Positions 1 to 64,000 of a stretch of 64,000 nucleotides of DNA are shown piece after piece. Where the stretch lies: NCBI GenBank assembly GCA_963555825.3, contig CAUVXB020000002.1, positions 1,472,001 to 1,536,000 on the forward strand. Reading direction: 5' to 3'. The notes beneath the pieces are model-generated. The model saw only the letters and a program-made list of their open reading frames with translations. It was not told where the DNA came from and searched no databases. The first letter of the stretch is position 1. Every line of letters begins with the position of its first letter. Both the position numbers and the translations under genes were made by a program. Source of the stretch: Alphaproteobacteria bacterium (GTDB taxonomy: Bacteria; Pseudomonadota; Alphaproteobacteria; JAAXGF01).

Positions 1-245
1 CCCTGCTGGCGCCGGTGGTGCGCGCGACGGGCGGTACGGCGCTCTGGCTGGCCGACGAGCCGGCGCCGGCGGTGCGCATGGTGCGTGCCGGCCGCGACAC
101 CGCCGGGCGCGGCTGGATCGGCCTGGTGGCCAACAACGACTACGTCGTCACCGGCATCCACCAAGTCCCGCTGATGCCCGCGCTCCTGGTGCTGGCGCTC
201 GTCCTCGGCGGCCTGATGCTCGCCTGGCGCGCCGAGGGAAGCTAG
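1..245 (+). CDS. C-terminal part of a conserved alphaproteobacterial membrane protein (partial, runs off window)
   Basis: Open frame from window edge ending in hydrophobic helix PALLVLALVLGGLMLAWRAEG. Confidence 0.6.
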   Translation, partial: LLAPVVRATGGTALWLADEPAPAVRMVRAGRDTAGRGWIGLVANNDYVVTGIHQVPLMPALLVLALVLGGLMLAWRAEGS

Positions 246-251
246 GGGTTC

Positions 252-350
252 TTTGTACGGTCATCTTCAATTCATGAAGATGACCTGCGCTCAATTGCCG
301 CGCAAGCCAATCTCACGGAATCAAAGCTGGCCGAACGGTCGGCGGCCCGC
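252..350. repeat. Dispersed approx. 100-bp repeat (copy 1) preceded by GGTCATCTT..AAGATGACC hairpin
   Basis: ctgcgctcaattgccgcgcaagccaatct and ctggccgaacggtcggcggcc recur at 25187-26458 and 55630-55725. Confidence 0.65.
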
Positions 351-408
351 CTCTTGTCCCAATAAGGTTGGCGCGGGCTGGTAGATTCCGACCGATTCTG
401 ATTGATCG

Positions 409-1167
409 CTACGTCCGGGTGGTCTCCATCGGGCAGCCGGGCGCACGTTTGCCGGCGATGTAGTCGTCGATCAGCTCGATCATGCGCGCGCGGCCGAAGC
501 TCGGCCGGTGGCCGCCGTGGACGGTGGTAACGGGCAGGCCGCGCAGGCGCTCCATGGTCTCGAGGTAATCCGGGACGTTCGAGTGGTGCAGGCCGTCGAG
601 CAGCTCGCCATCGTAGATCGCGTCGCCCGAGAACAGGATGCCCGTCGCCGCCTCCCACAGGCCGATCGAGCCCGGCGAGTGGCCCGGCAGGTGGATGACC
701 TCGAAGGCGCGGTCGCCGAGGTCGATGACGTCGCCGTCGGCGACCACGCGTGTCGCCGGCGCCGACTCGATCGCGTAATCGGCGACGCGGTAGCCCGCGC
801 GCGGCAGCGCGGTGATCGAGGCCTCGTCGACGTATCTCTCGATCAGCGTGTTGTCGCGCGTCGGCGCCGCCAGCACATCGGCCTCGCCGGCGTGCACCAG
901 CCGTTCGTCGAATTCATGGTGCGAGCCGATGTGGTCGAAGTGGCTGTGGGTCGCGAAGGCCAGCACCGGCTTGTCGATCAAGTGGCTTATGGCGTCCTTC
1001 AAGGACGCCATGCCCATGCCGGTATCGATCAACAGGTCGCGCTCGCGGCCCGGCACGTGCCAAATGTTGCAGCGCATGAAGCGGATGACGTGCGGCTCCC
1101 AGATATGGCTGATGCCGTCGTCGAGCGTACGGTACTCGAACCAGCGGTCGGCGACCGGCAAGGGCAT
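409..1167 (-). CDS. MBL-fold metallo-hydrolase
   Basis: THSHFDHIG (HxHxDH), PGHSPG, FSGD, HGGH motifs. Confidence 0.9.
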   Translation of the reverse strand: MPLPVADRWFEYRTLDDGISHIWEPHVIRFMRCNIWHVPGRERDLLIDTGMGMASLKDAISHLIDKPVLAFATHSHFDHIGSHHEFDERLVHAGEADVLAAPTRDNTLIERYVDEASITALPRAGYRVADYAIESAPATRVVADGDVIDLGDRAFEVIHLPGHSPGSIGLWEAATGILFSGDAIYDGELLDGLHHSNVPDYLETMERLRGLPVTTVHGGHRPSFGRARMIELIDDYIAGKRAPGCPMETTRT

Positions 1168-1176
1168 GGCCTTCCC

Positions 1177-1467
1177 CTAAGCTGCTTCGTCCGCCGGATG
1201 CACGCGCGCGGCGATTTCCGCGCCGCGGTCGCGCTCGACGACGGCGATGTCGTACTGGCCTTGCAGGTCGAGCCAGAACTGCGCCCGATTGCCGAAATAG
1301 CGCCCGAGCCGTACGGCCGTGTCGGCGCTAATCGAGCGCCGTCCGTTGAGAATGTCGGTGATGCGACCCGACGGCACGCCGATGTCGAGTGCGAGCCGGT
1401 TGGCGCTGAGCGTCCGGGCTGCCAGCTCGCGGCCAAGCAGGCGGCCAGGATGCGCGATCGGGGTCAT
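1177..1467 (-). CDS. higA: HigA-family antitoxin (HTH)
   Basis: HPGRLL..LSANRLA..GRITDILNGRRSISADTAVRLGRYFG..FWLDLQ; directly downstream of toxin. Confidence 0.9.
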   Translation of the reverse strand: MTPIAHPGRLLGRELAARTLSANRLALDIGVPSGRITDILNGRRSISADTAVRLGRYFGNRAQFWLDLQGQYDIAVVERDRGAEIAARVHPADEAA

Positions 1468-1471
1468 GGCT

Positions 1472-1759
1472 TCATCCCTTGTGATAGTCGACGATCTCGA
1501 CATTGTACGCGTCGCCCTTGCGGAACTCGAAGCAGATGCGCCACGGTCCATTGACCGTCATCGCCCACTGCCCCTTACGAATGCCCTTGAGCCTGTGGAG
1601 CCCGACGCTCGCCAGCGGACTAAGGTCGTGCACCGAACCGGCGACGTTGAGGGCAAGCAGTAGGTCGACGGCGGCTTGGTCGTCCAGACCACGAAACCGA
1701 TTGGGATGTTCGCCTTCCCAGACTTTACGGCTTGCCGCGTTCCGCCACGACTTAATCAC
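1472..1759 (-). CDS. higB: HigB-family toxin (RelE/ParE)
   Basis: MIKSW..LHRLKG.RKGQWAMTVNGPWRICFEF..VEIVDYH. Confidence 0.9.
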   Translation of the reverse strand: MIKSWRNAASRKVWEGEHPNRFRGLDDQAAVDLLLALNVAGSVHDLSPLASVGLHRLKGIRKGQWAMTVNGPWRICFEFRKGDAYNVEIVDYHKG

Positions 1760-1839
1760 GGCAAAAACGTACTACGTCATACGGTGAATTGCAACCGCCA
1801 TCGCAGAATTTTCTGCAGCCAATCGCGTGCCACAGCCGC

Positions 1840-2727
1840 CTAGCTCGCCACCTCGTGGTCGGCCATCAGCTCGAGCGCCTTGACCATCGCCGAGTGGTCC
1901 CAGTCGGCGCCGCCGTTGGCCGCGCAGGCGTTGAACAGCTCCATCGCGGTCGCCGTGTTGGGCAGGCTGAGGCCCATGGCGCGCGCCCCCGCGAGCGCCA
2001 GGCTCAAGTCCTTCTGGTGCAGGCGGATGCGGAAGCCCGGGTCGAAGGTGCGCTTGATCATGCGCTCGCCGTGGACCTCGAGGATGCGCGACGCGGCGAA
2101 ACCGCCCATCAGCGCCTCGCGCACCTTGGCCGGATCGGCGCCCGCCTTGGCGGCGAACAGCAGCGCCTCGGCGGCGGCCTCGATGTTGAGCGCGACGATG
2201 ATCTGGTTGGCCACCTTGCAGGTCTGGCCGTCGCCGACGCCGCCGACCAGGGTGATGTTCTTGCCCATCAACTCGAACAGCGGATTGACCCGCGCGAAGG
2301 CGTCTTCCGTGCCGCCGACCATGATGGTCAGCGCCGCCGCCTTGGCGCCGACCTCGCCACCCGAGACCGGCGCGTCGAGATAATCGCAGCCGAGATCGCC
2401 GATGCGTTCGGCGAAAGCCTTGGTCTCGATCGGCGAGATCGAGCTCATGTCGATCACGGTCTTGCCCGCCGAGAGGCCCTCGGCGACGCCGTCCGGCCCG
2501 AACAGAACGGCCTCGACGTCGGGCGTGTCCGGCACCATGACGATGACCACCTCGGCGTTCTCGGCGGCCTCGCGGGCCGACGCGCATTCGATGGCGCCGC
2601 CCGCCATCAGCGCCTCGGGCAGGTCGGCGCGGTGCTTGACGACGTAGAGCTCGTGGCCGCCGGCCTGCAGATGGCCCGCCATGGGCCGCCCCATGATGCC
2701 GAGCCCGATGAATCCGATCTTGGTCAT
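1840..2727 (-). CDS. glxR: 2-hydroxy-3-oxopropionate (tartronate semialdehyde) reductase
   Basis: IGFIGLGIMG, DAPVSGG, CKVANQIIV, FDPGFRIRLHQKDL; near hyi. Confidence 0.9.
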   Translation of the reverse strand: MTKIGFIGLGIMGRPMAGHLQAGGHELYVVKHRADLPEALMAGGAIECASAREAAENAEVVIVMVPDTPDVEAVLFGPDGVAEGLSAGKTVIDMSSISPIETKAFAERIGDLGCDYLDAPVSGGEVGAKAAALTIMVGGTEDAFARVNPLFELMGKNITLVGGVGDGQTCKVANQIIVALNIEAAAEALLFAAKAGADPAKVREALMGGFAASRILEVHGERMIKRTFDPGFRIRLHQKDLSLALAGARAMGLSLPNTATAMELFNACAANGGADWDHSAMVKALELMADHEVAS

Positions 2728-2845
2728 GTGTCGCCTCCTCCGTCGCGCGATTGCTCGAACGCCCGCCGGCCGTCTCAGGCGCCGACGGGCACAGCGATCA
2801 TAGCGCGATCGAATGGGGTCGAGTAGCCCCGACGGCGGCCGACGG

Positions 2846-4060
2846 TCAGATGGGCGGCGGCGGACGGAAGCCCGGGCGCGGCACACGCACCCAGATCGGC
2901 ATGTGGTCGCTGACCGAGTTCTCGCAGTGCTCGAAGATAAACTTGCGATCGGCGTCGGAGAGGCCCTCGTCGACCTCGTTTCCCCTCAAGGCCTTCGCGA
3001 AGAGATCGGTAAACCGGAAGACTTGGAAGTCGAAGCCGTCGGGCTCCTTGCCCGCCCCCTCCCTCCACCGGTGGGTCGGAAGGAATTTCTCCTTGGCGCC
3101 CCGCATGAAGGCGATCTGGTCGAAGGTCTGGTTCTCCCGCGCGTTGCTGCGGTGCACCTTGCGCGTCGGCGGATAGGGGTCGATGAACGGGAAATAAACC
3201 CGGCGCGCCGCGCGGCCGAACACCGTCTTGTTGAGGTCGCGGAGGAACTCGTTCGTCACCGGCCCGTCCTTGTCGGGATTGTTGAAGTTCAGGTTGAGGT
3301 CGCCGAGCAGGATGAAGTTGGGCGCGACCATGCGCTTCTCCGCCTTCAGCCGGTTGACCATCCAGGCGACGAGGGCGCGGAACTCGGCGTCGCGCTCGGC
3401 TTGGCTGCCGTAGATGAGGTGGGCGTTGACCGCGATGAAGCGGAGCGACTTGTTCCCCTTGCCGGGCACCTCGAAGGCGCCGACATGCGGGGTCCGGGCG
3501 AAGCTCAGGAATTCGGGCAATCGAAACGTCGGCTTGCTCGTCCGCGTCCCGGCCTCGAACGCCGCCATCTTCTCCTGGTGCTCCCGCCACGCGGCGACGA
3601 TGGCGTCGCGCCCGGCCTCGAAGTTCTGCAGCATGTCGGAGCGGTCGACGGTCAGATCGGAGATCATGTCGGCCCGGTGCACACGGCTACGGCGGTAAAG
3701 GAAGGCCAGCCGCTCGGCCATGCCGCTCTTGCCCGGCGTCCTACCCGTGGTGTCGGACACCACGAGCCCGTATTCGCCGGCGCTCGACACGCGCTCATCC
3801 ACGCGCGCCTTCAGTTCGTGCAGACCATCGAGCCGATCCTGGACCTCCTGGATTGCGACCAGATCGCAGCGCGCGCAAAACCGCGCCATGAAGTCGATCT
3901 CGCGTTTGCGGCTCCCCGGCGCGCCGAGCTTGCGGATGTTGAACGAGGCGAGCACCACCGACTCCTCGCGCCCGCCCTCGGGCATGCCGTAGTGGGCGGG
4001 ATCACGCTCGAGCTCCGCCTCGATGAGATCCCATTCGCCACTCTTGAACCGCTTGGCCAT
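2846..4060 (-). CDS. Endonuclease/exonuclease/phosphatase (DNase I-like) protein
   Basis: LASFNI, LVAIQEV, NAHL, LGDLN, FDQI, SDHMP catalytic motifs. Confidence 0.85.
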   Translation of the reverse strand: MAKRFKSGEWDLIEAELERDPAHYGMPEGGREESVVLASFNIRKLGAPGSRKREIDFMARFCARCDLVAIQEVQDRLDGLHELKARVDERVSSAGEYGLVVSDTTGRTPGKSGMAERLAFLYRRSRVHRADMISDLTVDRSDMLQNFEAGRDAIVAAWREHQEKMAAFEAGTRTSKPTFRLPEFLSFARTPHVGAFEVPGKGNKSLRFIAVNAHLIYGSQAERDAEFRALVAWMVNRLKAEKRMVAPNFILLGDLNLNFNNPDKDGPVTNEFLRDLNKTVFGRAARRVYFPFIDPYPPTRKVHRSNARENQTFDQIAFMRGAKEKFLPTHRWREGAGKEPDGFDFQVFRFTDLFAKALRGNEVDEGLSDADRKFIFEHCENSVSDHMPIWVRVPRPGFRPPPPI

Positions 4061-4171
4061 GGCTGCCCCTCCGGCCTGATGTGATCGGCTTGAGGAGAAG
4101 ACTACCGCAAAAGTTGCAATTACTCTTGGTTAATTTTTTGGCTCGATCAGCGCAATCTATAGAAACGGATG

Positions 4172-4948
4172 CTAAAGATAGGGCGCGAGCCAGCCGAGGC
4201 CGTCTGTGGTGCCGGCGGCGGGCTTGTATTCGCAGCCCACCCAGCCGTCATAGCCGAGCCGGTCGAGGTGGTCGAACAGGAACCGGTAATTGATCTCGCC
4301 CGAGCCCGGCTCGTGGCGGCCCGGCGTGTCGGCAATCTGGATATGGGCGATGCGCTCGAGGTTCCGCTCGATGGTCGGCGCCAGATCGCCCTCCATGATC
4401 TGCATGTGATAGACGTCGTACTGGAGCCGCAGATTGTCCGCGCCGACTTCGTCGAAGATCGCCAGCGCGTCGGCCGTGTGGTTGAGGTAGAAGCCCGGAA
4501 TGTCGCGCGTGTTGATCGGCTCGCTGACCAGCGTGATGCCCGCCTTGGCGGTCTCGGCGGCCGCGAAGCGCAAATTGGCGACGAAGGTCTCGCGTAAGGT
4601 CGCCGGGTCGGCGCCCTCGGGCGCGACGCCGGCCAGGCAGTTGACGCGCCCGCAGCCGAGCGCCGTGGCATACTCGATGGCCAGGCCGACGCCGTCCTGG
4701 AATTCACCCTGGCGATCGGGCAGGCAGCCGATGCCGCGATCGCCGGCCTCCCAGTCGCCCGCCGGCAGGTTGTGCAGCGCCTGGGTCAGGTCGTGTTCGT
4801 GCAGCTTGCCGGCCAGCACTTCCTTGTCGTAGGCGTAGGGGAAGAGGTACTCGACCCCGGTGAAGCCGGCCTCGGCCGCCGCGGCGAAGCGGTCGAGGAA
4901 ATCGACCTCGTTGAACATCATCGTCAAATTCGCGGCAAACCGTGGCAT
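4172..4948 (-). CDS. hyi: Hydroxypyruvate isomerase
   Basis: MPRFAANL..GVEYLFPY..EPIN..DVYHMQ..HIQIADTPGRHEPG..CEY. Confidence 0.93.
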   Translation of the reverse strand: MPRFAANLTMMFNEVDFLDRFAAAAEAGFTGVEYLFPYAYDKEVLAGKLHEHDLTQALHNLPAGDWEAGDRGIGCLPDRQGEFQDGVGLAIEYATALGCGRVNCLAGVAPEGADPATLRETFVANLRFAAAETAKAGITLVSEPINTRDIPGFYLNHTADALAIFDEVGADNLRLQYDVYHMQIMEGDLAPTIERNLERIAHIQIADTPGRHEPGSGEINYRFLFDHLDRLGYDGWVGCEYKPAAGTTDGLGWLAPYL

Positions 4949-4974
4949 GGCGTATTCTCCTTGGTTCGTTGCGC

Positions 4975-6477
4975 TCAAGCGAGATAGCGCGCCTCGAGAT
5001 GTGATTTGAACACCGCGGTATCGAGCGGCCGGCCGGTCGCCTTCACGACCAGCGCTTTGGACGAGAGCGACGCGCCGAGGCCGTGGACGTTAGCGCGCAG
5101 CCAGGCGAACAACGGCGCGAAGTCGCCGCGGCCGATGCCGTCGACGATGTCGGGCTCGGCGCGCCGGGCGGCGTCGAACAACTGCGCCGCCGTCATCGCG
5201 CCCAACGTGTAGGTCGGGAAATAGCCGAACAGCCCGGCCGACCAGTGGATGTCCTGCAGACAGCCCAGGCGGTCGTCGGGCGGCGTCAGCCCCAGGCCGT
5301 CGCGCATCGCTTGCGCCCAGGCGCCGGGCAGGTCGGGGACCTCGAGGTCGCCGGCGATCAGCGCCTTCTCGAGCCGGTAGCGCAGCATGATATGCGCTGG
5401 ATAGGTCAGCTCGTCGGCGTCGACCCGAATGTAGCCGGGCGCGACGCGGATCGCCAGGCGATAGAGGTTGTCGGGCTGCCACGCCGGGCCGTCGCCGACG
5501 AACGCCGCGCGCATCAGCGGTGCGGCGAAGCCGATGAAGACGCGGCTGCGGCAGGCCTGCATCTCGAGCAGCAGCGACTGGCTTTCGTGCAGGCTCATGC
5601 TGTGGACGTGGCCGACCGGCTGCAGGCGCCACTCGGTAGGCAGGCCGTGTTCGTACATGGCGTGGCCGGTCTCGTGCAACACCGCCATCATCGCCTTGGT
5701 GAAGTCGTCCTCGGCGTAGCGCGTCGTGATGCGGACGTCGCCCGGCGTGCCGCCGCAGAACGGGTGATCGCTCTCATCGATGCGGCCGCGCCTGAAATCG
5801 AAGCCGACCGTCGCCATCAGCCGGCGGCCTAGCGCGCGCTGGGCGGCGATCGGGAAGGGGCCTTCGAGCTCGCGCGCTTCGCCGTCGCGCGCCTGACGCT
5901 CGATCGCGGCGGCGACGAAACCGGGCAGGAAAGCGCCGAGATCGGCGAACAGCGCGTCGATCTCGGCCGACCGGCCGCCTGGTTCGAAGTCGTCGAGCAG
6001 CGCGTCGTAGGGCGTCACGCCGAGCGCCTCGGCCTTGGCGGCGGCGCTCGCGCGCACCAGCGCGACGACGGCGGCGAGGCTCGGCGCGAAGCCGGCGAAG
6101 TCGTCGTCGGCGCGCGCGCTCCGCCAGCGCATCTCGCACGCCGAGGTCGCCTTGGACAGCGCCTCGACGAGACGCGCGTCGAGCGCGTTGGCGTGCACCC
6201 ATTGGCGCCGCATTTCGGCCAGGTTGGCGGCCTGCCAGGGGTCGAGCGCGCCGGCCTCGTCGGCCTCGGCGCGGGCCAGTCGATCGGCGAGCGCCGGGTC
6301 GGTCAGCGTTTCGTGGCAGACCACGGCGAGCGTCGACAGCTGCTCGGCGCGGTCGTCGGCGCCGCCCGCCGGCATCATCGTCTGGCTGTCCCAGTCGAGC
6401 ATCGCGCTGGCGCCGCGCAAGGCGGTGAGGCGCGCGAAGCGGCGCTCGAGGTAGCGGTAGGCGTCAGGCATGGGCAT
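4975..6477 (-). CDS. Carboxypeptidase M32 (Taq-type)
   Basis: HPF, HETGHAMYE, HESQS, IRVDADELTY, GCLQDIHW, GYFPTY. Confidence 0.93.
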   Translation of the reverse strand: MPMPDAYRYLERRFARLTALRGASAMLDWDSQTMMPAGGADDRAEQLSTLAVVCHETLTDPALADRLARAEADEAGALDPWQAANLAEMRRQWVHANALDARLVEALSKATSACEMRWRSARADDDFAGFAPSLAAVVALVRASAAAKAEALGVTPYDALLDDFEPGGRSAEIDALFADLGAFLPGFVAAAIERQARDGEARELEGPFPIAAQRALGRRLMATVGFDFRRGRIDESDHPFCGGTPGDVRITTRYAEDDFTKAMMAVLHETGHAMYEHGLPTEWRLQPVGHVHSMSLHESQSLLLEMQACRSRVFIGFAAPLMRAAFVGDGPAWQPDNLYRLAIRVAPGYIRVDADELTYPAHIMLRYRLEKALIAGDLEVPDLPGAWAQAMRDGLGLTPPDDRLGCLQDIHWSAGLFGYFPTYTLGAMTAAQLFDAARRAEPDIVDGIGRGDFAPLFAWLRANVHGLGASLSSKALVVKATGRPLDTAVFKSHLEARYLA

Positions 6478-7402
6478 GGCTCGTTGGTTCGACATGGGGC
6501 CGTAAGTAGGCCGCGGCGAGTAGGGCAAAGACCAGGATGCCGGTGCCCTGATGGACGATCGCGATCCACAACGGCATCAGCAGGAAGACCACCGTGGCGC
6601 CGAAGACAATCTCGGTCGCGACCAGCGCGGCGGCCACCGTGAGGACGTGGTGGAAGCCGGGCGCGGCGGCGCGCCGCGCGCGGCCGGCGACGAACAGGGC
6701 GCCGATCAGCAGCGCCGTCGTGAGCGCCAGCAGCCGGTGCACGACGTTGGCGAGCACCAGCGGATCGGCGAGATCGGGCAGCAGCGTCTCGTTGCACAGC
6801 GGCCAGCTCGCGCAGGCCAGCGAGGCGCCGCTCTTGGCCATCATCGCGCCGCTCGCCATGGTCGCCATGGCGGCCAGCGCGGCGACCCCGGTGACCGTGA
6901 CGATGTGTTGCGGCAGGGCGTCGGCCGGCGTGCCGCCGTCGGGGCGCGCGGCGAGGAAGACGCGGATCAGCACGGCGAGGAAGATCAGGGCGACGGTCAA
7001 ATGCACGGCGACCGACCAGGGACTGTTGCGGTCGAGCACGGTGAAGCCGCCAAGCCCGGCCTGGACGACCACCAGCACGAGTGCTGCGACCATCAGCGGC
7101 GCTGGCGCGCGTGTCTGGCCACGCAAGCGGAAGGCCCACACCGTCAGCGCCAGGACGAGCGGCCCGACGACCAAGCCGGCGATCAACCGGTGGGTCCATT
7201 CGAGCATCACCTGGCCGTAGCTGTAGGCAACGTCGGGGAGCGCCGCGAAGACGCTCGGCGTCAACAGCCAGACGCCGTAGCAGCGTGGCCAGTCGGGGCA
7301 GGAGATGCCCGAATCGGTGGCGCGCACAACGGCGCCGAGCACGATCAGCGCGTAGCTGAACACGATCGTCAGGCCGGCCAGGCGGCGGAAACCGCGCATC
7401 AC
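6464..7402 (-). CDS. ctaA: Heme A synthase, type-1 (Cys-pair) CtaA/COX15
   Basis: GISCPDWPRC, EWTHR, VAVH, ACASWPLC, VVHR, IVHQ; in cox operon. Confidence 0.88.
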   Translation of the reverse strand: MMRGFRRLAGLTIVFSYALIVLGAVVRATDSGISCPDWPRCYGVWLLTPSVFAALPDVAYSYGQVMLEWTHRLIAGLVVGPLVLALTVWAFRLRGQTRAPAPLMVAALVLVVVQAGLGGFTVLDRNSPWSVAVHLTVALIFLAVLIRVFLAARPDGGTPADALPQHIVTVTGVAALAAMATMASGAMMAKSGASLACASWPLCNETLLPDLADPLVLANVVHRLLALTTALLIGALFVAGRARRAAAPGFHHVLTVAAALVATEIVFGATVVFLLMPLWIAIVHQGTGILVFALLAAAYLRPHVEPTSHAHA

Positions 7403-8115
7403 GCCGCGTCCTCGATCGCCTGGCGCCGCGCCAGGACGGCGATCACCAGCAGCGCCGCCGCCAGGCTGAACCAGAGGATGGCGTATTGCAGATGCTCGTT
7501 GCGCAGCTTGACCGCCATCTCCTTGCCGATCGGCAGGCCGCCCGGATTGGCCGTCGTGTCGGCTTCGATCAGGAGCGGCGGCGCGTCGACGCCGGCGAAC
7601 GCCGCCATCGCCGCGAGATCGCGCCAGAACCAGTAGTTGCGCGCCGGATCGTTGTCGGGCGTGAACCAGCCGCGCTCGCTGGCGCCGCGCAACAACCCCC
7701 GGACCGTTACCTCGTTGTCGACTTGGCCGGCGCGACGAAACGCCGGGTCGCGCGCCTCGTTGGGCACCCAGCCGCGGTCGATCAGAACGGTCGCGCCATC
7801 GACGCGGCGCAGCGGCGTGATGACACGAAAACCGAACTCACCGCGCCGCGTCGCCGCGAGATAGACCTCACGGTCGTGCAGGAAGGCGCCCGAGACCGTG
7901 ACCCGGCGGTGCGCCAAGGCGGCGAGTAGCCCGGCCGGATCGCCGCGCTCGGCGGGCAACGCGATGGGCGGCTCGGCGAGGCGCGTCTCGCGCAGCTCGA
8001 CCAGCGCCGTCTTCCAGGCGAGTCGCTGGAGCTGCCAGATGCCGAGGCCGAGCAGGATGCAGAGGGCGGCAAGGACGATCGCGATTGCCCAGGGGCCGGA
8101 GCGAAAGCCGCGCAC
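7399..8115 (-). CDS. surf1: SURF1 family cytochrome oxidase assembly protein
   Basis: LGIWQLQRLAWK, DRGWVP, NEHLQYAILWF. Confidence 0.93.
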   Translation of the reverse strand: MRGFRSGPWAIAIVLAALCILLGLGIWQLQRLAWKTALVELRETRLAEPPIALPAERGDPAGLLAALAHRRVTVSGAFLHDREVYLAATRRGEFGFRVITPLRRVDGATVLIDRGWVPNEARDPAFRRAGQVDNEVTVRGLLRGASERGWFTPDNDPARNYWFWRDLAAMAAFAGVDAPPLLIEADTTANPGGLPIGKEMAVKLRNEHLQYAILWFSLAAALLVIAVLARRQAIEDAA

Positions 8116-8116
8116 G

Positions 8117-8494
8117 TCAGGCGTCGTCGTTGCTTTCGAACTGGACCCGGTGCTTGTACTGAAGCGCGATCATGATCGCCTTGAACGGCCGCAACAGGCC
8201 GATCGAACCGCCCAAAATCAGTGGGAACCAGATCAGGAGATGGAGCCACATCGGCGGCGCGAAGGTCGTCTCGAGCAGGAACGCGAGGCCGACCACGACG
8301 AAGCCGAGAATAAATATGATGAACACGGCCGGCGCGTCGCCGCTGTTCTGCTGGGTGAGGTCCAGGTTGCACACCGCGCAACGCTCGGCGACGTCGAGGA
8401 ACCCGGCGAAAAGCTTGCCCTCGCCACAGCGCGGGCAGCGGCAGGCAAATCCCGCCTTGAACGGCGATATCGTGCCGTAACAGGCCTCGCTCAC
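8117..8494 (-). CDS. DUF983 family protein
   Basis: CRCPRCGEGKLF..C..C..GDAPAVF..PPMWLH..RPFK..LQYKH; usual position between coxC and surf1. Confidence 0.85.
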   Translation of the reverse strand: MSEACYGTISPFKAGFACRCPRCGEGKLFAGFLDVAERCAVCNLDLTQQNSGDAPAVFIIFILGFVVVGLAFLLETTFAPPMWLHLLIWFPLILGGSIGLLRPFKAIMIALQYKHRVQFESNDDA

Positions 8495-8516
8495 GCGTGC
8501 CTCCGATGCTGCCCGA

Positions 8517-9320
8517 TCATGCGCCCCAAATGTAGACGCAGGAGAACAGGAACAGCCAGACGACGTCGACGAAATGCCAGTACCAGGCGGCCGCCTCGAA
8601 ACCGAAATGATGATCTGGCTTGAAGTGGCCCTGGTGGAGCCGCCACAGGCAGACTGCCAGGAAGCAGGTGCCGATGATGACGTGGAAGCCGTGGAAGCCG
8701 GTCGCCATGAAGAAGGTCGAGCCGTAAATGCCGCCGTCGATCGAGAACGACGCACGCGTGTACTCATAGGCCTGCAACGCCGTGAACGCGACGCCGAGCG
8801 TGACCGTGAACCACATGGCCTGGATCGCGCTCGGGCGGTTGCCGTCGAGGATCGCGTGGTGCGCCCAGGTCACCGTGGTGCCCGAGGTCAAGAGGATCAG
8901 CGTATTGAGGAACGGTATCTGGAACGGATCGAAGGTCTTGATGCCGACCGGCGGCCAGACCCCGCCGGTCGCCTCGGCGGGGAACAGGCTGGCGTTGAAA
9001 AAGGCCCAGAAGAAGCCGGCGAAGAACATCACCTCCGAGGCGATGAACAACGCCATGCCATAGCGCAACCCGAGTTGAACGACCCGCGAATGATGGCCCT
9101 GATGCTCGCCTTCGCGGATGACGTCGCGCCACCAGAGCGCCATCGTGCCGATCGTCATGAACAACCCGATGAAGAACAGGATATTGGTGACGTCGTGCAT
9201 CAACAGGATGCCGCCGGTCGCGAGAACGAACGCGGAGATCGCGCCGGCGACCGGCCAGGGGCTCGGGTCGACGAGGTGGTATTCGTGGTGTTTGGCGTGT
9301 GTGTCGGCCATTACCGCCAT
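8517..9320 (-). CDS. coxC: Cytochrome c oxidase subunit III
   Basis: YHLVDPSPWP, FIASEVMFF, TGFHGFHV, AAWYWHFVDVVW. Confidence 0.96.
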   Translation of the reverse strand: MAVMADTHAKHHEYHLVDPSPWPVAGAISAFVLATGGILLMHDVTNILFFIGLFMTIGTMALWWRDVIREGEHQGHHSRVVQLGLRYGMALFIASEVMFFAGFFWAFFNASLFPAEATGGVWPPVGIKTFDPFQIPFLNTLILLTSGTTVTWAHHAILDGNRPSAIQAMWFTVTLGVAFTALQAYEYTRASFSIDGGIYGSTFFMATGFHGFHVIIGTCFLAVCLWRLHQGHFKPDHHFGFEAAAWYWHFVDVVWLFLFSCVYIWGA

Positions 9321-9376
9321 CCCCTCAAGAGCAATTTTTGCATCTCTTCGCGCGCCTGTCCTCGCCGGCCCATCGC

Positions 9377-9958
9377 TCAGTTGAGCGCCGGTTTCGCGGC
9401 GGCTCCCTCGGCGTCCGACGGGGTCTGCGTCTTCGCCGGGAAGAACATGTAGGACAGCGTGATGGTGTTGATTTCAGCCAGGTTCGGGTCCTCCAACATC
9501 ATCGGATCGACGAAGAAGGTGACCGCCATCTCGGCGCTCTCGCCGGGCGCCAGCGTCTGCTCGGTGAAGCAGAAGCACTCGACCTTGGCGAAATAGGGTC
9601 CGACCTTGTGCGGCGTGACGTTGAACGTCGAGGTGCCGACCAGGGTCTGGCCGGTCGGGTTCTCGGCGACATAGTGGATCAGCGCGGTTTCGCCGATGCG
9701 CAGCTCGATCTCGCGCTGCTTGGGCCGGAAGTTCCACGGCAGGCCCGACGCAATGTCGGCGTTGAAGCGCACGGTGACGACGCGGTCCGAAATCGCGTCG
9801 GGCACCGCGGTCGCGACCTGCGTCGTTCCGCCATAGCCGGTGATCTGGCAGAACATCCGATAGAGCGGCACCGCCGCGTAACTCAGCCCGGCCATGCCGA
9901 CCAGCAGGCCGGTCAGCGCCGCGACGGTGATCGACTTTCGTCTTTGCATTGTCGCCAT
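9377..9958 (-). CDS. ctaG: Cytochrome c oxidase copper assembly protein CtaG/Cox11
   Basis: VPLYRMFCQITGYGG, KVECFCF. Confidence 0.95.
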   Translation of the reverse strand: MATMQRRKSITVAALTGLLVGMAGLSYAAVPLYRMFCQITGYGGTTQVATAVPDAISDRVVTVRFNADIASGLPWNFRPKQREIELRIGETALIHYVAENPTGQTLVGTSTFNVTPHKVGPYFAKVECFCFTEQTLAPGESAEMAVTFFVDPMMLEDPNLAEINTITLSYMFFPAKTQTPSDAEGAAAKPALN

Positions 9959-9977
9959 GGTTGGTGCGCCCCGCCGC

Positions 9978-10883
9978 CTATGCCAGGCCCTTGTCGACGA
10001 TCAACAGGGCGAAGATCGCGAACAGGTAGAAGATCGAGAAACCGAACATCCGGCGCGCCGCGCGGTCCGTCTCATCGCGCATGACGCGCAGCGCCGAGAC
10101 CAGGAAGAGCACGCCGATGATCAGCGCGCCCGTCGCGTAGAGCCCGCCGGCGACGCCGAGCGCGACCGGCGCCAGCGTGACCGGCAACAGCGCCAAGGTG
10201 TAGATCAGCATCTGCCGCTTGGTCGCGGCCGCGCCGGCGACCACCGGCAGCATCGGCACGCCGGCGTCGGCGTAATCGTCCGCCCGGTAGAGCGCGAGCG
10301 CCCAGAAATGGGGTGGCGTCCATATGAAGATGATGGCGAACAGGGCGAGTGCCCCGAGCCCGACGTTGCCGGTCACCGCGGCCCAGCCGATCATCGGCGG
10401 AAAGGCGCCGGCGGCGCCGCCGATGACGATGTTTTGCGGCGTGCGGCGCTTGAGCCACATGGTGTAGACGAAGACGTAGAAGCCGATGGTCAGCACCAGC
10501 AACGCCGCCGCCACGGGGTTGACCGCAAGCCCCATTACGACGACCGAACCGATGGCGAAACCGACGCCCAGCGCCAGCGCGGCGCCCGGCGCGACGCGGC
10601 CGGCGGGCAGCGGCCGGCCGCGCGTCCGCGCCATGCGCGCGTCGATGTCGCGGTCGTACCACATGTTGATCGCGCCCGAGGCGCCGGCGCCGATCGCGAT
10701 GCACAGCATGGCGGTGACCGCGAGTATCGGGTGCAGCGTGCCGGGCGCGAGATAGAGACCGGCGAAACCGGTGAAGACGACCAGCGACATGACGCGCGGC
10801 TTGAACAGCGCGAGATAGTCGCCGACGTCGCCGGCTTCGGCGGCGGCGCCTTGCGGGCTGTATGTGATCGTGCGATCGGTCAC
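9978..10883 (-). CDS. ctaB: Heme o synthase (protoheme IX farnesyltransferase)
   Basis: [44 protein letters not shown]; GTG start inferred. Confidence 0.93.
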
Positions 10884-10911
10884 GCGCGTATTTCCCCCGT
10901 CACGCCGCGCC

Positions 10912-11175
10912 AGTGGATAGAATCCACCATATGGCACCCATACGACGGCGTCCCAAGGTCGCCCGGAAAGGCGCCCGATGTGCGGTGATGCTGGAGCATC
11001 ACAAGCATCGGGCAACGCATCCGGCGGCCTTGGGACGCCGCCCTTCGGGTGCCATGTCCCGGATTCTCGGGGCGTCGAACGCCCTTGCCGATGCCTCGGC
11101 ACCGCCGGCGGGCGCTCTCCTGCCGAGAAACCGGGATATGGGATCGTATGGGCACCATATGTTGGACTCTATCCA

Positions 11176-11177
<2 letters not shown>
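10912..11177. mobile_element. MITE-like element (266 bp) between coxA and ctaB
   Basis: 34-bp terminal inverted repeats (30/34 match) and two long internal hairpins; right end overlaps coxA TAG stop. Confidence 0.75.
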
Positions 11178-13663
<2,486 letters not shown>

Positions 13664-13983
13664 TGCTTCGCCTCTCCCTGCTCGGATGGACAGCGTCCGC
13701 GCCGTGACCCACCGACACGCTCTGCCGACGGTCGCCCGCTAGGTCCGATAGGCCGTTTCGAACGCGCCTCCGGCCGCCGATATTCAGCGGCTGCCTGCTC
13801 GCCGGACCGTACAACAGGGGATATTGAATCACAAGCCCGTGAGGCGCCTGGAAGACTGTCTTCGGGTATCCGAGCGGCGGCTTCGCAAGCGCCGCGACCG
13901 GGCTGGTTCCGAACGCCACCGACAACGGCTGACGACGGCGATCGGCGCCGGGCAACCAGCCAACCCGAAGCCGCCGCAATTGG

Positions 13984-14038
13984 TGTGACGGCCGTCACAC
14001 CTAGCGGAAAATCGTACCAACATGTGACGACCATCACG
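13984..14038. promoter_or_regulatory. Two CRP/FNR-family-type boxes upstream of coxB
   Basis: TGTGA-cggccg-TCACA (13984-13999) and TGTGA-cgacca-TCACG (14023-14038). Confidence 0.5.
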
Positions 14039-14145
14039 AGGGTTTTCCCTTAGGGTCAGACGGCGTAAGTGACGGGCATCACTTACTTATTTTACTTTCC
14101 CCCCTAAATTCAGCATCGTCCAATTCCACAATGGAGGACGATGAA

Positions 14146-14442
14146 ATGCTGCGCACCGCCATTCTTTCGTTGCTCATCACGCTGCTGCCGACGCTCGCCA
14201 TCGCGGCGCCCTGCGCCGAGCGCGCCAAGTTCCTCGCATACTTCGACGACAAGTTCGACGAAGCGCCGGTCTCGATGGGCCTGACGACCGACGGCCGCGT
14301 CATCGAGGTGCTGGCCTCCGAGAAAGGCAGCTGGACGATCATCGTCACCAAGGCCTCGGGCGAGAGCTGTGGTCTCGCCTCGGGCGACGCCTGGATGAAA
14401 AGCCCGCCGCCCAAGACCATCATCGGCGAGGCGGGTTCGTAA
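14146..14442 (+). CDS. Small exported conserved hypothetical protein
   Basis: GGAGG RBS, signal peptide, two Cys, GSWTIIVT..C..ASG.AW pattern typical of alphaproteobacterial small periplasmic proteins. Confidence 0.75.
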   Translation: MLRTAILSLLITLLPTLAIAAPCAERAKFLAYFDDKFDEAPVSMGLTTDGRVIEVLASEKGSWTIIVTKASGESCGLASGDAWMKSPPPKTIIGEAGS

Positions 14443-14640
14443 ACCGGGCCACCGACGGCCGCCTCGCCGCTCGCGCGGTCCTTCGACGAACACCCCGATC
14501 GATCTCCGACCTCCCCAGCGCGTCCGCCTTGGTATAAGGTGGGCGCGTTCGTTTGCGCGCGGCTGGAAGACCGCGCGCGGCGCCCCATATGGCAAGGTGA
14601 GGCCGCGCGCCGCGCGGCGTCACGTCTAAGGAGATCGTCC

Positions 14641-16089
14641 ATGAGCGAGCCACACAGCGGCGGCAATCCGAGCCCCGACGAATTGTTCTTCACCCGCGCC
14701 GGGCTCGACCGCGCGCGCGTCACCGCGATCGTCGCCGACGCGCTCGACGGCTGCGACGACGGCGAGCTGTACCTCGAATACCGCCAATCCGAGAGCTTCG
14801 CGTTCGACGACGGCAAGCTCAAGAATGCCGGCTTTGACACCGCGCAAGGCTTCGGCCTGCGCGCCGTCGCCGGCGAGGCGACCGGCTACGCCCACGCCTC
14901 GGAACTGAGCGAGGCGGCGATCGAGCGCGCCGCAGCCACGGTCAAGGCGGTGCGCGCGGGCCATGCCGGCACCGTCGGCGAGACCCCGGGCCGCACCAAC
15001 CGCACGCTTTACACGCCCGACAACCCGCTCGACGGCGTCGGTTTCGCCGCCAAGGTCAAGCTGCTCGAGGACATCGACGCCTATGCGCGCGGGCTCGACG
15101 ACCGCGTCCGCCAAGTGATGGTCTCGCTGACCGGCATCTGGCAGGTGGTCGAGATCGTCCGCGCCGACGGCGCCCGCGTCGGCGACGTGCGGCCCCTGGT
15201 GCGGCTCAACGTCAGCGTCGTGGCCGGCGAGGGCGACCGCCTGGAGACCGGCGGCCATGGCGCCGGCGGGCGCGGCGGTTATGCGGCCTATTTCGAGCCC
15301 GAGCACTGGCAGGGCCAGGCCGACGAGGCGCTGCGCCAGGCGCTGGTCAATCTCGAGGCGGTGCCCGCGCCGGCCGGCGAGATGCAGGTCGTGCTCGGCC
15401 CCGGCTGGCCTGGCATCCTGCTCCACGAAGCGATCGGTCACGGCCTCGAGGGCGACTTCAACCGCAAGAAGACCTCCGCCTTCGCCGGGTTGATGGGCGA
15501 GCGCGTCGCGGCGCCCGGCGTCACGGTGATCGACGACGGCACGATCGCCGACCGCCGCGGCTCGCTCACCGTCGACGATGAGGGCACGCCGACCCAGCGC
15601 ACCGTGCTGATCGAGGACGGCGTGCTTGTCGGCTATCTGCACGACCGGCAGAACGCCCGGCTGATGGGCATGGCGCCGACCGGCAACGGCCGGCGCGAGA
15701 GTTATGCGCACAGCCCCATGCCGCGGATGACCAACACCTTCATGGCGGCGGGCGAGCGCGACCCGGCCGAGATCATCGCCGGCGTCGACAAGGGGCTCTA
15801 TGCCGTCAACTTCGGCGGCGGCCAGGTCGACATCACCTCGGGCAAGTTCGTCTTCACCGCCTCGGAAGCCTATCTCATCGAGGGCGGCAAGGTGACGCGG
15901 CCGGTCAAGGGCGCCTCGCTGATCGGCAACGGTCCGGATGTGTTGACCCGCGTTGCCGCGATCGGCAACGACATGGCGCTCGATTCCGGCATCGGCACCT
16001 GCGGCAAGAACGGCCAGGGCGTGCCGGTCGGCGTCGGCCTGCCGACGCTGCTGATCGACGGCCTGACGGTCGGTGGCACCGCGGCCTGA
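14641..16089 (+). CDS. tldD: Metalloprotease TldD
   Basis: GILLHEAIGHGLEGDFNRK, PMPRMTNT, CGKNGQGVPVGVG; divergent from coxB. Confidence 0.95.
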   Translation: MSEPHSGGNPSPDELFFTRAGLDRARVTAIVADALDGCDDGELYLEYRQSESFAFDDGKLKNAGFDTAQGFGLRAVAGEATGYAHASELSEAAIERAAATVKAVRAGHAGTVGETPGRTNRTLYTPDNPLDGVGFAAKVKLLEDIDAYARGLDDRVRQVMVSLTGIWQVVEIVRADGARVGDVRPLVRLNVSVVAGEGDRLETGGHGAGGRGGYAAYFEPEHWQGQADEALRQALVNLEAVPAPAGEMQVVLGPGWPGILLHEAIGHGLEGDFNRKKTSAFAGLMGERVAAPGVTVIDDGTIADRRGSLTVDDEGTPTQRTVLIEDGVLVGYLHDRQNARLMGMAPTGNGRRESYAHSPMPRMTNTFMAAGERDPAEIIAGVDKGLYAVNFGGGQVDITSGKFVFTASEAYLIEGGKVTRPVKGASLIGNGPDVLTRVAAIGNDMALDSGIGTCGKNGQGVPVGVGLPTLLIDGLTVGGTAA

Positions 16090-16132
16090 CGTTTCCAACA
16101 CGTTGGTAGGGTGGTCGCCGGCGCCGGGATTC

Positions 16133-16744
16133 ATGCGCCGAATTGCACGGTTTCATTTGGCTGCGCTTGCCGTGGCGATGATGCCCCAGCCGGCCTTGGC
16201 CGAGGCCATCGGCGGCACCTTTACGCTGCAGATCGAGAACGATCGGATCGCCAACACCAACCGGCATTACACCCATGGCACGCGTCTCGCCTGGGTCTCG
16301 GACAAGGCGTTCGACGGGCCGCAATGGGCCAAGGACGCGCTCGAATGGCTCTACCCGCTGGCCGATCTCCGCGCCGGCCGCGTCGGCCCGGTGCTCGGCC
16401 AGAACATATTCACGCCCGAGGACACCCACGCGACCGCGCTGGTGCGCGACGACCGGCCCTACGTGGGCTGGCTCTACGCCGGCATCTCGGTGCACGCCGA
16501 GACCACGCGGCAACGCAACGGCCAGACCATCGACGCCCTCGATTCGGTCGAGTTCGACCTCGGCATCGTCGGACCCGAGAGCTTCGCCGAGGGCGTCCAG
16601 GGCAGCTACCAGGACCCGATCGGCGCGGCGGTCGTCTGGCGCGGCATGCGGCTCGCCTTCACCGACGTCTTCCGGATCAAGGAATTCGACGGCCAGCACC
16701 GCGCCGACCGCTACGGCGCACGCTCGCTCTCAACCCGTCTCTAA
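16133..16744 (+). pseudogene. Lipid A 3'-O-deacylase LpxR family, central part deleted
   Basis: END, NRHYTHG, GQNIFTP, DRPYVGWLY motifs join directly to C-terminal strands; about 200 aa versus about 330 typical. Confidence 0.7.
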
Positions 16745-16771
16745 CATTTAACACATTGATATATAAGCGAT

Positions 16772-16892
16772 TTAATGGTGTATGACCCCTTTGTTGGAAA
16801 TCGGCCGACTTTATGGGTGTCAGCCGACTTTATGGGTGTCGGCCGGCTTTAAGAGCGGGGTCTACGCTTAACGGTGTCTGACACCGTTATTT
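16772..16892. repeat. REP-like palindromes enclosing a 19-bp tandem repeat (x2.5)
   Basis: aatggtgtatgacccctt; tc(g/a)gccgactttatgggtg repeats 16801-16850; aacggtgtctgacaccgtt palindrome. Confidence 0.6.
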
Positions 16893-16926
16893 TGATGAGA
16901 CGCCGCGAATTGGGTATGTCGCCCGA

Positions 16927-17317
16927 TTACCGGCGGTCGCGGCGCAGGCGCCGCAGCACGGTCGAGCAGGTCATGATCGTCGTCTCGCCGACGGTCATCG
17001 CGCCGCGCACGAAGACCAGCGCGCCGGTGCGCCGGATCACCGCGCCGCGGCATTCGATCCAGTCACCGGGCCGCGCCGGCGCGACGAACTCACAGTTGAA
17101 CGAAATCGTCGCGACCCATTCCGCTTCCCGGTCGACGCCGCGCAACGCGAATGCGGTCAGCGCCGAATCGGCGAAGGCGGTCAGCGCGCAAGCCGGCCAC
17201 CAAGTCGCCGTCGTGTTCGCGGAAGTAATGCGGCCCGGCGTGCATCTCGAACGGCTCGTCCGCATAGAGCACGGCGAAGCCGGCCGGCACCGCGTCGTCG
17301 TCCCGACCGCCGGTCAT
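16927..17317 (-). pseudogene. PaaI-family thioesterase, frameshifted, HGG segment missing
   Basis: N-term (PFEMHAGPHY..GLRA) and C-term (LTAFAD..VATISFNCEFVAPARPGD) are in different frames. Confidence 0.7.
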
Positions 17318-17321
17318 CGGC

Positions 17322-17708
17322 TCACGCCGTGGCGGCCATGACGTCGATCTCGATGATCATGGCCGGATCGGCGAGGCCGGCGACCAGGATCAGCGTCGCC
17401 GCGCACATCGCGCCGCCCAGCGCGCTCTCGCGATGGCCGCGGCTGGCCACGATATGCTCGGCGCCGACCATGTAGATGGTCAGCTTGACCAGATCGTCGG
17501 GCGTCATGCGGGCCGCCGCGAGCATCGCCGCGACGTTGCGCCAGGCCTGGGCGATCTGGCCGTCGGCGTCCTCGACCAGGTCGCCGTCCGGGGTAATGCC
17601 GACCTGGCCCGCGGTGACCAGCCAGCGCGCGCGGTCCGGCACCTCGACCGCCTGGTAGTAGGCGGCGACGGGCGCGTAGACCGTGTCGGGATTGTATTTC
17701 GTGAACAT
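17322..17708 (-). CDS. RidA/YjgF family protein
   Basis: AGQVG, QAWRNV, DLVKLTIY, R, LADPAMIIEID. Confidence 0.85.
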   Translation of the reverse strand: MFTKYNPDTVYAPVAAYYQAVEVPDRARWLVTAGQVGITPDGDLVEDADGQIAQAWRNVAAMLAAARMTPDDLVKLTIYMVGAEHIVASRGHRESALGGAMCAATLILVAGLADPAMIIEIDVMAATA

Positions 17709-17812
17709 GGCACGTGCCTCCTCGTTGCGGCCGTCTCGCGGCCCCTCGGGGAGTCATAGCACGCGCGGCCCGGCCATGGTGCCGCGTGGTTCGATAAGCG
17801 GCCTCGCCGCGC

Positions 17813-18560
<748 letters not shown>

Positions 18561-18674
18561 CTACAATCTAATGCCCGGCGGGCGGATGTCGAGAACGGGG
18601 CGCCTTGCAGTGGGCGCGCCGCTGGGCGACAATCGTCGGGCGGGGGAAGGTTTCAGTTCGGAGAGTTTGTCGCG

Positions 18675-20278
18675 ATGAGTTTTTTAACCGCTAGGCGCGC
18701 CGCGCCGGCGCTCGGCGTGCTGCTCGCGGTGCTGCTCGTCGTCGTCGCGCCGCATGCCGTCGCCGCTCAAGGCCAGGCGCGCATCGCCCTGGTCATCGGC
18801 AATTCGGGCTACGCCAACGCCCCGCTCGCCAACCCGGCGAACGACGCGCGGCTGATGTCGGCGACGCTGCGCCGCCTCGGCTTCGACGTCATCGAGCGCA
18901 TCGACGCCGACCAGAAGGAAATGAAGGTCGCCATCTTCGAGCTCGGCGATCGGCTCGAGCAGGCCGGCAAGGACGCGGTCGGCCTGTTCTTCTACGCCGG
19001 CCATGGCGTCCAGGTCGACGGCGAGAACTACCTGATCCCTCTGAAATCGGAAATCTCGAAGGAGCGCCACGTCGCCATCGAGGCGGTCGGCACGAGTTGG
19101 GTGCTGGGCCAGATGGAGTTCGCCGGCAATCGCATGAACTTCGTCATCCTCGACGCCTGTCGCAACAACCCGCTGACACGCAGTTTCCGCTCGGCGGTGC
19201 GCGGGCTGGCGCGCATGGACGCGCCGAGCGGCAGCCTGGTCGCATATTCCACCGGACCGGGCAAAGTGGCGCGCGACGGCGAGGGCGCGAACAGCGAGTT
19301 CACCGCGGCGCTGGCGCGCGAGCTGACGGTGCCCGGCGTGCCGGTCGAGCAGGTCTTCAAGCGGGTGCGCCGTTCGGTGATGGCGGCAACCAACGATGAA
19401 CAGGTGCCCGGGGAATCGTCGTCGCTGACCGGCGACTTCTACTTCAACGGCACGCCGTCGGGCGAGGGCCAGGTCGCCATCGCGCCGCCGCCGCCGGCCT
19501 CGGCGATCGCCGCGTCGAAGGTGGCGGCCGAAGTCGCCTTCTGGCAGTCGATCGAGGGCAGCCGGGACCCGGCCGACTTCAGGGCCTATATGGAGAAATA
19601 CGGTGAGAGCGGCACCTTCACGGTGCTCGCGCGCAACCGCGTCCGGTCGCTCGGCGACTCGTCGTCGACGCGTTCGACGACGCAGAACGAAGGCGGCATG
19701 TCGGACGCGCAGCTCGCCGCCGAGACCCTGGTCAACGCAAAGCAGATGCTGCTCGAGCTGACCGAAAACGCCGGCGCGGTGATGGGCTCGAAGGACGTGC
19801 CGATGATCGAGCGGCTCGCCAAGTTCCGCGGCATGCTCGGCCATGTCGTCGATTTCGAGCCGATGGCCCGCTTCGTGCTCGGCCGCCAATACGAGCGCGC
19901 GACGGCGGCGCAATGGGACAACTTCTTCCTGCTCTACCAGGAACTGTTCCTGACCGGCTATTCGTTCTCCAAGGCGAAATCCTGGGCCGGCAAATACGAC
20001 ATCAAGGAGATCCGGCCCTACGGCAAGGACCGCTGATCACGGTCGAGTTCATCGACGAGACCGGCGAGTCGCTGACCGTCGGCATCCGCATCCGGCGCAA
20101 GGTCGAGAGCTTCTTCGGCTTCAAGATCATCGACGCCATGACCAAGGGCATCAGCCTCTTGGTGACCCAGAAGGAAGAGTTCGCGCCGTTCCTGGCAAAG
20201 GGCGGCATCGACCGCCTGATCGAGGCGCTCGAGGACCGCGTCGGCAAGATCGCCAAGCCGATCGAGATCCCGGGCTAG
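18675..20278 (+). CDS. Exported caspase (C14) domain protein fused to MlaC/Ttg2D-like domain; frameshift near 20030
   Basis: Signal peptide, ALVIGN, YAGHG, ILDACRNNP; C-term DFEPMARFVLG..KIID..GISLLVTQKEEF..GGIDRLIEAL continues in the next frame. Confidence 0.75.
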
Positions 20279-20318
20279 CGGCGCGGCTGCCCGGCCGCAT
20301 TTGACGCGAGGACACGCC

Positions 20319-21975
<1,657 letters not shown>

Positions 21976-21979
21976 GTTG

Positions 21980-22022
21980 TTTTGCACGGTCATCTTCGCG
22001 TAGTAAAGATGACCGTGCAAAA
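21980..22022. repeat. Perfect 17-bp-stem hairpin between kbl and tdh
   Basis: ttttgcacggtcatctt..aagatgaccgtgcaaaa; same core as hairpin at 258-285. Confidence 0.7.
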
Positions 22023-22051
22023 AATGCCACCGCGCAGCCGGGAGGGCCGCC

Positions 22052-23077
22052 ATGAAGGCGCTGGTCAAGTTGAAGCCCGAGCCGGGCATCTGGATGGACG
22101 AGGTGCCCGAACCCAGCGTCGGCCACAACGACGTCTTGATCCAGATTCGCAAGACGGCGATCTGCGGCACCGACGTGCATATCTACAACTGGGACGACTG
22201 GTCGAGGAAGACCATCCCGGTGCCGATGACGATCGGCCACGAGTTCGCCGGCGAGGTCGTCGAGGTCGGCGGCGAGGTCGCCGGCTTCGAGCCGGGCGAC
22301 CGGGTCTCTGGCGAGGGCCACATCACCTGCGGGCATTGCCGCAACTGCCGCGCCGGGCGGCGGCACTTGTGCCGCAACACGGTCGGCGTCGGCGTCAACC
22401 GACCGGGCTGCTTCGCCGAGTATCTGGCGATCCCGGCGGTCAACGCCTTCCACCTGCCGCCCGAGATCGGCGACGACATCGCCGCGATCCTCGATCCGCT
22501 GGGCAACGCGGCGCACACCGCGCTGTCGTTCGACCTGGTCGGCGAGGACGTGCTGATCACCGGCGCCGGGCCGATCGGCGCCATGGCGGCGGCGATCTGC
22601 CGGCACGTCGGCGCGCGCTTCATCGTCGTCACCGACATCAACGACTACCGATTGGAGCTCGCCGCCAAGCTGGGCGCGACGCGCACCGTCAACGTCACGG
22701 GCGAGACGCTCGACGACGTCATGGCGGAACTCGGCATGGTCGAGGGCTTCGACGTCGGCCTCGAGATGTCGGGCAGCCCGGCGGCGTTCCGCGACATGCT
22801 GCGCGTCATGAACCACGGCGGCCGGGTCGGCATCCTCGGCATCCCGCCCGAAGAGGCGGCGCTCGACCTCAACGCGGTCATCTTCAAGGGGCTGACGCTC
22901 AAGGGCATTTACGGCCGCGAGATGTTCGAGACCTGGTACAAGATGTCGTCGATGCTGCAGAGCGGGCTCGACGTCACGCCGGTGCTGACCCACGGCTTCG
23001 GAATCGACGCCTTCCAAGAGGGCTTCGACGTCATGCGCTCGGGGAGATCGGGCAAGGTCGTGCTCGATTGGGCCTGA
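22052..23077 (+). CDS. tdh: L-threonine 3-dehydrogenase
   Basis: [43 protein letters not shown]. Confidence 0.96.
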
Positions 23078-23211
23078 TTCTCGGTCTGACTGTGACGGCT
23101 GCCGCTGCATCGCCGGCCAACATCTGACAACATAATCTCGGGGTATAATGTATTGTGACCGTATCATATGGTGGTCAGCCAAGAAGCGAGGGCTGGAGAA
23201 ATGCGCACTAG

Positions 23212-23988
23212 ATGGGTGAACTGCTGATCTTTCGGAAGGCCGTCGCGGACGCGCAGCCCGAAGTCTGCTTGCGTTCCGGCGTCAGCTACCCCGATTGGTC
23301 GGCGGTCGATTCCAACGCGGTGCGCGGTGCGCTCGGTGCGATGCTCGGCGCGGCCGACGTGACGCGCCGTTGGTCGGGCATCGCCGAGCCGGAGGACCGG
23401 GTGCGCCGGGCCGTCCTCGATCACTACGCCGAGACCGGTTATCCGCCGTCGGTGGCGCGGCTGACCGCGGCCACCGGCCTCGAGCCGGAAGACGTCCGGC
23501 ACGTGCTCGGCACGCTTGCCGCGCGCGACATGATCGCGCTCGGCGTGAGCGGCGTGACCATCACCGGCGCCGCCCCGTTCACCGAGAGCGATACGCCGAA
23601 CACGGTCTGCCTGGGCGGCCACGAGATCAACGCGACCAGCGCGATCGACGCGCTCGGCGCCGGCATCATGTGCCGGCGCGACGTCGAAATCAGCTCGCGG
23701 TGCCCGGCCTGTGGCGGCGCGATCCAGCTCGAGACACGCGACCGCGGCGCGGCGCTCGGCCGCGCCATGCCGCGCGGCATTGTCGTTTGGATGGACTCGG
23801 ACCCTGTCGGTGACCGCGCCGCGGCCCCGTCGGGCCGGACGACGGCGTTCTTCTGCGCGGCCGACCATCTCGCCGCGTGGCGCAAGTCGGCCGGCGCTGG
23901 CGCCGAGGGCGTCCGGCTCTCGCTCGACGAGGCGCTGCAGGCCGCCAAGGCCCTGTTCGGCCCGCTGCTGGCCCCCGCTCTTAACTAG
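23212..23988 (+). CDS. MerB (alkylmercury lyase)-like protein with N-terminal HTH; catalytic Cys apparently lost
   Basis: PFT..T..V, NATSAIDALG, SRCPACG, AFFC..HL.AW, LSLDEAL..AKALFG. Confidence 0.75.
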   Translation: MGELLIFRKAVADAQPEVCLRSGVSYPDWSAVDSNAVRGALGAMLGAADVTRRWSGIAEPEDRVRRAVLDHYAETGYPPSVARLTAATGLEPEDVRHVLGTLAARDMIALGVSGVTITGAAPFTESDTPNTVCLGGHEINATSAIDALGAGIMCRRDVEISSRCPACGGAIQLETRDRGAALGRAMPRGIVVWMDSDPVGDRAAAPSGRTTAFFCAADHLAAWRKSAGAGAEGVRLSLDEALQAAKALFGPLLAPALN

Positions 23989-25166
23989 TGTCCTGATCGA
24001 TAAATTGATATGATTATGTCTCTATTTGTTTTTAGGAGGCGCGATTGATGGCGAGAGTGGCGGTGACGATCTCTTTGAGCGATGACGAGCGCGCCGAATT
24101 GGAGGCGCTGTCTCGTCGTCGCAAGACGTCGCAGGGGCTTGCGCGGCGGGCTCGGATCGTCTTGGCGGCGGCGGAAGGGTTGGAGAACAAGGAGATCGCC
24201 GTTCGTCTCGAGGCGAGCGCGGACACCGTGGGCAAGTGGCGTCGCCGCTATGCGGCGGAGGGCCTCGACGGTCTGTACGACGAACCCCGCCCCGGCGCGC
24301 CGCGTCAAATCGGCGATGACGCCATCGCGGAAGCGGTCCGGCTGACGCTGGAAGAGACGCCGCCGGACGCGACCCATTGGAGCCTTCGCTCGATGGCGCG
24401 GGCGAGCGGCCACGCGCCCTCGACCATTCATCGCATCTGGCGGGCCTTCGGCTTGCAGCCGCATCGCTCGGAGACCTTCAAGCTGTCGAGCGATCCCTTC
24501 TTCGTGGAGAAGGTCCGCGACATCGTCGGTCTGTATTTGGCGCCGCCGGATCGTGCCCTGGTTCTCTGTGTCGACGAAAAGAGCCAGATCCAGGCCCTGG
24601 ACCGTTCCCAGCCCCTCTTGCCGATGCGCCCCGGGCAGGCGGAGCGGCGCAGCCACGACTACAAGCGCCACGGCACGACCTCTCTCTTCGCGGCCCTCGA
24701 CATCGCCACGGGAGAGATCATCGGCAAATGTTTCCCGCGCCATCGGGCCCGAGAGTTCCGCAAATTCCTCGACCTCGTCGAGGCGAACGTCCCTGCTGAT
24801 CTCGACATCCACATCGTCATGGACAACTACGGGACCCACAAGACCAAGGCGATCCGCGACTGGTTCGCCAAACGGCCGCGCTGGCAGGCCCATTTCACAC
24901 CCACCAGCGCCTCCTGGCTGAACCAGGTCGAGCGCTGGTTCGGGCTGCTGACCGACAAGCAGATCAGGCGCGGCGTCCATCGCTCCACCAAGGAGTTGGA
25001 GCGCACCATCCTCGACTACATCGACACGACAAACCAGAACCCCAAACCCTTCAAATGGACCAAATCCGCCGATGACATCCTCGGCGCCATCCAGCGCTTC
25101 TGCCTCCGAACAATCGAAATCGCTGAACAGCAGGCGAAAATCATGCGAACTTCGGAATCGGGACAC
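23988..25166 (+). mobile_element. IS630-family element A
   Basis: TIR gtgtcctgat/atcgggacac, TA duplication in CTAG, single transposase. Confidence 0.92.
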
Positions 25167-25169
25167 TAG
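24045..25169 (+). CDS. IS630-family transposase
   Basis: [29 protein letters not shown]. Confidence 0.93.
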
Positions 25170-25244
25170 GTTGGTTTCCGGTCACCTTTTGTGACGCAAA
25201 GCCTGCGGCTTTGCTGCGCTCAATCGCCGCGCATGCCAATCTTA

Positions 25245-26419
25245 TACCAGTGAGCGCCTGAATTGACTCTCGGGATATTCATTGATGGCGGATGATGGCG
25301 GATTGTGATTCTATGGTCTCCCACCAGATGTGGGGGATGTCATGGGATCAGCACTCAAGATACGGGATGATTTGACGCCTTTGGAGCTTCGGCGCTGGGC
25401 TCGCGTGGAATCGTACGGTCGAGCGGCGGCGCGGGCCTATGGGATCGCGAATGCTTTGGAGGAGATGCCCCGGGCTGATGCCGCGCGGCTTGCGGGGATG
25501 GATCGCCAAACGCTTCGCGACGCGGTTGTTCGTTACAATGCAAAGGGATTGGAGGGGCTTCACGACCGTCCAAAGGGCTACTCGCCGCGGCGGCTGACGG
25601 CAGACGAGGAAGCGGCGCTGGCGGCGGTCATCATCGCCGGGCCGGAGCCTGAGCGCGACGGGGTTTGCGCCTGGACCCGGGCCGATCTGTGCCGCTGGCT
25701 GGAGGAGCGCTTCGCCAAGACCTACCACCCCTCGAGCATGACCCGGGTTCTACGGCGGATGGGATTTTCCCGCCAGAAGGCGCGCCCGAGCCACCCGCGA
25801 AGGGACGCCGAAGCGCAGGAGCGCTTCAAAAAAGGGGGCTTCGCGACATCCTGAAGGCGACCGCCGCGGCGCATCCCGACAAGCGCCTACAGCTGTGGTT
25901 TCAGGATGAAGCGCGCGTCGGCAACAAGGGCCGGGTGTGTCACCGGTGGTGGCGCAGGGGCGAGCGTGCCCCCGGGACGCGTCAAATCGGCTACCAGTGG
26001 GCCTACATCTTCTCCGCCGTGCGCCCGGACACCGGCGACGACGTCACCCTGGTGATGCCGAGCGTCAACGCCAAGGTCATGGACCTGTTTCTCGCACACT
26101 TCGCCGATACCCTGGACCAGGATGCGCACGCCGTCATGATGTGCGACGGCGCCGGTTGGCACGACGAGCGCGCCCTCACCGTCCCCGACAACGTCACCTT
26201 GGCGCTGTTGCCGCCTTACAGTCCCGAACTCAACCCCGTCGAGCGGGTTTGGCTCTACCTACGCGAACGCTTCCTATCGCTCCGCGTCCTCGACGACACC
26301 GAGGCCATCATCGACGCCTGTTGCCAAGCATGGATCGACCTCATCGCAGAACCGGATCGTATGCGAACCCTCTGCGCCTATCCATGGATCATGAAGGTGA
26401 TTTCATAGGCTCACTGGTA
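25245..26419 (+). mobile_element. IS630-family element B, copy 1 (1175 bp)
   Basis: TIR taccagtgagc/gctcactggta; TTA duplicated. Confidence 0.92.
25330..26408 (+). CDS. IS630-B transposase, orfA/orfB joined by -1 frameshift
   Basis: A6G5 slippery site 25828-25838; FQDEAR, DGAGWH, SPELNPVE. Confidence 0.88.
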
Positions 26420-26649
26420 TTAATCCCACAAGGCCATTCTTGATCCCACAAAGCCAATTGTCAATGGCGGAGCAAAAAGGGACCACCTCGGCGGTGTAAG
26501 AAGGGACCGCTTGGCGGCTGCGGGCTTGTCCCCGTAGTCCACGGGAGGGCCCCGCGCGCGACGCGGCGTGCCCTCAACAGGCTGACGCGGCGGCGCGCGC
26601 GGGAGGGACCTGTGGGCCCACGGGGTCAAGCGTGGGCTGGGTGGTCGGT

Positions 26650-27414
26650 TCAGTTAGCAGTCGGGGTTTGACGCCTGCGGCTCTGGTTGAGCCTGTAGCT
26701 GTCACCGTTCATCTCGAGGATGTTGACGTGGTGGGTGAGGCGATCGAGGAGCGCGCCGGTGAGGCGCTCGGAGCCGAACACCTCGGTCCATTCGTCGAAG
26801 GGCAGATTGGTGGTGACCAGGGTCGAGCCCCGCTCGTAGCGTTGGCTGAACACCTCGAACAACAGCTCGGCGCCGGTCTTCGACAGCGGCACGAAGCCGA
26901 GTTCGTCGACGATCAGAAGCTTGTAGGTGGCGAGCTTCTTCTGGAACCTCAGCAGCTGCTTGTCATCGCGGGCCTCGATGAGTTCGTGGACCAGCGCGGC
27001 GGCGGTGATGAAGCCGACCGAGAGGCCCTTCTGGCAGGCCGCCAGGCCGAGACCGAGGGCGATGTGGGTCTTGCCGGTCCCACTGTTGCCGAGCGCGATG
27101 AGGTTCTCGCGGCGCTCGATGTACTCGCAGCGGGCCAGCTCCAGGACCAGCGCCTTGTTGAGCGAGGGGATGACCTTGAAGTCGAAGCTGTCGAGGCTCT
27201 TGACCACGGGGAAGCGCGCCGCCTTGATGCGCCGCTCGACCATGCGGCGCTCGCGGTCGATCAGCTCGAGCTCGGCGAGTCTCAACAGGTAGCGGACGTG
27301 ATCGACGCCTTCCGAGGCGCACTGCCGGGCGATCTTGTCGTACTCGCGCAGGAAGGTCGGCAGCTTCAGCGTCTTGAGGTGGTGGGCGAGCAGCACTTGC
27401 GGTGTGTCGGTCAT
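26650..27414 (-). CDS. istB: IS21 helper ATPase IstB
   Basis: GNSGTGKT, LLIVDELG, LLDRLTHH. Confidence 0.93.
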   Translation of the reverse strand: MTDTPQVLLAHHLKTLKLPTFLREYDKIARQCASEGVDHVRYLLRLAELELIDRERRMVERRIKAARFPVVKSLDSFDFKVIPSLNKALVLELARCEYIERRENLIALGNSGTGKTHIALGLGLAACQKGLSVGFITAAALVHELIEARDDKQLLRFQKKLATYKLLIVDELGFVPLSKTGAELLFEVFSQRYERGSTLVTTNLPFDEWTEVFGSERLTGALLDRLTHHVNILEMNGDSYRLNQSRRRQTPTAN

Positions 27415-28063
27415 GCGCCGAGCCCCGACAGCAGGCTCATGTACGACTTGGCGGACGTCATCGCGACCCGGGCGCGCGGCAGATACGGATAGACGTCGAG
27501 GTTGAGCCTGGGCGGCCGCCGCTCGATGCGGCACAGTACCAGGTGCTTCACCGCATCAAAGCCGATTGCGCCGAGCCGCAGGGCGTCGCCGACCGCACCC
27601 TCGACCTCCTCGAGCCGGAAGGTCTCCAGTAGACGGAGCACCTGGACGTACTCGCGCTTGCCTGCCTTGCCCATACGAGCTTCGAGGAGCCGCCGCAGAG
27701 TGATGAAGGCCTCGGGCAGGTCCCAGCCCGCCAATGGCGCGGCCTGGTCGAGGGCGCCGATCTTCTGCTCGATCAAGGGCAGGTAATGCAGCGGGTCGAA
27801 GATCAGGTCCTCGCTGTCGTAGGACCGGCGGTGCCGGGCGATCACCTCGGCCCCGCAGCTGATCACCACCTCATCGACGTAGCCCCGGATGAGCACCTCA
27901 CGGTGGCCGTAGGCCACGGGCACGGAATAGTCGTTGCTGCGGTAACGCACCAGCGACAGCGAACTCGCCCGTCCAGGGCGCTTATCGCAGGCATCATAGG
28001 GAGCAGGCGGCAATGGCAAGAGAACTTGACGATCCCGCTCGAGACGCTCGCCGATGGTCTCCT

Positions 28064-29529
28064 TGTGAGGCCCCGCAAGCCGCGCCGCCTTCCATTGGCG
28101 CCAGGGCGGGTCGGCGTGTTTCGTGCGAGTGATCGCATCACCTTATATCCGGCAGCTCCGATCCGGCTTGATGCTGTATACATGGACCATCACAGGACGG
28201 GGATGGGACTAATCTTGTGGACGGCACCTTCGCCAAGGAGACATGCAGTCACACATCCAACCTGCCAACAAGCGTTCCCATCGGGGAATGAAGCCCGTTA
28301 GAACGCTGAGCTGATCCGCAGTCCTATTCGACGACAGCACCCACCGGGATCAGCCCGGTTTCCAGATACCGCCAAAGCGCGATCGCCAGTTTGCGGGCCA
28401 GGGCGACGATCATGACGCGCCTGATGCGCCCCTTCTGACCTTGGGTGCGGTCATGGAACCACTGGGTCAGAGCGCTATCGGGTTGATGGCGGACCCAAAG
28501 CCATGCGGCTTCGATCATGGCAACCCGTGCCAGCCGATTGCCCGCCTTGGAGATGCCTTGGCTGCGGCGCCCGTCGCCGCTGTCATAGGCACTGGGCGTG
28601 ATCCCGATATAGCTTGCCACCTGTCGGCGATTGGCGAACTGGCGATAATAGACTTCCCGTGCGAGCGTCGTGGATAAGGCCGGGCCGAGGCCCTTTAAGC
28701 GCAGCAGCTGGTGACGCTTGCTTTCCGTGGCCACACACGGTGTCGGCGCTTGATCACGCTCACGCTCGACCTCGACGATCTGCGCTTGGACCTGGGCCAG
28801 TCTCGCGATCTCCCGCGCGATCTCGCGGCCGAGACGGTCCGGCAGGGGTCGGCCGTCTCCGGTGACCAGCGCCGCCGGTGTCAAGGTCTTGTAGCGCGCC
28901 TTGACATTGATGCCGCGAATGCCCTGACCGAATAGCAGACCCTTGATCCGGTTGATGTGGGCGGTTCGCTCGCGGACCAATCGGTCACGTTCCCGATGAG
29001 AGCGGCGAAGGTCCTCCTCCGCGACGCTCGGAATCACCACCATGGAGCAGACATGACGCTCGCCGCGGCACCAGGCGATCAGCGTATGAAGAATATTCTC
29101 GACATCGATGCGGTCGGTCTTCACCCGCCGCGCCCGGCGGTTGACCCGCAAGCTGGCCGGCTCCATGACCAGACACTCGATGCCGCGCTGCTCGAGGAAC
29201 CGCGCCAACCAGAAGCCGTCGTAGCCGGCCTCGTAGCACAGCGTTATCGTCGGCGTTCGACCCGTCACCTTGACCACCCGGTCCCGCGCCGCGTCCAGCT
29301 TGGCCATCAGTCCTTCAGCGTCGCCGCCCTTGATCGGATGCAAGCTCGGATTGCCCCGCCCCGGAGCCTGGATCGCCAAAAGCCAGCTGTTCTTGCTCAA
29401 CTCCAGTGCCGCATAAATAGCGTGTTCATTGGAGGTCGATACCGGAAACTGTGCCATCGTGTCGCTCCTTCTGATCGAGGTTGAAATAATCGAAGGAGCT
29501 TGAGGCTGCGTCCTTCAGCCTCATAGCAT
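28064..29529 (-). mobile_element. IS110/IS1111-family element A, copy 1 (3' end garbled)
   Basis: Duplicated CT(T) core 28062 and 29530; matches 31419-32940. Confidence 0.9.
28324..29457 (-). CDS. IS110-family recombinase (E-E-D-D variant)
   Basis: ALELSK, CYEAG, KTDRID, PSAYDSG, GISKAGN, ALARKL. Confidence 0.92.
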   Translation of the reverse strand: MAQFPVSTSNEHAIYAALELSKNSWLLAIQAPGRGNPSLHPIKGGDAEGLMAKLDAARDRVVKVTGRTPTITLCYEAGYDGFWLARFLEQRGIECLVMEPASLRVNRRARRVKTDRIDVENILHTLIAWCRGERHVCSMVVIPSVAEEDLRRSHRERDRLVRERTAHINRIKGLLFGQGIRGINVKARYKTLTPAALVTGDGRPLPDRLGREIAREIARLAQVQAQIVEVERERDQAPTPCVATESKRHQLLRLKGLGPALSTTLAREVYYRQFANRRQVASYIGITPSAYDSGDGRRSQGISKAGNRLARVAMIEAAWLWVRHQPDSALTQWFHDRTQGQKGRIRRVMIVALARKLAIALWRYLETGLIPVGAVVE

Positions 29530-30496
29530 CTTGTGGCCCCGCAGCCGCGCCGCCTGGCGCCGGCGGCACTGTTCGGCGAGAGCATCGTTGAGGGCCGCGA
29601 AGCTCTCGGCACGCGGGACGGGGACCAGGAAGTTCCGCCGGATGAAGCCGACCAGTCCCTCGACCTTGCCCTTGTCGTTGCCCTTGCCCGGCCGGCCGAA
29701 CCTGTCCTCGAACAGATAGTGGGACTGAAGCTCCGTGAAGACGCGCGTTCGCTGCCGCTTCCCATCGCCCAGGATCCGGGCAACCGCCAGCTTGGTGTTG
29801 TCGTACAGGATGGATCGGGGGACGCCGCCGAAGAAGGCAAACGCCGCGTTGTGGCCATCGCAGAATGCTTCGGTCGTCTCCGCCGGATAGGCCGCAACAA
29901 AGCAACCATCACTGTGGGGAAGGTCGAAGGCAAGGAAGTGGATCTTCCGTAACGCGCCGCCGATCACCGCCATCGCTTCGCCGAAGTCCGCCTGGGCGTG
30001 ACCGGGGGAATGGGAGAGTGGCACGAACACCTCACGCGACCGAAGCCCCTGCTCACGAACGTAGTCCTTCACGATGGTGTAGCCGCCCGTGAAACCGTAC
30101 TCGTCCCGGAGGCGGTCGAAGATGCGCTTCGCAGTGTGCCGTTGCTTGCGGTGGCTGGTCCGATCGTCTTCCAAGATCCGATCGATGATTCCCGTGAACG
30201 GACCCAGCTTTGGCCGCCTCGGCGGCGCGCTTCGGCGATACCCTGGCGGCACCGAGAACGACAGCATCTTACGGACCGTCTTGCGGTCTACACCAAACAC
30301 CCGCGAGGCCTCGCGGGTGCTCATCCCCTCGACATGACACGCCCGCCGAACCCGTGCGTACAACTCCACCCGATACATCCCCCCCGCCTTCCAGTCAGAG
30401 CAACCCTGACAGAAGGCTATACGCGGTCCCATTTTGGTCCGCCGCAGCCGGATCGACCGGCCGCTTCAGTGGGGGATTATTGCTCTGCCGTTCTCA

Positions 30497-30733
30497 CCTA
30501 GCCGATTTCAACGGCGACTGGGCCGGGCGAGCATTGGAATTGGTGTCTGCTGGTTCAAGGCCGGCGCCGGCCAGCATATTGCGCGAATGCGTGAAATGTG
30601 CGGCGTTCTTGACGAGATCGGTTATCCAATCACTTGCTGCTGGACGGCGGAACCGGGCTGGCAGATTTATCAGGACGACTTTCAGATCGTCGCGCTCGAC
30701 CACAAGCGTCCGGCCAACGAATGCTGGATGTAG
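30497..30733 (+). pseudogene. C-terminal remnant of a hypothetical protein, truncated at the IS21 end
   Basis: Open frame PSRF..VCWFK..HIARM..PG..YQDDFQIVA with no start codon after the IS21 boundary. Confidence 0.55.
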
Positions 30734-30895
30734 TGGACGTTGGGTTCTGGTTGCTTTCGGCGGGGCGCACCCGACGCGCGGTGCCCTTCTCGTCGTGGAT
30801 CGGACGGTGTGCGGCGCGTTGACGCGCCTGTCCATGGTAAGCACACCGGGCTAACATGGAGCGGACAGTCGGCAGAGCAGGGGAGCGCGCCACTC

Positions 30896-31276
30896 ATGGG
30901 CGTCATCGGCATCGAGGAGATATTTCTCAAGGTCAAGGACATGGAGAAGGCGCTCGACTTCTACCACGGCATCGTCGGTCTGCCGATCGACAAGCAAGAC
31001 GGCGAACGCACCTATCTGCAGGCCGAGCGCGGCCACATCGTGCTGCAGATCGAGAACCACACCGGTCGCCACCAGGGCGGCGGCCCACTGCACTTCGCCT
31101 TCACCGTCAGCGAGGAGACCTTCGACGAGATTTTGGCGAAGTTCGCCGGCGGCACACACTTCACCCGCGGCCCCTACGGCGAGCGCGGCGCGGGCCGGGC
31201 GTTCTTTATGATCGACCCCGACGGCAACGAGGCGGAAGTCAACACCCGCTACTTATACGGCGCGCCGATGCGCTGA
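30896..31276 (+). CDS. VOC/glyoxalase family protein
   Basis: LKVKDMEKALDFY, LHFAFTV, IDPDGNEAE. Confidence 0.88.
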   Translation: MGVIGIEEIFLKVKDMEKALDFYHGIVGLPIDKQDGERTYLQAERGHIVLQIENHTGRHQGGGPLHFAFTVSEETFDEILAKFAGGTHFTRGPYGERGAGRAFFMIDPDGNEAEVNTRYLYGAPMR

Positions 31277-31519
31277 GGCGCCGACGATTAGATCGATGGC
31301 CACCGGCTTTGCACCGCGCCTGAGTGCGCCCTAGAAGCAATCGGCTGCCCAATCGGAAAGCGATGTCCGCTCACCGCTTGGAACCGGACGTCGGAGACGA
31401 GGTCGCTCGATGTCTCCTTATATGAGGCGTTTGCTGTCAAGGTGGATTTAATCTACGCCACATGATCGTCTCTTCCATTGGTTATGGCTTTGTATCCAGG
31501 GCGGGTCTTGCGATGAGTT

Positions 31520-31700
31520 CCGTGTTTCGTGCGAGTGATCGCATCACCTTATATCCGGCAGCTCCGATCCGGCTTGCCACAATGCTGTATACATGGACCA
31601 TCACAGGACGGGGATGGGACTAATCTTGTGGACGGCACCTTCGCCAAGGAGACATGCAGTCACACATCCAACCTGCCAACAAGCGTTCCCATCGGGGAAT
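31520..31700 (-). ncRNA. Predicted bridge/seek RNA of IS110-A (ends approximate)
   Basis: Target loop guides AUGUCUCCU / CCACAAG and donor loop guides ACAGCAUUG / AUAUAAG, each pair around an internal hairpin. Confidence 0.8.
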
Positions 31701-31734
31701 GAAGCCCGTTAGAACGCTGAGCTGATCCGCAGTC

Positions 31735-32868
31735 CTATTTGACGACAGCACCCACCGGGATCAGCCCGGTTTCCAGATACCGCCAAAGCGCGATCGCCAG
31801 TTTGCGGGCCAGGGCGACGATCATGACGCGCCTGATGCGCCCCTTCTGACCTTGGGTGCGGTCATGGAACCACTGGGTCAGAGCGCTATCGGGTTGATGG
31901 CGGACCCAAAGCCATGCGGCTTCGATCATGGCAACCCGTGCCAGCCGATTGCCCGCCTTGGAGATGCCTTGGCTGCGGCGCCCGTCGCCGCTGTCATAGG
32001 CACTGGGCGTGATCCCGATATAGCTTGCCACCTGTCGGCGATTGGCGAACTGGCGATAATAGACTTCCCGTGCGAGCGTCGTGGATAAGGCCGGGCCGAG
32101 GCCCTTTAAGCGCAGCAGCTGGTGACGCTTGCTTTCCGTGGCCACACACGGTGTCGGCGCTTGATCACGCTCACGCTCGACCTCGACGATCTGCGCTTGG
32201 ACCTGGGCCAGTCTCGCGATCTCCCGCGCGATCTCGCGGCCGAGACGGTCCGGCAGGGGTCGGCCGTCTCCGGTGACCAGCGCCGCCGGTGTCAAGGTCT
32301 TGTAGCGCGCCTTGACATTGATGCCGCGAATGCCCTGACCGAATAGCAGACCCTTGATCCGGTTGATGTGGGCGGTTCGCTCGCGGACCAATCGGTCACG
32401 TTCCCGATGAGAGCGGCGAAGGTCCTCCTCCGCGACGCTCGGAATCACCACCATGGAGCAGACATGACGCTCGCCGCGGCACCAGGCGATCAGCGTATGA
32501 AGAATATTCTCGACATCGATGCGGTCGGTCTTCACCCGCCGCGCCCGGCGGTTGACCCGCAAGCTGGCCGGCTCCATGACCAGACACTCGATGCCGCGCT
32601 GCTCGAGGAACCGCGCCAACCAGAAGCCGTCGTAGCCGGCCTCGTAGCACAGCGTTATCGTCGGCGTTCGACCCGTCACCTTGACCACCCGGTCCCGCGC
32701 CGCGTCCAGCTTGGCCATCAGTCCTTCAGCGTCGCCGCCCTTGATCGGATGCAAGCTCGGATTGCCCCGCCCCGGAGCCTGGATCGCCAAAAGCCAGCTG
32801 TTCTTGCTCAACTCCAGTGCCGCATAAATAGCGTGTTCATTGGAGGTCGATACCGGAAACTGTGCCAT
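31735..32868 (-). CDS. IS110-family recombinase (E-E-D-D variant)
   Basis: Identical to 28324-29457 except last residue. Confidence 0.92.
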   Translation of the reverse strand: MAQFPVSTSNEHAIYAALELSKNSWLLAIQAPGRGNPSLHPIKGGDAEGLMAKLDAARDRVVKVTGRTPTITLCYEAGYDGFWLARFLEQRGIECLVMEPASLRVNRRARRVKTDRIDVENILHTLIAWCRGERHVCSMVVIPSVAEEDLRRSHRERDRLVRERTAHINRIKGLLFGQGIRGINVKARYKTLTPAALVTGDGRPLPDRLGREIAREIARLAQVQAQIVEVERERDQAPTPCVATESKRHQLLRLKGLGPALSTTLAREVYYRQFANRRQVASYIGITPSAYDSGDGRRSQGISKAGNRLARVAMIEAAWLWVRHQPDSALTQWFHDRTQGQKGRIRRVMIVALARKLAIALWRYLETGLIPVGAVVK

Positions 32869-33027
32869 CGTGTCGCTCCTTCTGATCGAGGTTGAAATAA
32901 TCGAAGGAGCTTGAGGCTGCGTCCTTCAGCCTCATAGCATCTTGTGATGCTGTGGACGGCTCCACCGCCGGCATCGCAATGTGCCATGGAGGTTGTTTGA
33001 TAACCGCCAATAGGGGAGCCGCCCAAG

Positions 33028-34047
33028 ATGGAAGTTACCACGATCGGTGTTGATCTTGCGAAGAACGTTTTCCAGGTCCACGGAGTTGACGATGAGGGAA
33101 CCGTGGTCGTCCGCCGTCAGTTGAGGCGGCGTCAGGTGCTGGCCTTCTTCGAGAAACAGCCGCCCTGCCTGGTTGGTATGGAGGCATGTGCGACCGCGCA
33201 TTACTGGGCGCGGGAGATCGCGGCGCTTGGGCATGAGGTCAAGCTGATGCCGCCGCGCTATGTGAAGCCCTACGTGAAGCGGAACAAGAATGACGCTGCC
33301 GATGCGGAGGCTATTTGCGAGGCCGTCACGCGCCCGACGATGCGCTTTGTCGCGGTGAAGAGCGTCGAGCAGCAGAGCGTTCTGATGCTGCACCGAACGC
33401 GCGAGCTTCTGGTCCGCCAGAGAACCATGCTGGTCAACGCTACGCGGGCGCACATGGCGGAGTTCGGGGTGGTGGCGCGAACCGGGTTGCCGCAGGTCAA
33501 GGAGCTGCTCGCGGTGATCAGCGATGAGGCGGATGAGCGCATTCCGCCCCTGGCGCGGACTTGCCTGGAAGGGCTGGCGCGGCAGTTGCTGTCGCTGGAG
33601 CGGGAGATCGTCGGCGCTGAGAGGCGTATCCACGCCTGGCACCGGACGAACGAAGAGAGCCTGCGTCTCGAAACCACACCCGGCATCGGACCGATCACGG
33701 CGAGCGCGCTGGCATCTTCGATTGCCAATCCGTCGATCTTCAAATCGGGCCGCTCAATGGCCGCTTGGATCGGGCTGGTGCCAAGACAGAACTCGACCGG
33801 TGGCAAGGAGCGCATGGGGCGGATCTCCAAGCAGGGCGATCAATACCTGCGCTGGCTGCTGGTCGCCGGCGCCATGACGGTCATCCGCCACGCCAAGCGA
33901 CGCGGCACGACCGATCCATGGCTTGCCAACATCATCGCCGACAAGCCGACCAAGGTCGCGGCCGTGGCGCTGGCCAACAAGAACGCCCGCATTGCCTGGG
34001 CGCTTCTGAGACATGGCGGAACCTATCGCAGGCCCGCGACGGCCTAG
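33028..34047 (+). CDS. IS110/IS1111-family DEDD recombinase
   Basis: IGVDLAK, MEAC, KNDAADAEA, PRQNSTGGK, ISKQGD, ALANK. Confidence 0.94.
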   Translation: MEVTTIGVDLAKNVFQVHGVDDEGTVVVRRQLRRRQVLAFFEKQPPCLVGMEACATAHYWAREIAALGHEVKLMPPRYVKPYVKRNKNDAADAEAICEAVTRPTMRFVAVKSVEQQSVLMLHRTRELLVRQRTMLVNATRAHMAEFGVVARTGLPQVKELLAVISDEADERIPPLARTCLEGLARQLLSLEREIVGAERRIHAWHRTNEESLRLETTPGIGPITASALASSIANPSIFKSGRSMAAWIGLVPRQNSTGGKERMGRISKQGDQYLRWLLVAGAMTVIRHAKRRGTTDPWLANIIADKPTKVAAVALANKNARIAWALLRHGGTYRRPATA

Positions 34048-34089
34048 GCCGACGAAAACAAGGCGTTCACGAGTTTGGCGGAGTGTAAG

Positions 34090-34260
34090 TGACGTAATGC
34101 AAAATCGGTCGAACCGAGGATCGGGAAAACCCGCTATAGCCACGGCGCCTCGAGCGCGTGCTTATGACTGGGACCCGACCCCGCGGATCGCATTAGGGCC
34201 AGCGGCCATGTACGCCGCACCAAAAGGCCGGACACATGGCAGCACCCGACCAGCTTGCAT
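34090..34260 (+). ncRNA. Predicted seek/bridge RNA of IS1111-B (ends approximate)
   Basis: Candidate guides CUAUAGCCA/CUUAUG and AUCGCAUUA/ACACAUG; ACACAUG equals the donor junction. Confidence 0.65.
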
Positions 34261-34307
34261 CAACGTCACAAAATCTCTTGCCAACAGGGAGCCGTCCACA
34301 CATGACC

Positions 34308-34469
34308 CAGGCTGTGTAAAAACCGCCCCCGAGCGCTATTGGCACGATTTTCTCTAACTTCTCGAATTTCTAAACTCAACAAAATCAACATCTTATCAGA
34401 GGGCACTTTAGAAGAATTGACCGAGCACTCTCCTTTTAGTGGTATTTTCCGACGTTTTTACACAGCCTG
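34308..34469. mobile_element. IS1182-derived MITE (162 bp)
   Basis: TIR caggctgtgtaaaaac/gtttttacacagcctg near-identical to IS1182 ends; gacc/gacg flanks; AT-rich interior. Confidence 0.85.
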
Positions 34470-34488
34470 GACGCGGAGCGGTCATTGG

Positions 34489-34662
34489 CTAGGCGGCCGC
34501 CGCACTGCGCGAGATGCTCTTAACCTGGGCCGCGCAACGCGGGCACAGCCGGTGCCCGGGATGGTCGCTGAGAAACTTAGTGTTGCCCAGGCAGTTCGGT
34601 CCTAAGCAAGCGCGCATCTTGCGCTGCCTGAAATCCGGCTCGGGCTTGGCACTGGTCATCAT
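34489..34662 (-). CDS. Small 57-aa zinc-finger-like protein (absent from ORF track)
   Basis: MMTSAKPEPDFRQRKMRACLGPNCLGNTKFLSDHPGHRLCPRCAAQVKSISRSAAAA; C-x4-C..CxxC. Confidence 0.6.
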   Translation of the reverse strand: MMTSAKPEPDFRQRKMRACLGPNCLGNTKFLSDHPGHRLCPRCAAQVKSISRSAAAA

Positions 34663-34889
34663 CTAGCCTGGATTAATATGAGTGGACATGTCCCTGGGGT
34701 GTGTTCCCCACGCTTTCGGCAAACATAGCATAGATTGCGGGTGGGGTGGGGGGGCGGGCACACTGATTGTCCAGTTACCGCTCAAAAGCGGACGCCCAGC
34801 GTGTGAGCCGCCGATGTCTGGTTTTGATCCAGACTGTGTAAAAACGTCGATGGTGTTATGATTCTCTCGTGCTTTGGCGGGAGGGTCTG

Positions 34890-36332
34890 ATGAAGCGTTT
34901 TGTCGAGGGTGTCGATCGCAGCCAGGGCACGTTGTTTCCGGAGCGCCTGGAAGACTGGATCGGCGACGACAACCCGGTTCGGGCGATCGACGTCTTCGTC
35001 GATGAGCTCGATCTTGGCGGCCTCGGGTTCGACCGGGTCGAGCCGCTGGCGACCGGCAGGCCGGCCTATCATCCTTGCGATTTGTTGAAGCTCTACATCT
35101 ACGGCTATCTCAACCGGGTTCAGTCGAGCCGTCGGCTCGAGAGGGAGGCCGGGCGCAATGTGGAAGTGATGTGGCTGGTCGGCCGGCTGGCGCCGGATCA
35201 CAAGACGATCGCCGACTTCCGCAAGGACAACGGCCGTGCGATCCGCAAGGTCTGCGCCCGGTTCGTCGCGCTGTGCCGGCAACTCGGGCTGTTCGCCGAG
35301 GCGAGCGTGGTGATCGATGGCTCGAAGTTCAAGGCGGTCAACAGCCGGGACAGGAACTTCACGCGGGCCAAGATGGCGCGGCGGGTGGCGCAGATCGAGG
35401 AGAGCGTTGCGCGCTATCTGGACCAGTTGGACAGCGCCGACCGGCAAGAGCCGTCGCTGGCGCGCACGACCAAGACGACTCGTCTGGCCGACAAGATCGC
35501 GATCCTCAAGGAGGAGATGCGGCGCCTGAAGGCGCTTGAAGTCGAGCGGCGTGCGAGCCCGGACCAGCAGATCTCTCTGAGCGATCCCGATGCCCGCTCG
35601 ATGGCGACGAGCGGCCGGGGTTCCGGCGTGGTCGGCTACAACGTTCAGGCCGCCGTCGACACCAAGCACCACCTGATCGTCGCCCACGAGGTGACCAATC
35701 AGGGCACCGACCGCGCCCAGCTCTCAGCCATGGCGAAGCGGACCAAGGCGGCTCTGGAGACCGACGAGTTGGATGTCGTTGCCGATCGCGGCTACTACAA
35801 CGGCAAGGAGATTCTGGCCTGCGATGAGGCCGGCATCACCGTCACATTGCCTAAGCCGCTGACCTCTGGAGCCAAGGCCAAGGGCCGCTTCGGCAAACAG
35901 GACTTCGTCTATCTGGCCGCCGACGATGTCTATCGCTGCCCGGCCGGCGAGCGTTTGGTCTACCGCTTCACCAGCCAGGAGAGGGGGCTGAGCATGCGGC
36001 GCTACTGGACCAACGCCTGTCAGGGATGCGCCATCAAGCATCGCTGCACCACGGCCAAGCAGCGCCGCATCACCCGCTGGCAGCACGAGCATGTTCTCGA
36101 GGCCGTCGAGAGGCGGCTCGACGAGCACCCGGAGGCGATGCGTCGGCGGCGCGAGACGGCCGAGCATCCCTTCGGCACCATCAAGTCCTGGATGGGCGCG
36201 ACGCATTTCCAGACGAAGACGCTGAAACGGGTGAGGACCGAGATGGCCCTGCACGTGCTGGCCTACAATCTCAAGCGCGTCATGAACATCACGGGCATCG
36301 ACCCGCTGATCGCGGCGATGAGGACCGCATAG
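34890..36332 (+). CDS. IS1182-family transposase
   Basis: GRPAYHP, SSRRLE, PDHKTIADFR, IDGSK, ADRGY, EHPFGTIK. Confidence 0.93.
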   Translation: MKRFVEGVDRSQGTLFPERLEDWIGDDNPVRAIDVFVDELDLGGLGFDRVEPLATGRPAYHPCDLLKLYIYGYLNRVQSSRRLEREAGRNVEVMWLVGRLAPDHKTIADFRKDNGRAIRKVCARFVALCRQLGLFAEASVVIDGSKFKAVNSRDRNFTRAKMARRVAQIEESVARYLDQLDSADRQEPSLARTTKTTRLADKIAILKEEMRRLKALEVERRASPDQQISLSDPDARSMATSGRGSGVVGYNVQAAVDTKHHLIVAHEVTNQGTDRAQLSAMAKRTKAALETDELDVVADRGYYNGKEILACDEAGITVTLPKPLTSGAKAKGRFGKQDFVYLAADDVYRCPAGERLVYRFTSQERGLSMRRYWTNACQGCAIKHRCTTAKQRRITRWQHEHVLEAVERRLDEHPEAMRRRRETAEHPFGTIKSWMGATHFQTKTLKRVRTEMALHVLAYNLKRVMNITGIDPLIAAMRTA

Positions 36333-36703
36333 GCCTCTCTGCGCCGCAAATTGCGCCCATATCCGGCCAAATCGCAGCTCACACCGGCGCCAGCCGGCCG
36401 ACAGGTCCGCACGAGTGGCGAAAATCCTTAATCCCGGAATACCCGCCGCGACGGATCATCGAAGCCAAAGACGCGCCGTACAGATCACGCAGCAAACGTT
36501 CTTATACCAGTGAGCGCCTGAATTGACTCTCGGGATATTCATTGATGGCGGATGATGGCGGATTGTGATTCTATGGTCTCCCACCAGATGTGGGGGATGT
36601 CATGGGATCAGCACTCAAGATACGGGATGATTTGACGCCTTTGGAGCTTCGGCGCTGGGCTCGCGTGGAATCGTACGGTCGAGCGGCGGCGCGGGCCTAT
36701 GGG

Positions 36704-38078
36704 GAGCTATTGTCAAAAGTTGTGTATGGGCTGATCATGCGGCGGCGCGATCCTGGCGTTCTCCATCTACGAATTTGACGCCGCGAATGATCTCGGCGAG
36801 ATGGTTCGATCCATCGAGTTTTCTCCATTTTCTCTGAGCGCACTGGCATAGTTTGAAGACCATGGCCATCGCCGTCTTGCGCGACAGGCAGCCCTTGGTC
36901 CGGTAGGTGCGCAGACGAACCGTGGCGAACGTGCTCTCGATGGGGTTGGTCGTGCGTACATGCTTCCAGTGCTCGGCGGGGAAGTCGTAGAACGTCAGCA
37001 GGACGTCGCGGTCCTTGGCCAGGCAGGCCGCGGCCTTGTCGTACTTCGGCCCGTAGGCTTCCAGGAAGAAGTCGAAGGCGCTCTCGGCATCCTTCCTGGT
37101 TTCGGCCATCCAGATGTCTTGCAGGCGCCCCTTGGCTTTCTTTTGCAGACCCTTGGGCAGCTTGTTCAAGACGTTGCCCGTCTTGTGAACCCAGCAGCGT
37201 TGCTCGCGGGCGCCTGGGTAGACTTGGCGGAGCGCCTTCCAGAAGCCGAGCGCGCCGTCGCCGAGCGCCAGTTGCGGACCCATTTCAAGGCCGCGCCGCT
37301 TGAGATCGAGCAGAACTTCGAGCCAGGACTGCTCACTTTCGCGATAGCCGTCGGCGATGGCGATCAGTTCCTTCTGTCCCTTGTCCGTGGCCCCGACGAT
37401 CACCAGGATGCACTGCTTCTCTTCCTCCATGCGGGCGCTGAAATAGATGCCGTCCACCCAGAAATAGACGTAGCGCTTGGCCGTGAGGTCGCGCCGTTGC
37501 CAGCGCTCCGCCTCAACCCCCCAGACCTCTTTCAGCCGGGTGATCGTGGAGGCCGAAAGCCCCGGCGCGGAGCTCCCCAGGAGCGCCGCCAAGGCTTCCC
37601 CGAAGTCGCCGGTGGAAATGCCCTTCAGATACAGCCATGGCAAAAGGTCTTCCAGGCTCTTGGCGCGGCGCAGATAGCGCGGCAGGATCGCCGACGTGAA
37701 GCGGATGGCGCCGTCCCCCCGGTCCCGCACACGGGGTTGGCGCACGCTCACCGGGCCGATCCCGGTCTGGATGAAGCGTTCCGGCAGATATCCATTGCGG
37801 ACAACCCGGCGGCGGCCGGCGGCGTCAACAAGCGCCGCATGGCTACCCAAAAACACGGAGACCTCGGCCTCAACGGCTTGGGCCAACAACTCGCGAGCTC
37901 CAGCTTGTAGGACTTCCGTCAACGGATCTTTCTGAAAATCAGATGGGTTTTGAAAAGCAACAACGGTATTCTCTTTCATGGCGTATCCTTCCTTGGCTTA
38001 GCTCAAGTGGTGACATCAACAATCACCAGGATACGCCGCCTTCATTTCAACGCCGTACACAAGATTCGGTTATAGCTC
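36704..38078 (-). mobile_element. IS256-family element copy 1
   Basis: Ends gagctat/atagctc; 9-bp TSD gcctatggg. Confidence 0.93.
36735..37979 (-). CDS. IS256-family transposase
   Basis: RNGY, WVDGIY, GDGALGFW, QRCWVHK, TTNPIES. Confidence 0.94.
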   Translation of the reverse strand: MKENTVVAFQNPSDFQKDPLTEVLQAGARELLAQAVEAEVSVFLGSHAALVDAAGRRRVVRNGYLPERFIQTGIGPVSVRQPRVRDRGDGAIRFTSAILPRYLRRAKSLEDLLPWLYLKGISTGDFGEALAALLGSSAPGLSASTITRLKEVWGVEAERWQRRDLTAKRYVYFWVDGIYFSARMEEEKQCILVIVGATDKGQKELIAIADGYRESEQSWLEVLLDLKRRGLEMGPQLALGDGALGFWKALRQVYPGAREQRCWVHKTGNVLNKLPKGLQKKAKGRLQDIWMAETRKDAESAFDFFLEAYGPKYDKAAACLAKDRDVLLTFYDFPAEHWKHVRTTNPIESTFATVRLRTYRTKGCLSRKTAMAMVFKLCQCAQRKWRKLDGSNHLAEIIRGVKFVDGERQDRAAA

Positions 38079-38860
38079 GCCTATGGGATCGCGAATGCTT
38101 TGGAGGAGATGCCCCGGGCTGATGCCGCGCGGCTTGCGGGGATGGATCGCCAAACGCTTCGCGACGCGGTTGTTCGTTACAATGCAAAGGGATTGGAGGG
38201 GCTTCACGACCGTCCAAAGGGCTACTCGCCGCGGCGGCTGACGGCAGACGAGGAAGCGGCGCTGGCGGCGGTCATCATCGCCGGGCCGGAGCCTGAGCGC
38301 GACGGGGTTTGCGCCTGGACCCGGGCCGATCTGTGCCGCTGGCTGGAGGAGCGCTTCGCCAAGACCTACCACCCCTCGAGCATGACCCGGGTTCTACGGC
38401 GGATGGGATTTTCCCGCCAGAAGGCGCGCCCGAGCCACCCGCGAAGGGACGCCGAAGCGCAGGAGCGCTTCAAAAAAGGGGGCTTCGCGACATCCTGAAG
38501 GCGACCGCCGCGGCGCATCCCGACAAGCGCCTACAGCTGTGGTTTCAGGATGAAGCGCGCGTCGGCAACAAGGGCCGGGTGTGTCACCGGTGGTGGCGCA
38601 GGGGCGAGCGTGCCCCCGGGACGCGTCAAATCGGCTACCAGTGGGCCTACATCTTCTCCGCCGTGCGCCCGGACACCGGCGACGACGTCACCCTGGTGAT
38701 GCCGAGCGTCAACGCCAAGGTCATGGACCTGTTTCTCGCACACTTCGCCGATACCCTGGACGTAAGCGTTCGTTCAGGCCGTGGAATGGGTCCCGTCAAG
38801 CGCATCTCCCACGTTGAGGCGAGGCCCCACAAGGTGCTGTCTTTCTGCTGGTAACGCGAT

Positions 38861-41524
38861 TTGCCATGCGCTATCGTCGTGCGCATGGTGGTTCTGGACG
38901 AGGATTTTGGCACCAACCTGACGCTGGTCGAGGGTAATGGCGGGGTCCGGTTGTCCCCCGTGTCGGTGCCGGAGCACGCGCCGCGCGACTGGCGGTCACA
39001 GTGTGAGCGGGAACGGGCGCGGGCGGACGCGGCCGAAGCGCGCGCGGAAGAGCTGCGCTGGGCGGAAGTGGCCGCCCGCAGCGATGGCGGTTCGTGGAAG
39101 TCTCGGTTCAAGGCCTGCCGGCGCAGGCTGAGTGAGGCCGTCGAAGAGACGAAGGAAGCCCGCCGCACGGCAAGGGACGTGCCGTCCTTGCAGGCGGAAG
39201 TGGCGCGCCTGGAGACGCTCCTTTCTGAAGCCGGCATCGCGTCGGCCTTCGATACGGCCGGGGCGCTGCGCAAGGAGAACGCCCGGCTGCGCAAGGCCCT
39301 GGCGGCATCGAAGGCCCGTGAGGGCGCGACCGGGCCGTGGCCCGCTCCGCCCCGGCGGCGCACCGTCCTGGAGCCTTCCCCGGACCAGAAGGAGACCGTC
39401 AGGTCGCTTCGCACGGAACTCCGCCGGCTCGACAAGGAGGTGGTCCGGCGGGACAAGGAGAACGCCCGGCTGAACACGCGCCTCGACCAGGAGAAGGAGA
39501 GGACGGAGCGCATCAGGGAGACCGCGAAGAAGCTGTCCAGCGAGTCCCTTCGGCTCCACCGGGAGGTGAGGATACTGGGCGACGCCGAGGCCCGCGCCCG
39601 GTCGCTGTCCGACGAGGTTTTCTGGCTGCGCCATGCCCTGGAGGTGTCCAAAGCCGGTAAGGAGAAGTTGAAGGCCCGGCTCGCCAAGCTTCGGGCGGCC
39701 GGGGCGATGCTGTCGAAGCTGCCGTCCGACGAGGCTGCTCAACTGCGCGCGGCGTTGAGGCGGTCGCGGCGTCAGAAGACGACGATCGAGGCGCTGCGCA
39801 AGGGCAACGCCCGTCTGCGCAGGACCATGCGGGAGTTGGAGACCCGGAAAGCGGCGCTGGCGGTTCAGCCTGCCAAGCTTCGCGCGATCAGGAAGGCACT
39901 CGAGTCCGAGCTTGCCGGGCTTCGGGCGGTCAGGAAGACGTTGTCGAAGTCGCTGTCCGTTGCAGACGCCGATCTCCGCAGGGCTCTGCGAAGGTCGCGG
40001 CGCCAGAAGGCTACGATCAAGTCGCTGTCCCGGGAGAACGCCCGCCTGCGCAAGGGCGCGAAGACGTCGCGGAACCGGATCGAGACGCTGGAAGTCCAGC
40101 TTGAGAGGCTTCGTGCGACCGGGGCGGTGCTGTCGAGGGCGCTCTACGGCCGCAAGAGCGAGCAGCAGGACAAGCCGGGCTCGGAACACAAGCGCGGCCA
40201 GCAGCGCGGCGCGCCCGGCCACGGCCGCACCCAGCGGCCCGGGCTCGATGAGCGCACCGAAGAGCACAACCCGCCGCCGGATGCGTGCGTCTGCGGCCGG
40301 TGCGGGCAGCCCTATGCGCCGAACGGCGCCGAGGAATCCACCCTCGTCGAGATCGAGGTCAAGGCCTACAAGCGCGTGATCCGCCGTCCGCGCTGGCGCC
40401 GGACCTGCGAGTGCGCGTCGTCGCCCATGGAAGTGTCGGCGCCCCCGGTGCCGCGGCTGTTCCCCAGGACGCTCTACGGGACCAGCTTCTGGGCACGCTT
40501 CCTGTTCGAGCACTGTGCCTGCTTCCGCCCCGTGCACCGCGTTGCCGCGTGGATGTCCGCCCAAGGGCTGACGGTCTCGCCGGGGACGCTGGCCGACAGC
40601 CTGAAGCGGTTCGTGCCGCTGCTCGAGCCGCTGGCCGAGGCGATCCTTGCGCACCAGAACAAGGCGGCGCTGCGCCATGCCGACGAGACCAGCTGGCGCG
40701 TCCAGGAACTTCGCGGGGAAGACCGCTCGAGCCGCGCCTGGCTGTGGGTCTCGGTCAGCAATGACGCGGTCTCTTTCCATATCGACCCCTCGCGCAGCGC
40801 CGAGGCGGCGCAGAAGCTGTTCGGCGACGCTCTCCTCGACACGGTCATCGTCTGCGATCGCTATAGCGCCTACAAGCGACTCGCTCGCCTTCGCGAGGGC
40901 AAAGTGACCCTTGCATTCTGTTGGTCCCATATGCGCCGCGATTTTGTCGAGTGCGCGGCCGGCCAGGTGAGACTGACGGACTGGTGCCAGGGATGGATCG
41001 AGCGGATCGCGTCGGTCTACCGCCTGAACGAGGCGAGGTTGGCTCATTACGACCCCGTGATCAAGCGCCAGACGCCGGCGTTCGACGCGGCGCAGGGCGC
41101 GTTGAAGGCGGCGCTCGACGGCCTGTTCGCGGAGGCCGCCCGGGAGTTGGCCGGCCTGCCGGACCAGGCGCGCCAGGGCAGGGCGCTGCGCTCGCTGCTG
41201 AACCATCGCGAAGGGCTGAGCGTGTTCGTCGACCGCCCGCAGGTGCCTCTGGATAACAATCGCGCCGAAAGATTGTTACGAGGTCCGGCCATAGGGCGAC
41301 GGCTGTCGTTCGGTTCCGACAGCGAGGACGGCGCCAGGTTCACGGCGATCATGTACTCGGTGGTGGGCACGCTCTCGATGAATGGCATCGACATCCTGAG
41401 CTGGCTGGACACGTGGCTCGCAGCGTGCGCGGAGAACGATCGCAAACCGCCGGACGACCTGTCGCCGTGGCTGCCATGGTCGATGAGCGAGGAGCGCAGG
41501 CGCGAACTCATGGCGCCGGCGTGA
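38861..41524 (+). CDS. IS66-family transposase with very long coiled-coil N-terminus
   Basis: LYGRKSE, CGRCG zinc finger, HADET, VCDRYSAY, CWSHMRR, DNNRAER. Confidence 0.9.
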   Translation: MPCAIVVRMVVLDEDFGTNLTLVEGNGGVRLSPVSVPEHAPRDWRSQCERERARADAAEARAEELRWAEVAARSDGGSWKSRFKACRRRLSEAVEETKEARRTARDVPSLQAEVARLETLLSEAGIASAFDTAGALRKENARLRKALAASKAREGATGPWPAPPRRRTVLEPSPDQKETVRSLRTELRRLDKEVVRRDKENARLNTRLDQEKERTERIRETAKKLSSESLRLHREVRILGDAEARARSLSDEVFWLRHALEVSKAGKEKLKARLAKLRAAGAMLSKLPSDEAAQLRAALRRSRRQKTTIEALRKGNARLRRTMRELETRKAALAVQPAKLRAIRKALESELAGLRAVRKTLSKSLSVADADLRRALRRSRRQKATIKSLSRENARLRKGAKTSRNRIETLEVQLERLRATGAVLSRALYGRKSEQQDKPGSEHKRGQQRGAPGHGRTQRPGLDERTEEHNPPPDACVCGRCGQPYAPNGAEESTLVEIEVKAYKRVIRRPRWRRTCECASSPMEVSAPPVPRLFPRTLYGTSFWARFLFEHCACFRPVHRVAAWMSAQGLTVSPGTLADSLKRFVPLLEPLAEAILAHQNKAALRHADETSWRVQELRGEDRSSRAWLWVSVSNDAVSFHIDPSRSAEAAQKLFGDALLDTVIVCDRYSAYKRLARLREGKVTLAFCWSHMRRDFVECAAGQVRLTDWCQGWIERIASVYRLNEARLAHYDPVIKRQTPAFDAAQGALKAALDGLFAEAARELAGLPDQARQGRALRSLLNHREGLSVFVDRPQVPLDNNRAERLLRGPAIGRRLSFGSDSEDGARFTAIMYSVVGTLSMNGIDILSWLDTWLAACAENDRKPPDDLSPWLPWSMSEERRRELMAPA

Positions 41525-42402
41525 CCGGCGCGATCGAGTGCCGTTATTACGGCCGCGACTTCACCGCCGGGGAAATGGCGCTGCTGCGCGCGCTGATCGC
41601 CGGGCCGCCGCCGTTGAACCGCCATATGCTGTCGAAGGAGTTCTGCCGGCGCATCGGCTGGTTCAAGCCCGACGGCGGCCTCAAGGACATGATGGCCAGG
41701 GTCGCCATGCTGGCCATGCACAGGGACGGCCTGATCGCCCTGCCGGCGCCGCAGGGACGGCAGAACCGGCCCGGGCCGATCGTCTTCGGGCCGGACACCG
41801 AAGCGCCGCTGTTCCCGGCCCCGACGACCCTCGACAAGGTCCGCCCGCTCGACCTGCGCCCCGTCGTGCGCGGCACCCGGGAGAGCAAGCTCTGGAACGA
41901 GTTCGTCGCCCGCTACCACTATCTCGGATACAAGACCCTGGTCGGCGCCCAGATGCGCTACGCCGTCCACGACCGCGACGGCTGGCCGCTCGCCATGCTC
42001 GGCTTCTCCACCGCCGCGTGGAAGCTCGCCCCGCGCGACAACTTCATCGGATGGACACGGCAGACGCGCGAGAAGAACCTTCCCTTCGTGGTCGACAACC
42101 CGAGATTCCTGATCCTGCCCTGGATCAATATCCCCAACCTGGGTTCGCACATCCTGGCCATCATCCGCCGGCGCCTGCCCGATGACTGGACCGAGCGCTA
42201 CAACACCACGCCCGTGCTCATCGAGACCTTCGTCGAGACCCCGCGCTACACCGGCGCCGTTTACAGGGCCTCCGGCTGGACCCGCGTCGGGACCACCCAG
42301 GGGCGCGGGCGCTACGACCGGGACAGGCAGTCCGACAAGCCTAAAAAGGATGTCTGGCTCCGGCCCCTGCGACGGGATTGGAAACGCACCCTCAATCGCT
42401 AA
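41521..42402 (+). CDS. DUF4338 (DruA-related, Mom-like) protein
   Basis: YHYLGY, WKLAPRDNFIGW, NPRFLILPW, NLGSHIL, ETFVE..YTGAVYRASGW..GTTQGRGR; GTGA overlap with transposase stop. Confidence 0.82.
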   Translation: MTGAIECRYYGRDFTAGEMALLRALIAGPPPLNRHMLSKEFCRRIGWFKPDGGLKDMMARVAMLAMHRDGLIALPAPQGRQNRPGPIVFGPDTEAPLFPAPTTLDKVRPLDLRPVVRGTRESKLWNEFVARYHYLGYKTLVGAQMRYAVHDRDGWPLAMLGFSTAAWKLAPRDNFIGWTRQTREKNLPFVVDNPRFLILPWINIPNLGSHILAIIRRRLPDDWTERYNTTPVLIETFVETPRYTGAVYRASGWTRVGTTQGRGRYDRDRQSDKPKKDVWLRPLRRDWKRTLNR

Positions 42403-43009
42403 AATCGGCCGGGGCGAATGGAAACGCCCGCGCTGATTCCACGGCCTGAACGAACGCTTACCCCTGGACCAGGATGCGCACGCCGTCATGATGTGCGACG
42501 GCGCCGGTTGGCACGACGAGCGCGCCCTCACCGTCCCCGACAACGTCACCTTGGCGCTGTTGCCGCCTTACAGTCCCGAACTCAACCCAGTCGAGCGGGT
42601 TTGGCTCTACCTACGCGAACGCTTCCTATCGCTCCGCGTCCTCGACGACACCGAGGCCATCATCGACGCCTGTTGCCAAGCATGGATCGACCTCATCGCA
42701 GAACCGGATCGTATGCGAACCCTCTGCGCCTATCCATGGATCATGAAGGTGATTTCATAGGCTCACTGGTATTACACAGTCTGGACCCAACCCGGACATT
42801 GAGATTTGATTTGCTACCTGGCGATTGGTGCCTACACCGCCGTTTGCTGTATTGGGGTCGAGAGGGTATGTTTGGTCTGTATCTGGCATTGTCTGAGATC
42901 GCTTTCGATGCGAATGGCGTAACGCTGGGCGTCCTCCATAAGGCTGTGGAGAAGGCGACGTATCCCGGCATCGAAATAGAGCTATTGTCAAAAGTTGTGT
43001 ATGGGCTGA

Positions 43010-44254
43010 TCATGCGGCGGCGCGATCCTGGCGTTCTCCATCTACGAATTTGACGCCGCGAATGATCTCGGCGAGATGGTTCGATCCATCGAGTTTTCTC
43101 CATTTTCTCTGAGCGCACTGGCATAGTTTGAAGACCATGGCCATCGCCGTCTTGCGCGACAGGCAGCCCTTGGTCCGGTAGGTGCGCAGACGAACCGTGG
43201 CGAACGTGCTCTCGATGGGGTTGGTCGTGCGTACATGCTTCCAGTGCTCGGCGGGGAAGTCGTAGAACGTCAGCAGGACGTCGCGGTCCTTGGCCAGGCA
43301 GGCCGCGGCCTTGTCGTACTTCGGCCCGTAGGCTTCCAGGAAGAAGTCGAAGGCGCTCTCGGCATCCTTCCTGGTTTCGGCCATCCAGATGTCTTGCAGG
43401 CGCCCCTTGGCTTTCTTTTGCAGACCCTTGGGCAGCTTGTTCAAGACGTTGCCCGTCTTGTGAACCCAGCAGCGTTGCTCGCGGGCGCCTGGGTAGACTT
43501 GGCGGAGCGCCTTCCAGAAGCCGAGCGCGCCGTCGCCGAGCGCCAGTTGCGGACCCATTTCAAGGCCGCGCCGCTTGAGATCGAGCAGAACTTCGAGCCA
43601 GGACTGCTCACTTTCGCGATAGCCGTCGGCGATGGCGATCAGTTCCTTCTGTCCCTTGTCCGTGGCCCCGACGATCACCAGGATGCACTGCTTCTCTTCC
43701 TCCATGCGGGCGCTGAAATAGATGCCGTCCACCCAGAAATAGACGTAGCGCTTGGCCGTGAGGTCGCGCCGTTGCCAGCGCTCCGCCTCAACCCCCCAGA
43801 CCTCTTTCAGCCGGGTGATCGTGGAGGCCGAAAGCCCCGGCGCGGAGCTCCCCAGGAGCGCCGCCAAGGCTTCCCCGAAGTCGCCGGTGGAAATGCCCTT
43901 CAGATACAGCCATGGCAAAAGGTCTTCCAGGCTCTTGGCGCGGCGCAGATAGCGCGGCAGGATCGCCGACGTGAAGCGGATGGCGCCGTCCCCCCGGTCC
44001 CGCACACGGGGTTGGCGCACGCTCACCGGGCCGATCCCGGTCTGGATGAAGCGTTCCGGCAGATATCCATTGCGGACAACCCGGCGGCGGCCGGCGGCGT
44101 CAACAAGCGCCGCATGGCTACCCAAAAACACGGAGACCTCGGCCTCAACGGCTTGGGCCAACAACTCGCGAGCTCCAGCTTGTAGGACTTCCGTCAACGG
44201 ATCTTTCTGAAAATCAGATGGGTTTTGAAAAGCAACAACGGTATTCTCTTTCAT
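43010..44254 (-). CDS. IS256-family transposase
   Basis: Identical protein to 36735-37979. Confidence 0.94.
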   Translation of the reverse strand: MKENTVVAFQNPSDFQKDPLTEVLQAGARELLAQAVEAEVSVFLGSHAALVDAAGRRRVVRNGYLPERFIQTGIGPVSVRQPRVRDRGDGAIRFTSAILPRYLRRAKSLEDLLPWLYLKGISTGDFGEALAALLGSSAPGLSASTITRLKEVWGVEAERWQRRDLTAKRYVYFWVDGIYFSARMEEEKQCILVIVGATDKGQKELIAIADGYRESEQSWLEVLLDLKRRGLEMGPQLALGDGALGFWKALRQVYPGAREQRCWVHKTGNVLNKLPKGLQKKAKGRLQDIWMAETRKDAESAFDFFLEAYGPKYDKAAACLAKDRDVLLTFYDFPAEHWKHVRTTNPIESTFATVRLRTYRTKGCLSRKTAMAMVFKLCQCAQRKWRKLDGSNHLAEIIRGVKFVDGERQDRAAA

Positions 44255-44342
44255 GGCGTATCCTTCCTTGGCTTAGCTCAAGTGGTGACATCAACAATCA
44301 CCAGGATACGCCGCCTTCATTTCAACGCCGTACACAAGATTC

Positions 44343-46143
44343 GACGGGGCGGTAAAAAGTCGATTCCTCATGAGAGTCGGCTGGATTATAATTGTGCATG
44401 TTTACTTTACGCGACCGACGGACTGGGGAATTGTTTGATCGCTGGTCCGATTTCGGGGACAAACGTCGGCGCCTGATGGAGCAATCCTGGGCCGGGGTTT
44501 TTCGGAACCATCTGCTTGTCGAACTTCCGGTTGACGATCTTTGCCGTCACCTTGATGAACGCATGGGCCGACCATCGAAGGATCTACACGTTGTCATCGG
44601 GGTCTTGCTTTTGCAGCAGCTGCACGATCTGAGCGATGCAGAGACCGTCGAGGCCCTGGCCTTCAATATGGCGTGGCACTATGCCTTGGACGTGCGCAGC
44701 GAAGCGGACAGCTATTTCTGTGAGAAAACCCTGCGCAACTATCGCCGTCTGTTTATCGAACAAGGTCTCGATGAATTGCTGTTCCGGTGTTTGACGGATC
44801 GGCTGGTGCAGGGGTTCTCTGTCGATACCAGCCACCAACGCATGGATTCGACGGCCCTTCGTTCGGCAATGCGGGCGCTGACACGACTTGGTATCGTTGT
44901 TGAGAGCATCTCGAAGTTTGCCCGTGAGCTTGAGCGATATCATCCCGGTCTGCACGAGCAGATCAGCAAGGAGGTGATCCGCCGCTATGTCGATCGCGAG
45001 GGTAATGGCGCGTTCGCGAATACGGCGCCGAGTGTTTCAAAACGGCGCCTCGGCGAAGCGGGTCAGTATCTCCTAGCCCTGGTGCTGCAATTCCGTGACA
45101 CGGCGGCGGCAAAGCTTTCCAGTTTTGCGATCCTGGAGAGGGTTCTGCGCGATCAGTTCGAGATCGTTGATGATGAGTATGGCGATCGTGACGCAACGCG
45201 CGCCGCGATTCGAGATCCAAAGGATGTGCCGTGCGATACCGTCGGCAATCCGGCCGACCCGGACGCGAGCTACAACGCGCACAAGGGTCAAGGATACATG
45301 GCGCAGATCGTCGAAACCTATTGTGAAGATGTCAGTAACGAGGCGGTTGCCGCGACACCGGACCTCATCACCCACGTGGAGGTCCACAAGATGACGGTGC
45401 ATGACGGCCATCGCTTAGCCGATGCGCTGGATGATCTGAGCGAGCGCGCGCTGACGCCGGCGGTGATGCTGGGTGATTCACATTACGGTTCCAGTGACAA
45501 CATGGCTCTGACGCGCGAACAGAACATCAATCTCGTGGCGCCCGCACGACCGCCGAAAGGCGCCGTCTCGGGACGGTTGACGTTGGAGGATTTCACTCTC
45601 AACGAAGAAGGCTTGGTCTTGCGCTGTCCCAATAACGTCGAACCGGTTTCAGCCTCGCTCGCCAAAGCCAAGCTGCAGGCCCGTTTCGACCTCTCCATCT
45701 GCCAAAAATGTCCCGATATACTGCGATGTCCCGTGCAGGCGGCCAAGCGTGACGGCCAATTTTCCCGCTTTCAATATACCCCGGCCAGGGCTGCCAACCA
45801 AAAGCGCCGGCTTTATGAACAAAGCGATGCCTTCCGCAACGTCTACAGATGGCGGGCCAGCATAGAAGCTACCATGTCGCGATTAAAGTACCAGATGAAC
45901 CTGGCTCACCTACGCATTCGCGGCATGCCGGCCATGCGCTACGTGGTCAATCTGCGTGCCCTCGGCCTCAATATCCGACGCTGCGCGGCAATCGCACCAT
46001 AAAAAACGAAGCCAAGGAGAAGCCAAGGATAGGTAATATCAGGTTTTATCCACCAGCAACGCGGAGACAGGCAAATATTCTTCACCGAACCGCAAAGACC
46101 TGTACAAGCACGCCATCGGCCAACAACTTTTTACCGCCCCGTC
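44343..46143 (+). mobile_element. IS1182-like / ISNCY (ISDol1-like) element
   Basis: TIR gacggggcggtaaaaagt; 7-bp TSD aagattc. Confidence 0.85.
44398..46002 (+). CDS. DDE transposase (IS1182/ISDol1-like)
   Basis: GRPS, LSDAE, RMDST, DPDASY..KG.GY, GDSHYGS, RASIEATMS. Confidence 0.85.
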   Translation: MFTLRDRRTGELFDRWSDFGDKRRRLMEQSWAGVFRNHLLVELPVDDLCRHLDERMGRPSKDLHVVIGVLLLQQLHDLSDAETVEALAFNMAWHYALDVRSEADSYFCEKTLRNYRRLFIEQGLDELLFRCLTDRLVQGFSVDTSHQRMDSTALRSAMRALTRLGIVVESISKFARELERYHPGLHEQISKEVIRRYVDREGNGAFANTAPSVSKRRLGEAGQYLLALVLQFRDTAAAKLSSFAILERVLRDQFEIVDDEYGDRDATRAAIRDPKDVPCDTVGNPADPDASYNAHKGQGYMAQIVETYCEDVSNEAVAATPDLITHVEVHKMTVHDGHRLADALDDLSERALTPAVMLGDSHYGSSDNMALTREQNINLVAPARPPKGAVSGRLTLEDFTLNEEGLVLRCPNNVEPVSASLAKAKLQARFDLSICQKCPDILRCPVQAAKRDGQFSRFQYTPARAANQKRRLYEQSDAFRNVYRWRASIEATMSRLKYQMNLAHLRIRGMPAMRYVVNLRALGLNIRRCAAIAP

Positions 46144-46304
46144 AAGATTCGGTTATAGCTCATCGAAATAGCGCCACCACCACAATCATAATGGAGAGAT
46201 AAATGGGCCCCGATGAGGCCAAGGCCCTCGCCAAGGAGTTTGATTTCGCGGGAGAGATCATCTGTCACCCAAATGCGTAAAACGCTGGTGTCGGGCCGGG
46301 TCGA

Positions 46305-46505
46305 ATGTTGATCGTCAAGGCACCGGGAGACGAGCCGCGCATGGGCAGGGGCGCGGCGGAGTATCTGCGCGAACTGCTCCCTTACCTGTCAGCTAAACAG
46401 GAACCGGCTATTTCCGCCGTCAAGATGATTGCGGGGGGCCCACCAAAGGAAGTCTTGGATGGCGAGAGGATCGCCCTGGCGCGAATTGCGAAAGACGGCA
46501 ACTAG
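46305..46505 (+). CDS. Small hypothetical protein
   Basis: 66-aa ORF ending 1 nt before next ATG. Confidence 0.4.
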   Translation: MLIVKAPGDEPRMGRGAAEYLRELLPYLSAKQEPAISAVKMIAGGPPKEVLDGERIALARIAKDGN

Positions 46506-46506
46506 A

Positions 46507-46692
46507 ATGATTGCTGACGCTGACATCCAGCGCGCCGCCAAGGAGCTTGTCGAGCGCTATGGGGACAACGCGATTGCAGCGGCGAAAGAACGCGTCGAGG
46601 CTGTATCCACCTCAAAAGACCGGTCAGAGGTCAATTTGGCTCTGCGTGTTCTCTCTGCAGTGGAAGTTTTGCTCGCTGACGAGCGGTCATAA
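46507..46692 (+). CDS. Small conserved helical hypothetical protein
   Basis: DIQRAAKELVERYGDNA..RVLSAVE pattern seen in alphaproteobacterial accessory regions. Confidence 0.6.
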   Translation: MIADADIQRAAKELVERYGDNAIAAAKERVEAVSTSKDRSEVNLALRVLSAVEVLLADERS

Positions 46693-46735
46693 GACGGGCC
46701 ACCGCCACGATGCTTCGCCAGTTGGTTAGGGATGA

Positions 46736-47041
46736 ATGATGCCTGACGGCCGAACGAACGCACCGATTTTGGATGCTTACGGCGTGGGTGATGGCCAATG
46801 CGCGGTCTGGTGCCAACACTGTGGTTGGTGGCACGTTCACGGATCATGCAATACCGTAATCCACGTCGCGGCCCACTGTGCCTGGATGCACCCAATGGAG
46901 GCTCCGCCGGACTTTCCTGGCGATAGCCCATATTTGGAGACCGGCTACTGGCTAAAACCGGCCGGCCCAGCCACGCCTGAGATACTTCGCGACGTGCGGG
47001 GTATACCGCCGCGAGAGCCAGTGATACCAGTGAGCGCCTGA
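46736..47041 (+). CDS. Cys/His-rich hypothetical protein (C-terminus altered by IS630-B)
   Basis: WCQHCGWWHVHG..HVAAHC..SPY..GY. Confidence 0.55.
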   Translation: MMPDGRTNAPILDAYGVGDGQCAVWCQHCGWWHVHGSCNTVIHVAAHCAWMHPMEAPPDFPGDSPYLETGYWLKPAGPATPEILRDVRGIPPREPVIPVSA

Positions 47042-48199
47042 ATTGACTCTCGGGATATTCATTGATGGCGGATGATGGCGGATTGTGATTCTATGGTCTC
47101 CCACCAGATGTGGGGGATGTCATGGGATCAGCACTCAAGATACGGGATGATTTGACGCCTTTGGAGCTTCGGCGCTGGGCTCGCGTGGAATCGTACGGTC
47201 GAGCGGCGGCGCGGGCCTATGGGATCGCGAATGCTTTGGAGGAGATGCCCCGGGCTGATGCCGCGCGGCTTGCGGGGATGGATCGCCAAACGCTTCGCGA
47301 CGCGGTTGTTCGTTACAATGCAAAGGGATTGGAGGGGCTTCACGACCGTCCAAAGGGCTACTCGCCGCGGCGGCTGACGGCAGACGAGGAAGCGGCGCTG
47401 GCGGCGGTCATCATCGCCGGGCCGGAGCCTGAGCGCGACGGGGTTTGCGCCTGGACCCGGGCCGATCTGTGCCGCTGGCTGGAGGAGCGCTTCGCCAAGA
47501 CCTACCACCCCTCGAGCATGACCCGGGTTCTACGGCGGATGGGATTTTCCCGCCAGAAGGCGCGCCCGAGCCACCCGCGAAGGGACGCCGAAGCGCAGGA
47601 GCGCTTCAAAAAAGGGGGCTTCGCGACATCCTGAAGGCGACCGCCGCGGCGCATCCCGACAAGCGCCTACAGCTGTGGTTTCAGGATGAAGCGCGCGTCG
47701 GCAACAAGGGCCGGGTGTGTCACCGGTGGTGGCGCAGGGGCGAGCGTGCCCCCGGGACGCGTCAAATCGGCTACCAGTGGGCCTACATCTTCTCCGCCGT
47801 GCGCCCGGACACCGGCGACGACGTCACCCTGGTGATGCCGAGCGTCAACGCCAAGGTCATGGACCTGTTTCTCGCACACTTCGCCGATACCCTGGACCAG
47901 GATGCGCACGCCGTCATGATGTGCGACGGCGCCGGTTGGCACGACGAGCGCGCCCTCACCGTCCCCGACAACGTCACCTTGGCGCTGTTGCCGCCTTACA
48001 GTCCCGAACTCAACCCCGTCGAGCGGGTTTGGCTCTACCTACGCGAACGCTTCCTATCGCTCCGCGTCCTCGACGACACCGAGGCCATCATCGACGCCTG
48101 TTGCCAAGCATGGATCGACCTCATCGCAGAACCGGATCGTATGCGAACCCTCTGCGCCTATCCATGGATCATGAAGGTGATTTCATAGGCTTACTGGTA
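47025..48199 (+). mobile_element. IS630-B copy 3
   Basis: Same TIRs; TGA duplicated. Confidence 0.92.
47110..48188 (+). CDS. IS630-B transposase (frameshifted orfA/orfB)
   Basis: Identical to copy 1. Confidence 0.88.
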
Positions 48200-48296
48200 T
48201 GAGACATTGAAAGACAGGCAAGGCGGCGGTTACGACCCCAACACCCAAGGTCACCCGGTATCATCGGCGCGGTACATTAGGTAAGTTGTCGGTCCC

Positions 48297-48578
48297 ATGA
48301 CCAAATCACAACTCATAGAGCGACTGGCCATGCAGAATCCGCACCTCACCCACCGCGAGGTGGATCGCCTCGTCAACGCCATCTTCGAGACGATCGCTGC
48401 TGGTTTGGCGCGGGGCGAGCGTATCGAACTCCGTGGGTTCGGTTCCTTCGCCGTCAAGGAGCAAGCCCCGCGAGTTGGCCGCAACCCGCGTACAGGCGAA
48501 ACGGTACACGTGGCGACGAAGCTCCGCCCCTACTTCAGGAGCGGCAAGGAGATACGCAGACGGATCAACGCCACATAA
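48297..48578 (+). CDS. ihfB: Integration host factor beta-like protein
   Basis: MTKSQLI..IELRGFGSF..GRNPRTGETV..PYFRSGKE. Confidence 0.85.
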   Translation: MTKSQLIERLAMQNPHLTHREVDRLVNAIFETIAAGLARGERIELRGFGSFAVKEQAPRVGRNPRTGETVHVATKLRPYFRSGKEIRRRINAT

Positions 48579-48834
48579 GTGTTTGCGATATTGATCGGTC
48601 GCTGCCAGCAAGCTTGCCTATCCGGTTTACGCCCACACCCACTAGGGCTAGAATGGGCGCAAACCGGATATAGGGGAGCGCGCCATGGATGTTCTCGACC
48701 GCGCCGATCTCCCATTTGAGAACGGCAGAGCAATAATCCCCCACTGAAGCGGCCGGTCGATCCGACTGCGGCGGACCAAAATGGGACCGCGTATAGCCTT
48801 CTGTCAGGGTTGCTCTGACTGGAAGGCGGGGGGG

Positions 48835-50334
48835 ATGTATCGGGTGGAGTTGTACGCACGGGTTCGGCGGGCGTGTCATGTCGAGGGGATGAGCACCCGC
48901 GAGGCCTCGCGGGTGTTTGGTGTAGACCGCAAGACGGTCCGTAAGATGCTGTCGTTCTCGGTGCCGCCAGGGTATCGCCGAAGCGCGCCGCCGAGGCGGC
49001 CAAAGCTGGGTCCGTTCACGGGAATCATCGATCGGATCTTGGAAGACGATCGGACCAGCCACCGCAAGCAACGGCACACTGCGAAGCGCATCTTCGACCG
49101 CCTCCGGGACGAGTACGGTTTCACGGGCGGCTACACCATCGTGAAGGACTACGTTCGTGAGCAGGGGCTTCGGTCGCGTGAGGTGTTCGTGCCACTCTCC
49201 CATTCCCCCGGTCACGCCCAGGCGGACTTCGGCGAAGCGATGGCGGTGATCGGCGGCGCGTTACGGAAGATCCACTTCCTTGCCTTCGACCTTCCCCACA
49301 GTGATGGTTGCTTTGTTGCGGCCTATCCGGCGGAGACGACCGAAGCATTCTGCGATGGCCACAACGCGGCGTTTGCCTTCTTCGGCGGCGTCCCCCGATC
49401 CATCCTGTACGACAACACCAAGCTGGCGGTTGCCCGGATCCTGGGCGATGGGAAGCGGCAGCGAACGCGCGTCTTCACGGAGCTTCAGTCCCACTATCTG
49501 TTCGAGGACAGGTTCGGCCGGCCGGGCAAGGGCAACGACAAGGGCAAGGTCGAGGGACTGGTCGGCTTCATCCGGCGGAACTTCCTGGTCCCCGTCCCGC
49601 GTGCCGAGAGCTTCGCGGCCCTCAACGATGCTCTCGCCGAACAGTGCCGCCGGCGCCAGGCGGCGCGGCTGCGGGGCCACAAGGAGACCATCGGCGAGCG
49701 TCTCGAGCGGGATCGTCAAGTTCTCTTGCCATTGCCGCCTGCTCCCTATGATGCCTGCGATAAGCGCCCTGGACGGGCGAGTTCGCTGTCGCTGGTGCGT
49801 TACCGCAGCAACGACTATTCCGTGCCCGTGGCCTACGGCCACCGTGAGGTGCTCATCCGGGGCTACGTCGATGAGGTGGTGATCAGCTGCGGGGCCGAGG
49901 TGATCGCCCGGCACCGCCGGTCCTACGACAGCGAGGACCTGATCTTCGACCCGCTGCATTACCTGCCCTTGATCGAGCAGAAGATCGGCGCCCTCGACCA
50001 GGCCGCGCCATTGGCGGGCTGGGACCTGCCCGAGGCCTTCATCACTCTGCGGCGGCTCCTCGAAGCTCGTATGGGCAAGGCAGGCAAGCGCGAGTACGTC
50101 CAGGTGCTCCGTCTACTGGAGACCTTCCGGCTCGAGGAGGTCGAGGGTGCGGTCGGCGACGCCCTGCGGCTCGGCGCAATCGGCTTTGATGCGGTGAAGC
50201 ACCTGGTACTGTGCCGCATCGAGCGGCGGCCGCCCAGGCTCAACCTCGACGTCTATCCGTATCTGCCGCGCGCCCGGGTCGCGATGACGTCCGCCAAGTC
50301 GTACATGAGCCTGCTGTCGGGGCTCGGCGCATGA
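48835..50334 (+). CDS. istA: IS21 transposase IstA
   Basis: AQADFG, YDNTK, KGKVE. Confidence 0.94.
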   Translation: MYRVELYARVRRACHVEGMSTREASRVFGVDRKTVRKMLSFSVPPGYRRSAPPRRPKLGPFTGIIDRILEDDRTSHRKQRHTAKRIFDRLRDEYGFTGGYTIVKDYVREQGLRSREVFVPLSHSPGHAQADFGEAMAVIGGALRKIHFLAFDLPHSDGCFVAAYPAETTEAFCDGHNAAFAFFGGVPRSILYDNTKLAVARILGDGKRQRTRVFTELQSHYLFEDRFGRPGKGNDKGKVEGLVGFIRRNFLVPVPRAESFAALNDALAEQCRRRQAARLRGHKETIGERLERDRQVLLPLPPAPYDACDKRPGRASSLSLVRYRSNDYSVPVAYGHREVLIRGYVDEVVISCGAEVIARHRRSYDSEDLIFDPLHYLPLIEQKIGALDQAAPLAGWDLPEAFITLRRLLEARMGKAGKREYVQVLRLLETFRLEEVEGAVGDALRLGAIGFDAVKHLVLCRIERRPPRLNLDVYPYLPRARVAMTSAKSYMSLLSGLGA

Positions 50335-51095
50335 CCGACACACCGCAAGTGCTGCTCGCCCACCACCTCAAGACGCTGAAGCTGCCGACCTTCCTGCGCG
50401 AGTACGACAAGATCGCCCGGCAGTGCGCCTCGGAAGGCGTCGATCACGTCCGCTACCTGTTGAGACTCGCCGAGCTCGAGCTGATCGACCGCGAGCGCCG
50501 CATGGTCGAGCGGCGCATCAAGGCGGCGCGCTTCCCCGTGGTCAAGAGCCTCGACAGCTTCGACTTCAAGGTCATCCCCTCGCTCAACAAGGCGCTGGTC
50601 CTGGAGCTGGCCCGCTGCGAGTACATCGAGCGCCGCGAGAACCTCATCGCGCTCGGCAACAGTGGGACCGGCAAGACCCACATCGCCCTCGGTCTCGGCC
50701 TGGCGGCCTGCCAGAAGGGCCTCTCGGTCGGCTTCATCACCGCCGCCGCGCTGGTCCACGAACTCATCGAGGCCCGCGATGACAAGCAGCTGCTGAGGTT
50801 CCAGAAGAAGCTCGCCACCTACAAGCTTCTGATCGTCGACGAACTCGGCTTCGTGCCGCTGTCGAAGACCGGCGCCGAGCTGTTGTTCGAGGTGTTCAGC
50901 CAACGCTACGAGCGGGGCTCGACCCTGGTCACCACCAATCTGCCCTTCGACGAATGGACCGAGGTGTTCGGCTCCGAGCGCCTCACCGGCGCGCTCCTCG
51001 ATCGCCTCACCCACCACGTCAACATCCTCGAGATGAACGGTGACAGCTACAGGCTCAACCAGAGCCGCAGGCGTCAAACCCCGACTGCTAACTGA
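50331..51095 (+). CDS. istB: IS21 helper ATPase IstB
   Basis: Walker A GNSGTGKT, Walker B IVDELG; ATGA overlap. Confidence 0.94.
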   Translation: MTDTPQVLLAHHLKTLKLPTFLREYDKIARQCASEGVDHVRYLLRLAELELIDRERRMVERRIKAARFPVVKSLDSFDFKVIPSLNKALVLELARCEYIERRENLIALGNSGTGKTHIALGLGLAACQKGLSVGFITAAALVHELIEARDDKQLLRFQKKLATYKLLIVDELGFVPLSKTGAELLFEVFSQRYERGSTLVTTNLPFDEWTEVFGSERLTGALLDRLTHHVNILEMNGDSYRLNQSRRRQTPTAN

Positions 51096-52461
51096 ACCGA
51101 CCACCCAGCCCACGCTTGACCCCGTGGGCCCACAGGTCCCTCCCGCGCGCGCCGCCGCGTCAGCCTGTTGAGGGCACGCCGCGTCGCGCGCGGGGCCCTC
51201 CCGTGGACTACGGGGACAAGCCCGCAGCCGCCAAGCGGTCCCTTCTTACACCGCCGAGGTGGTCCCTTTTTGCTCCGCCATTGACACCCGAGTTCCAGCG
51301 ACTTTTCCCCGATGATGCGGCCTGCGCCGCCTACCTGGAGAAAGCCCGCTGGGGAGACGGCTTTGCCTGCCCGCACTGCGGCACGGCGGGAGAGCCGTTC
51401 CACTTTGAAAACCGCCCTGGCGTCCTGCGCTGCCGCAAGTGCCGCCAGAACACCGGGCTGACGGTGGGAACAGTGATGGAGCATAGCCACACTCCGCTGA
51501 ACGTCTGGTTCTGGGCCGCTTATCTGGTCGCCAGTCAGACGCCCGGCATGTCCGCCGTGCAGTTTCAGCGGCAACTTGGTCTTTCGCGCTACGAGACGGC
51601 CTTTCAAATTCTCCACAAGCTCCGCTCGGGCATGGTGCGGCCCAACCAAGACAGGATCGGTGGACAGCCCAAGAACCATGTTGAGGTGGACGAAACCTGG
51701 GTTGGCGGGCGAACGCGTGGGGAAGGCCGTGGTGTTCACCACAAGGTTCTCGTCTCCTGTGCCATCGAGGTGCGTCATCGAAAGCCGGGCACCAAGCTCG
51801 ACAACCGGAAAGACGGACGCTATGCCGGACGCGTTCGGCTCGCCGTCGTGCTCGACCGTAGCGCCGAGTCGCTCTGTGGGTTCGTCGAGAGCACCGTCGC
51901 GCCGGGATCGCTGATCGTTACTGACGATTGGAGCGGCTATGCTGGCCTCGGTAAGCGCGGCTATGAGCACTTCGCTGTTGCCGAGTGTGGTGATCCAGAG
52001 GTTGCCGAGCAATACCTGCCGATCATCCATCTGGTTTTCGCCAACCTGAAGACGTGGCTGATCGGTATCCACCACGGCGTTAGCCACCAGCACCTACAAG
52101 CCTACCTCAACGAGTTCACCTTCCGCTTCAACAGGCGGTTCTACCCGTTCAACGCCTTCCGCTCATTGCTCGGCATCGCGGGCGACACCTCTGCTCCAAC
52201 CTATGCCGAGCTTTACTCGGGAGAGTGGCGGCACCCTACATGTAGCGGTCATGGGCGTTAACCGGATAGGCAAGCCAGCAAGCAACGAGAAGCCAGACGG
52301 GCGACGCTTGCCGATAAATGTCCGTGACAGCATGTAGAGCGGACCGACGCTCCCAAAGGTGCCCTCTCCAGATCGCCCATAGGGCTGCCACAGACAGCCG
52401 GAAATTCCTCGGTAGCAGCTCGTGTGACCCCAACCAGACCAAGCACCCTCACCGAGGTCGC

Positions 52462-52538
52462 GATGTCTCCTCCTGGCTAGAAGCTGACGTCGAAACACCT
52501 CACGACGGGCGGCCGCTTAGCGCTTGGGAGCGGACATC
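52462..52538. repeat. Double-hairpin repeat R3 (30+16+31 nt), uninterrupted
   Basis: gatgtctcctcctggctagaagctgacgtc-N16-ggcggccgcttagcgcttgggagcggacatc. Confidence 0.7.
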
Positions 52539-52590
52539 GGTACGCCGCGCGCCGGGGACGCTCGGCAACGCGTCTGACCGGCGCCGGCGC

Positions 52591-53181
52591 TCAGGCCGGC
52601 GGCACGCGGGGGTCGTCGGCGTGCAGCCAGCGGCGGCGCGCGATCAGGGCGTCGGTGCGGTTGCCCAGCGTCGCCATGTCGGCACCGGCGGAACGCCACG
52701 CGGTACGGCGCGCCGCGACGTCGTCGACGCGGTCCGCCCATTCGGGCCCGAACAGCCCTTCCAGATAGCGCCGGATGCGCTTGGCGAGGCCCGGACTGCG
52801 GCCGTTGGTCGAGACCGTCAGCGTCAGGTCGCCGCGGCGCACCACCGCGGGGACATGGACGTCGCACCACGGCTTGCGATCCTCGACGTTGACCAGGATG
52901 CCCATGGCGCGCGCCAGGCCGGCGAGCGCCGCGGCCGCGCCGTCGTCGAGCCCGGCGACCAGCAGCAGGCGCACGCCGACCAGATCGGCCGCCGTCGGCA
53001 GGCGACGCCGGAGGCGCGGGCCCGCCGCGGCGGAAAGCGCCGCGTCCGGTGTCTCGGCAAACACCGTGACATGCGCCGCGCCCGCCGCATCGAGGCCGTC
53101 GAGGCGGCGGCAAAGCGCCGGTCCGCCGCCGGCCAGCGCGACCGGCAGCCTGGCGACGTCGAGTGTCAGGGGGTACATCAC
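52591..53181 (-). CDS. Precorrin-2 dehydrogenase/sirohydrochlorin ferrochelatase (CysG N-terminal type)
   Basis: MYPLTLD, LVNVED..CD..PAVVRRGDL..VSTNGRSPGLA. Confidence 0.88.
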   Translation of the reverse strand: MMYPLTLDVARLPVALAGGGPALCRRLDGLDAAGAAHVTVFAETPDAALSAAAGPRLRRRLPTAADLVGVRLLLVAGLDDGAAAALAGLARAMGILVNVEDRKPWCDVHVPAVVRRGDLTLTVSTNGRSPGLAKRIRRYLEGLFGPEWADRVDDVAARRTAWRSAGADMATLGNRTDALIARRRWLHADDPRVPPA

Positions 53182-55322
53182 TCGGCCGCCACCAGGCCGC
53201 CGGCCTGGGCGCGCGCCGCCGGGTCGACATCGCCGAGCTTCGACAAATCGAGGTTGGCGAAGGGCAGCGGCCGTTTGGCGATCTCGCCCACGGTATCGAT
53301 CAGCAGTGCGACCGTCTCGCGGTAGGTGTCGAGGGCGCCACCGTTGCGCGCGGCGGCCTCATGCGTGGTCACCGCGTCGATCGCGTAGAGCACCTCGCCC
53401 TCGTCGGCATACGACCCGCGCGCCTGGGCGGCCAGTTCGTCGGCGCCCTGCGCGTCGTCGGTCGCCACCGCGACACGGAGCAGCAGGCGCCGCGACGCGT
53501 ACGCCAGGGCGTCGCGGCCGCCCGCGATGGCGGCTGAACGGCTTTGCGCAGCGATCGCCCGGTCGAGGGTGATCAGCGCGTCGTCGGCGAGGTCGCGGTA
53601 GAGATTGTCGAGCGCGAAGCCGGCGGCGCACTCACCGTGGGCGATCGACGGCGGCTCGAACCACTCGGAATGGCCCCAGTCGATGTAGACGTCCTTGTCC
53701 TCGGTCGAGAGCGTGCCCTCGAGCGGCGCGAGCAGCTCGGCGAGCCCTGCCTTGCCGAGCCGGGTGGCCCAACCGCGCACGCTTTCCGCGCCCTCTCTGT
53801 CGGCGGCGTAACCGTCGAGGAACAGCTTGAGCGCCTGCTTGGCGTGGCGCGCCGGAACGATCGGCCCGCGCAGGCCGATGGCGCCCGCCTCGCGCGCATT
53901 GCCGCCGATGTAGATCTGGTAATGCGGCGCGTTGCGGCCGGCGATCTTCTTGCCCATGCCGCGGAAGCCGAAGTCGGCGACATGGTGCATGCCACAGGAA
54001 TTCTGGCAGCCCGAGAGGCGCACCGTGAGTCCCGGCAGGGGCGCGTAGTTGGTGACGTCGGCGACGATCTCGCGGGCGAAGTCCTGCGAATTGGTGATGC
54101 CGATGCGGCAGCTCGTCGTGCCCGGGCAGGAGACCACGTCGGCCACGTCGCCGACGTTGTCCTCGACCGGCACGCCGAGGCCGCGCACCGCGTCGACGAC
54201 GTCGCCGACCAGTTGGGCGTCGATGCCGAGGATGGCGATGTTCTGTTCGCGCGTCGTGCGCAGGCCCTCGGCGGCGTAGCGCCCGGCGATGTCGGCGAGG
54301 CCGTCGAGCTGGTCGGCGGACAAGAGCCCGAGCGGCAAGTTGGCGACCACGCTCATCCGCCCGTTGTGCTGCGAGACGACGCCGCCGGGCGATTTGGGCT
54401 CGGGCGCGTCGGTCGGCTGGCGCCACGTCTGCGGCTGCCAGGGGCGCTGGGGCAGCGCCTTGGCGCGCGCGAATTCCTCGGCGAACAATTCGCGGAACTT
54501 CTCCTCGCCGAAGCGCTTGACCAGGTACTTGATGCGTGCGGCGTTGCGGTTCTTGCGGTTCGAATAGCGCTGGTGGAGCCGGACCAGCGCCTCGAGCACG
54601 GCCGGCAGCTCGTCCTCGGTGGCGAAGTCGGCGAGCTCGACCGCGGTGAACGGGACGCCGCCCAGGCCGCCACCGCCGTAGACCACAAAGCCCTTGCGGC
54701 CGTCCTTCTCGGTCGCGACCAGGCCGAGGTCGTGGATCGACGACGCGCCGCAGTCGGTCGCGCAGCCCGACACCGAGATCTTGAACTTGCGCGGCATATG
54801 CTGGACCAGCGGATTGCGGATCCAGCTGCGCGCCAGCTCGTCGGCGACCTTGCCGGCGTCGACGTGCTCGCGCGGGCAGACGCCCGAAAGTGCGCAGGAC
54901 GAGATGTTGCGAACCGTGTTGCCGCAGGCCTCGCGCGTCGTCAGCCCGGCCTCGTCGAGCTCGGCCAGCATGGCCGGCGCGTCGTCGAGCGGCACGTAAT
55001 AGATCTGGAAGTCCTGGCGCGTCGTCACATGCGCATCGCCCTTGGCAAAAGTCCGCGTGACATGGGCCACCTTGCGCGCCCATTCGGGCGACAGCAGCCC
55101 GCCGGGCACCTTGATGCGGACCATCTGGACACCCGGCTGGCGCTGGCCATAAACGCCGAAGCGCAGCCTAAACGCGGTGAACTTCTCGTCGTCCCAGTCG
55201 CCCGCGCGGTAGGCGTCGAGCGCGTCGCGGAATTCGACGACGTCGGCGGTGCGCGCGAGCGGCTCGGGCGCGGCGCCATTGGGAGTCGGAGTGGGAGTGG
55301 GAGCGATGGCGTCGAGCGGCAT
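53178..55322 (-). CDS. Siroheme sulfite/nitrite reductase (probably assimilatory sulfite reductase)
   Basis: RFGVYGQRQ, TTRQDFQ, CGNTVRN, PRKFK, SCPGTTSC, SGCQNSCG; SAM-II control favours sulfite. Confidence 0.88.
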   Translation of the reverse strand: MPLDAIAPTPTPTPNGAAPEPLARTADVVEFRDALDAYRAGDWDDEKFTAFRLRFGVYGQRQPGVQMVRIKVPGGLLSPEWARKVAHVTRTFAKGDAHVTTRQDFQIYYVPLDDAPAMLAELDEAGLTTREACGNTVRNISSCALSGVCPREHVDAGKVADELARSWIRNPLVQHMPRKFKISVSGCATDCGASSIHDLGLVATEKDGRKGFVVYGGGGLGGVPFTAVELADFATEDELPAVLEALVRLHQRYSNRKNRNAARIKYLVKRFGEEKFRELFAEEFARAKALPQRPWQPQTWRQPTDAPEPKSPGGVVSQHNGRMSVVANLPLGLLSADQLDGLADIAGRYAAEGLRTTREQNIAILGIDAQLVGDVVDAVRGLGVPVEDNVGDVADVVSCPGTTSCRIGITNSQDFAREIVADVTNYAPLPGLTVRLSGCQNSCGMHHVADFGFRGMGKKIAGRNAPHYQIYIGGNAREAGAIGLRGPIVPARHAKQALKLFLDGYAADREGAESVRGWATRLGKAGLAELLAPLEGTLSTEDKDVYIDWGHSEWFEPPSIAHGECAAGFALDNLYRDLADDALITLDRAIAAQSRSAAIAGGRDALAYASRRLLLRVAVATDDAQGADELAAQARGSYADEGEVLYAIDAVTTHEAAARNGGALDTYRETVALLIDTVGEIAKRPLPFANLDLSKLGDVDPAARAQAGGLVAAE

Positions 55323-55378
55323 GGCGACCTCCTGGCGGGTCCATCACGTTGCTGGGCCCACGGAGATCGCTCTCCGTG

Positions 55379-55430
55379 GCGCTTTAGCGTTTGGTGTCGC
55401 GGCGCAAGCTGCCCATCAAATCCCGCGGGT
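55379..55430 (-). promoter_or_regulatory. SAM-II-type riboswitch (downstream of tandem pair, variant)
   Basis: Minus strand cgcggGAUUUG..GCUUGCgccgcg acaccAAAcGCUAAAG. Confidence 0.72.
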
Positions 55431-55469
55431 CCTAAGTGGATTGCCCACCCTCGAGGCCGGACCGGGCCA

Positions 55470-55503
55470 TAAAAAAACTCCGCCGCAGCTGAGCTGGACG
55501 GAG
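55470..55503 (-). terminator. Intrinsic terminator between the two aptamers
   Basis: Minus strand ctccg-tc-cagctcagctg-cgg-cggag followed by T7. Confidence 0.75.
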
Positions 55504-55512
55504 CGCCGTCAT

Positions 55513-55566
55513 CGCTTTAGCTGCATTTGTATCGCGCCCGCAATCTGGTTTTCAAATCGGCGCGTG
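55513..55566 (-). promoter_or_regulatory. SAM-II riboswitch (upstream of tandem pair)
   Basis: Minus strand cgcgccGAUUUG..AUUGCgggcgcg auacAAAugcaGCUAAAG. Confidence 0.85.
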
Positions 55567-55574
55567 GGAGATAT

Positions 55575-55602
55575 TTAATATCGGAACCAAGCCACCTGTC
55601 AA
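55575..55602 (-). promoter_or_regulatory. Sigma70-type promoter for sulfite reductase leader
   Basis: TTGACA-16-TATTAA just upstream of first aptamer. Confidence 0.55.
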
Positions 55603-55629
55603 TCGTGATTCTGCATGGGTGCCATGCAT

Positions 55630-55725
55630 TTTTGGTGACGCAAAGCCACAAGTGGCTTTGCTTCGCTCATTCGCTGCGCAGGCCATTCTTCATCCCACAA
55701 GGACTGGCCGAACGGTCGGCGGCCT
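55630..55725. repeat. Dispersed approx. 100-bp repeat (copy 3)
   Basis: Similar to 284-350 and 25187-26458. Confidence 0.65.
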
Positions 55726-55792
55726 GCGGTCGCAGGCTGTGACGGCCAAATCGCCCCCGTCGATTCGGCGGAAACGGGTACAATGAGGCGCA

Positions 55793-56740
55793 ATGCGCGA
55801 GCCAAACGCGAGTTCATGCATGACGCGGCGTAACTCACCGATTGAAGGTTCATCCCGCAGGCGATGGCGGGACCGCCTCGCTGTCGCACTGATTGGTCTC
55901 ATTTGCGGCGCCACCGTTGCACTCGGCGACGAGGCGCGTGACAGCACAACCGTGACATTCCCGAGCGCCTGGACGATCGACGCGACGCAGATTTCCGCCG
56001 AGCTGTTCGTTCCCGACGGCGACGGGCCGTTCCCTGCCCTCGTCCTGCTGCACGGCAGTAGTGGGATCGGGGAAGAAAATTACATTTGGGCCGCTCGGTT
56101 CCGCAGCATGGGTTACGTGGCGTTGGTCGTCGATTCGCTCGGTTCGCGCGGTATCGAAAAGCACCCCAAACAGCCATACGTGCACCTCCAATTCGGTGAT
56201 GCATATGGAGCCCTGGCGTATCTGCAACGCCAACCCTTCGCCGACGAGAATCGGATAGGGGTCATCGGCTGGTCGCATGGGGGATATGCGGTGCTCCACG
56301 CGGCCCGGGTTAACGGGCGGATTTCGCGGATCTTCGCGCGGCGTGTCGGGCGTTTCCGCGCGGCCGTTGCGTTGTACCCCTATTGCGGCGGTACCGACGT
56401 GTTCGACATCCCGATCCTAATCCTGATCGGCGAAGCGGACGATTGGTCGCCGGCGAGCATGTGCGTAACTTTGGCGCGTGCTGCTGCACAAATGGGCTCG
56501 CCCTTAGCGGTAGACGTCGTGGTCTATCCCGAAGCGGCCCACGGTTTCGACAGTGAGGTTACCGATGACCCGGCCCAGGTCGCCGCGTGAGCGGAGGAGT
56601 ATCCCGACATCGTCGCCGTGCCGGGCGGCTTACGCTACCTCGGCCACCTCATCAAGTACGACGCCAAGGCTACCGCCGACGCGATCGGTCGCGTCGAGGC
56701 GTTCCTTGCGGAACATCTGGGGCGCGGTTCAGACGATTAG
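55793..56740 (+). pseudogene. Dienelactone hydrolase family protein with in-frame TGA at 56588
   Basis: GWSHGG, GEADDW, AHGFD; frame continues past TGA into YDAKATADAIGRVEAFL. Confidence 0.75.
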
Positions 56741-57333
56741 TCGGCCGCCTCGGGCGGCCACAGGCGGGCCATCAGGGTGTCGGCGCGGGCGAGGCGGCCG
56801 GCGAGCCGCTCGCGGGTCATCTCCTGGTTGGGCGAATCGTCCTTGAGCCAATAGCGCAGCGTCGCGACGAACAGGGCGGTCAGGCCGATCTCCTCGAGCT
56901 GGCGGCGCCGGCCGCCGGCATCCAAGCCGGTGGCGTCGCGCAGCCACTGCACCGTGCGCGACAAATCGAAGACCATCGGCACCCAGTGGTGCGGGTGCGG
57001 CGGGTGCATCTTGGCGGCCAGCATCTCGCCGGTGACGCGCTTGTGGCCCGCGAGCGCGTCGAACCAGCGCATCATCACCAGATGCAGCCGGTTCTCGGCG
57101 GCCAGCTTGGCGAAGCCCCGGGGCGGCGGCGCCAGCATGGCCTTCGTCGCGCGGCCGAACCAGGCGTTGGCGACGGCGTCGAGGTCGCGGTAGTGCGCAT
57201 GGACCTCGGTCAGCTTGACGCCGAGCCGTTCCGCGACGATGCGCAGGCGCACGCTGCCCCAGCCGGCCTGCTCGGCCAGCGCGATGGCCTCGTCGACGAT
57301 GCGGTCTTCCAGCTTTGTTGTTTTGCGCGCCAT
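56737..57333 (-). CDS. TetR/COQ9-like protein
   Basis: N-terminal TetR HTH (IVDEAIALAEQAGW..VAERLGV), C-term WLKDDSP..TRERL. Confidence 0.8.
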   Translation of the reverse strand: MARKTTKLEDRIVDEAIALAEQAGWGSVRLRIVAERLGVKLTEVHAHYRDLDAVANAWFGRATKAMLAPPPRGFAKLAAENRLHLVMMRWFDALAGHKRVTGEMLAAKMHPPHPHHWVPMVFDLSRTVQWLRDATGLDAGGRRRQLEEIGLTALFVATLRYWLKDDSPNQEMTRERLAGRLARADTLMARLWPPEAAD

Positions 57334-57376
57334 CGGGCGTCTCCACCCGCCATGATAGGCGTTTGGCGCGCGCCCG

Positions 57377-57997
57377 TCAGCCCTTGCGCGCGAGCGCCAG
57401 GCCGAGCCCGGCGCCGATCAGGATCGTGCCGGTGATGCGGCCGCGGATGCGCGCGCGCCGCGCGTCGGCGAGCCAGACCCGCGCGCGGCTCGCGAGCAGC
57501 GCGTAGGAGCCGTCGAAGATCAGCGCGATGACGACGAAGGTGACGCTGAGCGTCACCATCTGCGGCACCGGCGGCAGCGCGGGGTCGATGAACTGCGGGA
57601 AGAAGGCGGCGTAGAACAACAGCGTCTTTGGGTTGGTCGCCGAGACGATGAAGCCCTGCCAGAAGCAGGCGCGGCCCGAGATGGCCGGGGCCGACGCGTC
57701 GCCCGGCGCCGGCGGCCTGGCGCGCAGTTCGGTGACGCCGAGATAGACCAGATAGGCGACGCCGGCCCAACGCAAGACCTCGAACCACTGCGACAGGAAC
57801 AGCAACAGCGAGGTCATGCCGATGCAGGTGACGGCGAGCTGGATCATCTGGCAGACGTTGGTGCCGGCGACCGTCAGCAATGCGTGGCGCGCGCCGTGGC
57901 TCAGGCTATGCGCGACGATCAGCATGACGTTCGGCCCCGGCACGATGATCAGCACCGCGCTGGCGACGACGAAGGCGAGATAGAGCTCGAGGTTCAT
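57377..57997 (-). CDS. LysE/RhtB family exporter
   Basis: PGPN, GVAYLVYLG, TNPK..FFPQF. Confidence 0.9.
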   Translation of the reverse strand: MNLELYLAFVVASAVLIIVPGPNVMLIVAHSLSHGARHALLTVAGTNVCQMIQLAVTCIGMTSLLLFLSQWFEVLRWAGVAYLVYLGVTELRARPPAPGDASAPAISGRACFWQGFIVSATNPKTLLFYAAFFPQFIDPALPPVPQMVTLSVTFVVIALIFDGSYALLASRARVWLADARRARIRGRITGTILIGAGLGLALARKG

Positions 57998-58021
57998 GGC
58001 CGGGCCTCCTCGGCCTGGAGC

Positions 58022-59221
58022 CTACAACGCGGCGAAGCCGCGGGCGAGGTCGGCCTTGAGGTCGGCGGTGTCCTCGAGGCCGACCGAGAGCCGCAGCATG
58101 CCGTCGCCGATGCCGATCTCGGCGCGTTCCTCGGGCTTGAGGCGCTGGTGCGTCGTCGTCGCCGGGTGGGTGATCAGCGTCTTGGCGTCGCCCAGGTTGT
58201 TCGAGATGTCGATCAGCTCGAGCGCCTTCAGGAAACGGAACGCGGCGTCCCTGCCGCCCGGCACGACGAACGAGACGACCGAGCCGCCATGCGCCATCTG
58301 GCGCTTGCACAAGGCGTGCTGGGGGTGGCTCTCGAGGCTCGGGTGCAGCACGCGCTCGACCGAGTTGACGGTCTCCAGGTGGCGCGCGATGTCGAGCGTG
58401 TTGTCGCACATGCGCCAGAGGCGCAACTCGAGCGTCTCGAGCCCCTTGAGCATGACCCAGGCGTTGAACGGCGAAAGGCTCGGCCCGGTGTGGCGCATCA
58501 GCGGCATCAGCTCGTCGGTGTAGAACGCCTTCGTGCCGAGGATCGCGCCGCCCATGCAGCGGCCCTGGCCGTCGATGTGCTTGGTCGCCGAATAGACCAC
58601 GACGTCGGCGCCGAGTTCGAACGAGCGCTGCAGCACGGGTGTCGCGAAGACGTTGTCGAGGACCACCCGCGCGCCGGCGTCGTGGGTGATCTCGGCCACC
58701 GCGGCGACGTCGATCAGCTCGGTCGTCGGGTTGGCCGGCGTCTCGAAGAAGACGGCCTTGGTCTCGGGCCGCATCGCCGCGCGCCACTGGTCGAGATCGG
58801 CGCCGTCGACGAAAGTGGTCGCGATGCCATAGCGCGGCAACAGCTCCGAGATGATGTAGTGGCACGAGCCGAACAGCACCTTCGAGGCGACCACGTGGTC
58901 GCCGGCGCGCAGCATGCTCATCAGCGCGGTGAACACCGCGGCCATGCCGGTCGCTGTCGCGAAGCACGCCTCGGCGCCGTCCAGCAGCGCCAGCCGGCGC
59001 TCGAACATCGCCACCGTCGGGTTGCCGTAGCGCGAATAGATGAAGCCGTCGTCCTCGCCCTTGAAGCGCGCCGCGGCGGTCTCGGGCGAATCGTAGACGA
59101 AGCCGGAATTGAGGAACATCGCCTCGGCGGTCTCGCCGAACCCTGAGCGCCGCGTGCCGCCGCGCACCATGCGCGTGCGCGGGCCCCAGCTCTCCTCGCG
59201 TGCCTCGATACTCTCGGTCAT
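58022..59221 (-). CDS. metZ: O-succinylhomoserine sulfhydrylase
   Basis: YSRYGNPT, ETPANP, DNVFA, SATKHIDGQGR, SNNLGDAK. Confidence 0.93.
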   Translation of the reverse strand: MTESIEAREESWGPRTRMVRGGTRRSGFGETAEAMFLNSGFVYDSPETAAARFKGEDDGFIYSRYGNPTVAMFERRLALLDGAEACFATATGMAAVFTALMSMLRAGDHVVASKVLFGSCHYIISELLPRYGIATTFVDGADLDQWRAAMRPETKAVFFETPANPTTELIDVAAVAEITHDAGARVVLDNVFATPVLQRSFELGADVVVYSATKHIDGQGRCMGGAILGTKAFYTDELMPLMRHTGPSLSPFNAWVMLKGLETLELRLWRMCDNTLDIARHLETVNSVERVLHPSLESHPQHALCKRQMAHGGSVVSFVVPGGRDAAFRFLKALELIDISNNLGDAKTLITHPATTTHQRLKPEERAEIGIGDGMLRLSVGLEDTADLKADLARGFAAL

Positions 59222-59248
59222 GGCATCCTCCCCCGGGCCCGGGGCCCG

Positions 59249-59287
59249 GAAAACAATAACACCGCCGCGGCCAAGCCGGGCGGTGTG
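59249..59287 (-). terminator. Terminator-like hairpin in metZ leader
   Basis: Minus strand acaccgcc..ggcggtgt followed by tattgtttt. Confidence 0.55.
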
Positions 59288-59291
59288 CCGT

Positions 59292-59344
59292 CGCTTTAGC
59301 CGTATTTTTAAAGCGCCCGCAAGCTGATATTCAAATCGGCGCTA
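59292..59344 (-). promoter_or_regulatory. SAM-II riboswitch upstream of metZ
   Basis: Minus strand agcgccGAUUUG..GCUUGCgggcgcu uuaAAAauacgGCUAAAG. Confidence 0.88.
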
Positions 59345-59353
59345 AGGGGCGGG

Positions 59354-59381
59354 ACTCTACCCGCGTGGCGCGGCCTGTCAA
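59354..59381 (-). promoter_or_regulatory. Sigma70-type promoter for metZ leader
   Basis: TTGACA-16-TAGAGT 10 nt upstream of aptamer. Confidence 0.6.
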
Positions 59382-59388
59382 GCCATCT

Positions 59389-59691
59389 CTCGGGGCGGTG
59401 GCGGGGAAGGTCACCGAGATCGTCGGCGACAACAAGGCCTACCTGACCGTCGACATCGACTGCCTCGACCCGGCCTTCGCGCCGGGCACCGGCACGCCGG
59501 TCTGCGGCGGCCTGAGTACCTGGCAGGCGCAGACGGCCATCCGCGGCCTGGTCGACATCGACTTTGTCGCCATGGACCTGGTCGAGGTGGCGCCGGCCTA
59601 CGACGTCGGCGAGGTGACGTCGCTCGCCGGCGCCTCGCTGCTGCTGGATTACTTCTGCCTGCGCTCGGCGCGCAAGAGACGATCGGCGTAA
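59389..59691 (+). pseudogene. C-terminal third of an agmatinase/ureohydrolase
   Basis: YLTVDIDCLDPAFAPGTGTPVCGG, DLVEVAPAYD; N-terminal metal ligands absent. Confidence 0.8.
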
Positions 59692-59857
59692 TGCGTGACG
59701 CACCGATCAAGCCGCGCCCGGGCCAAAACCGATCCCCAGCGCCGGCGATGCCTTCGCGCTCGACGCCGAACCGGCCCCACCAAGCGCCCCAAGGCGCAAG
59801 CGGCACGCAACCGACCACCCCATTTCCCATCTATCAAGCCCAATCTATCGGGTCGTA

Positions 59858-59928
59858 AATGTTATGGGGTCAGACTCCTTTTTTAACTAATGTCATGAAA
59901 TGATAATAAAAGTGTCTGACCCCATTAT
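59858..59928. repeat. AT-rich inverted REP-like pair
   Basis: atggggtcagactccttt..aaaagtgtctgaccccat; related to 16772-16892. Confidence 0.65.
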
Positions 59929-60000
59929 TAGAAATACGGCCCGAGGGGGCTATGGCCGCTGGGCTGCTGGGCTGCCGGGTAGGGGCGGCCGCGATGGCCG

Positions 60001-61698
60001 TTAAAACAGCCCGGTGATCTTGCCGTTGGCGTCGACCGCGATCGAGTTCGCGGCGGGCACGCGCGGCAGGCCCGGCATGGTCATGATGTCGCCGCAGATC
60101 GCGACCAGGAACTCGGCGCCGGCCGAGACGCGCACCTCGCGCACCGGCACGACGAAATCGACCGGCGCACCCTTGAGCGTGGGATCGGACGAGAACGAGT
60201 ACTGGGTCTTGGCCATGCACACCGGGAATTGGCCGAAACCTAAGTCCTGCAACAGGTCGATCTGGTCGCGCACGCGCTTGTCGGCAACCACGACGTCGGC
60301 GCCGTAGACGCTCTCGGCGACGGTGCGGATCTTGTCCCACAGCGGCATGTCGTCGGGGTAGAGCAACTTGAAGTCGCTCGGTTTCGTCTCGATGGTACGC
60401 ACCACGGTGTCGGCGAGATCGAGCGCGCCCTGGCCGCCCTGCGCCCAGTGGTCGGACTGCACCGCCTCGACGCTGATTTCCTTGCAGCGCGCCAGCACCA
60501 AGTCGACCTCGGCCTGGGTGTCGGCAGAGAAGGTGTTGATCGCGACGACGACCTCGACGCCGAACTTGCGCAGGTTGGCGATGTGGCGCTCGAGGTTGGC
60601 GAGGCCGCCGCCGAGCGCCTCGAGGTTCTCGCTCGTGAGGTCCCCCTTGGCGACACCGCCGTGCATCTTGAGCGCCCGGATGGTCGCGACGATGACCACG
60701 CAGTCGGGCGTGAGCCCCGCCTTGCGGCACTTGATGTCGAAGAACTTCTCGGCGCCCAGGTCGGCGCCGAAGCCGGCCTCGGTGACGCAGTAGTCGACCA
60801 GTTTCAGCGCCGTCGTGGTCGCCAGCACCGAGTTGCAGCCATGCGCGATGTTGGCGAACGGACCGCCGTGGATGAACGCTGGGTTGTGCTCGAGCGTCTG
60901 AACCAGATTGGGCGCCAGCGCGTCCTTCAGGAGCGCCGTCATCGGGCCCTGCGCCTTGAGTTCCGCGGCGCGTACCGGCGTGCGGTCGCGCGTGTAGCCG
61001 ACGATGATATTGCCGAGGCGGGTTTGCAGGTCGTCGAGGTCGCGCGCCAGGCAGAAGATCGCCATGACCTCGGAGGCGACCGTGATGTCGAAGCCGTCCT
61101 CGCGCGGATAGCCGTTGGCGACGCCGCCCAGCGAGTTGGTGATCGTGCGCAGCGCGCGCTCGTTCATGTCCATGGCGCGGCGCCAGGTGATGCGTCGCGA
61201 ATCGAGGCCGAGCTCGTTGCCCCAGTACATGTGGTTGTCGATCAACGCGGCGAGCAGATTGTTCGCCGTGCCGATGGCGTGCAGGTCGCCGGTGAAGTGG
61301 AGGTTGATGTCCTCCATCGGCACGACCTGGGCATAGCCGCCGCCGGCCGCGCCGCCCTTGACGCCGAAGCACGGGCCGAGACTCGGCTCTCGCAGGCAGA
61401 TCATCGCGCGTCTGCCGCGTGCGTTGAGCGCGTCGCCGAGACCCACCGTGGTCGTCGTCTTGCCCTCGCCGGCCGGCGTCGGCGTGATCGCGGTGACCAG
61501 GATCAGCTTGCCGTCGGGCTTGTCGTCCAGCGATTTGACGTAGTCGAGCGAGACCTTCGCCTTGTAGTGGCCGTAGGGCTCGAGATGCGTCGCCTCGATG
61601 CCCAGCTTGTCCTCGGCGATTTCGACGATCGGCCGCATCTCGGCCGCCTGGGCGATTTCGATGTCGGATTTCGGATTGGTGTGTTGATCGGTGGCCAT
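60001..61698 (-). CDS. fhs: Formate--tetrahydrofolate ligase
   Basis: [46 protein letters not shown]. Confidence 0.97.
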
Positions 61699-61989
61699 GG
61701 TGTCTTCTGTTCCCGCTCGCTTAAGTGGCTCGGCACGATGGCGTCGAACGCGCGGTCAAAATCACCGCCTCGCCCGGCAATCGCGCTGCCGGCTTCGCGC
61801 CCTATACCTGACGGCAGACAAACAATGACCGGTCGCCGTGGCGGCACGTCTTCGCGCCACGTGGACCGGCTTACGGACGCTCGAAAAAAAGCCGCCGAAC
61901 CGTAGCGGTTTGCGGCGTTCGGGGCAACGGGTATTCACGCAGTTTTGAACACCGCGAACCGCGGATTCGATGTCCCGCCCGTGGCCTAA

Positions 61990-62025
61990 GAAAAAGGGGC
62001 ACCGGGCGTATGGCCCGGTGCCCCG
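61990..62025 (-). terminator. Intrinsic terminator of amt operon
   Basis: ggggcaccgggc..gcccggtgcccc then T6 on minus strand. Confidence 0.85.
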
Positions 62026-62052
62026 ACGTCAAGGCATGGCGTTGGCGCCGCT

Positions 62053-62274
62053 CTAGTCGGAGTCGCCCAACGCCTTTCTTATGGATTCGTCATCTCCATG
62101 TTTGGCCATCTCGTCGCGATAGGTGGCGTTTTCGTGCTTGACCTGCCAGACGTGCCAGAGAAGCCAAAGGACGACGGCGACCGCAGCCATGAGGCCTTCG
62201 GATCCGACAAACGGATATATATACGTGACGTCGGCCAGGTCGACGGCCCAGGTTTCGATCGGTGTGGTTGACAT
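62053..62274 (-). CDS. Small single-TM protein co-transcribed with amt
   Basis: AGGAG RBS; IYPFVGSEG..WLLWHVWQ..EN. Confidence 0.75.
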   Translation of the reverse strand: MSTTPIETWAVDLADVTYIYPFVGSEGLMAAVAVVLWLLWHVWQVKHENATYRDEMAKHGDDESIRKALGDSD

Positions 62275-62310
62275 GATCTATCTCCTTTATCCGATATCCG
62301 TTGGCCGTGC

Positions 62311-63696
62311 TCAGGCGCGTGCTTCGCGGACACCCGCGAGAACGTCGGCGCGGGCCTGATCGGCTTCCTGGTTGGAGCCGAAGTCGAGGCCCAGGAGCTC
62401 GATCTCCTTTGGAATGCGCAGCAAATCCATGCTCGCGAGGATCTTAGCGAGAATCCAGGCGGGAATGAATCCGAGCACCCAGAACATGATGATCGCGCCG
62501 GCGAACTGACCGACCGGGTTGATCGCGGCGAAGCCGTCGTAAGGCGATGACGGATGCCCCCAGAGCACGAAGCCGGCGATGACCACGCCGAAGAACCCGG
62601 CATAGCCGTGAACCGCGACCGCGCCGACCGCGTCGTCGACCTTGAACGTCCGCTCGACCCAGAAGTGCAGCTTGTACATGAACGCAGTGCCAATGCCGCC
62701 GATGATCAGCGCCTGGATCGGGTGGTAGAGATCGTTGCCGGCCGACGCCGCAATGATCCCGGCGAGACCGCCCGAGTAGGTCCAGAAGGCATCCCCCTTG
62801 GACATCATATAGCCCACCAGCATGCCGCCAGAGAGCGACATCAGGAAGTTTACCGTGATCGCCGAAAGCGTGGTTGGCGTCAGGTAAATGGTGGTCCCCG
62901 TCTGGGTGGCGCCGGTTATCAGGCCGTCGATATACCCGGTGGTCGCAAGCGGCACGTTACACGCCACGTAGAAGCCCCAGAAGCCGGTATAGATCAGGAA
63001 CAGCCCGATACATACCAGCCAGGGATTGTGGGGCCGGATGTCGCGCGGCGTGCCGTCGGCGGCGAACTTGCCGAGACGGGGGCCGAGCACCACCAGAATG
63101 CCGAGGGCGGTGCCGCCGGCGATGGCGTGGATGACGCCCGAGGCATAGGCGTCGTGATAGCCCAACTTCTCGACCATCCAGCCGCTGTAGCTCCAGCCCC
63201 AGGCGGCGTCAATCGACCAGGTGACCGAGCCGATGAGGATGGCGAAGAGCCAGAAGGCGAAGGAGCGAATGCGCTCGATAACCGCGCCCGAGACGATCGA
63301 GGCGGCGGTCCAGGCGAACAGCAGGAAGGCGGCCCAGAAGACGCCGGTGATGCGGCCTCCAAGTCCGTCTGCGCCCAGGTTCGGTCCCATTTCCTGGCTC
63401 CAGGGATAGGAGGCCACGGCGAAATCGAAATCCCCACCCGGATGGCCGATGCCACCGGTGATGCCCGGGCCGCCCGCGAACGCCCAATAGATCCACCAGC
63501 CGAAGAAGAACCAGGTGACGGTGACCAGCGGGATCAACATCGAATTCTTCATCAGCGTGTGCATGTGGTTTCTGCGCCGGCTCGCGCCCACCTCGTACAT
63601 GCAGAACCCGACGTGAATCAGGAACATCAGCGCGACGGTAATCCAGTAGTAGAACTCGGTGAATATGATAGTTAACGCACCAACATCGGTATCCAT
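62311..63696 (-). CDS. Ammonium transporter (Amt) family, divergent
   Basis: GFCMYEVG, SGAVIER, HDAYASGVIH, GPRLGKF, VDDAVGAVAVHG. Confidence 0.9.
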   Translation of the reverse strand: MDTDVGALTIIFTEFYYWITVALMFLIHVGFCMYEVGASRRRNHMHTLMKNSMLIPLVTVTWFFFGWWIYWAFAGGPGITGGIGHPGGDFDFAVASYPWSQEMGPNLGADGLGGRITGVFWAAFLLFAWTAASIVSGAVIERIRSFAFWLFAILIGSVTWSIDAAWGWSYSGWMVEKLGYHDAYASGVIHAIAGGTALGILVVLGPRLGKFAADGTPRDIRPHNPWLVCIGLFLIYTGFWGFYVACNVPLATTGYIDGLITGATQTGTTIYLTPTTLSAITVNFLMSLSGGMLVGYMMSKGDAFWTYSGGLAGIIAASAGNDLYHPIQALIIGGIGTAFMYKLHFWVERTFKVDDAVGAVAVHGYAGFFGVVIAGFVLWGHPSSPYDGFAAINPVGQFAGAIIMFWVLGFIPAWILAKILASMDLLRIPKEIELLGLDFGSNQEADQARADVLAGVREARA

Positions 63697-64000
63697 GCTT
63701 CAACCCCCTTATGATTCTGACCGCATGGCGGGAGGGATCGGTCCGTGCGTGACCTCGGCGCCGCGTCGTTGGCAGACCGTTGGCAATGTTGACGCTAATT
63801 CGCGAAACCACGACATATAGTGTCTACCAGCCGCCACATGACATATATCCCGTATGCCGGTCGATCCGCAAGGATTTTATCAACGGCCGATCGAGGCTGC
63901 TTGACCCTCCCTTGGTCCGGTAAGCCCGGACTTTTCAGTGGCCATTGAAGCCCGCAACTAGGCCGGGGTCAAGCGCCAGTTGGCGTCGTGTGGTCAATTA

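Follow-up and report, generated by a model that had tools for sequence, protein, structure and literature searches.

Results

Copies of the element and their insertion sites

The window analysed here, a stretch of 64,000 nucleotides of contig CAUVXB020000002.1 from an Alphaproteobacteria bacterium, carries at positions 31419..32942 an insertion sequence of 1,524 bp including one CT core (copy 2), with the transposase gene and the predicted RNA both on the minus strand. The gene (31735..32868, minus strand) encodes a transposase/recombinase of 377 aa that matches Pfam PF01548 (38.7 bits, cut-off 29) and PF02371 (60.9 bits, cut-off 21.3) as well as, over residues 15-368, NCBIfam NF033542, 'IS110 family RNA-guided transposase' (204.4 bits, cut-off 140). 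The end upstream of the ATG measures about 72-79 nt (72 nt for 32869-32940, 74 nt with the core), and the non-coding end downstream of the gene 316 nt (31419-31734). A subterminal inverted repeat of 8 bp is formed by TATGAGGC at 31421..31428 and its complement GCCTCATA at 32929..32936 (both plus strand). Also on the plus strand, the left target half ATGTCTC (31410-31416) and the core CT occupy 31410..31418, and the core CT with the right target half TGTGA occupies 32941..32947; these latter bases also open the neighbouring element IS-B. Copy 2 is in turn flanked by repeated elements. From the flanks and ends, we could confirm the target ATGTCTC-CT-TGTGA and the donor junction ATAGCAT-CT-TATAT that a preliminary description of this DNA had reconstructed, the joined ends of copy 2 reading ATAGCAT-CT-TATATGAGG.

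Using blastn, 11 full-length copies with 99.87-100% identity were found in the genome, the identity stopping at the CT cores. The 377-aa ORF is intact in 11/11 of these copies, each of which has 0-2 internal differences. They occupy five distinct insertion sites with the consensus nnGTCTC-CT-T(G/A)TG(G/A), all 11 having nnGTCTC-CT left flanks, and their orientation is identical at every site. The site TGGTCTC-CT-TGTGG, located inside istA of an IS21-family element, holds 7 full and 2 truncated copies; ATGTCTC-CT-TGTGA is used twice, with different flanks, and TCGTCTC-CT-TGTGG and ATGTCTC-CT-TATGG carry full copies as well. The collection of genomic copies that had been proposed as a check thus brought up no unrelated site, and insertion was site- and orientation-specific with a short core and no other target duplication, as in the IS110 family, for 11/11 copies at 5 sites. 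The IS21-family element bearing the istA target is very abundant in this genome, in which 73 istA sites of the same sequence are without insert. The 7 istA copies may not represent independent events, as an insert-bearing IS21 copy could have moved in trans.

Copy 1, which lies in istA at 28115..29531 (minus strand), is decayed. Its ORF is intact except for a K-to-E exchange at the last residue, ~50 nt similar to the right flank in istA stand in place of its first (left) ~102 nt, and 5 nt of its donor loop are deleted (equivalent to 31577-31581). We therefore rejected copy 1 as a second clean insertion because of the replaced end and the donor-loop deletion. The preliminary description was right about the target TGGTCTC-CT-TGTGG, as seen from the 7 intact copies elsewhere, but mistaken in treating copy 1 as intact.

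Recombinase protein

The catalytic residues E19, E76, D115, D118 and S293 (S293-G294) fall in columns that are conserved in the aligned clade. At the first catalytic position, 90/106 aligned clade sequences have E and not D, so that this E, part of the E-E-D-D set previously called unusual, is the majority state. The C-terminal domain matches IS621 chain 8wt6 (E = 7e-8); IS621 and ISCro4 both match the recombinase in this domain only, the N-terminal domains being too diverged for phmmer. By a representative search (E up to 1e-30), the clade comprises at least 888 clusters at 50% identity, mostly from Alphaproteobacteria according to the record titles of 80 loci. Relatives of >45% identity in plasmid annotations are labelled only 'IS110 family transposase', and no ISfinder name was found there.

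Structure of the predicted RNA

When folded as a single sequence, the whole 331-nt region was no more stable than shuffles (z = -0.02). As this fold was uninformative, a comparative fold was used instead. The RNA core was found by nhmmer in 45/81 sequences searched and, together with the comparative structure, this delimits a predicted bridge/seekRNA core of ~155 nt with two loops (31517..31669, minus strand). In the five-helix structure, 90.3% of cells are paired compared to 35-40% when the partners were slid, and 14 pairs are changed on both sides in the RNAalifold structure, a number reached by 0/500 shuffles. The suggestion that the region would fold was thus borne out in the comparison of relatives and not in the sequence taken alone. 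No Rfam match was detected with E up to 1 at positions 27500-34500.

All helices are encoded on the minus strand. Helix 1 (stem A), which closes the target loop, consists of the 5' arm GGAUGUGUGACU (31658..31669) and the 3' arm AGUCCCAUCC (31612..31621), and is 100% paired in the RNAalifold structure with 3 pairs changed on both sides. The hairpin UGGCGAAGGUGCCGU within this loop (31632..31646) forms helix 2, in which three GGC/GCC pairs are retained in 16-19/19 sequences, with one compensatory change; its fourth pair found no support in the comparative pairing of the 19 sequences. Helix 3 (stem B), which closes the donor loop by pairing of the 5' arm GGUCCAUG (31592..31599) with the 3' arm CACGGAAC (31517..31524), is the weakest with 73.3% of cells paired, and 5/8 of its pairs are changed on both sides. 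The donor loop contains a hairpin at 31557..31579 (helix 4; 98.7% paired, 4 pairs changed on both sides) and, between the 3' donor guide and stem B, a third hairpin at 31529..31546 (helix 5; 96.1% paired, 1 pair changed on both sides). In the L031-L035 group, the inner hairpin is longer.

Predicted target guides

All four guide-like segments listed in the preliminary description could be read from the minus strand at the positions given for them. In the target loop, the predicted 5' target guide AUGUCUC plus core CU (AUGUCUCCU, 31647..31655, read as 31655-31647) reproduces the left target half and core exactly, and the predicted 3' target guide CCACA plus core AG (31625..31631, read as 31631-31625) is the reverse complement of CT-TGTGG. 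The claim that CCACAAG is the reverse complement of the right target holds exactly for the istA site, but only at 6/7 positions for the site of copy 2 itself (TCACAAG). Nowhere in the genome are both target guides perfectly matched at one site. When the gene is oriented to run rightwards, the top strand is complementary to AUGUCUCCU and the bottom strand to CCACAAG, and AUGUCUCCU is the more 5' of the two. Upon shuffling the 316-nt non-coding region 200,000 times, the 9-mer was present in 168 shuffles, CCACAAG in 4,895 and both together in 5.

For the relatives, the guides were extracted by anchors, and the 3' target guide was scored in a fixed register. Compared with its own flank, the 5' target guide gave a perfect 7-mer in 9/16 cases and a mean of 6.4/7, as opposed to a mean of 4.15/7 and 3.5% perfect matches with the flanks of other elements. 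The respective values for the 3' target guide were 8/18 perfect and 14/18 at ≥4/5 with a mean of 4.17/5 for the own flank, and 0.9% perfect and 6.6% at ≥4/5 with a mean of 1.70/5 for the flanks of other elements; the weaker matches to the own flank came from L068 and L069 (2-3/5) and from L033 and L038 (3/5). Across ~20 relatives, the scaffold is constant while both target guides vary with their own flanks. Together with the fold, this covariation points to a non-coding RNA of the IS110-family type, with a predicted target and donor loop and guides matching the target and the element ends.

Predicted donor guides and circle junction

The second loop holds, as had been claimed, a near-match to the left donor and AUAUAAG for the right donor. 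The predicted 5' donor guide ACAGCAU-UG (ACAGCAUUG, 31580..31588, read as 31588-31580, minus strand) is imperfect, with one mismatch and a non-matching core (UG versus CT); the AGCAU within it is complementary to the ATGCT that lies at the end of the element. At end position 3, the sole variable end position, 26/29 distinct rows pair with this guide in two Watson-Crick states, with 13 C:G, 12 G:C and 1 G:T, and the three exceptions L034, L043 and L046 break the covariation. The predicted 3' donor guide AUAUA plus core AG (31548..31554, read as 31554-31548, minus strand) is identical to the other end, ATATA-AG. As both this guide and the matching end are invariant across the relatives examined, the match is consistent but supplies no covariation; ATATAAG occurred in 3,074/200,000 shuffles of the 316-nt region.

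The sequence TTGACA-17-GATGCT, previously read from the joined ends, was also confirmed. The -35 hexamer TTGACA of this predicted circularisation promoter lies at 31435..31440 (read as 31440-31435, minus strand), and in 28/28 distinct relatives TTGAC(A/T) keeps the same spacing to the end, as expected for a promoter made by circularisation. The arrangement of TTGACA, 17-nt spacer and GATGCT (32941-32936) arises only when the ends join, and the junction -10 of the GATGCT type is weak, with a 3/6 match. A scan of the integrated copy for promoter- and terminator-like sites was negative, which leaves no ground for postulating a promoter specific to the RNA. RNA-library contigs of 4 runs from one study, in which DNA may be present, contain the element, and the depth figures are higher for the non-coding region than for the gene in 3/4 runs. 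Since such contigs cannot show transcription, ends or strand, they were not counted as evidence; they are without the circle joint, and their uncovered stretches are uninformative.

Discussion

The locus very probably harbours a recently active IS110-family insertion sequence with the layout of the IS1111 group and an RNA-guided mechanism. The central claim of the preliminary description, an IS110-family recombinase with a 3' RNA carrying two target and two donor guides, is supported, since five sites fit the guides, the fold shows compensatory changes, and the two target guides and the 5' donor guide vary together with their partners. By analogy with tested relatives, we infer that the element would be excised as a circle, whose joined ends would set the conserved TTGACA 17 nt from GATGCT, and that this junction promoter would give rise to a single transcript comprising the recombinase mRNA and the 3' RNA. 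The RNA core of ~155 nt, presumably bound by the recombinase, would form two stem-closed loops. In the first loop, AUGUCUC-CU and CCACA-AG would pair with opposite strands of the target nnGTCTC-CT-TGTGr and, in the second, ACAGCAU-UG and AUAUA-AG would base-pair with both element ends, spanning the circle junction ATAGCAT-CT-TATAT. The recombinase, with E19, E76, D115 and D118 and with S293 in its C-terminal domain, would then swap strands at the CT core, so that insertion would be orientation-specific and no target sequence other than the core would be duplicated.

A short subterminal repeat and a 3' RNA, both of which had been called unusual for this element, are described as hallmarks defining the IS1111 group (PMC11208160, PMC11187229). 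For this group, PMC11208160 gives subterminal inverted repeats of 7-17 bp, a range that includes the 8 bp found here, and a right-end bridge RNA predicted for 93% of IS1111 elements. The present element likewise has a short upstream end and a long downstream end coding for the predicted RNA core (31517-31669), and the match to the top strand lies 5' of the match to the bottom strand, the order described in PMC11187229. Among the elements presented in that paper, ISEc11, ISPa11, ISKpn4 and ISPst6 also have a non-coding RNA region downstream of the transposase gene and subterminal repeats. As portrayed there, the seekRNAs of IS1111-type elements are indispensable, are recovered together with the purified transposase and can be reprogrammed; two RNA segments match opposite target strands with the top-strand match 5', the long form of the RNA has 145-170 nt compared to the ~155 nt of the core here, and each element or group has its own target, as here (PMC11187229). 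Co-transcription from a junction promoter has been proposed for them as well (PMC11187229), which would fit the sequence at this locus. The present element differs from them in its protein of 377 aa versus about 340, in the E at the first catalytic position, in its target nnGTCTC-CT-TGTGr and in a scaffold without Rfam match. IS621, as described in PMC11208160 and PMC11208158, also has a target loop and a donor loop, a longer 5' and a shorter 3' guide including the CT core, and a RuvC-like domain together with a C-terminal domain that has a conserved serine. However, IS621 carries its RNA upstream of the gene in the left end, whereas the predicted RNA of the present element lies in the right end; the order of the IS621 guides relative to the gene is the reverse of that found here, and the subterminal repeats given for the IS110 group are of 2-3 bp (PMC11208160) versus 8 bp.

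The chief natural target of the element in this genome is the site in istA of the IS21-family element. IS4321 and IS5075, which belong to the IS1111 family, are said, in work by Partridge and Hall from 2003, to insert into the terminal repeats of Tn21-family transposons. They are likewise of the IS1111 type with a natural target inside another mobile element but, whereas they target terminal repeats, the main target here is the istA coding sequence, so that insertion splits istA. In a literature search, no IS110-family element with istA as its target came to light. The element is a fresh example of a kind known since 2024 and not a new kind, and the earlier framing as a candidate new recombinase does not stand, since NCBIfam already names the protein as an RNA-guided transposase of the IS110 family. 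A close relative is perhaps listed in Supplementary Table 5 of PMC11208160 or in the supplementary trees of PMC11187229.

It is conceivable, though rather doubtful, that the element is no true IS1111 member and comes from a deep IS110-family lineage, separate and uncharacterised, that shares the IS1111-like layout or reached it independently. The protein is indeed distant, with only ~24% identity to proteins of the IS4321/IS5075 family (over residues 58-362) and 26% to the IS1111-like neighbour IS-B; its motif reads GITPSAYDSG (GI-P----SG) instead of the GL-P----S(t)G of the IS1111 group, and the first catalytic residue is E instead of D in most of the clade. Furthermore, its length of 377 aa compares with the 330-350 aa that PMC11187229 reports for IS1111-family transposases and the 345-385 aa for one IS110 cluster, and the same paper notes IS110-type groups with a downstream non-coding region. 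Against such a separate lineage, however, all layout features that define IS1111 are present, namely the repeat length, the long RNA-bearing right end and the order of the matches, and IS621 and ISCro4, from the IS110 group, match the C-terminal domain only.

We consider it very unlikely that the target is chosen by the protein or by DNA-DNA pairing, with the non-coding region acting as DNA only, for instance by serving as a binding site or as the vestige of a copied target. The guide-coding DNA does mimic the left target half, and production of the RNA is a prediction from the DNA itself. However, the split guides lie in loops of a fold that is kept by compensatory changes, which argues for selection on RNA pairing and not on DNA sequence, across relatives the variation in the two target guides and one donor guide tracks that of the flanks and ends, and the tested relatives described in PMC11187229 require the RNA. 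That the guide-like matches are a coincidence or a by-product of repeats around insertion sequences is hardly credible: at 5-9 nt the words are short, the genome is repeat-rich and copy 2 is flanked by repeated elements, but both target words co-occurred in just 5 of the 200,000 shuffles, the 5 sites share a 14-nt consensus within unrelated outer flanks, relatives with other targets bear matching words at the same structural positions, and the covariation tables already contradict it.

Starting from the RNA-guided reading, a wider and tentative interpretation is that the clade may form a third, experimentally untouched lineage of bridge recombinases, with proteins of ~377 aa, the E-E-D-D set, at least 888 clusters and a scaffold of its own, and that the element in this host may be a natural RNA-programmed disruptor of an IS21 bloom. 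The scaffold would then be characterised by 7+2 and 5+2 guides per loop and by a donor loop formed by a long-range stem around two hairpins; the istA transposase gene is split at at least 9 of about 82 istA sites.

The finding leaves the known mechanism of such elements unchanged. What it adds is a clean natural RNA-guided insertion sequence whose target, donor, core and all four guides are directly readable, with these readings checked against 5 sites in one genome and ~20 relatives that have the same scaffold and different addresses. This provides a design rule for another recombinase lineage by indicating which RNA positions to alter for a new target, and the system could be tried as a programmable tool for DNA insertion. 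For the organism, it presents a case in which a mobile element that has bloomed has its transposase gene specifically disrupted by a second one residing in that genome.

Gene, ends and guide words of the element

The DNA from 31419 to 32942 is a single insertion sequence copy of 1,524 bp (copy 2), with an 8-bp subterminal repeat at 31421-31428 and 32929-32936. The transposase ORF (31735-32868, minus strand) codes for 377 aa with the Pfam domains DEDD_Tnp_IS110 and Transposase_20, and the protein scored 204 bits against the NCBIfam model NF033542 'IS110 family RNA-guided transposase' (cut-off 140). The flanks read ATGTCTC-CT and CT-TGTGA, and the ends, once joined, read ATAGCAT-CT-TATATGAGG. 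All four guide words claimed in the preliminary description were found in the sequence on the minus strand, namely the target guides AUGUCUCCU (5', 31655-31647) and CCACAAG (3', 31631-31625) and the donor guides ACAGCAUUG (5', 31588-31580) and AUAUAAG (3', 31554-31548). When the 316-nt non-coding region was shuffled 200,000 times, both target words turned up together in 5 shuffles.

Copies and insertion sites in the genome

The genome comprises 6.04 Mb in two contigs (C1 and C2). Using blastn, we detected 11 full-length copies of 99.87-100% identity. Two further copies are truncated on the left, and some fragments exist as well. Since the 377-aa ORF is intact in all 11 full copies and internal differences amount to only 0-2 bases, the element must have been active recently. 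The preliminary description had proposed to collect these copies and compare their flanks to the guides, and this comparison bore out the proposal: five independent sites fit one common 14-nt consensus, with constant orientation of the copy relative to the site. TGGTCTC-CT-TGTGG is occupied by seven full and both truncated copies, ATGTCTC-CT-TGTGA at two places with differing outer flanks, and TCGTCTC-CT-TGTGG and ATGTCTC-CT-TATGG by one full copy each. No site matches both target guides perfectly; the istA site matches them in 5/7 and 5/5 positions and the ATGTCTC...TGTGA sites in 7/7 and 4/5. Two unique empty sites, C1:300176 and C1:1642219, carry GTCTC-CT-TGTG followed by C and preceded by GC or CC, and could be natural negative examples for mismatch tolerance.

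In the genome, 77 occurrences of the 11-nt target word GTCTCCTTGTG were counted compared to 2.3 expected, and 73 of the 77 are unoccupied sites, all in one repeated context, that of istA. An intact copy of this context encodes IS21-family IstA (NF033546, 285 bits) and IstB (NF038214, 278 bits), and blastn revealed 64 full-length istA copies with 92-100% identity in the genome. This IS21-family element (IstA 517 aa, IstB 254 aa) has bloomed genome-wide and is found in the window at 26650-28063 and 29532-30432. In the IS21 bloom, the studied element thus splits the transposase gene at about 9 of 82 sites, given nine copies at the istA site and 73 empty sites. The seven full istA insertions could be separate events, or may stem from an IS21 copy moved in trans together with the insert.

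The copy within istA in the window (copy 1, 28115-29531) is decayed. Its left end (28064-28114) is replaced by about 50 nt that resemble a diverged duplicate of istA right of the target and carry three small insertions, and its remainder shares 99.6% identity with the other copies; one idea is an aberrant excision that carried the flank along. Elsewhere in the genome, the same site in istA holds an isolated left-end fragment (C1:1251402-1251639, locus L015) of 89% identity. Its similarity ends at the counterpart of window 31649, within the DNA encoding the 5' target guide, a stretch that mimics the target's left half together with the core.

Conservation and covariation of the predicted RNA in relatives

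Searching one genome per species, we found 405 relatives, of which the best 80 loci with 49-89% amino-acid identity were kept. In the aligned regions 3' of the stop codon, the scaffold is conserved and the variable blocks lie exactly where the two target guides had been placed from the sequence of the window. The RNA core (31517-31669, minus strand), the predicted bridge RNA or seekRNA, was detected in 45 of 81 searched sequences by a sequence-profile search. For 19 distinct cores, RNAalifold predicted a stem closing the target loop (GGAUGUGUGACU and AGUCCCAUCC) and two hairpins, one within the donor loop and one 3' hairpin, to which a small hairpin between the target guides and a long-range stem closing the donor loop (GGUCCAUG and CACGGAAC) were added. 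In this five-helix structure, 90.3% of cells are paired compared to 35-40% with slid partners, and 14 pairs are changed on both sides, which none of 500 shuffles attained. Support is weakest for the long-range stem (73% paired), and a single base pair in the small hairpin is unsupported.

From each relative, we extracted the flanks adjoining the conserved ends, together with the loop enclosed by the arms of the stem. The 5' target guide matched its own flank in a mean of 6.4 of 7 positions (perfect in 9/16), compared to 4.15 of 7 and 3.5% perfect matches for the flanks of other elements; the respective values for the 3' target guide, in a fixed register, were 4.17 of 5 (perfect in 8/18, at least 4 in 14/18) and 1.70 of 5 with 0.9% perfect. 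Poor matches were obtained for L068 and L069 (2-3 of 5), L033 and L038 (3 of 5) and L034 (4 of 7). The relatives comprise at least 10 distinct target addresses, such as ATGTCCG/CCAAA, ACGTCCG/GGTAA, CGAAACC/TGTGA, AAACCGC/CCGCG, ACGGCGG/CCCGG and CGAAAAC/GGTTT. Regarding the 5' donor guide, the end ATGCT goes with the guide AGCAU in 13 of 29 rows and the end ATCCT with a G at the matching guide position in 12, the others being one G:T wobble and three rule-breakers (L034, L043 and L046). Neither the 3' donor guide nor the corresponding end (ATATAAG) varies; the two agree with each other but leave no variation for covariation to act on. Natural 'reprogramming' thus backs three of the four guides, as both target guides and the 5' donor guide covary with flanks or end. 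Fold, guide-flank and guide-end covariation together lend good comparative support to the originally proposed mechanism, in which the 3' RNA would guide the targeting of the studied element.

In several groups of relatives, the 5' target guide has an A in the middle of CTT after the 7-nt match. At eight loci (L040, L045, L039, L046, L052, L049, L042 and L062), the sequence at the element end is TATAAA instead of TATAAG, pointing to a possible TT core in place of CT.

Predicted junction promoter and RNA libraries

In 28/28 distinct relatives, TTGAC(A/T) keeps a constant distance to the end; the spacer sequence separating the two is variable, the terminal (C)TCATATAA(G/A) is not. A -10-like hexamer opposite to it arises only when the ends are joined, at 17 nt in 27/28 and at 18 nt in L035. 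Of the junction promoter TTGACA-17-GATGCT suggested previously, the first hexamer and the spacing are thus conserved, but the hexamer GATGCT of the studied element matches in only 3/6 positions. In the integrated copy, no promoter-like or terminator-like site was found. A conserved -35-like hexamer that faces a -10-like one only at joined ends fits the proposal of Siddiquee et al. 2024 that mRNA and a long RNA are co-transcribed from a junction promoter and then processed (PMC11187229).

Four RNA-library runs from one study contain the element, as contigs only, and so do not demonstrate the RNA itself. In contigs X1, X3 and X4 (window 31300-31419, 32947), the left flank of copy 2 runs straight into GTGACCCGGAGCGG..., i.e. 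an empty site, and the right end of the element is also seen joined to GTGACCCGGAGCGG... Hence, that population contains a site without IS-B in both forms, with the element and without it.

Surroundings of copy 2

IS-B is a second IS110-family element adjoining copy 2 at about 32943-34305 (transposase 33028-34047, plus strand), with five other genomic copies of about 97% identity. It has a 339-aa DEDD transposase, inverted repeats of about 13 bp (GTGGACGGCTCC) near the ends and the longer non-coding end downstream, and its left flanks resemble aATGTC(C/T)G-CT, near the left target half of the studied element. The two elements lie a few bases apart within a single member of a family of repeats, ...cggaagcggac-N-GTCTGCTGCTGA/CCCAGnCTGTGTAAAAAC..., with 42 matches in the genome (in the window at 31363-31418 and 34306-34470). 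Variants of this repeat house copy 2, the copy at C2:3497088-3498625 and IS-B; right of the slash, it has three different continuations, as if it were the common end of several other elements. Downstream of IS-B, an IS1182-family transposase is encoded at 34869-36332.

Classification of the element

The catalytic set E-E-D-D had been regarded as unusual. In an alignment of the query with the IS-B protein and 104 full-length representatives (106 in total), 90 sequences have E at the first catalytic position, 15 have D and one has H; E76 and D115 are each present in 105/106 and D118 in 106/106, and at position 293, 97 sequences have S and 8 have T. These counts make E-E-D-D the norm of the clade, which comprises at least 888 clusters at 50% identity (E up to 1e-30). 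Nor are the 8-bp subterminal repeat and the 3' RNA exceptional, both being published features of the IS1111 layout: according to Durrant et al. 2024, IS1111 elements carry 7-17-bp subterminal repeats, and their right ends are long and, for 93% of the elements, predicted to contain a bridge RNA (PMC11208160), and Siddiquee et al. describe for the IS1111 type a downstream non-coding region and target matches ordered top then bottom (PMC11187229). The studied element displays all three layout features of the IS1111 group. Its protein is about 24% identical to IS4321/IS5075-family proteins and 26% to that of IS-B, and alignment with IS621 and ISCro4 is confined to the C-terminal domain. Its phylogenetic place may be in the IS1111 group proper or in a sister lineage; the element belongs to an already known kind of system and not to a new kind.

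What the first reader, a model, noticed from the sequence alone, without database searches (positions are those of the whole stretch)
31362..52538. Fixed-geometry double-hairpin repeats separate small genes: possible integron-like cassette array without an integrase in view
Seen: removing the ISs leaves three related sites, R1 (31362-34486), R2 (34766-42800) and R3 (52462-52538). Each is a 31-nt imperfect hairpin (ATGTCCG..CGGACR, loop a(c/g)cgct) and a 30-nt hairpin (GATGTCT.., loop TGRC) separated by exactly 16 variable nt. Lengths are conserved although sequences diverge, and degenerate extra hairpins lie at 52318-52440. Between and around them are short unrelated genes (VOC protein, 57-aa Zn finger, several hypotheticals, IHF-beta), and R3 marks the island edge. 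Inference: structure-defined ssDNA recombination sites analogous to attC or REP, acted on by a trans-encoded tyrosine or HUH recombinase, forming a gene-capture array. I cannot name this repeat family.
Basis: partly seen in the sequence, partly recalled or inferred. Interest (0 to 1): 0.78.

Follow-up and report, generated by a model that had tools for sequence, protein, structure and literature searches.

The report
REP-like repeats used as IS landing pads
The three double-hairpin sites are copies of a short palindromic intergenic repeat scattered through this genome and its relatives, and jumping genes land in one of its loops again and again; this is a known kind of arrangement, not a gene-capture array.

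Summary
R1, R2 and R3 share hairpin A, a fixed linker and hairpin B.

They are not local cassette sites. They belong to a dispersed family: 75 nhmmer hits at E<1e-3 against 0 in a shuffled genome, and 94 hits at E<0.01 in 62 clusters on both contigs. The family is non-coding. It occurs in 10 of 12 genomes searched from the same family.

The genome has no integron integrase, and the sites carry no attC core. No Y1 (RAYT-like) transposase gene has a family repeat beside it. The pairs show no compensatory changes.

Hairpin B's loop is an insertion hot spot. 38 of 75 doublets carry a mobile-element end there: an IS1182-family IS and its MITEs, or IS110/IS1111-type RNA-guided IS. R1 holds three such elements within about 8 bp. 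A contig from public run X1 bridges the empty R1 site.

One IS110-family element (IS-c) carries an 11-nt match to hairpin B in its non-coding region.

The "array" is a REP/BIME-like cluster swollen by nested IS. Verdict: new member of a known kind, modest interest.

The parts
31365..31389 (+). R1 hairpin A core (25 nt)
   Evidence: Read directly. Covered by the covariance-model match 31354-31448 at 50.6 bits.
31410..31418 (+). R1 hairpin B, left arm (ATGTCTCCT). The rest of the loop is split into 32943-32944 (TG) and 34303-34306 (TGAC).
   Evidence: The empty site is seen in a contig of run X1, which joins 31419 to 34470 with GT between.
31419..32942 (-). IS-c, an IS110/IS1111-type element with about 13 copies. 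Transposase at 31735-32868(-), non-coding region at 31419-31734. The non-coding region holds guide-like matches at 31645-31655 and 31625-31631.
   Evidence: NF033542 at 204 bits. Copy number, ends and flanks. The 11-nt match to the target was reached by 0 of 2000 shuffles. Boundaries are placed by the 7/3-bp terminal-extension rule quoted from PMC11187229 and fit the empty site. They carry a 2-3 nt ambiguity.
32945..34302 (+). IS-d, an IS1111-type element with 13-bp subterminal inverted repeats. Transposase at 33028-34047(+).
   Evidence: NF033542 at 351 bits. A joint from 32945 to 34470 in runs X5 and X16 represents a form without IS-d and the MITE, but its side is only 25 letters.
34307..34470 (.). 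164-nt MITE with IS1182-type ends (CCAGGCTGTG...), flanked by a 2-bp duplication, AC.
   Evidence: (about 7 copies). The duplication is deduced from the empty site in run X1.
34471..34486 (+). R1 hairpin B, degenerate right arm
   Evidence: It is contiguous with the left arm in the run X1 contig.
34489..34662 (-). 57-aa small ORF with C-x4-C ... C-x2-C spacing, the only gene between R1 and R2
   Evidence: A paralogue at G000:C2:2551347-2551774 is 85% identical in DNA and lacks an R1-like site on its far side. No Pfam or NCBIfam match.
34769..34793 (+). R2 hairpin A core
   Evidence: Covered by the model match 34758-34844 at 28.1 bits.
34814..34828 (+). R2 hairpin B, left arm and half of the loop
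   Evidence: (inverted repeat I8).
34829..42784 (+). IS1182-family IS (transposase 34869-36332) with three further IS nested in its right end: a 1177-bp IS, a 1365-bp IS and a 3.7-kb element.
   Evidence: NF033551 at 451 bits. Copy numbers and nesting. Left and right ends of about 30 copies.
42785..42799 (+). R2 hairpin B, right arm
   Evidence: (I8).
52462..52540 (-). R3, an uninterrupted doublet (hairpin A, linker, hairpin B) inverted relative to R1 and R2
   Evidence: Model match at 61.7 bits. R3 was one of the 19 sequences the model was built from.

Best explanation
R1, R2 and R3 are ordinary members of a dispersed, non-coding palindromic repeat family of the REP/BIME type.

The unit is two imperfect hairpins, A and B, with related stems (GTCYGCT / AGCRGAC) and a fixed linker. 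Units join head-to-head or tail-to-tail into mosaic clusters of about 110-190 nt.

The family is old. It is shared by several genera, and it decays by point mutation without compensatory changes.

The loop of hairpin B (...T(G/A)(A/G)CC...) is a preferred landing site for several unrelated mobile elements:
- An IS1182-family DDE element and its MITEs insert at TGAC|CC and duplicate AC.
- At least four IS110/IS1111-type elements insert a few bases away without any duplication.

The target recognition of the IS110/IS1111-type elements is inferred to be RNA-guided. IS-c carries, downstream of its transposase gene, an 11-nt copy of ATGTCTCCTTG followed by the complement of CTTGTGG. That is the order published for IS1111-type seekRNAs.

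Repeated insertion into these loops, followed by insertion of IS into IS, inflated a small intergenic REP cluster into the roughly 28-kb IS-dense block. The 'short unrelated genes between repeats' are what remains of normal intergenic architecture.

Shown here: family membership, dispersal, non-coding location, loop occupancy, the empty R1 site in another sample, and the sequence match in the IS-c non-coding region.

Inferred: RNA guidance itself, loop recognition by the IS1182 transposase, and how the repeats themselves spread. The last of these is unknown.
For: Dispersal:
- 75 nhmmer hits at E<1e-3 against 0 in a shuffled genome.
- 94 hits at E<0.01: 27 on C1 and 67 on C2, 47 per strand, in 62 clusters.
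- 73 covariance-model matches at E<=0.01. Only 150 of 7208 first-look candidates were scored.

Non-coding location:
- 41 of 94 hits lie wholly inside an open frame of at least 150 codons, against 2825 of 3000 random intervals.
- Frame periodicity of G+C is 0.16 against 0.36.
- 0 of 62 clusters lie inside a crude gene call.

Mosaic, long-range palindromic clusters are seen.

Relatives: 14 of the 40 other genomes searched have matches, including 10 of 12 in the same family. G001 has 54 matches and G029 has 28. G029 also shows an IS1182-type MITE in the same loop.

Occupancy:
- 38 of 75 doublets with a B arm carry one of four kinds of mobile-element end in the loop.
- 34 of 69 are followed by sequence present in at least 5 copies.
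- The flanks of IS copies differ from one another, while the IS copies are about 99-100% identical.

Empty site: a run X1 contig of 430 nt, with 41 letters beyond the joint, joins 31419 to 34470 with GT between.

IS identities: NF033551 at 451 bits, and NF033542 at 351 and 204 bits.

IS-c guide: the longest exact match between its non-coding region and the target is 11 nt. 0 of 2000 shuffles reach 11, and the maximum of 10 was reached 13 times.

IS-c sites outside REPs share GTCTCCT|TGTG. This points to sequence recognition rather than structure recognition.

Precedents:
- REPs as IS targets for the IS3, IS110, IS4, IS256 and IS5 families (PMC1525189, passages read).
- IS1272 of the IS1182 family targeting inverted-repeat structures (PMC5678879, abstract and section 22).
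Against: - How the repeats themselves spread is unknown, and no transposase is tied to them.
- For IS-d and its two sister sub-families, the matches between non-coding region and target are only 5-8 nt and not significant (shuffle p about 0.07 to 1). RNA guidance is therefore supported by sequence for IS-c only.
- No RNA data were examined.
- Rfam has no model that matches these non-coding regions: 0 matches at E<=1 over 28000-35000.
- Three sites within 21 kb is more than the genome-wide density predicts (about 1 cluster per 97 kb), so some local clustering remains unexplained. Multi-hit clusters are common, however: 22 of 62.
- The joint seen in X5 and X16 has only 25 letters on its short side.
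- The gene calls used for the intergenic test are crude.
Confidence: 0.85

Rival explanations
1. Integron-like cassette array. The double hairpins are attC-like single-strand recombination sites, and the small genes between them were captured one at a time by a trans-encoded recombinase.
For: - The sites have fixed geometry and form hairpins.
- R1 and R2 lie in the same orientation and are separated by a single small ORF once the IS are removed.
Against: - The genome has no integron integrase: best score 79 bits against a cut-off of 265.
- The sites carry no GTTRRRY core.
- R3 is inverted.
- The same repeat occurs in 62 scattered clusters and in other genera.
- The paralogue of the 279-nt segment has the right-hand doublet but no left-hand site.
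- The strain difference at R1 is IS presence or absence, with the flanking genes unchanged.
Confidence: 0.02
2. REPIN/RAYT system. The doublets are REP doublets mobilised by a domesticated Y1 (HUH) transposase encoded elsewhere in the genome.
For: - The genome has 3 PF01797 matches above the cut-off.
- The doublet and inverted architecture resembles REPINs.
- Decay without compensatory changes fits copies made from a master sequence.
Against: - None of the 3 genes has a family hairpin within 1.5 kb by regular expression, or a profile hit within 5 kb.
- With the model run without filters over 6 loci (3 own, 3 from relatives), the best score is 11.4 bits, E 0.15.
- G029 (28 repeats, 93% complete) and G004 (9 repeats, 79% complete) gave no PF01797 match.
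Confidence: 0.08
3. MITE family. The 110-190-nt palindromic composites are non-autonomous transposons moved by a DDE transposase, and the hairpins are their inverted ends and internal palindromes.
For: - Whole composites fold as long imperfect palindromes.
- The family is multi-copy and intergenic.
- No covariation is seen.
Against: - No terminal duplication or defined outer end was found.
- Cluster architecture varies: B-A-B in G001 and B-A'-A-B here. This is more like BIME mosaics.
- None of the 8 IS termini printed from the window resembles the hairpin stems.
Confidence: 0.1
4. The hairpins are extended ends carried by the IS1182-family element itself, not a pre-existing target.
For: Most IS1182-family copies are flanked by them on both sides.
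Against: - The flanks differ from copy to copy, while the IS copies are about 99-100% identical.
- Of the 69 doublets with a B arm, 34 have unique sequence downstream, and 19 uninterrupted doublets were aligned.
- Other IS families use the same loop.
- The empty R1 site exists in run X1.
Confidence: 0.02

Closest known systems
REP sequences and BIME clusters of enterobacteria and pseudomonads (the architecture is recalled from established knowledge; their role as IS targets is from PMC1525189, passages read)
   Same: - Short imperfect palindromes, extragenic, tens to hundreds of copies.
- Clustered in alternating orientation with fixed linkers.
- Hot spots for IS insertion.
   Different: - The sequence family is different.
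- No RAYT gene lies beside any copy.
- About 75-190 copies, depending on the threshold used.
- Two distinct hairpin types, A and B, share one stem.
REP-targeting IS110/IS1111 elements: ISPa11, ISPpu9, ISPpu10, IS621 (PMC1525189 and PMC11187229, passages read; PMC11208160, listing and abstract only)
   Same: - DEDD transposase.
- Long non-coding region downstream of the gene.
- Subterminal inverted repeats.
- No target duplication.
- Insertion at one fixed position of a REP.
- For IS-c, short sequences in the non-coding region match both strands of the target in the published order.
   Different: - Here at least four related elements, aimed a few bases apart, share one loop.
- Guidance is inferred from sequence only, and is significant for IS-c only.
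IS1272, IS1182 family, Staphylococcus aureus (PMC5678879, abstract and section 22 read)
   Same: An IS1182-family transposase that chooses stem-loop (inverted-repeat) targets.
   Different: - IS1272 replaces the target's inverted repeats and leaves no duplication.
- Here both hairpin arms stay in place, the element sits in the loop, and 2 bp (AC) are duplicated.
Integron attC sites with IntI
   Same: Imperfect hairpins of conserved geometry lying between short genes.
   Different: - No IntI in the genome.
- No R-box core in the sites.
- Mixed orientation and genome-wide scatter.
   Same: An IS1182-family element whose copies all land at one position of a palindromic repeat.
   Different: It concerns another genome and another repeat. 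That note reports a T-any-A target, whereas here the element sits at TGAC|CC with AC duplicated. I did not re-examine its DNA.

Membership tests
Integron (attC array with IntI) | An integron-type tyrosine integrase (TIGR02249) in the genome or beside the array | tested here: not met
   The best of 38 matches scores 79 bits against a curated cut-off of 265. All 14 control genomes also gave only sub-threshold matches.
Integron (attC array with IntI) | attC core sites (GTTRRRY at the recombination point) and sites in uniform orientation | tested here: not met
   The five site fragments have no GTTRRRY, apart from one chance GTTGGGT on the minus strand of R2's right arm. R3 is inverted relative to R1 and R2. 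The motif is recalled knowledge, and IntegronFinder could not be run.
REP/BIME-type intergenic repeats | A short imperfect palindrome in many copies, above chance | tested here: met
   75 hits at E<1e-3 against 0 in a shuffled genome. 70.5% of cells are paired, against 34.5-43.5% when the partners are slid.
REP/BIME-type intergenic repeats | Extragenic location | tested here: met
   41 of 94 hits lie in long open frames, against 2825 of 3000 random intervals. 0 of 62 clusters lie inside crude gene calls.
REP/BIME-type intergenic repeats | Mosaic clusters with alternating orientation and fixed spacers | tested here: met
   22 of 62 clusters hold 2-5 hits. Composite palindromes are shown.
REPIN/RAYT | A single-copy Y1 transposase gene flanked by the REPs it serves | tested here: not met
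   The best model score near any of the 6 Y1 genes is 11.4 bits.
IS1111/IS110 RNA-guided IS (for IS-c and IS-d) | A DEDD transposase of the family | tested here: met
   NF033542 at 204 and 351 bits, cut-off 140. PF01548 and PF02371 also match.
IS1111/IS110 RNA-guided IS (for IS-c and IS-d) | A long non-coding region downstream of the transposase gene, subterminal inverted repeats with 7-bp and 3-bp extensions, and no target duplication | tested here: met
   Read. With the 7/3 rule (PMC11187229), the flanks rejoin exactly to the empty site seen in run X1.
IS1111/IS110 RNA-guided IS (for IS-c and IS-d) | The non-coding region holds short matches to both strands of the target | tested here: inconclusive
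   Met for IS-c: an 11-nt and a 7-nt match, with 0 of 2000 shuffles reaching 11. Not significant for IS-d and two sister sub-families. No RNA evidence.
IS1182 family | A transposase matching the family equivalog model | tested here: met
   NF033551 at 451.3 bits, cut-off 270.

The most novel reading that the evidence does not exclude
Hairpin B is a dedicated 'safe harbour'. Unrelated transposition systems have converged on it: one protein-guided (an IS1182-family DDE enzyme that reads a hairpin loop) and several RNA-guided (IS1111-type elements whose guides are tuned a few bases apart on the same loop). In addition, the repeat family itself may be spread by a mechanism that uses neither a RAYT nor any recognisable transposase.
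Probability: 0.2. Interest if true: 0.45.

Novelty: new member of a known kind. Interest (0 to 1): 0.3.

Why it matters
The result removes a tempting false lead, an integron without an integrase, and replaces it with a documented mechanism.

It gives a clean natural example of one hairpin loop serving as landing pad for at least four element types. One site, R1, shows three states across samples: empty, one IS, and three elements.

The IS-c case offers a ready natural pair of guide and target for RNA-guided IS1111-type recombination.

The IS1182-family element adds a family to the list of REP-seeking IS. That family is absent from the five listed in PMC1525189. The same scan has, however, already noted one such case in another genome.

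For annotators, it shows that a REP cluster can seed a 28-kb IS pile that looks like an island.

Tried and rejected
- RNAalifold on the 19-sequence alignment predicted no consensus structure at all. I therefore imposed the two hairpins by hand.
- The Rfam scan of 28000-35000 at E<=1 gave 0 matches.
- A full-text search for four short motifs of the repeat returned only unrelated primer lists among the 25 of 1,196 papers shown. That is the only search behind the statement that I found no description of this family. Supplements were not searchable.
- A loose regular expression for hairpin B gave only coding-region noise.
- A first attempt to find the IS1182 right end by motif printed nothing.
- A synteny check against 77 loci from other genomes showed only the sulfite-reductase gene and its convergent neighbour conserved. 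Nothing was learned about the VOC, IHF or small ORF genes.
- No genome of the same genus was among those searched. Strain-level cassette turnover could be addressed only through the public-run contigs.
- Guide searches for IS-d-type elements were not significant.
- The claim that R3 marks the island edge is not supported. The IS block ends at 52274-52275, 187 nt before R3, and no family copy lies at the left edge near 23985.
- A look-up of earlier notes by the sequence of R3 found nothing.
Full report
**Setting**

The window is G000:C2:1472001-1536000 of a 6.04-Mb, two-contig, 65% G+C genome. The nearest genomes in the public set are unnamed alphaproteobacterial MAGs. A housekeeping-type protein is at most about 71% identical to theirs.

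The genome is extremely rich in insertion sequences. Mapping the window against the whole genome shows that 23985-52275 is almost entirely multi-copy DNA:
- a 1177-bp IS, about 74 copies
- a 2570-bp IS, about 83 copies
- a 1365-bp IS, about 37 copies
- an IS1182-family element, about 30 copies
- two IS110-family elements, about 13 and 7 copies
- a 3.7-kb element, about 9 copies
- others

Only five short stretches inside this block are single- or two-copy:
- 30505-31402, a VOC/glyoxalase gene
- 34473-34768, a small ORF present in two copies
- 42789-42977
- 46166-47020
- 48207-48609, IHF-beta

**The observation**

R1, R2 and R3 are real and related. Each has three parts:
- hairpin A, with a 25-nt core GTCCGCTT-9 nt-AAGCGGAC
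- a linker of fixed length
- hairpin B, (A)TGTCYGCT-loop-AGCRGACAT, whose loop contains T(G/A)(A/G)CC

A covariance model was built from 19 uninterrupted copies, R3 among them. Run over the window without filters, it finds R3 at 61.7 bits, R1 at 50.6 and R2 at 28.1. Nothing else in 64 kb has E below 0.1 except an opposite-strand echo at R1.

A 430-nt contig of public run X1 runs from the VOC side to window 31419, then GT, then on from 34470 for 41 letters. This gives the uninterrupted loop ...CTCCTTGTGACGCGG....

**What the sites are**

They are not special to this locus. The left flanks of the roughly 30 copies of the IS1182-family element carry the same doublet elsewhere in the genome. Those flanks differ from one another, while the IS copies are about 99-100% identical.

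Counts from a profile seeded with 19 such flanks and iterated:
- 75 hits at E<1e-3 and 194 at E<10, against 0 and 8 in a block-shuffled genome
- at E<0.01, 94 hits: 27 on C1 and 67 on C2, 47 on each strand, in 62 clusters, of which 22 hold 2-5 hits
- 73 covariance-model matches at E<=0.01, with 150 of 7208 first-look candidates scored

A loose regular expression was not enriched overall, at 262 hits against 315 in a shuffle. The signal is confined to the 25-nt length class, with 144 hits.

The repeats are non-coding:
- 41 of 94 lie wholly within an open frame of at least 150 codons, against 2825 of 3000 random intervals.
- Their codon-position G+C periodicity is 0.16 against 0.36.
- 0 of 62 clusters fall inside a crude gene call.

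Units combine into larger imperfect palindromes of about 110-190 nt, B-linker-A'-36 nt-A-linker-B here. This is the mosaic habit of BIMEs.

The family is old. 14 of the 40 other genomes searched have it, including 10 of 12 of the same family. G001 has 54 matches and G029 has 28. G001 shows cleaner B-A-B triplets. G029 shows the same doublet with an IS1182-type MITE in the same loop.

**Structure or sequence?**

With the two hairpins imposed, 70.5% of cells pair, against 34.5-43.5% when the partners are slid. Covariation is no better than shuffles: 328 of 500 shuffles reach the observed pairing, and 385 of 500 reach the covariation score.

The hairpins therefore reflect descent from a palindromic consensus. 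Selection for structure is not demonstrated.

**Tests of the cassette idea**

- No integron integrase: best score 79 bits against a cut-off of 265.
- No attC core.
- R3 is inverted.
- The only 'cassette' bounded by two sites is 34487-34765, which holds a 57-aa ORF with C-x4-C...C-x2-C spacing. Its paralogue at C2:2551347-2551774 is 85% identical and has the right-hand doublet. On the other side it abuts the terminator region of an ordinary gene, with no hairpin.
- Between samples, R1 differs by IS content only. It is empty in X1. A form with IS-c but without IS-d and the MITE is seen in X5 and X16, though that joint has only 25 letters on its short side. The window carries all three elements.

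**Tests of the REP/RAYT idea**

The genome has three Y1-transposase matches. None has a family hairpin within 1.5 kb or a profile hit within 5 kb.

The model was run without filters over these three loci and over the three Y1 loci of relatives. The best score is 11.4 bits. G029 and G004 have the repeats but gave no Y1 match.

**Why the IS are there**

The loop of hairpin B is a hot spot. 38 of 75 doublets with a B arm carry one of four kinds of mobile-element end in the loop:

| End type | Ends lying directly 3' of a doublet |
|---|---|
| IS1182 type 1 | 26 of 62 |
| Second, related type | 7 of 18 |
| IS1111-type left-end motif | 3 of 53 matches |
| IS-c left end | 2 of 12 |

By a different measure, 34 of 69 doublets are followed by sequence present in at least 5 copies.

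The IS1182-family element (NF033551, 451 bits) and its MITEs have ends CCAGNCTGTG. Comparison with the empty R1 site shows insertion at TGAC|CC with AC duplicated. The IS1182-family member IS1272 is reported to choose inverted-repeat structures, but it replaces them (PMC5678879, abstract and section 22).

The two IS110-family elements in R1 (NF033542, 204 and 351 bits) have long non-coding regions downstream of the transposase gene and subterminal inverted repeats. Applying the published 7-bp and 3-bp terminal extensions (PMC11187229) gives:
- IS-c at 31419-32942
- IS-d at 32945-34302

The residual letters then rejoin exactly to the empty site, with no duplication.

Sister sub-families of IS-d sit in the same loop at CA|TAGCC or TTA|TGA.

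**IS-c guide**

The non-coding region of IS-c contains CAAGGAGACAT at 31645-31655. This is the reverse complement of the hairpin-B arm plus one loop base. CTTGTGG lies 20 nt away, at 31625-31631.

The 11-nt match was reached by 0 of 2000 shuffles. In the transposase's orientation the top-strand complement comes first, as published for IS1111-type seekRNAs.

IS-c copies outside REPs sit at the same GTCTCCT|TGTG. Eight or nine of them lie at one position inside the 2570-bp IS. The choice is therefore made by sequence.

For the IS-d group the matches are 5-8 nt and not significant.

REPs as IS targets, with IS110 the family most represented, were described in PMC1525189.

**Conclusion**

The finding is a REP/BIME-like cluster that has been used again and again as a landing pad. 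It was then buried under IS inserted into IS.

It is a new member of a known kind.

How the repeats themselves spread remains open.

Noticed in passing
window 34164-34304; G000:C1:169693-170172, C1:2233826-2234568, C2:1402875-1403993, C2:2097841-2099586: The last ~140 nt of IS-d, which is its right end including part of the non-coding region, is present in about 25 copies. It forms irregular tandem arrays of partial right-end fragments at several loci, spaced ~100-150 nt apart. No explanation yet.
   Followed up: no
window 26459-30496 (2570-bp IS) with IS-c at about 28091-29529; also 48717-51286: Eight or nine of about 13 IS-c copies sit at one identical position (GGTCTCCT|TGTGG) inside copies of the 2570-bp IS. 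The pair may therefore now spread as a unit. The window's nested copy lacks its first ~100 nt. The 'large inverted repeat' 27000-30496 / 48717-50745 is simply two copies of this IS in opposite orientation.
   Followed up: partly
window 34489-34662 (-) and G000:C2:2551347-2551774: A 57-aa ORF with C-x4-C ... C-x2-C spacing has a paralogue 85% identical in DNA, with the cysteines kept. There is no Pfam or NCBIfam match. Both copies have a doublet with an IS1182-family insertion at the same loop position upstream.
   Followed up: partly
window 38762-42461: A 3.7-kb element with about 9 copies and perfect 26-bp terminal inverted repeats carries a long ORF (38861-41524, 887 aa) with four ~65-nt internal repeats. 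It was not identified.
   Followed up: no
L109 (G029:C109:11046-14137): A genome placed in a different family of the same class carries near-identical doublets (28 matches) and the same IS1182-type MITE in the hairpin-B loop. Either the repeat plus its parasites moved horizontally, or the placement understates the kinship.
   Followed up: no
window 30400-42975 in runs X1, X5, X15, X16: Near-identical DNA of this locus occurs in public runs of several studies, including sponge metagenomes and three coded organisms. IS content at R1 differs between them.
   Followed up: partly
window 52591-53325 (+) versus 53178-55322 (-): A conserved gene downstream of the sulfite/nitrite-reductase-like gene runs convergently to it, and as read here its frame overlaps the reductase frame's 3' end by ~150 nt. 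Start and stop choices need checking.
   Followed up: no
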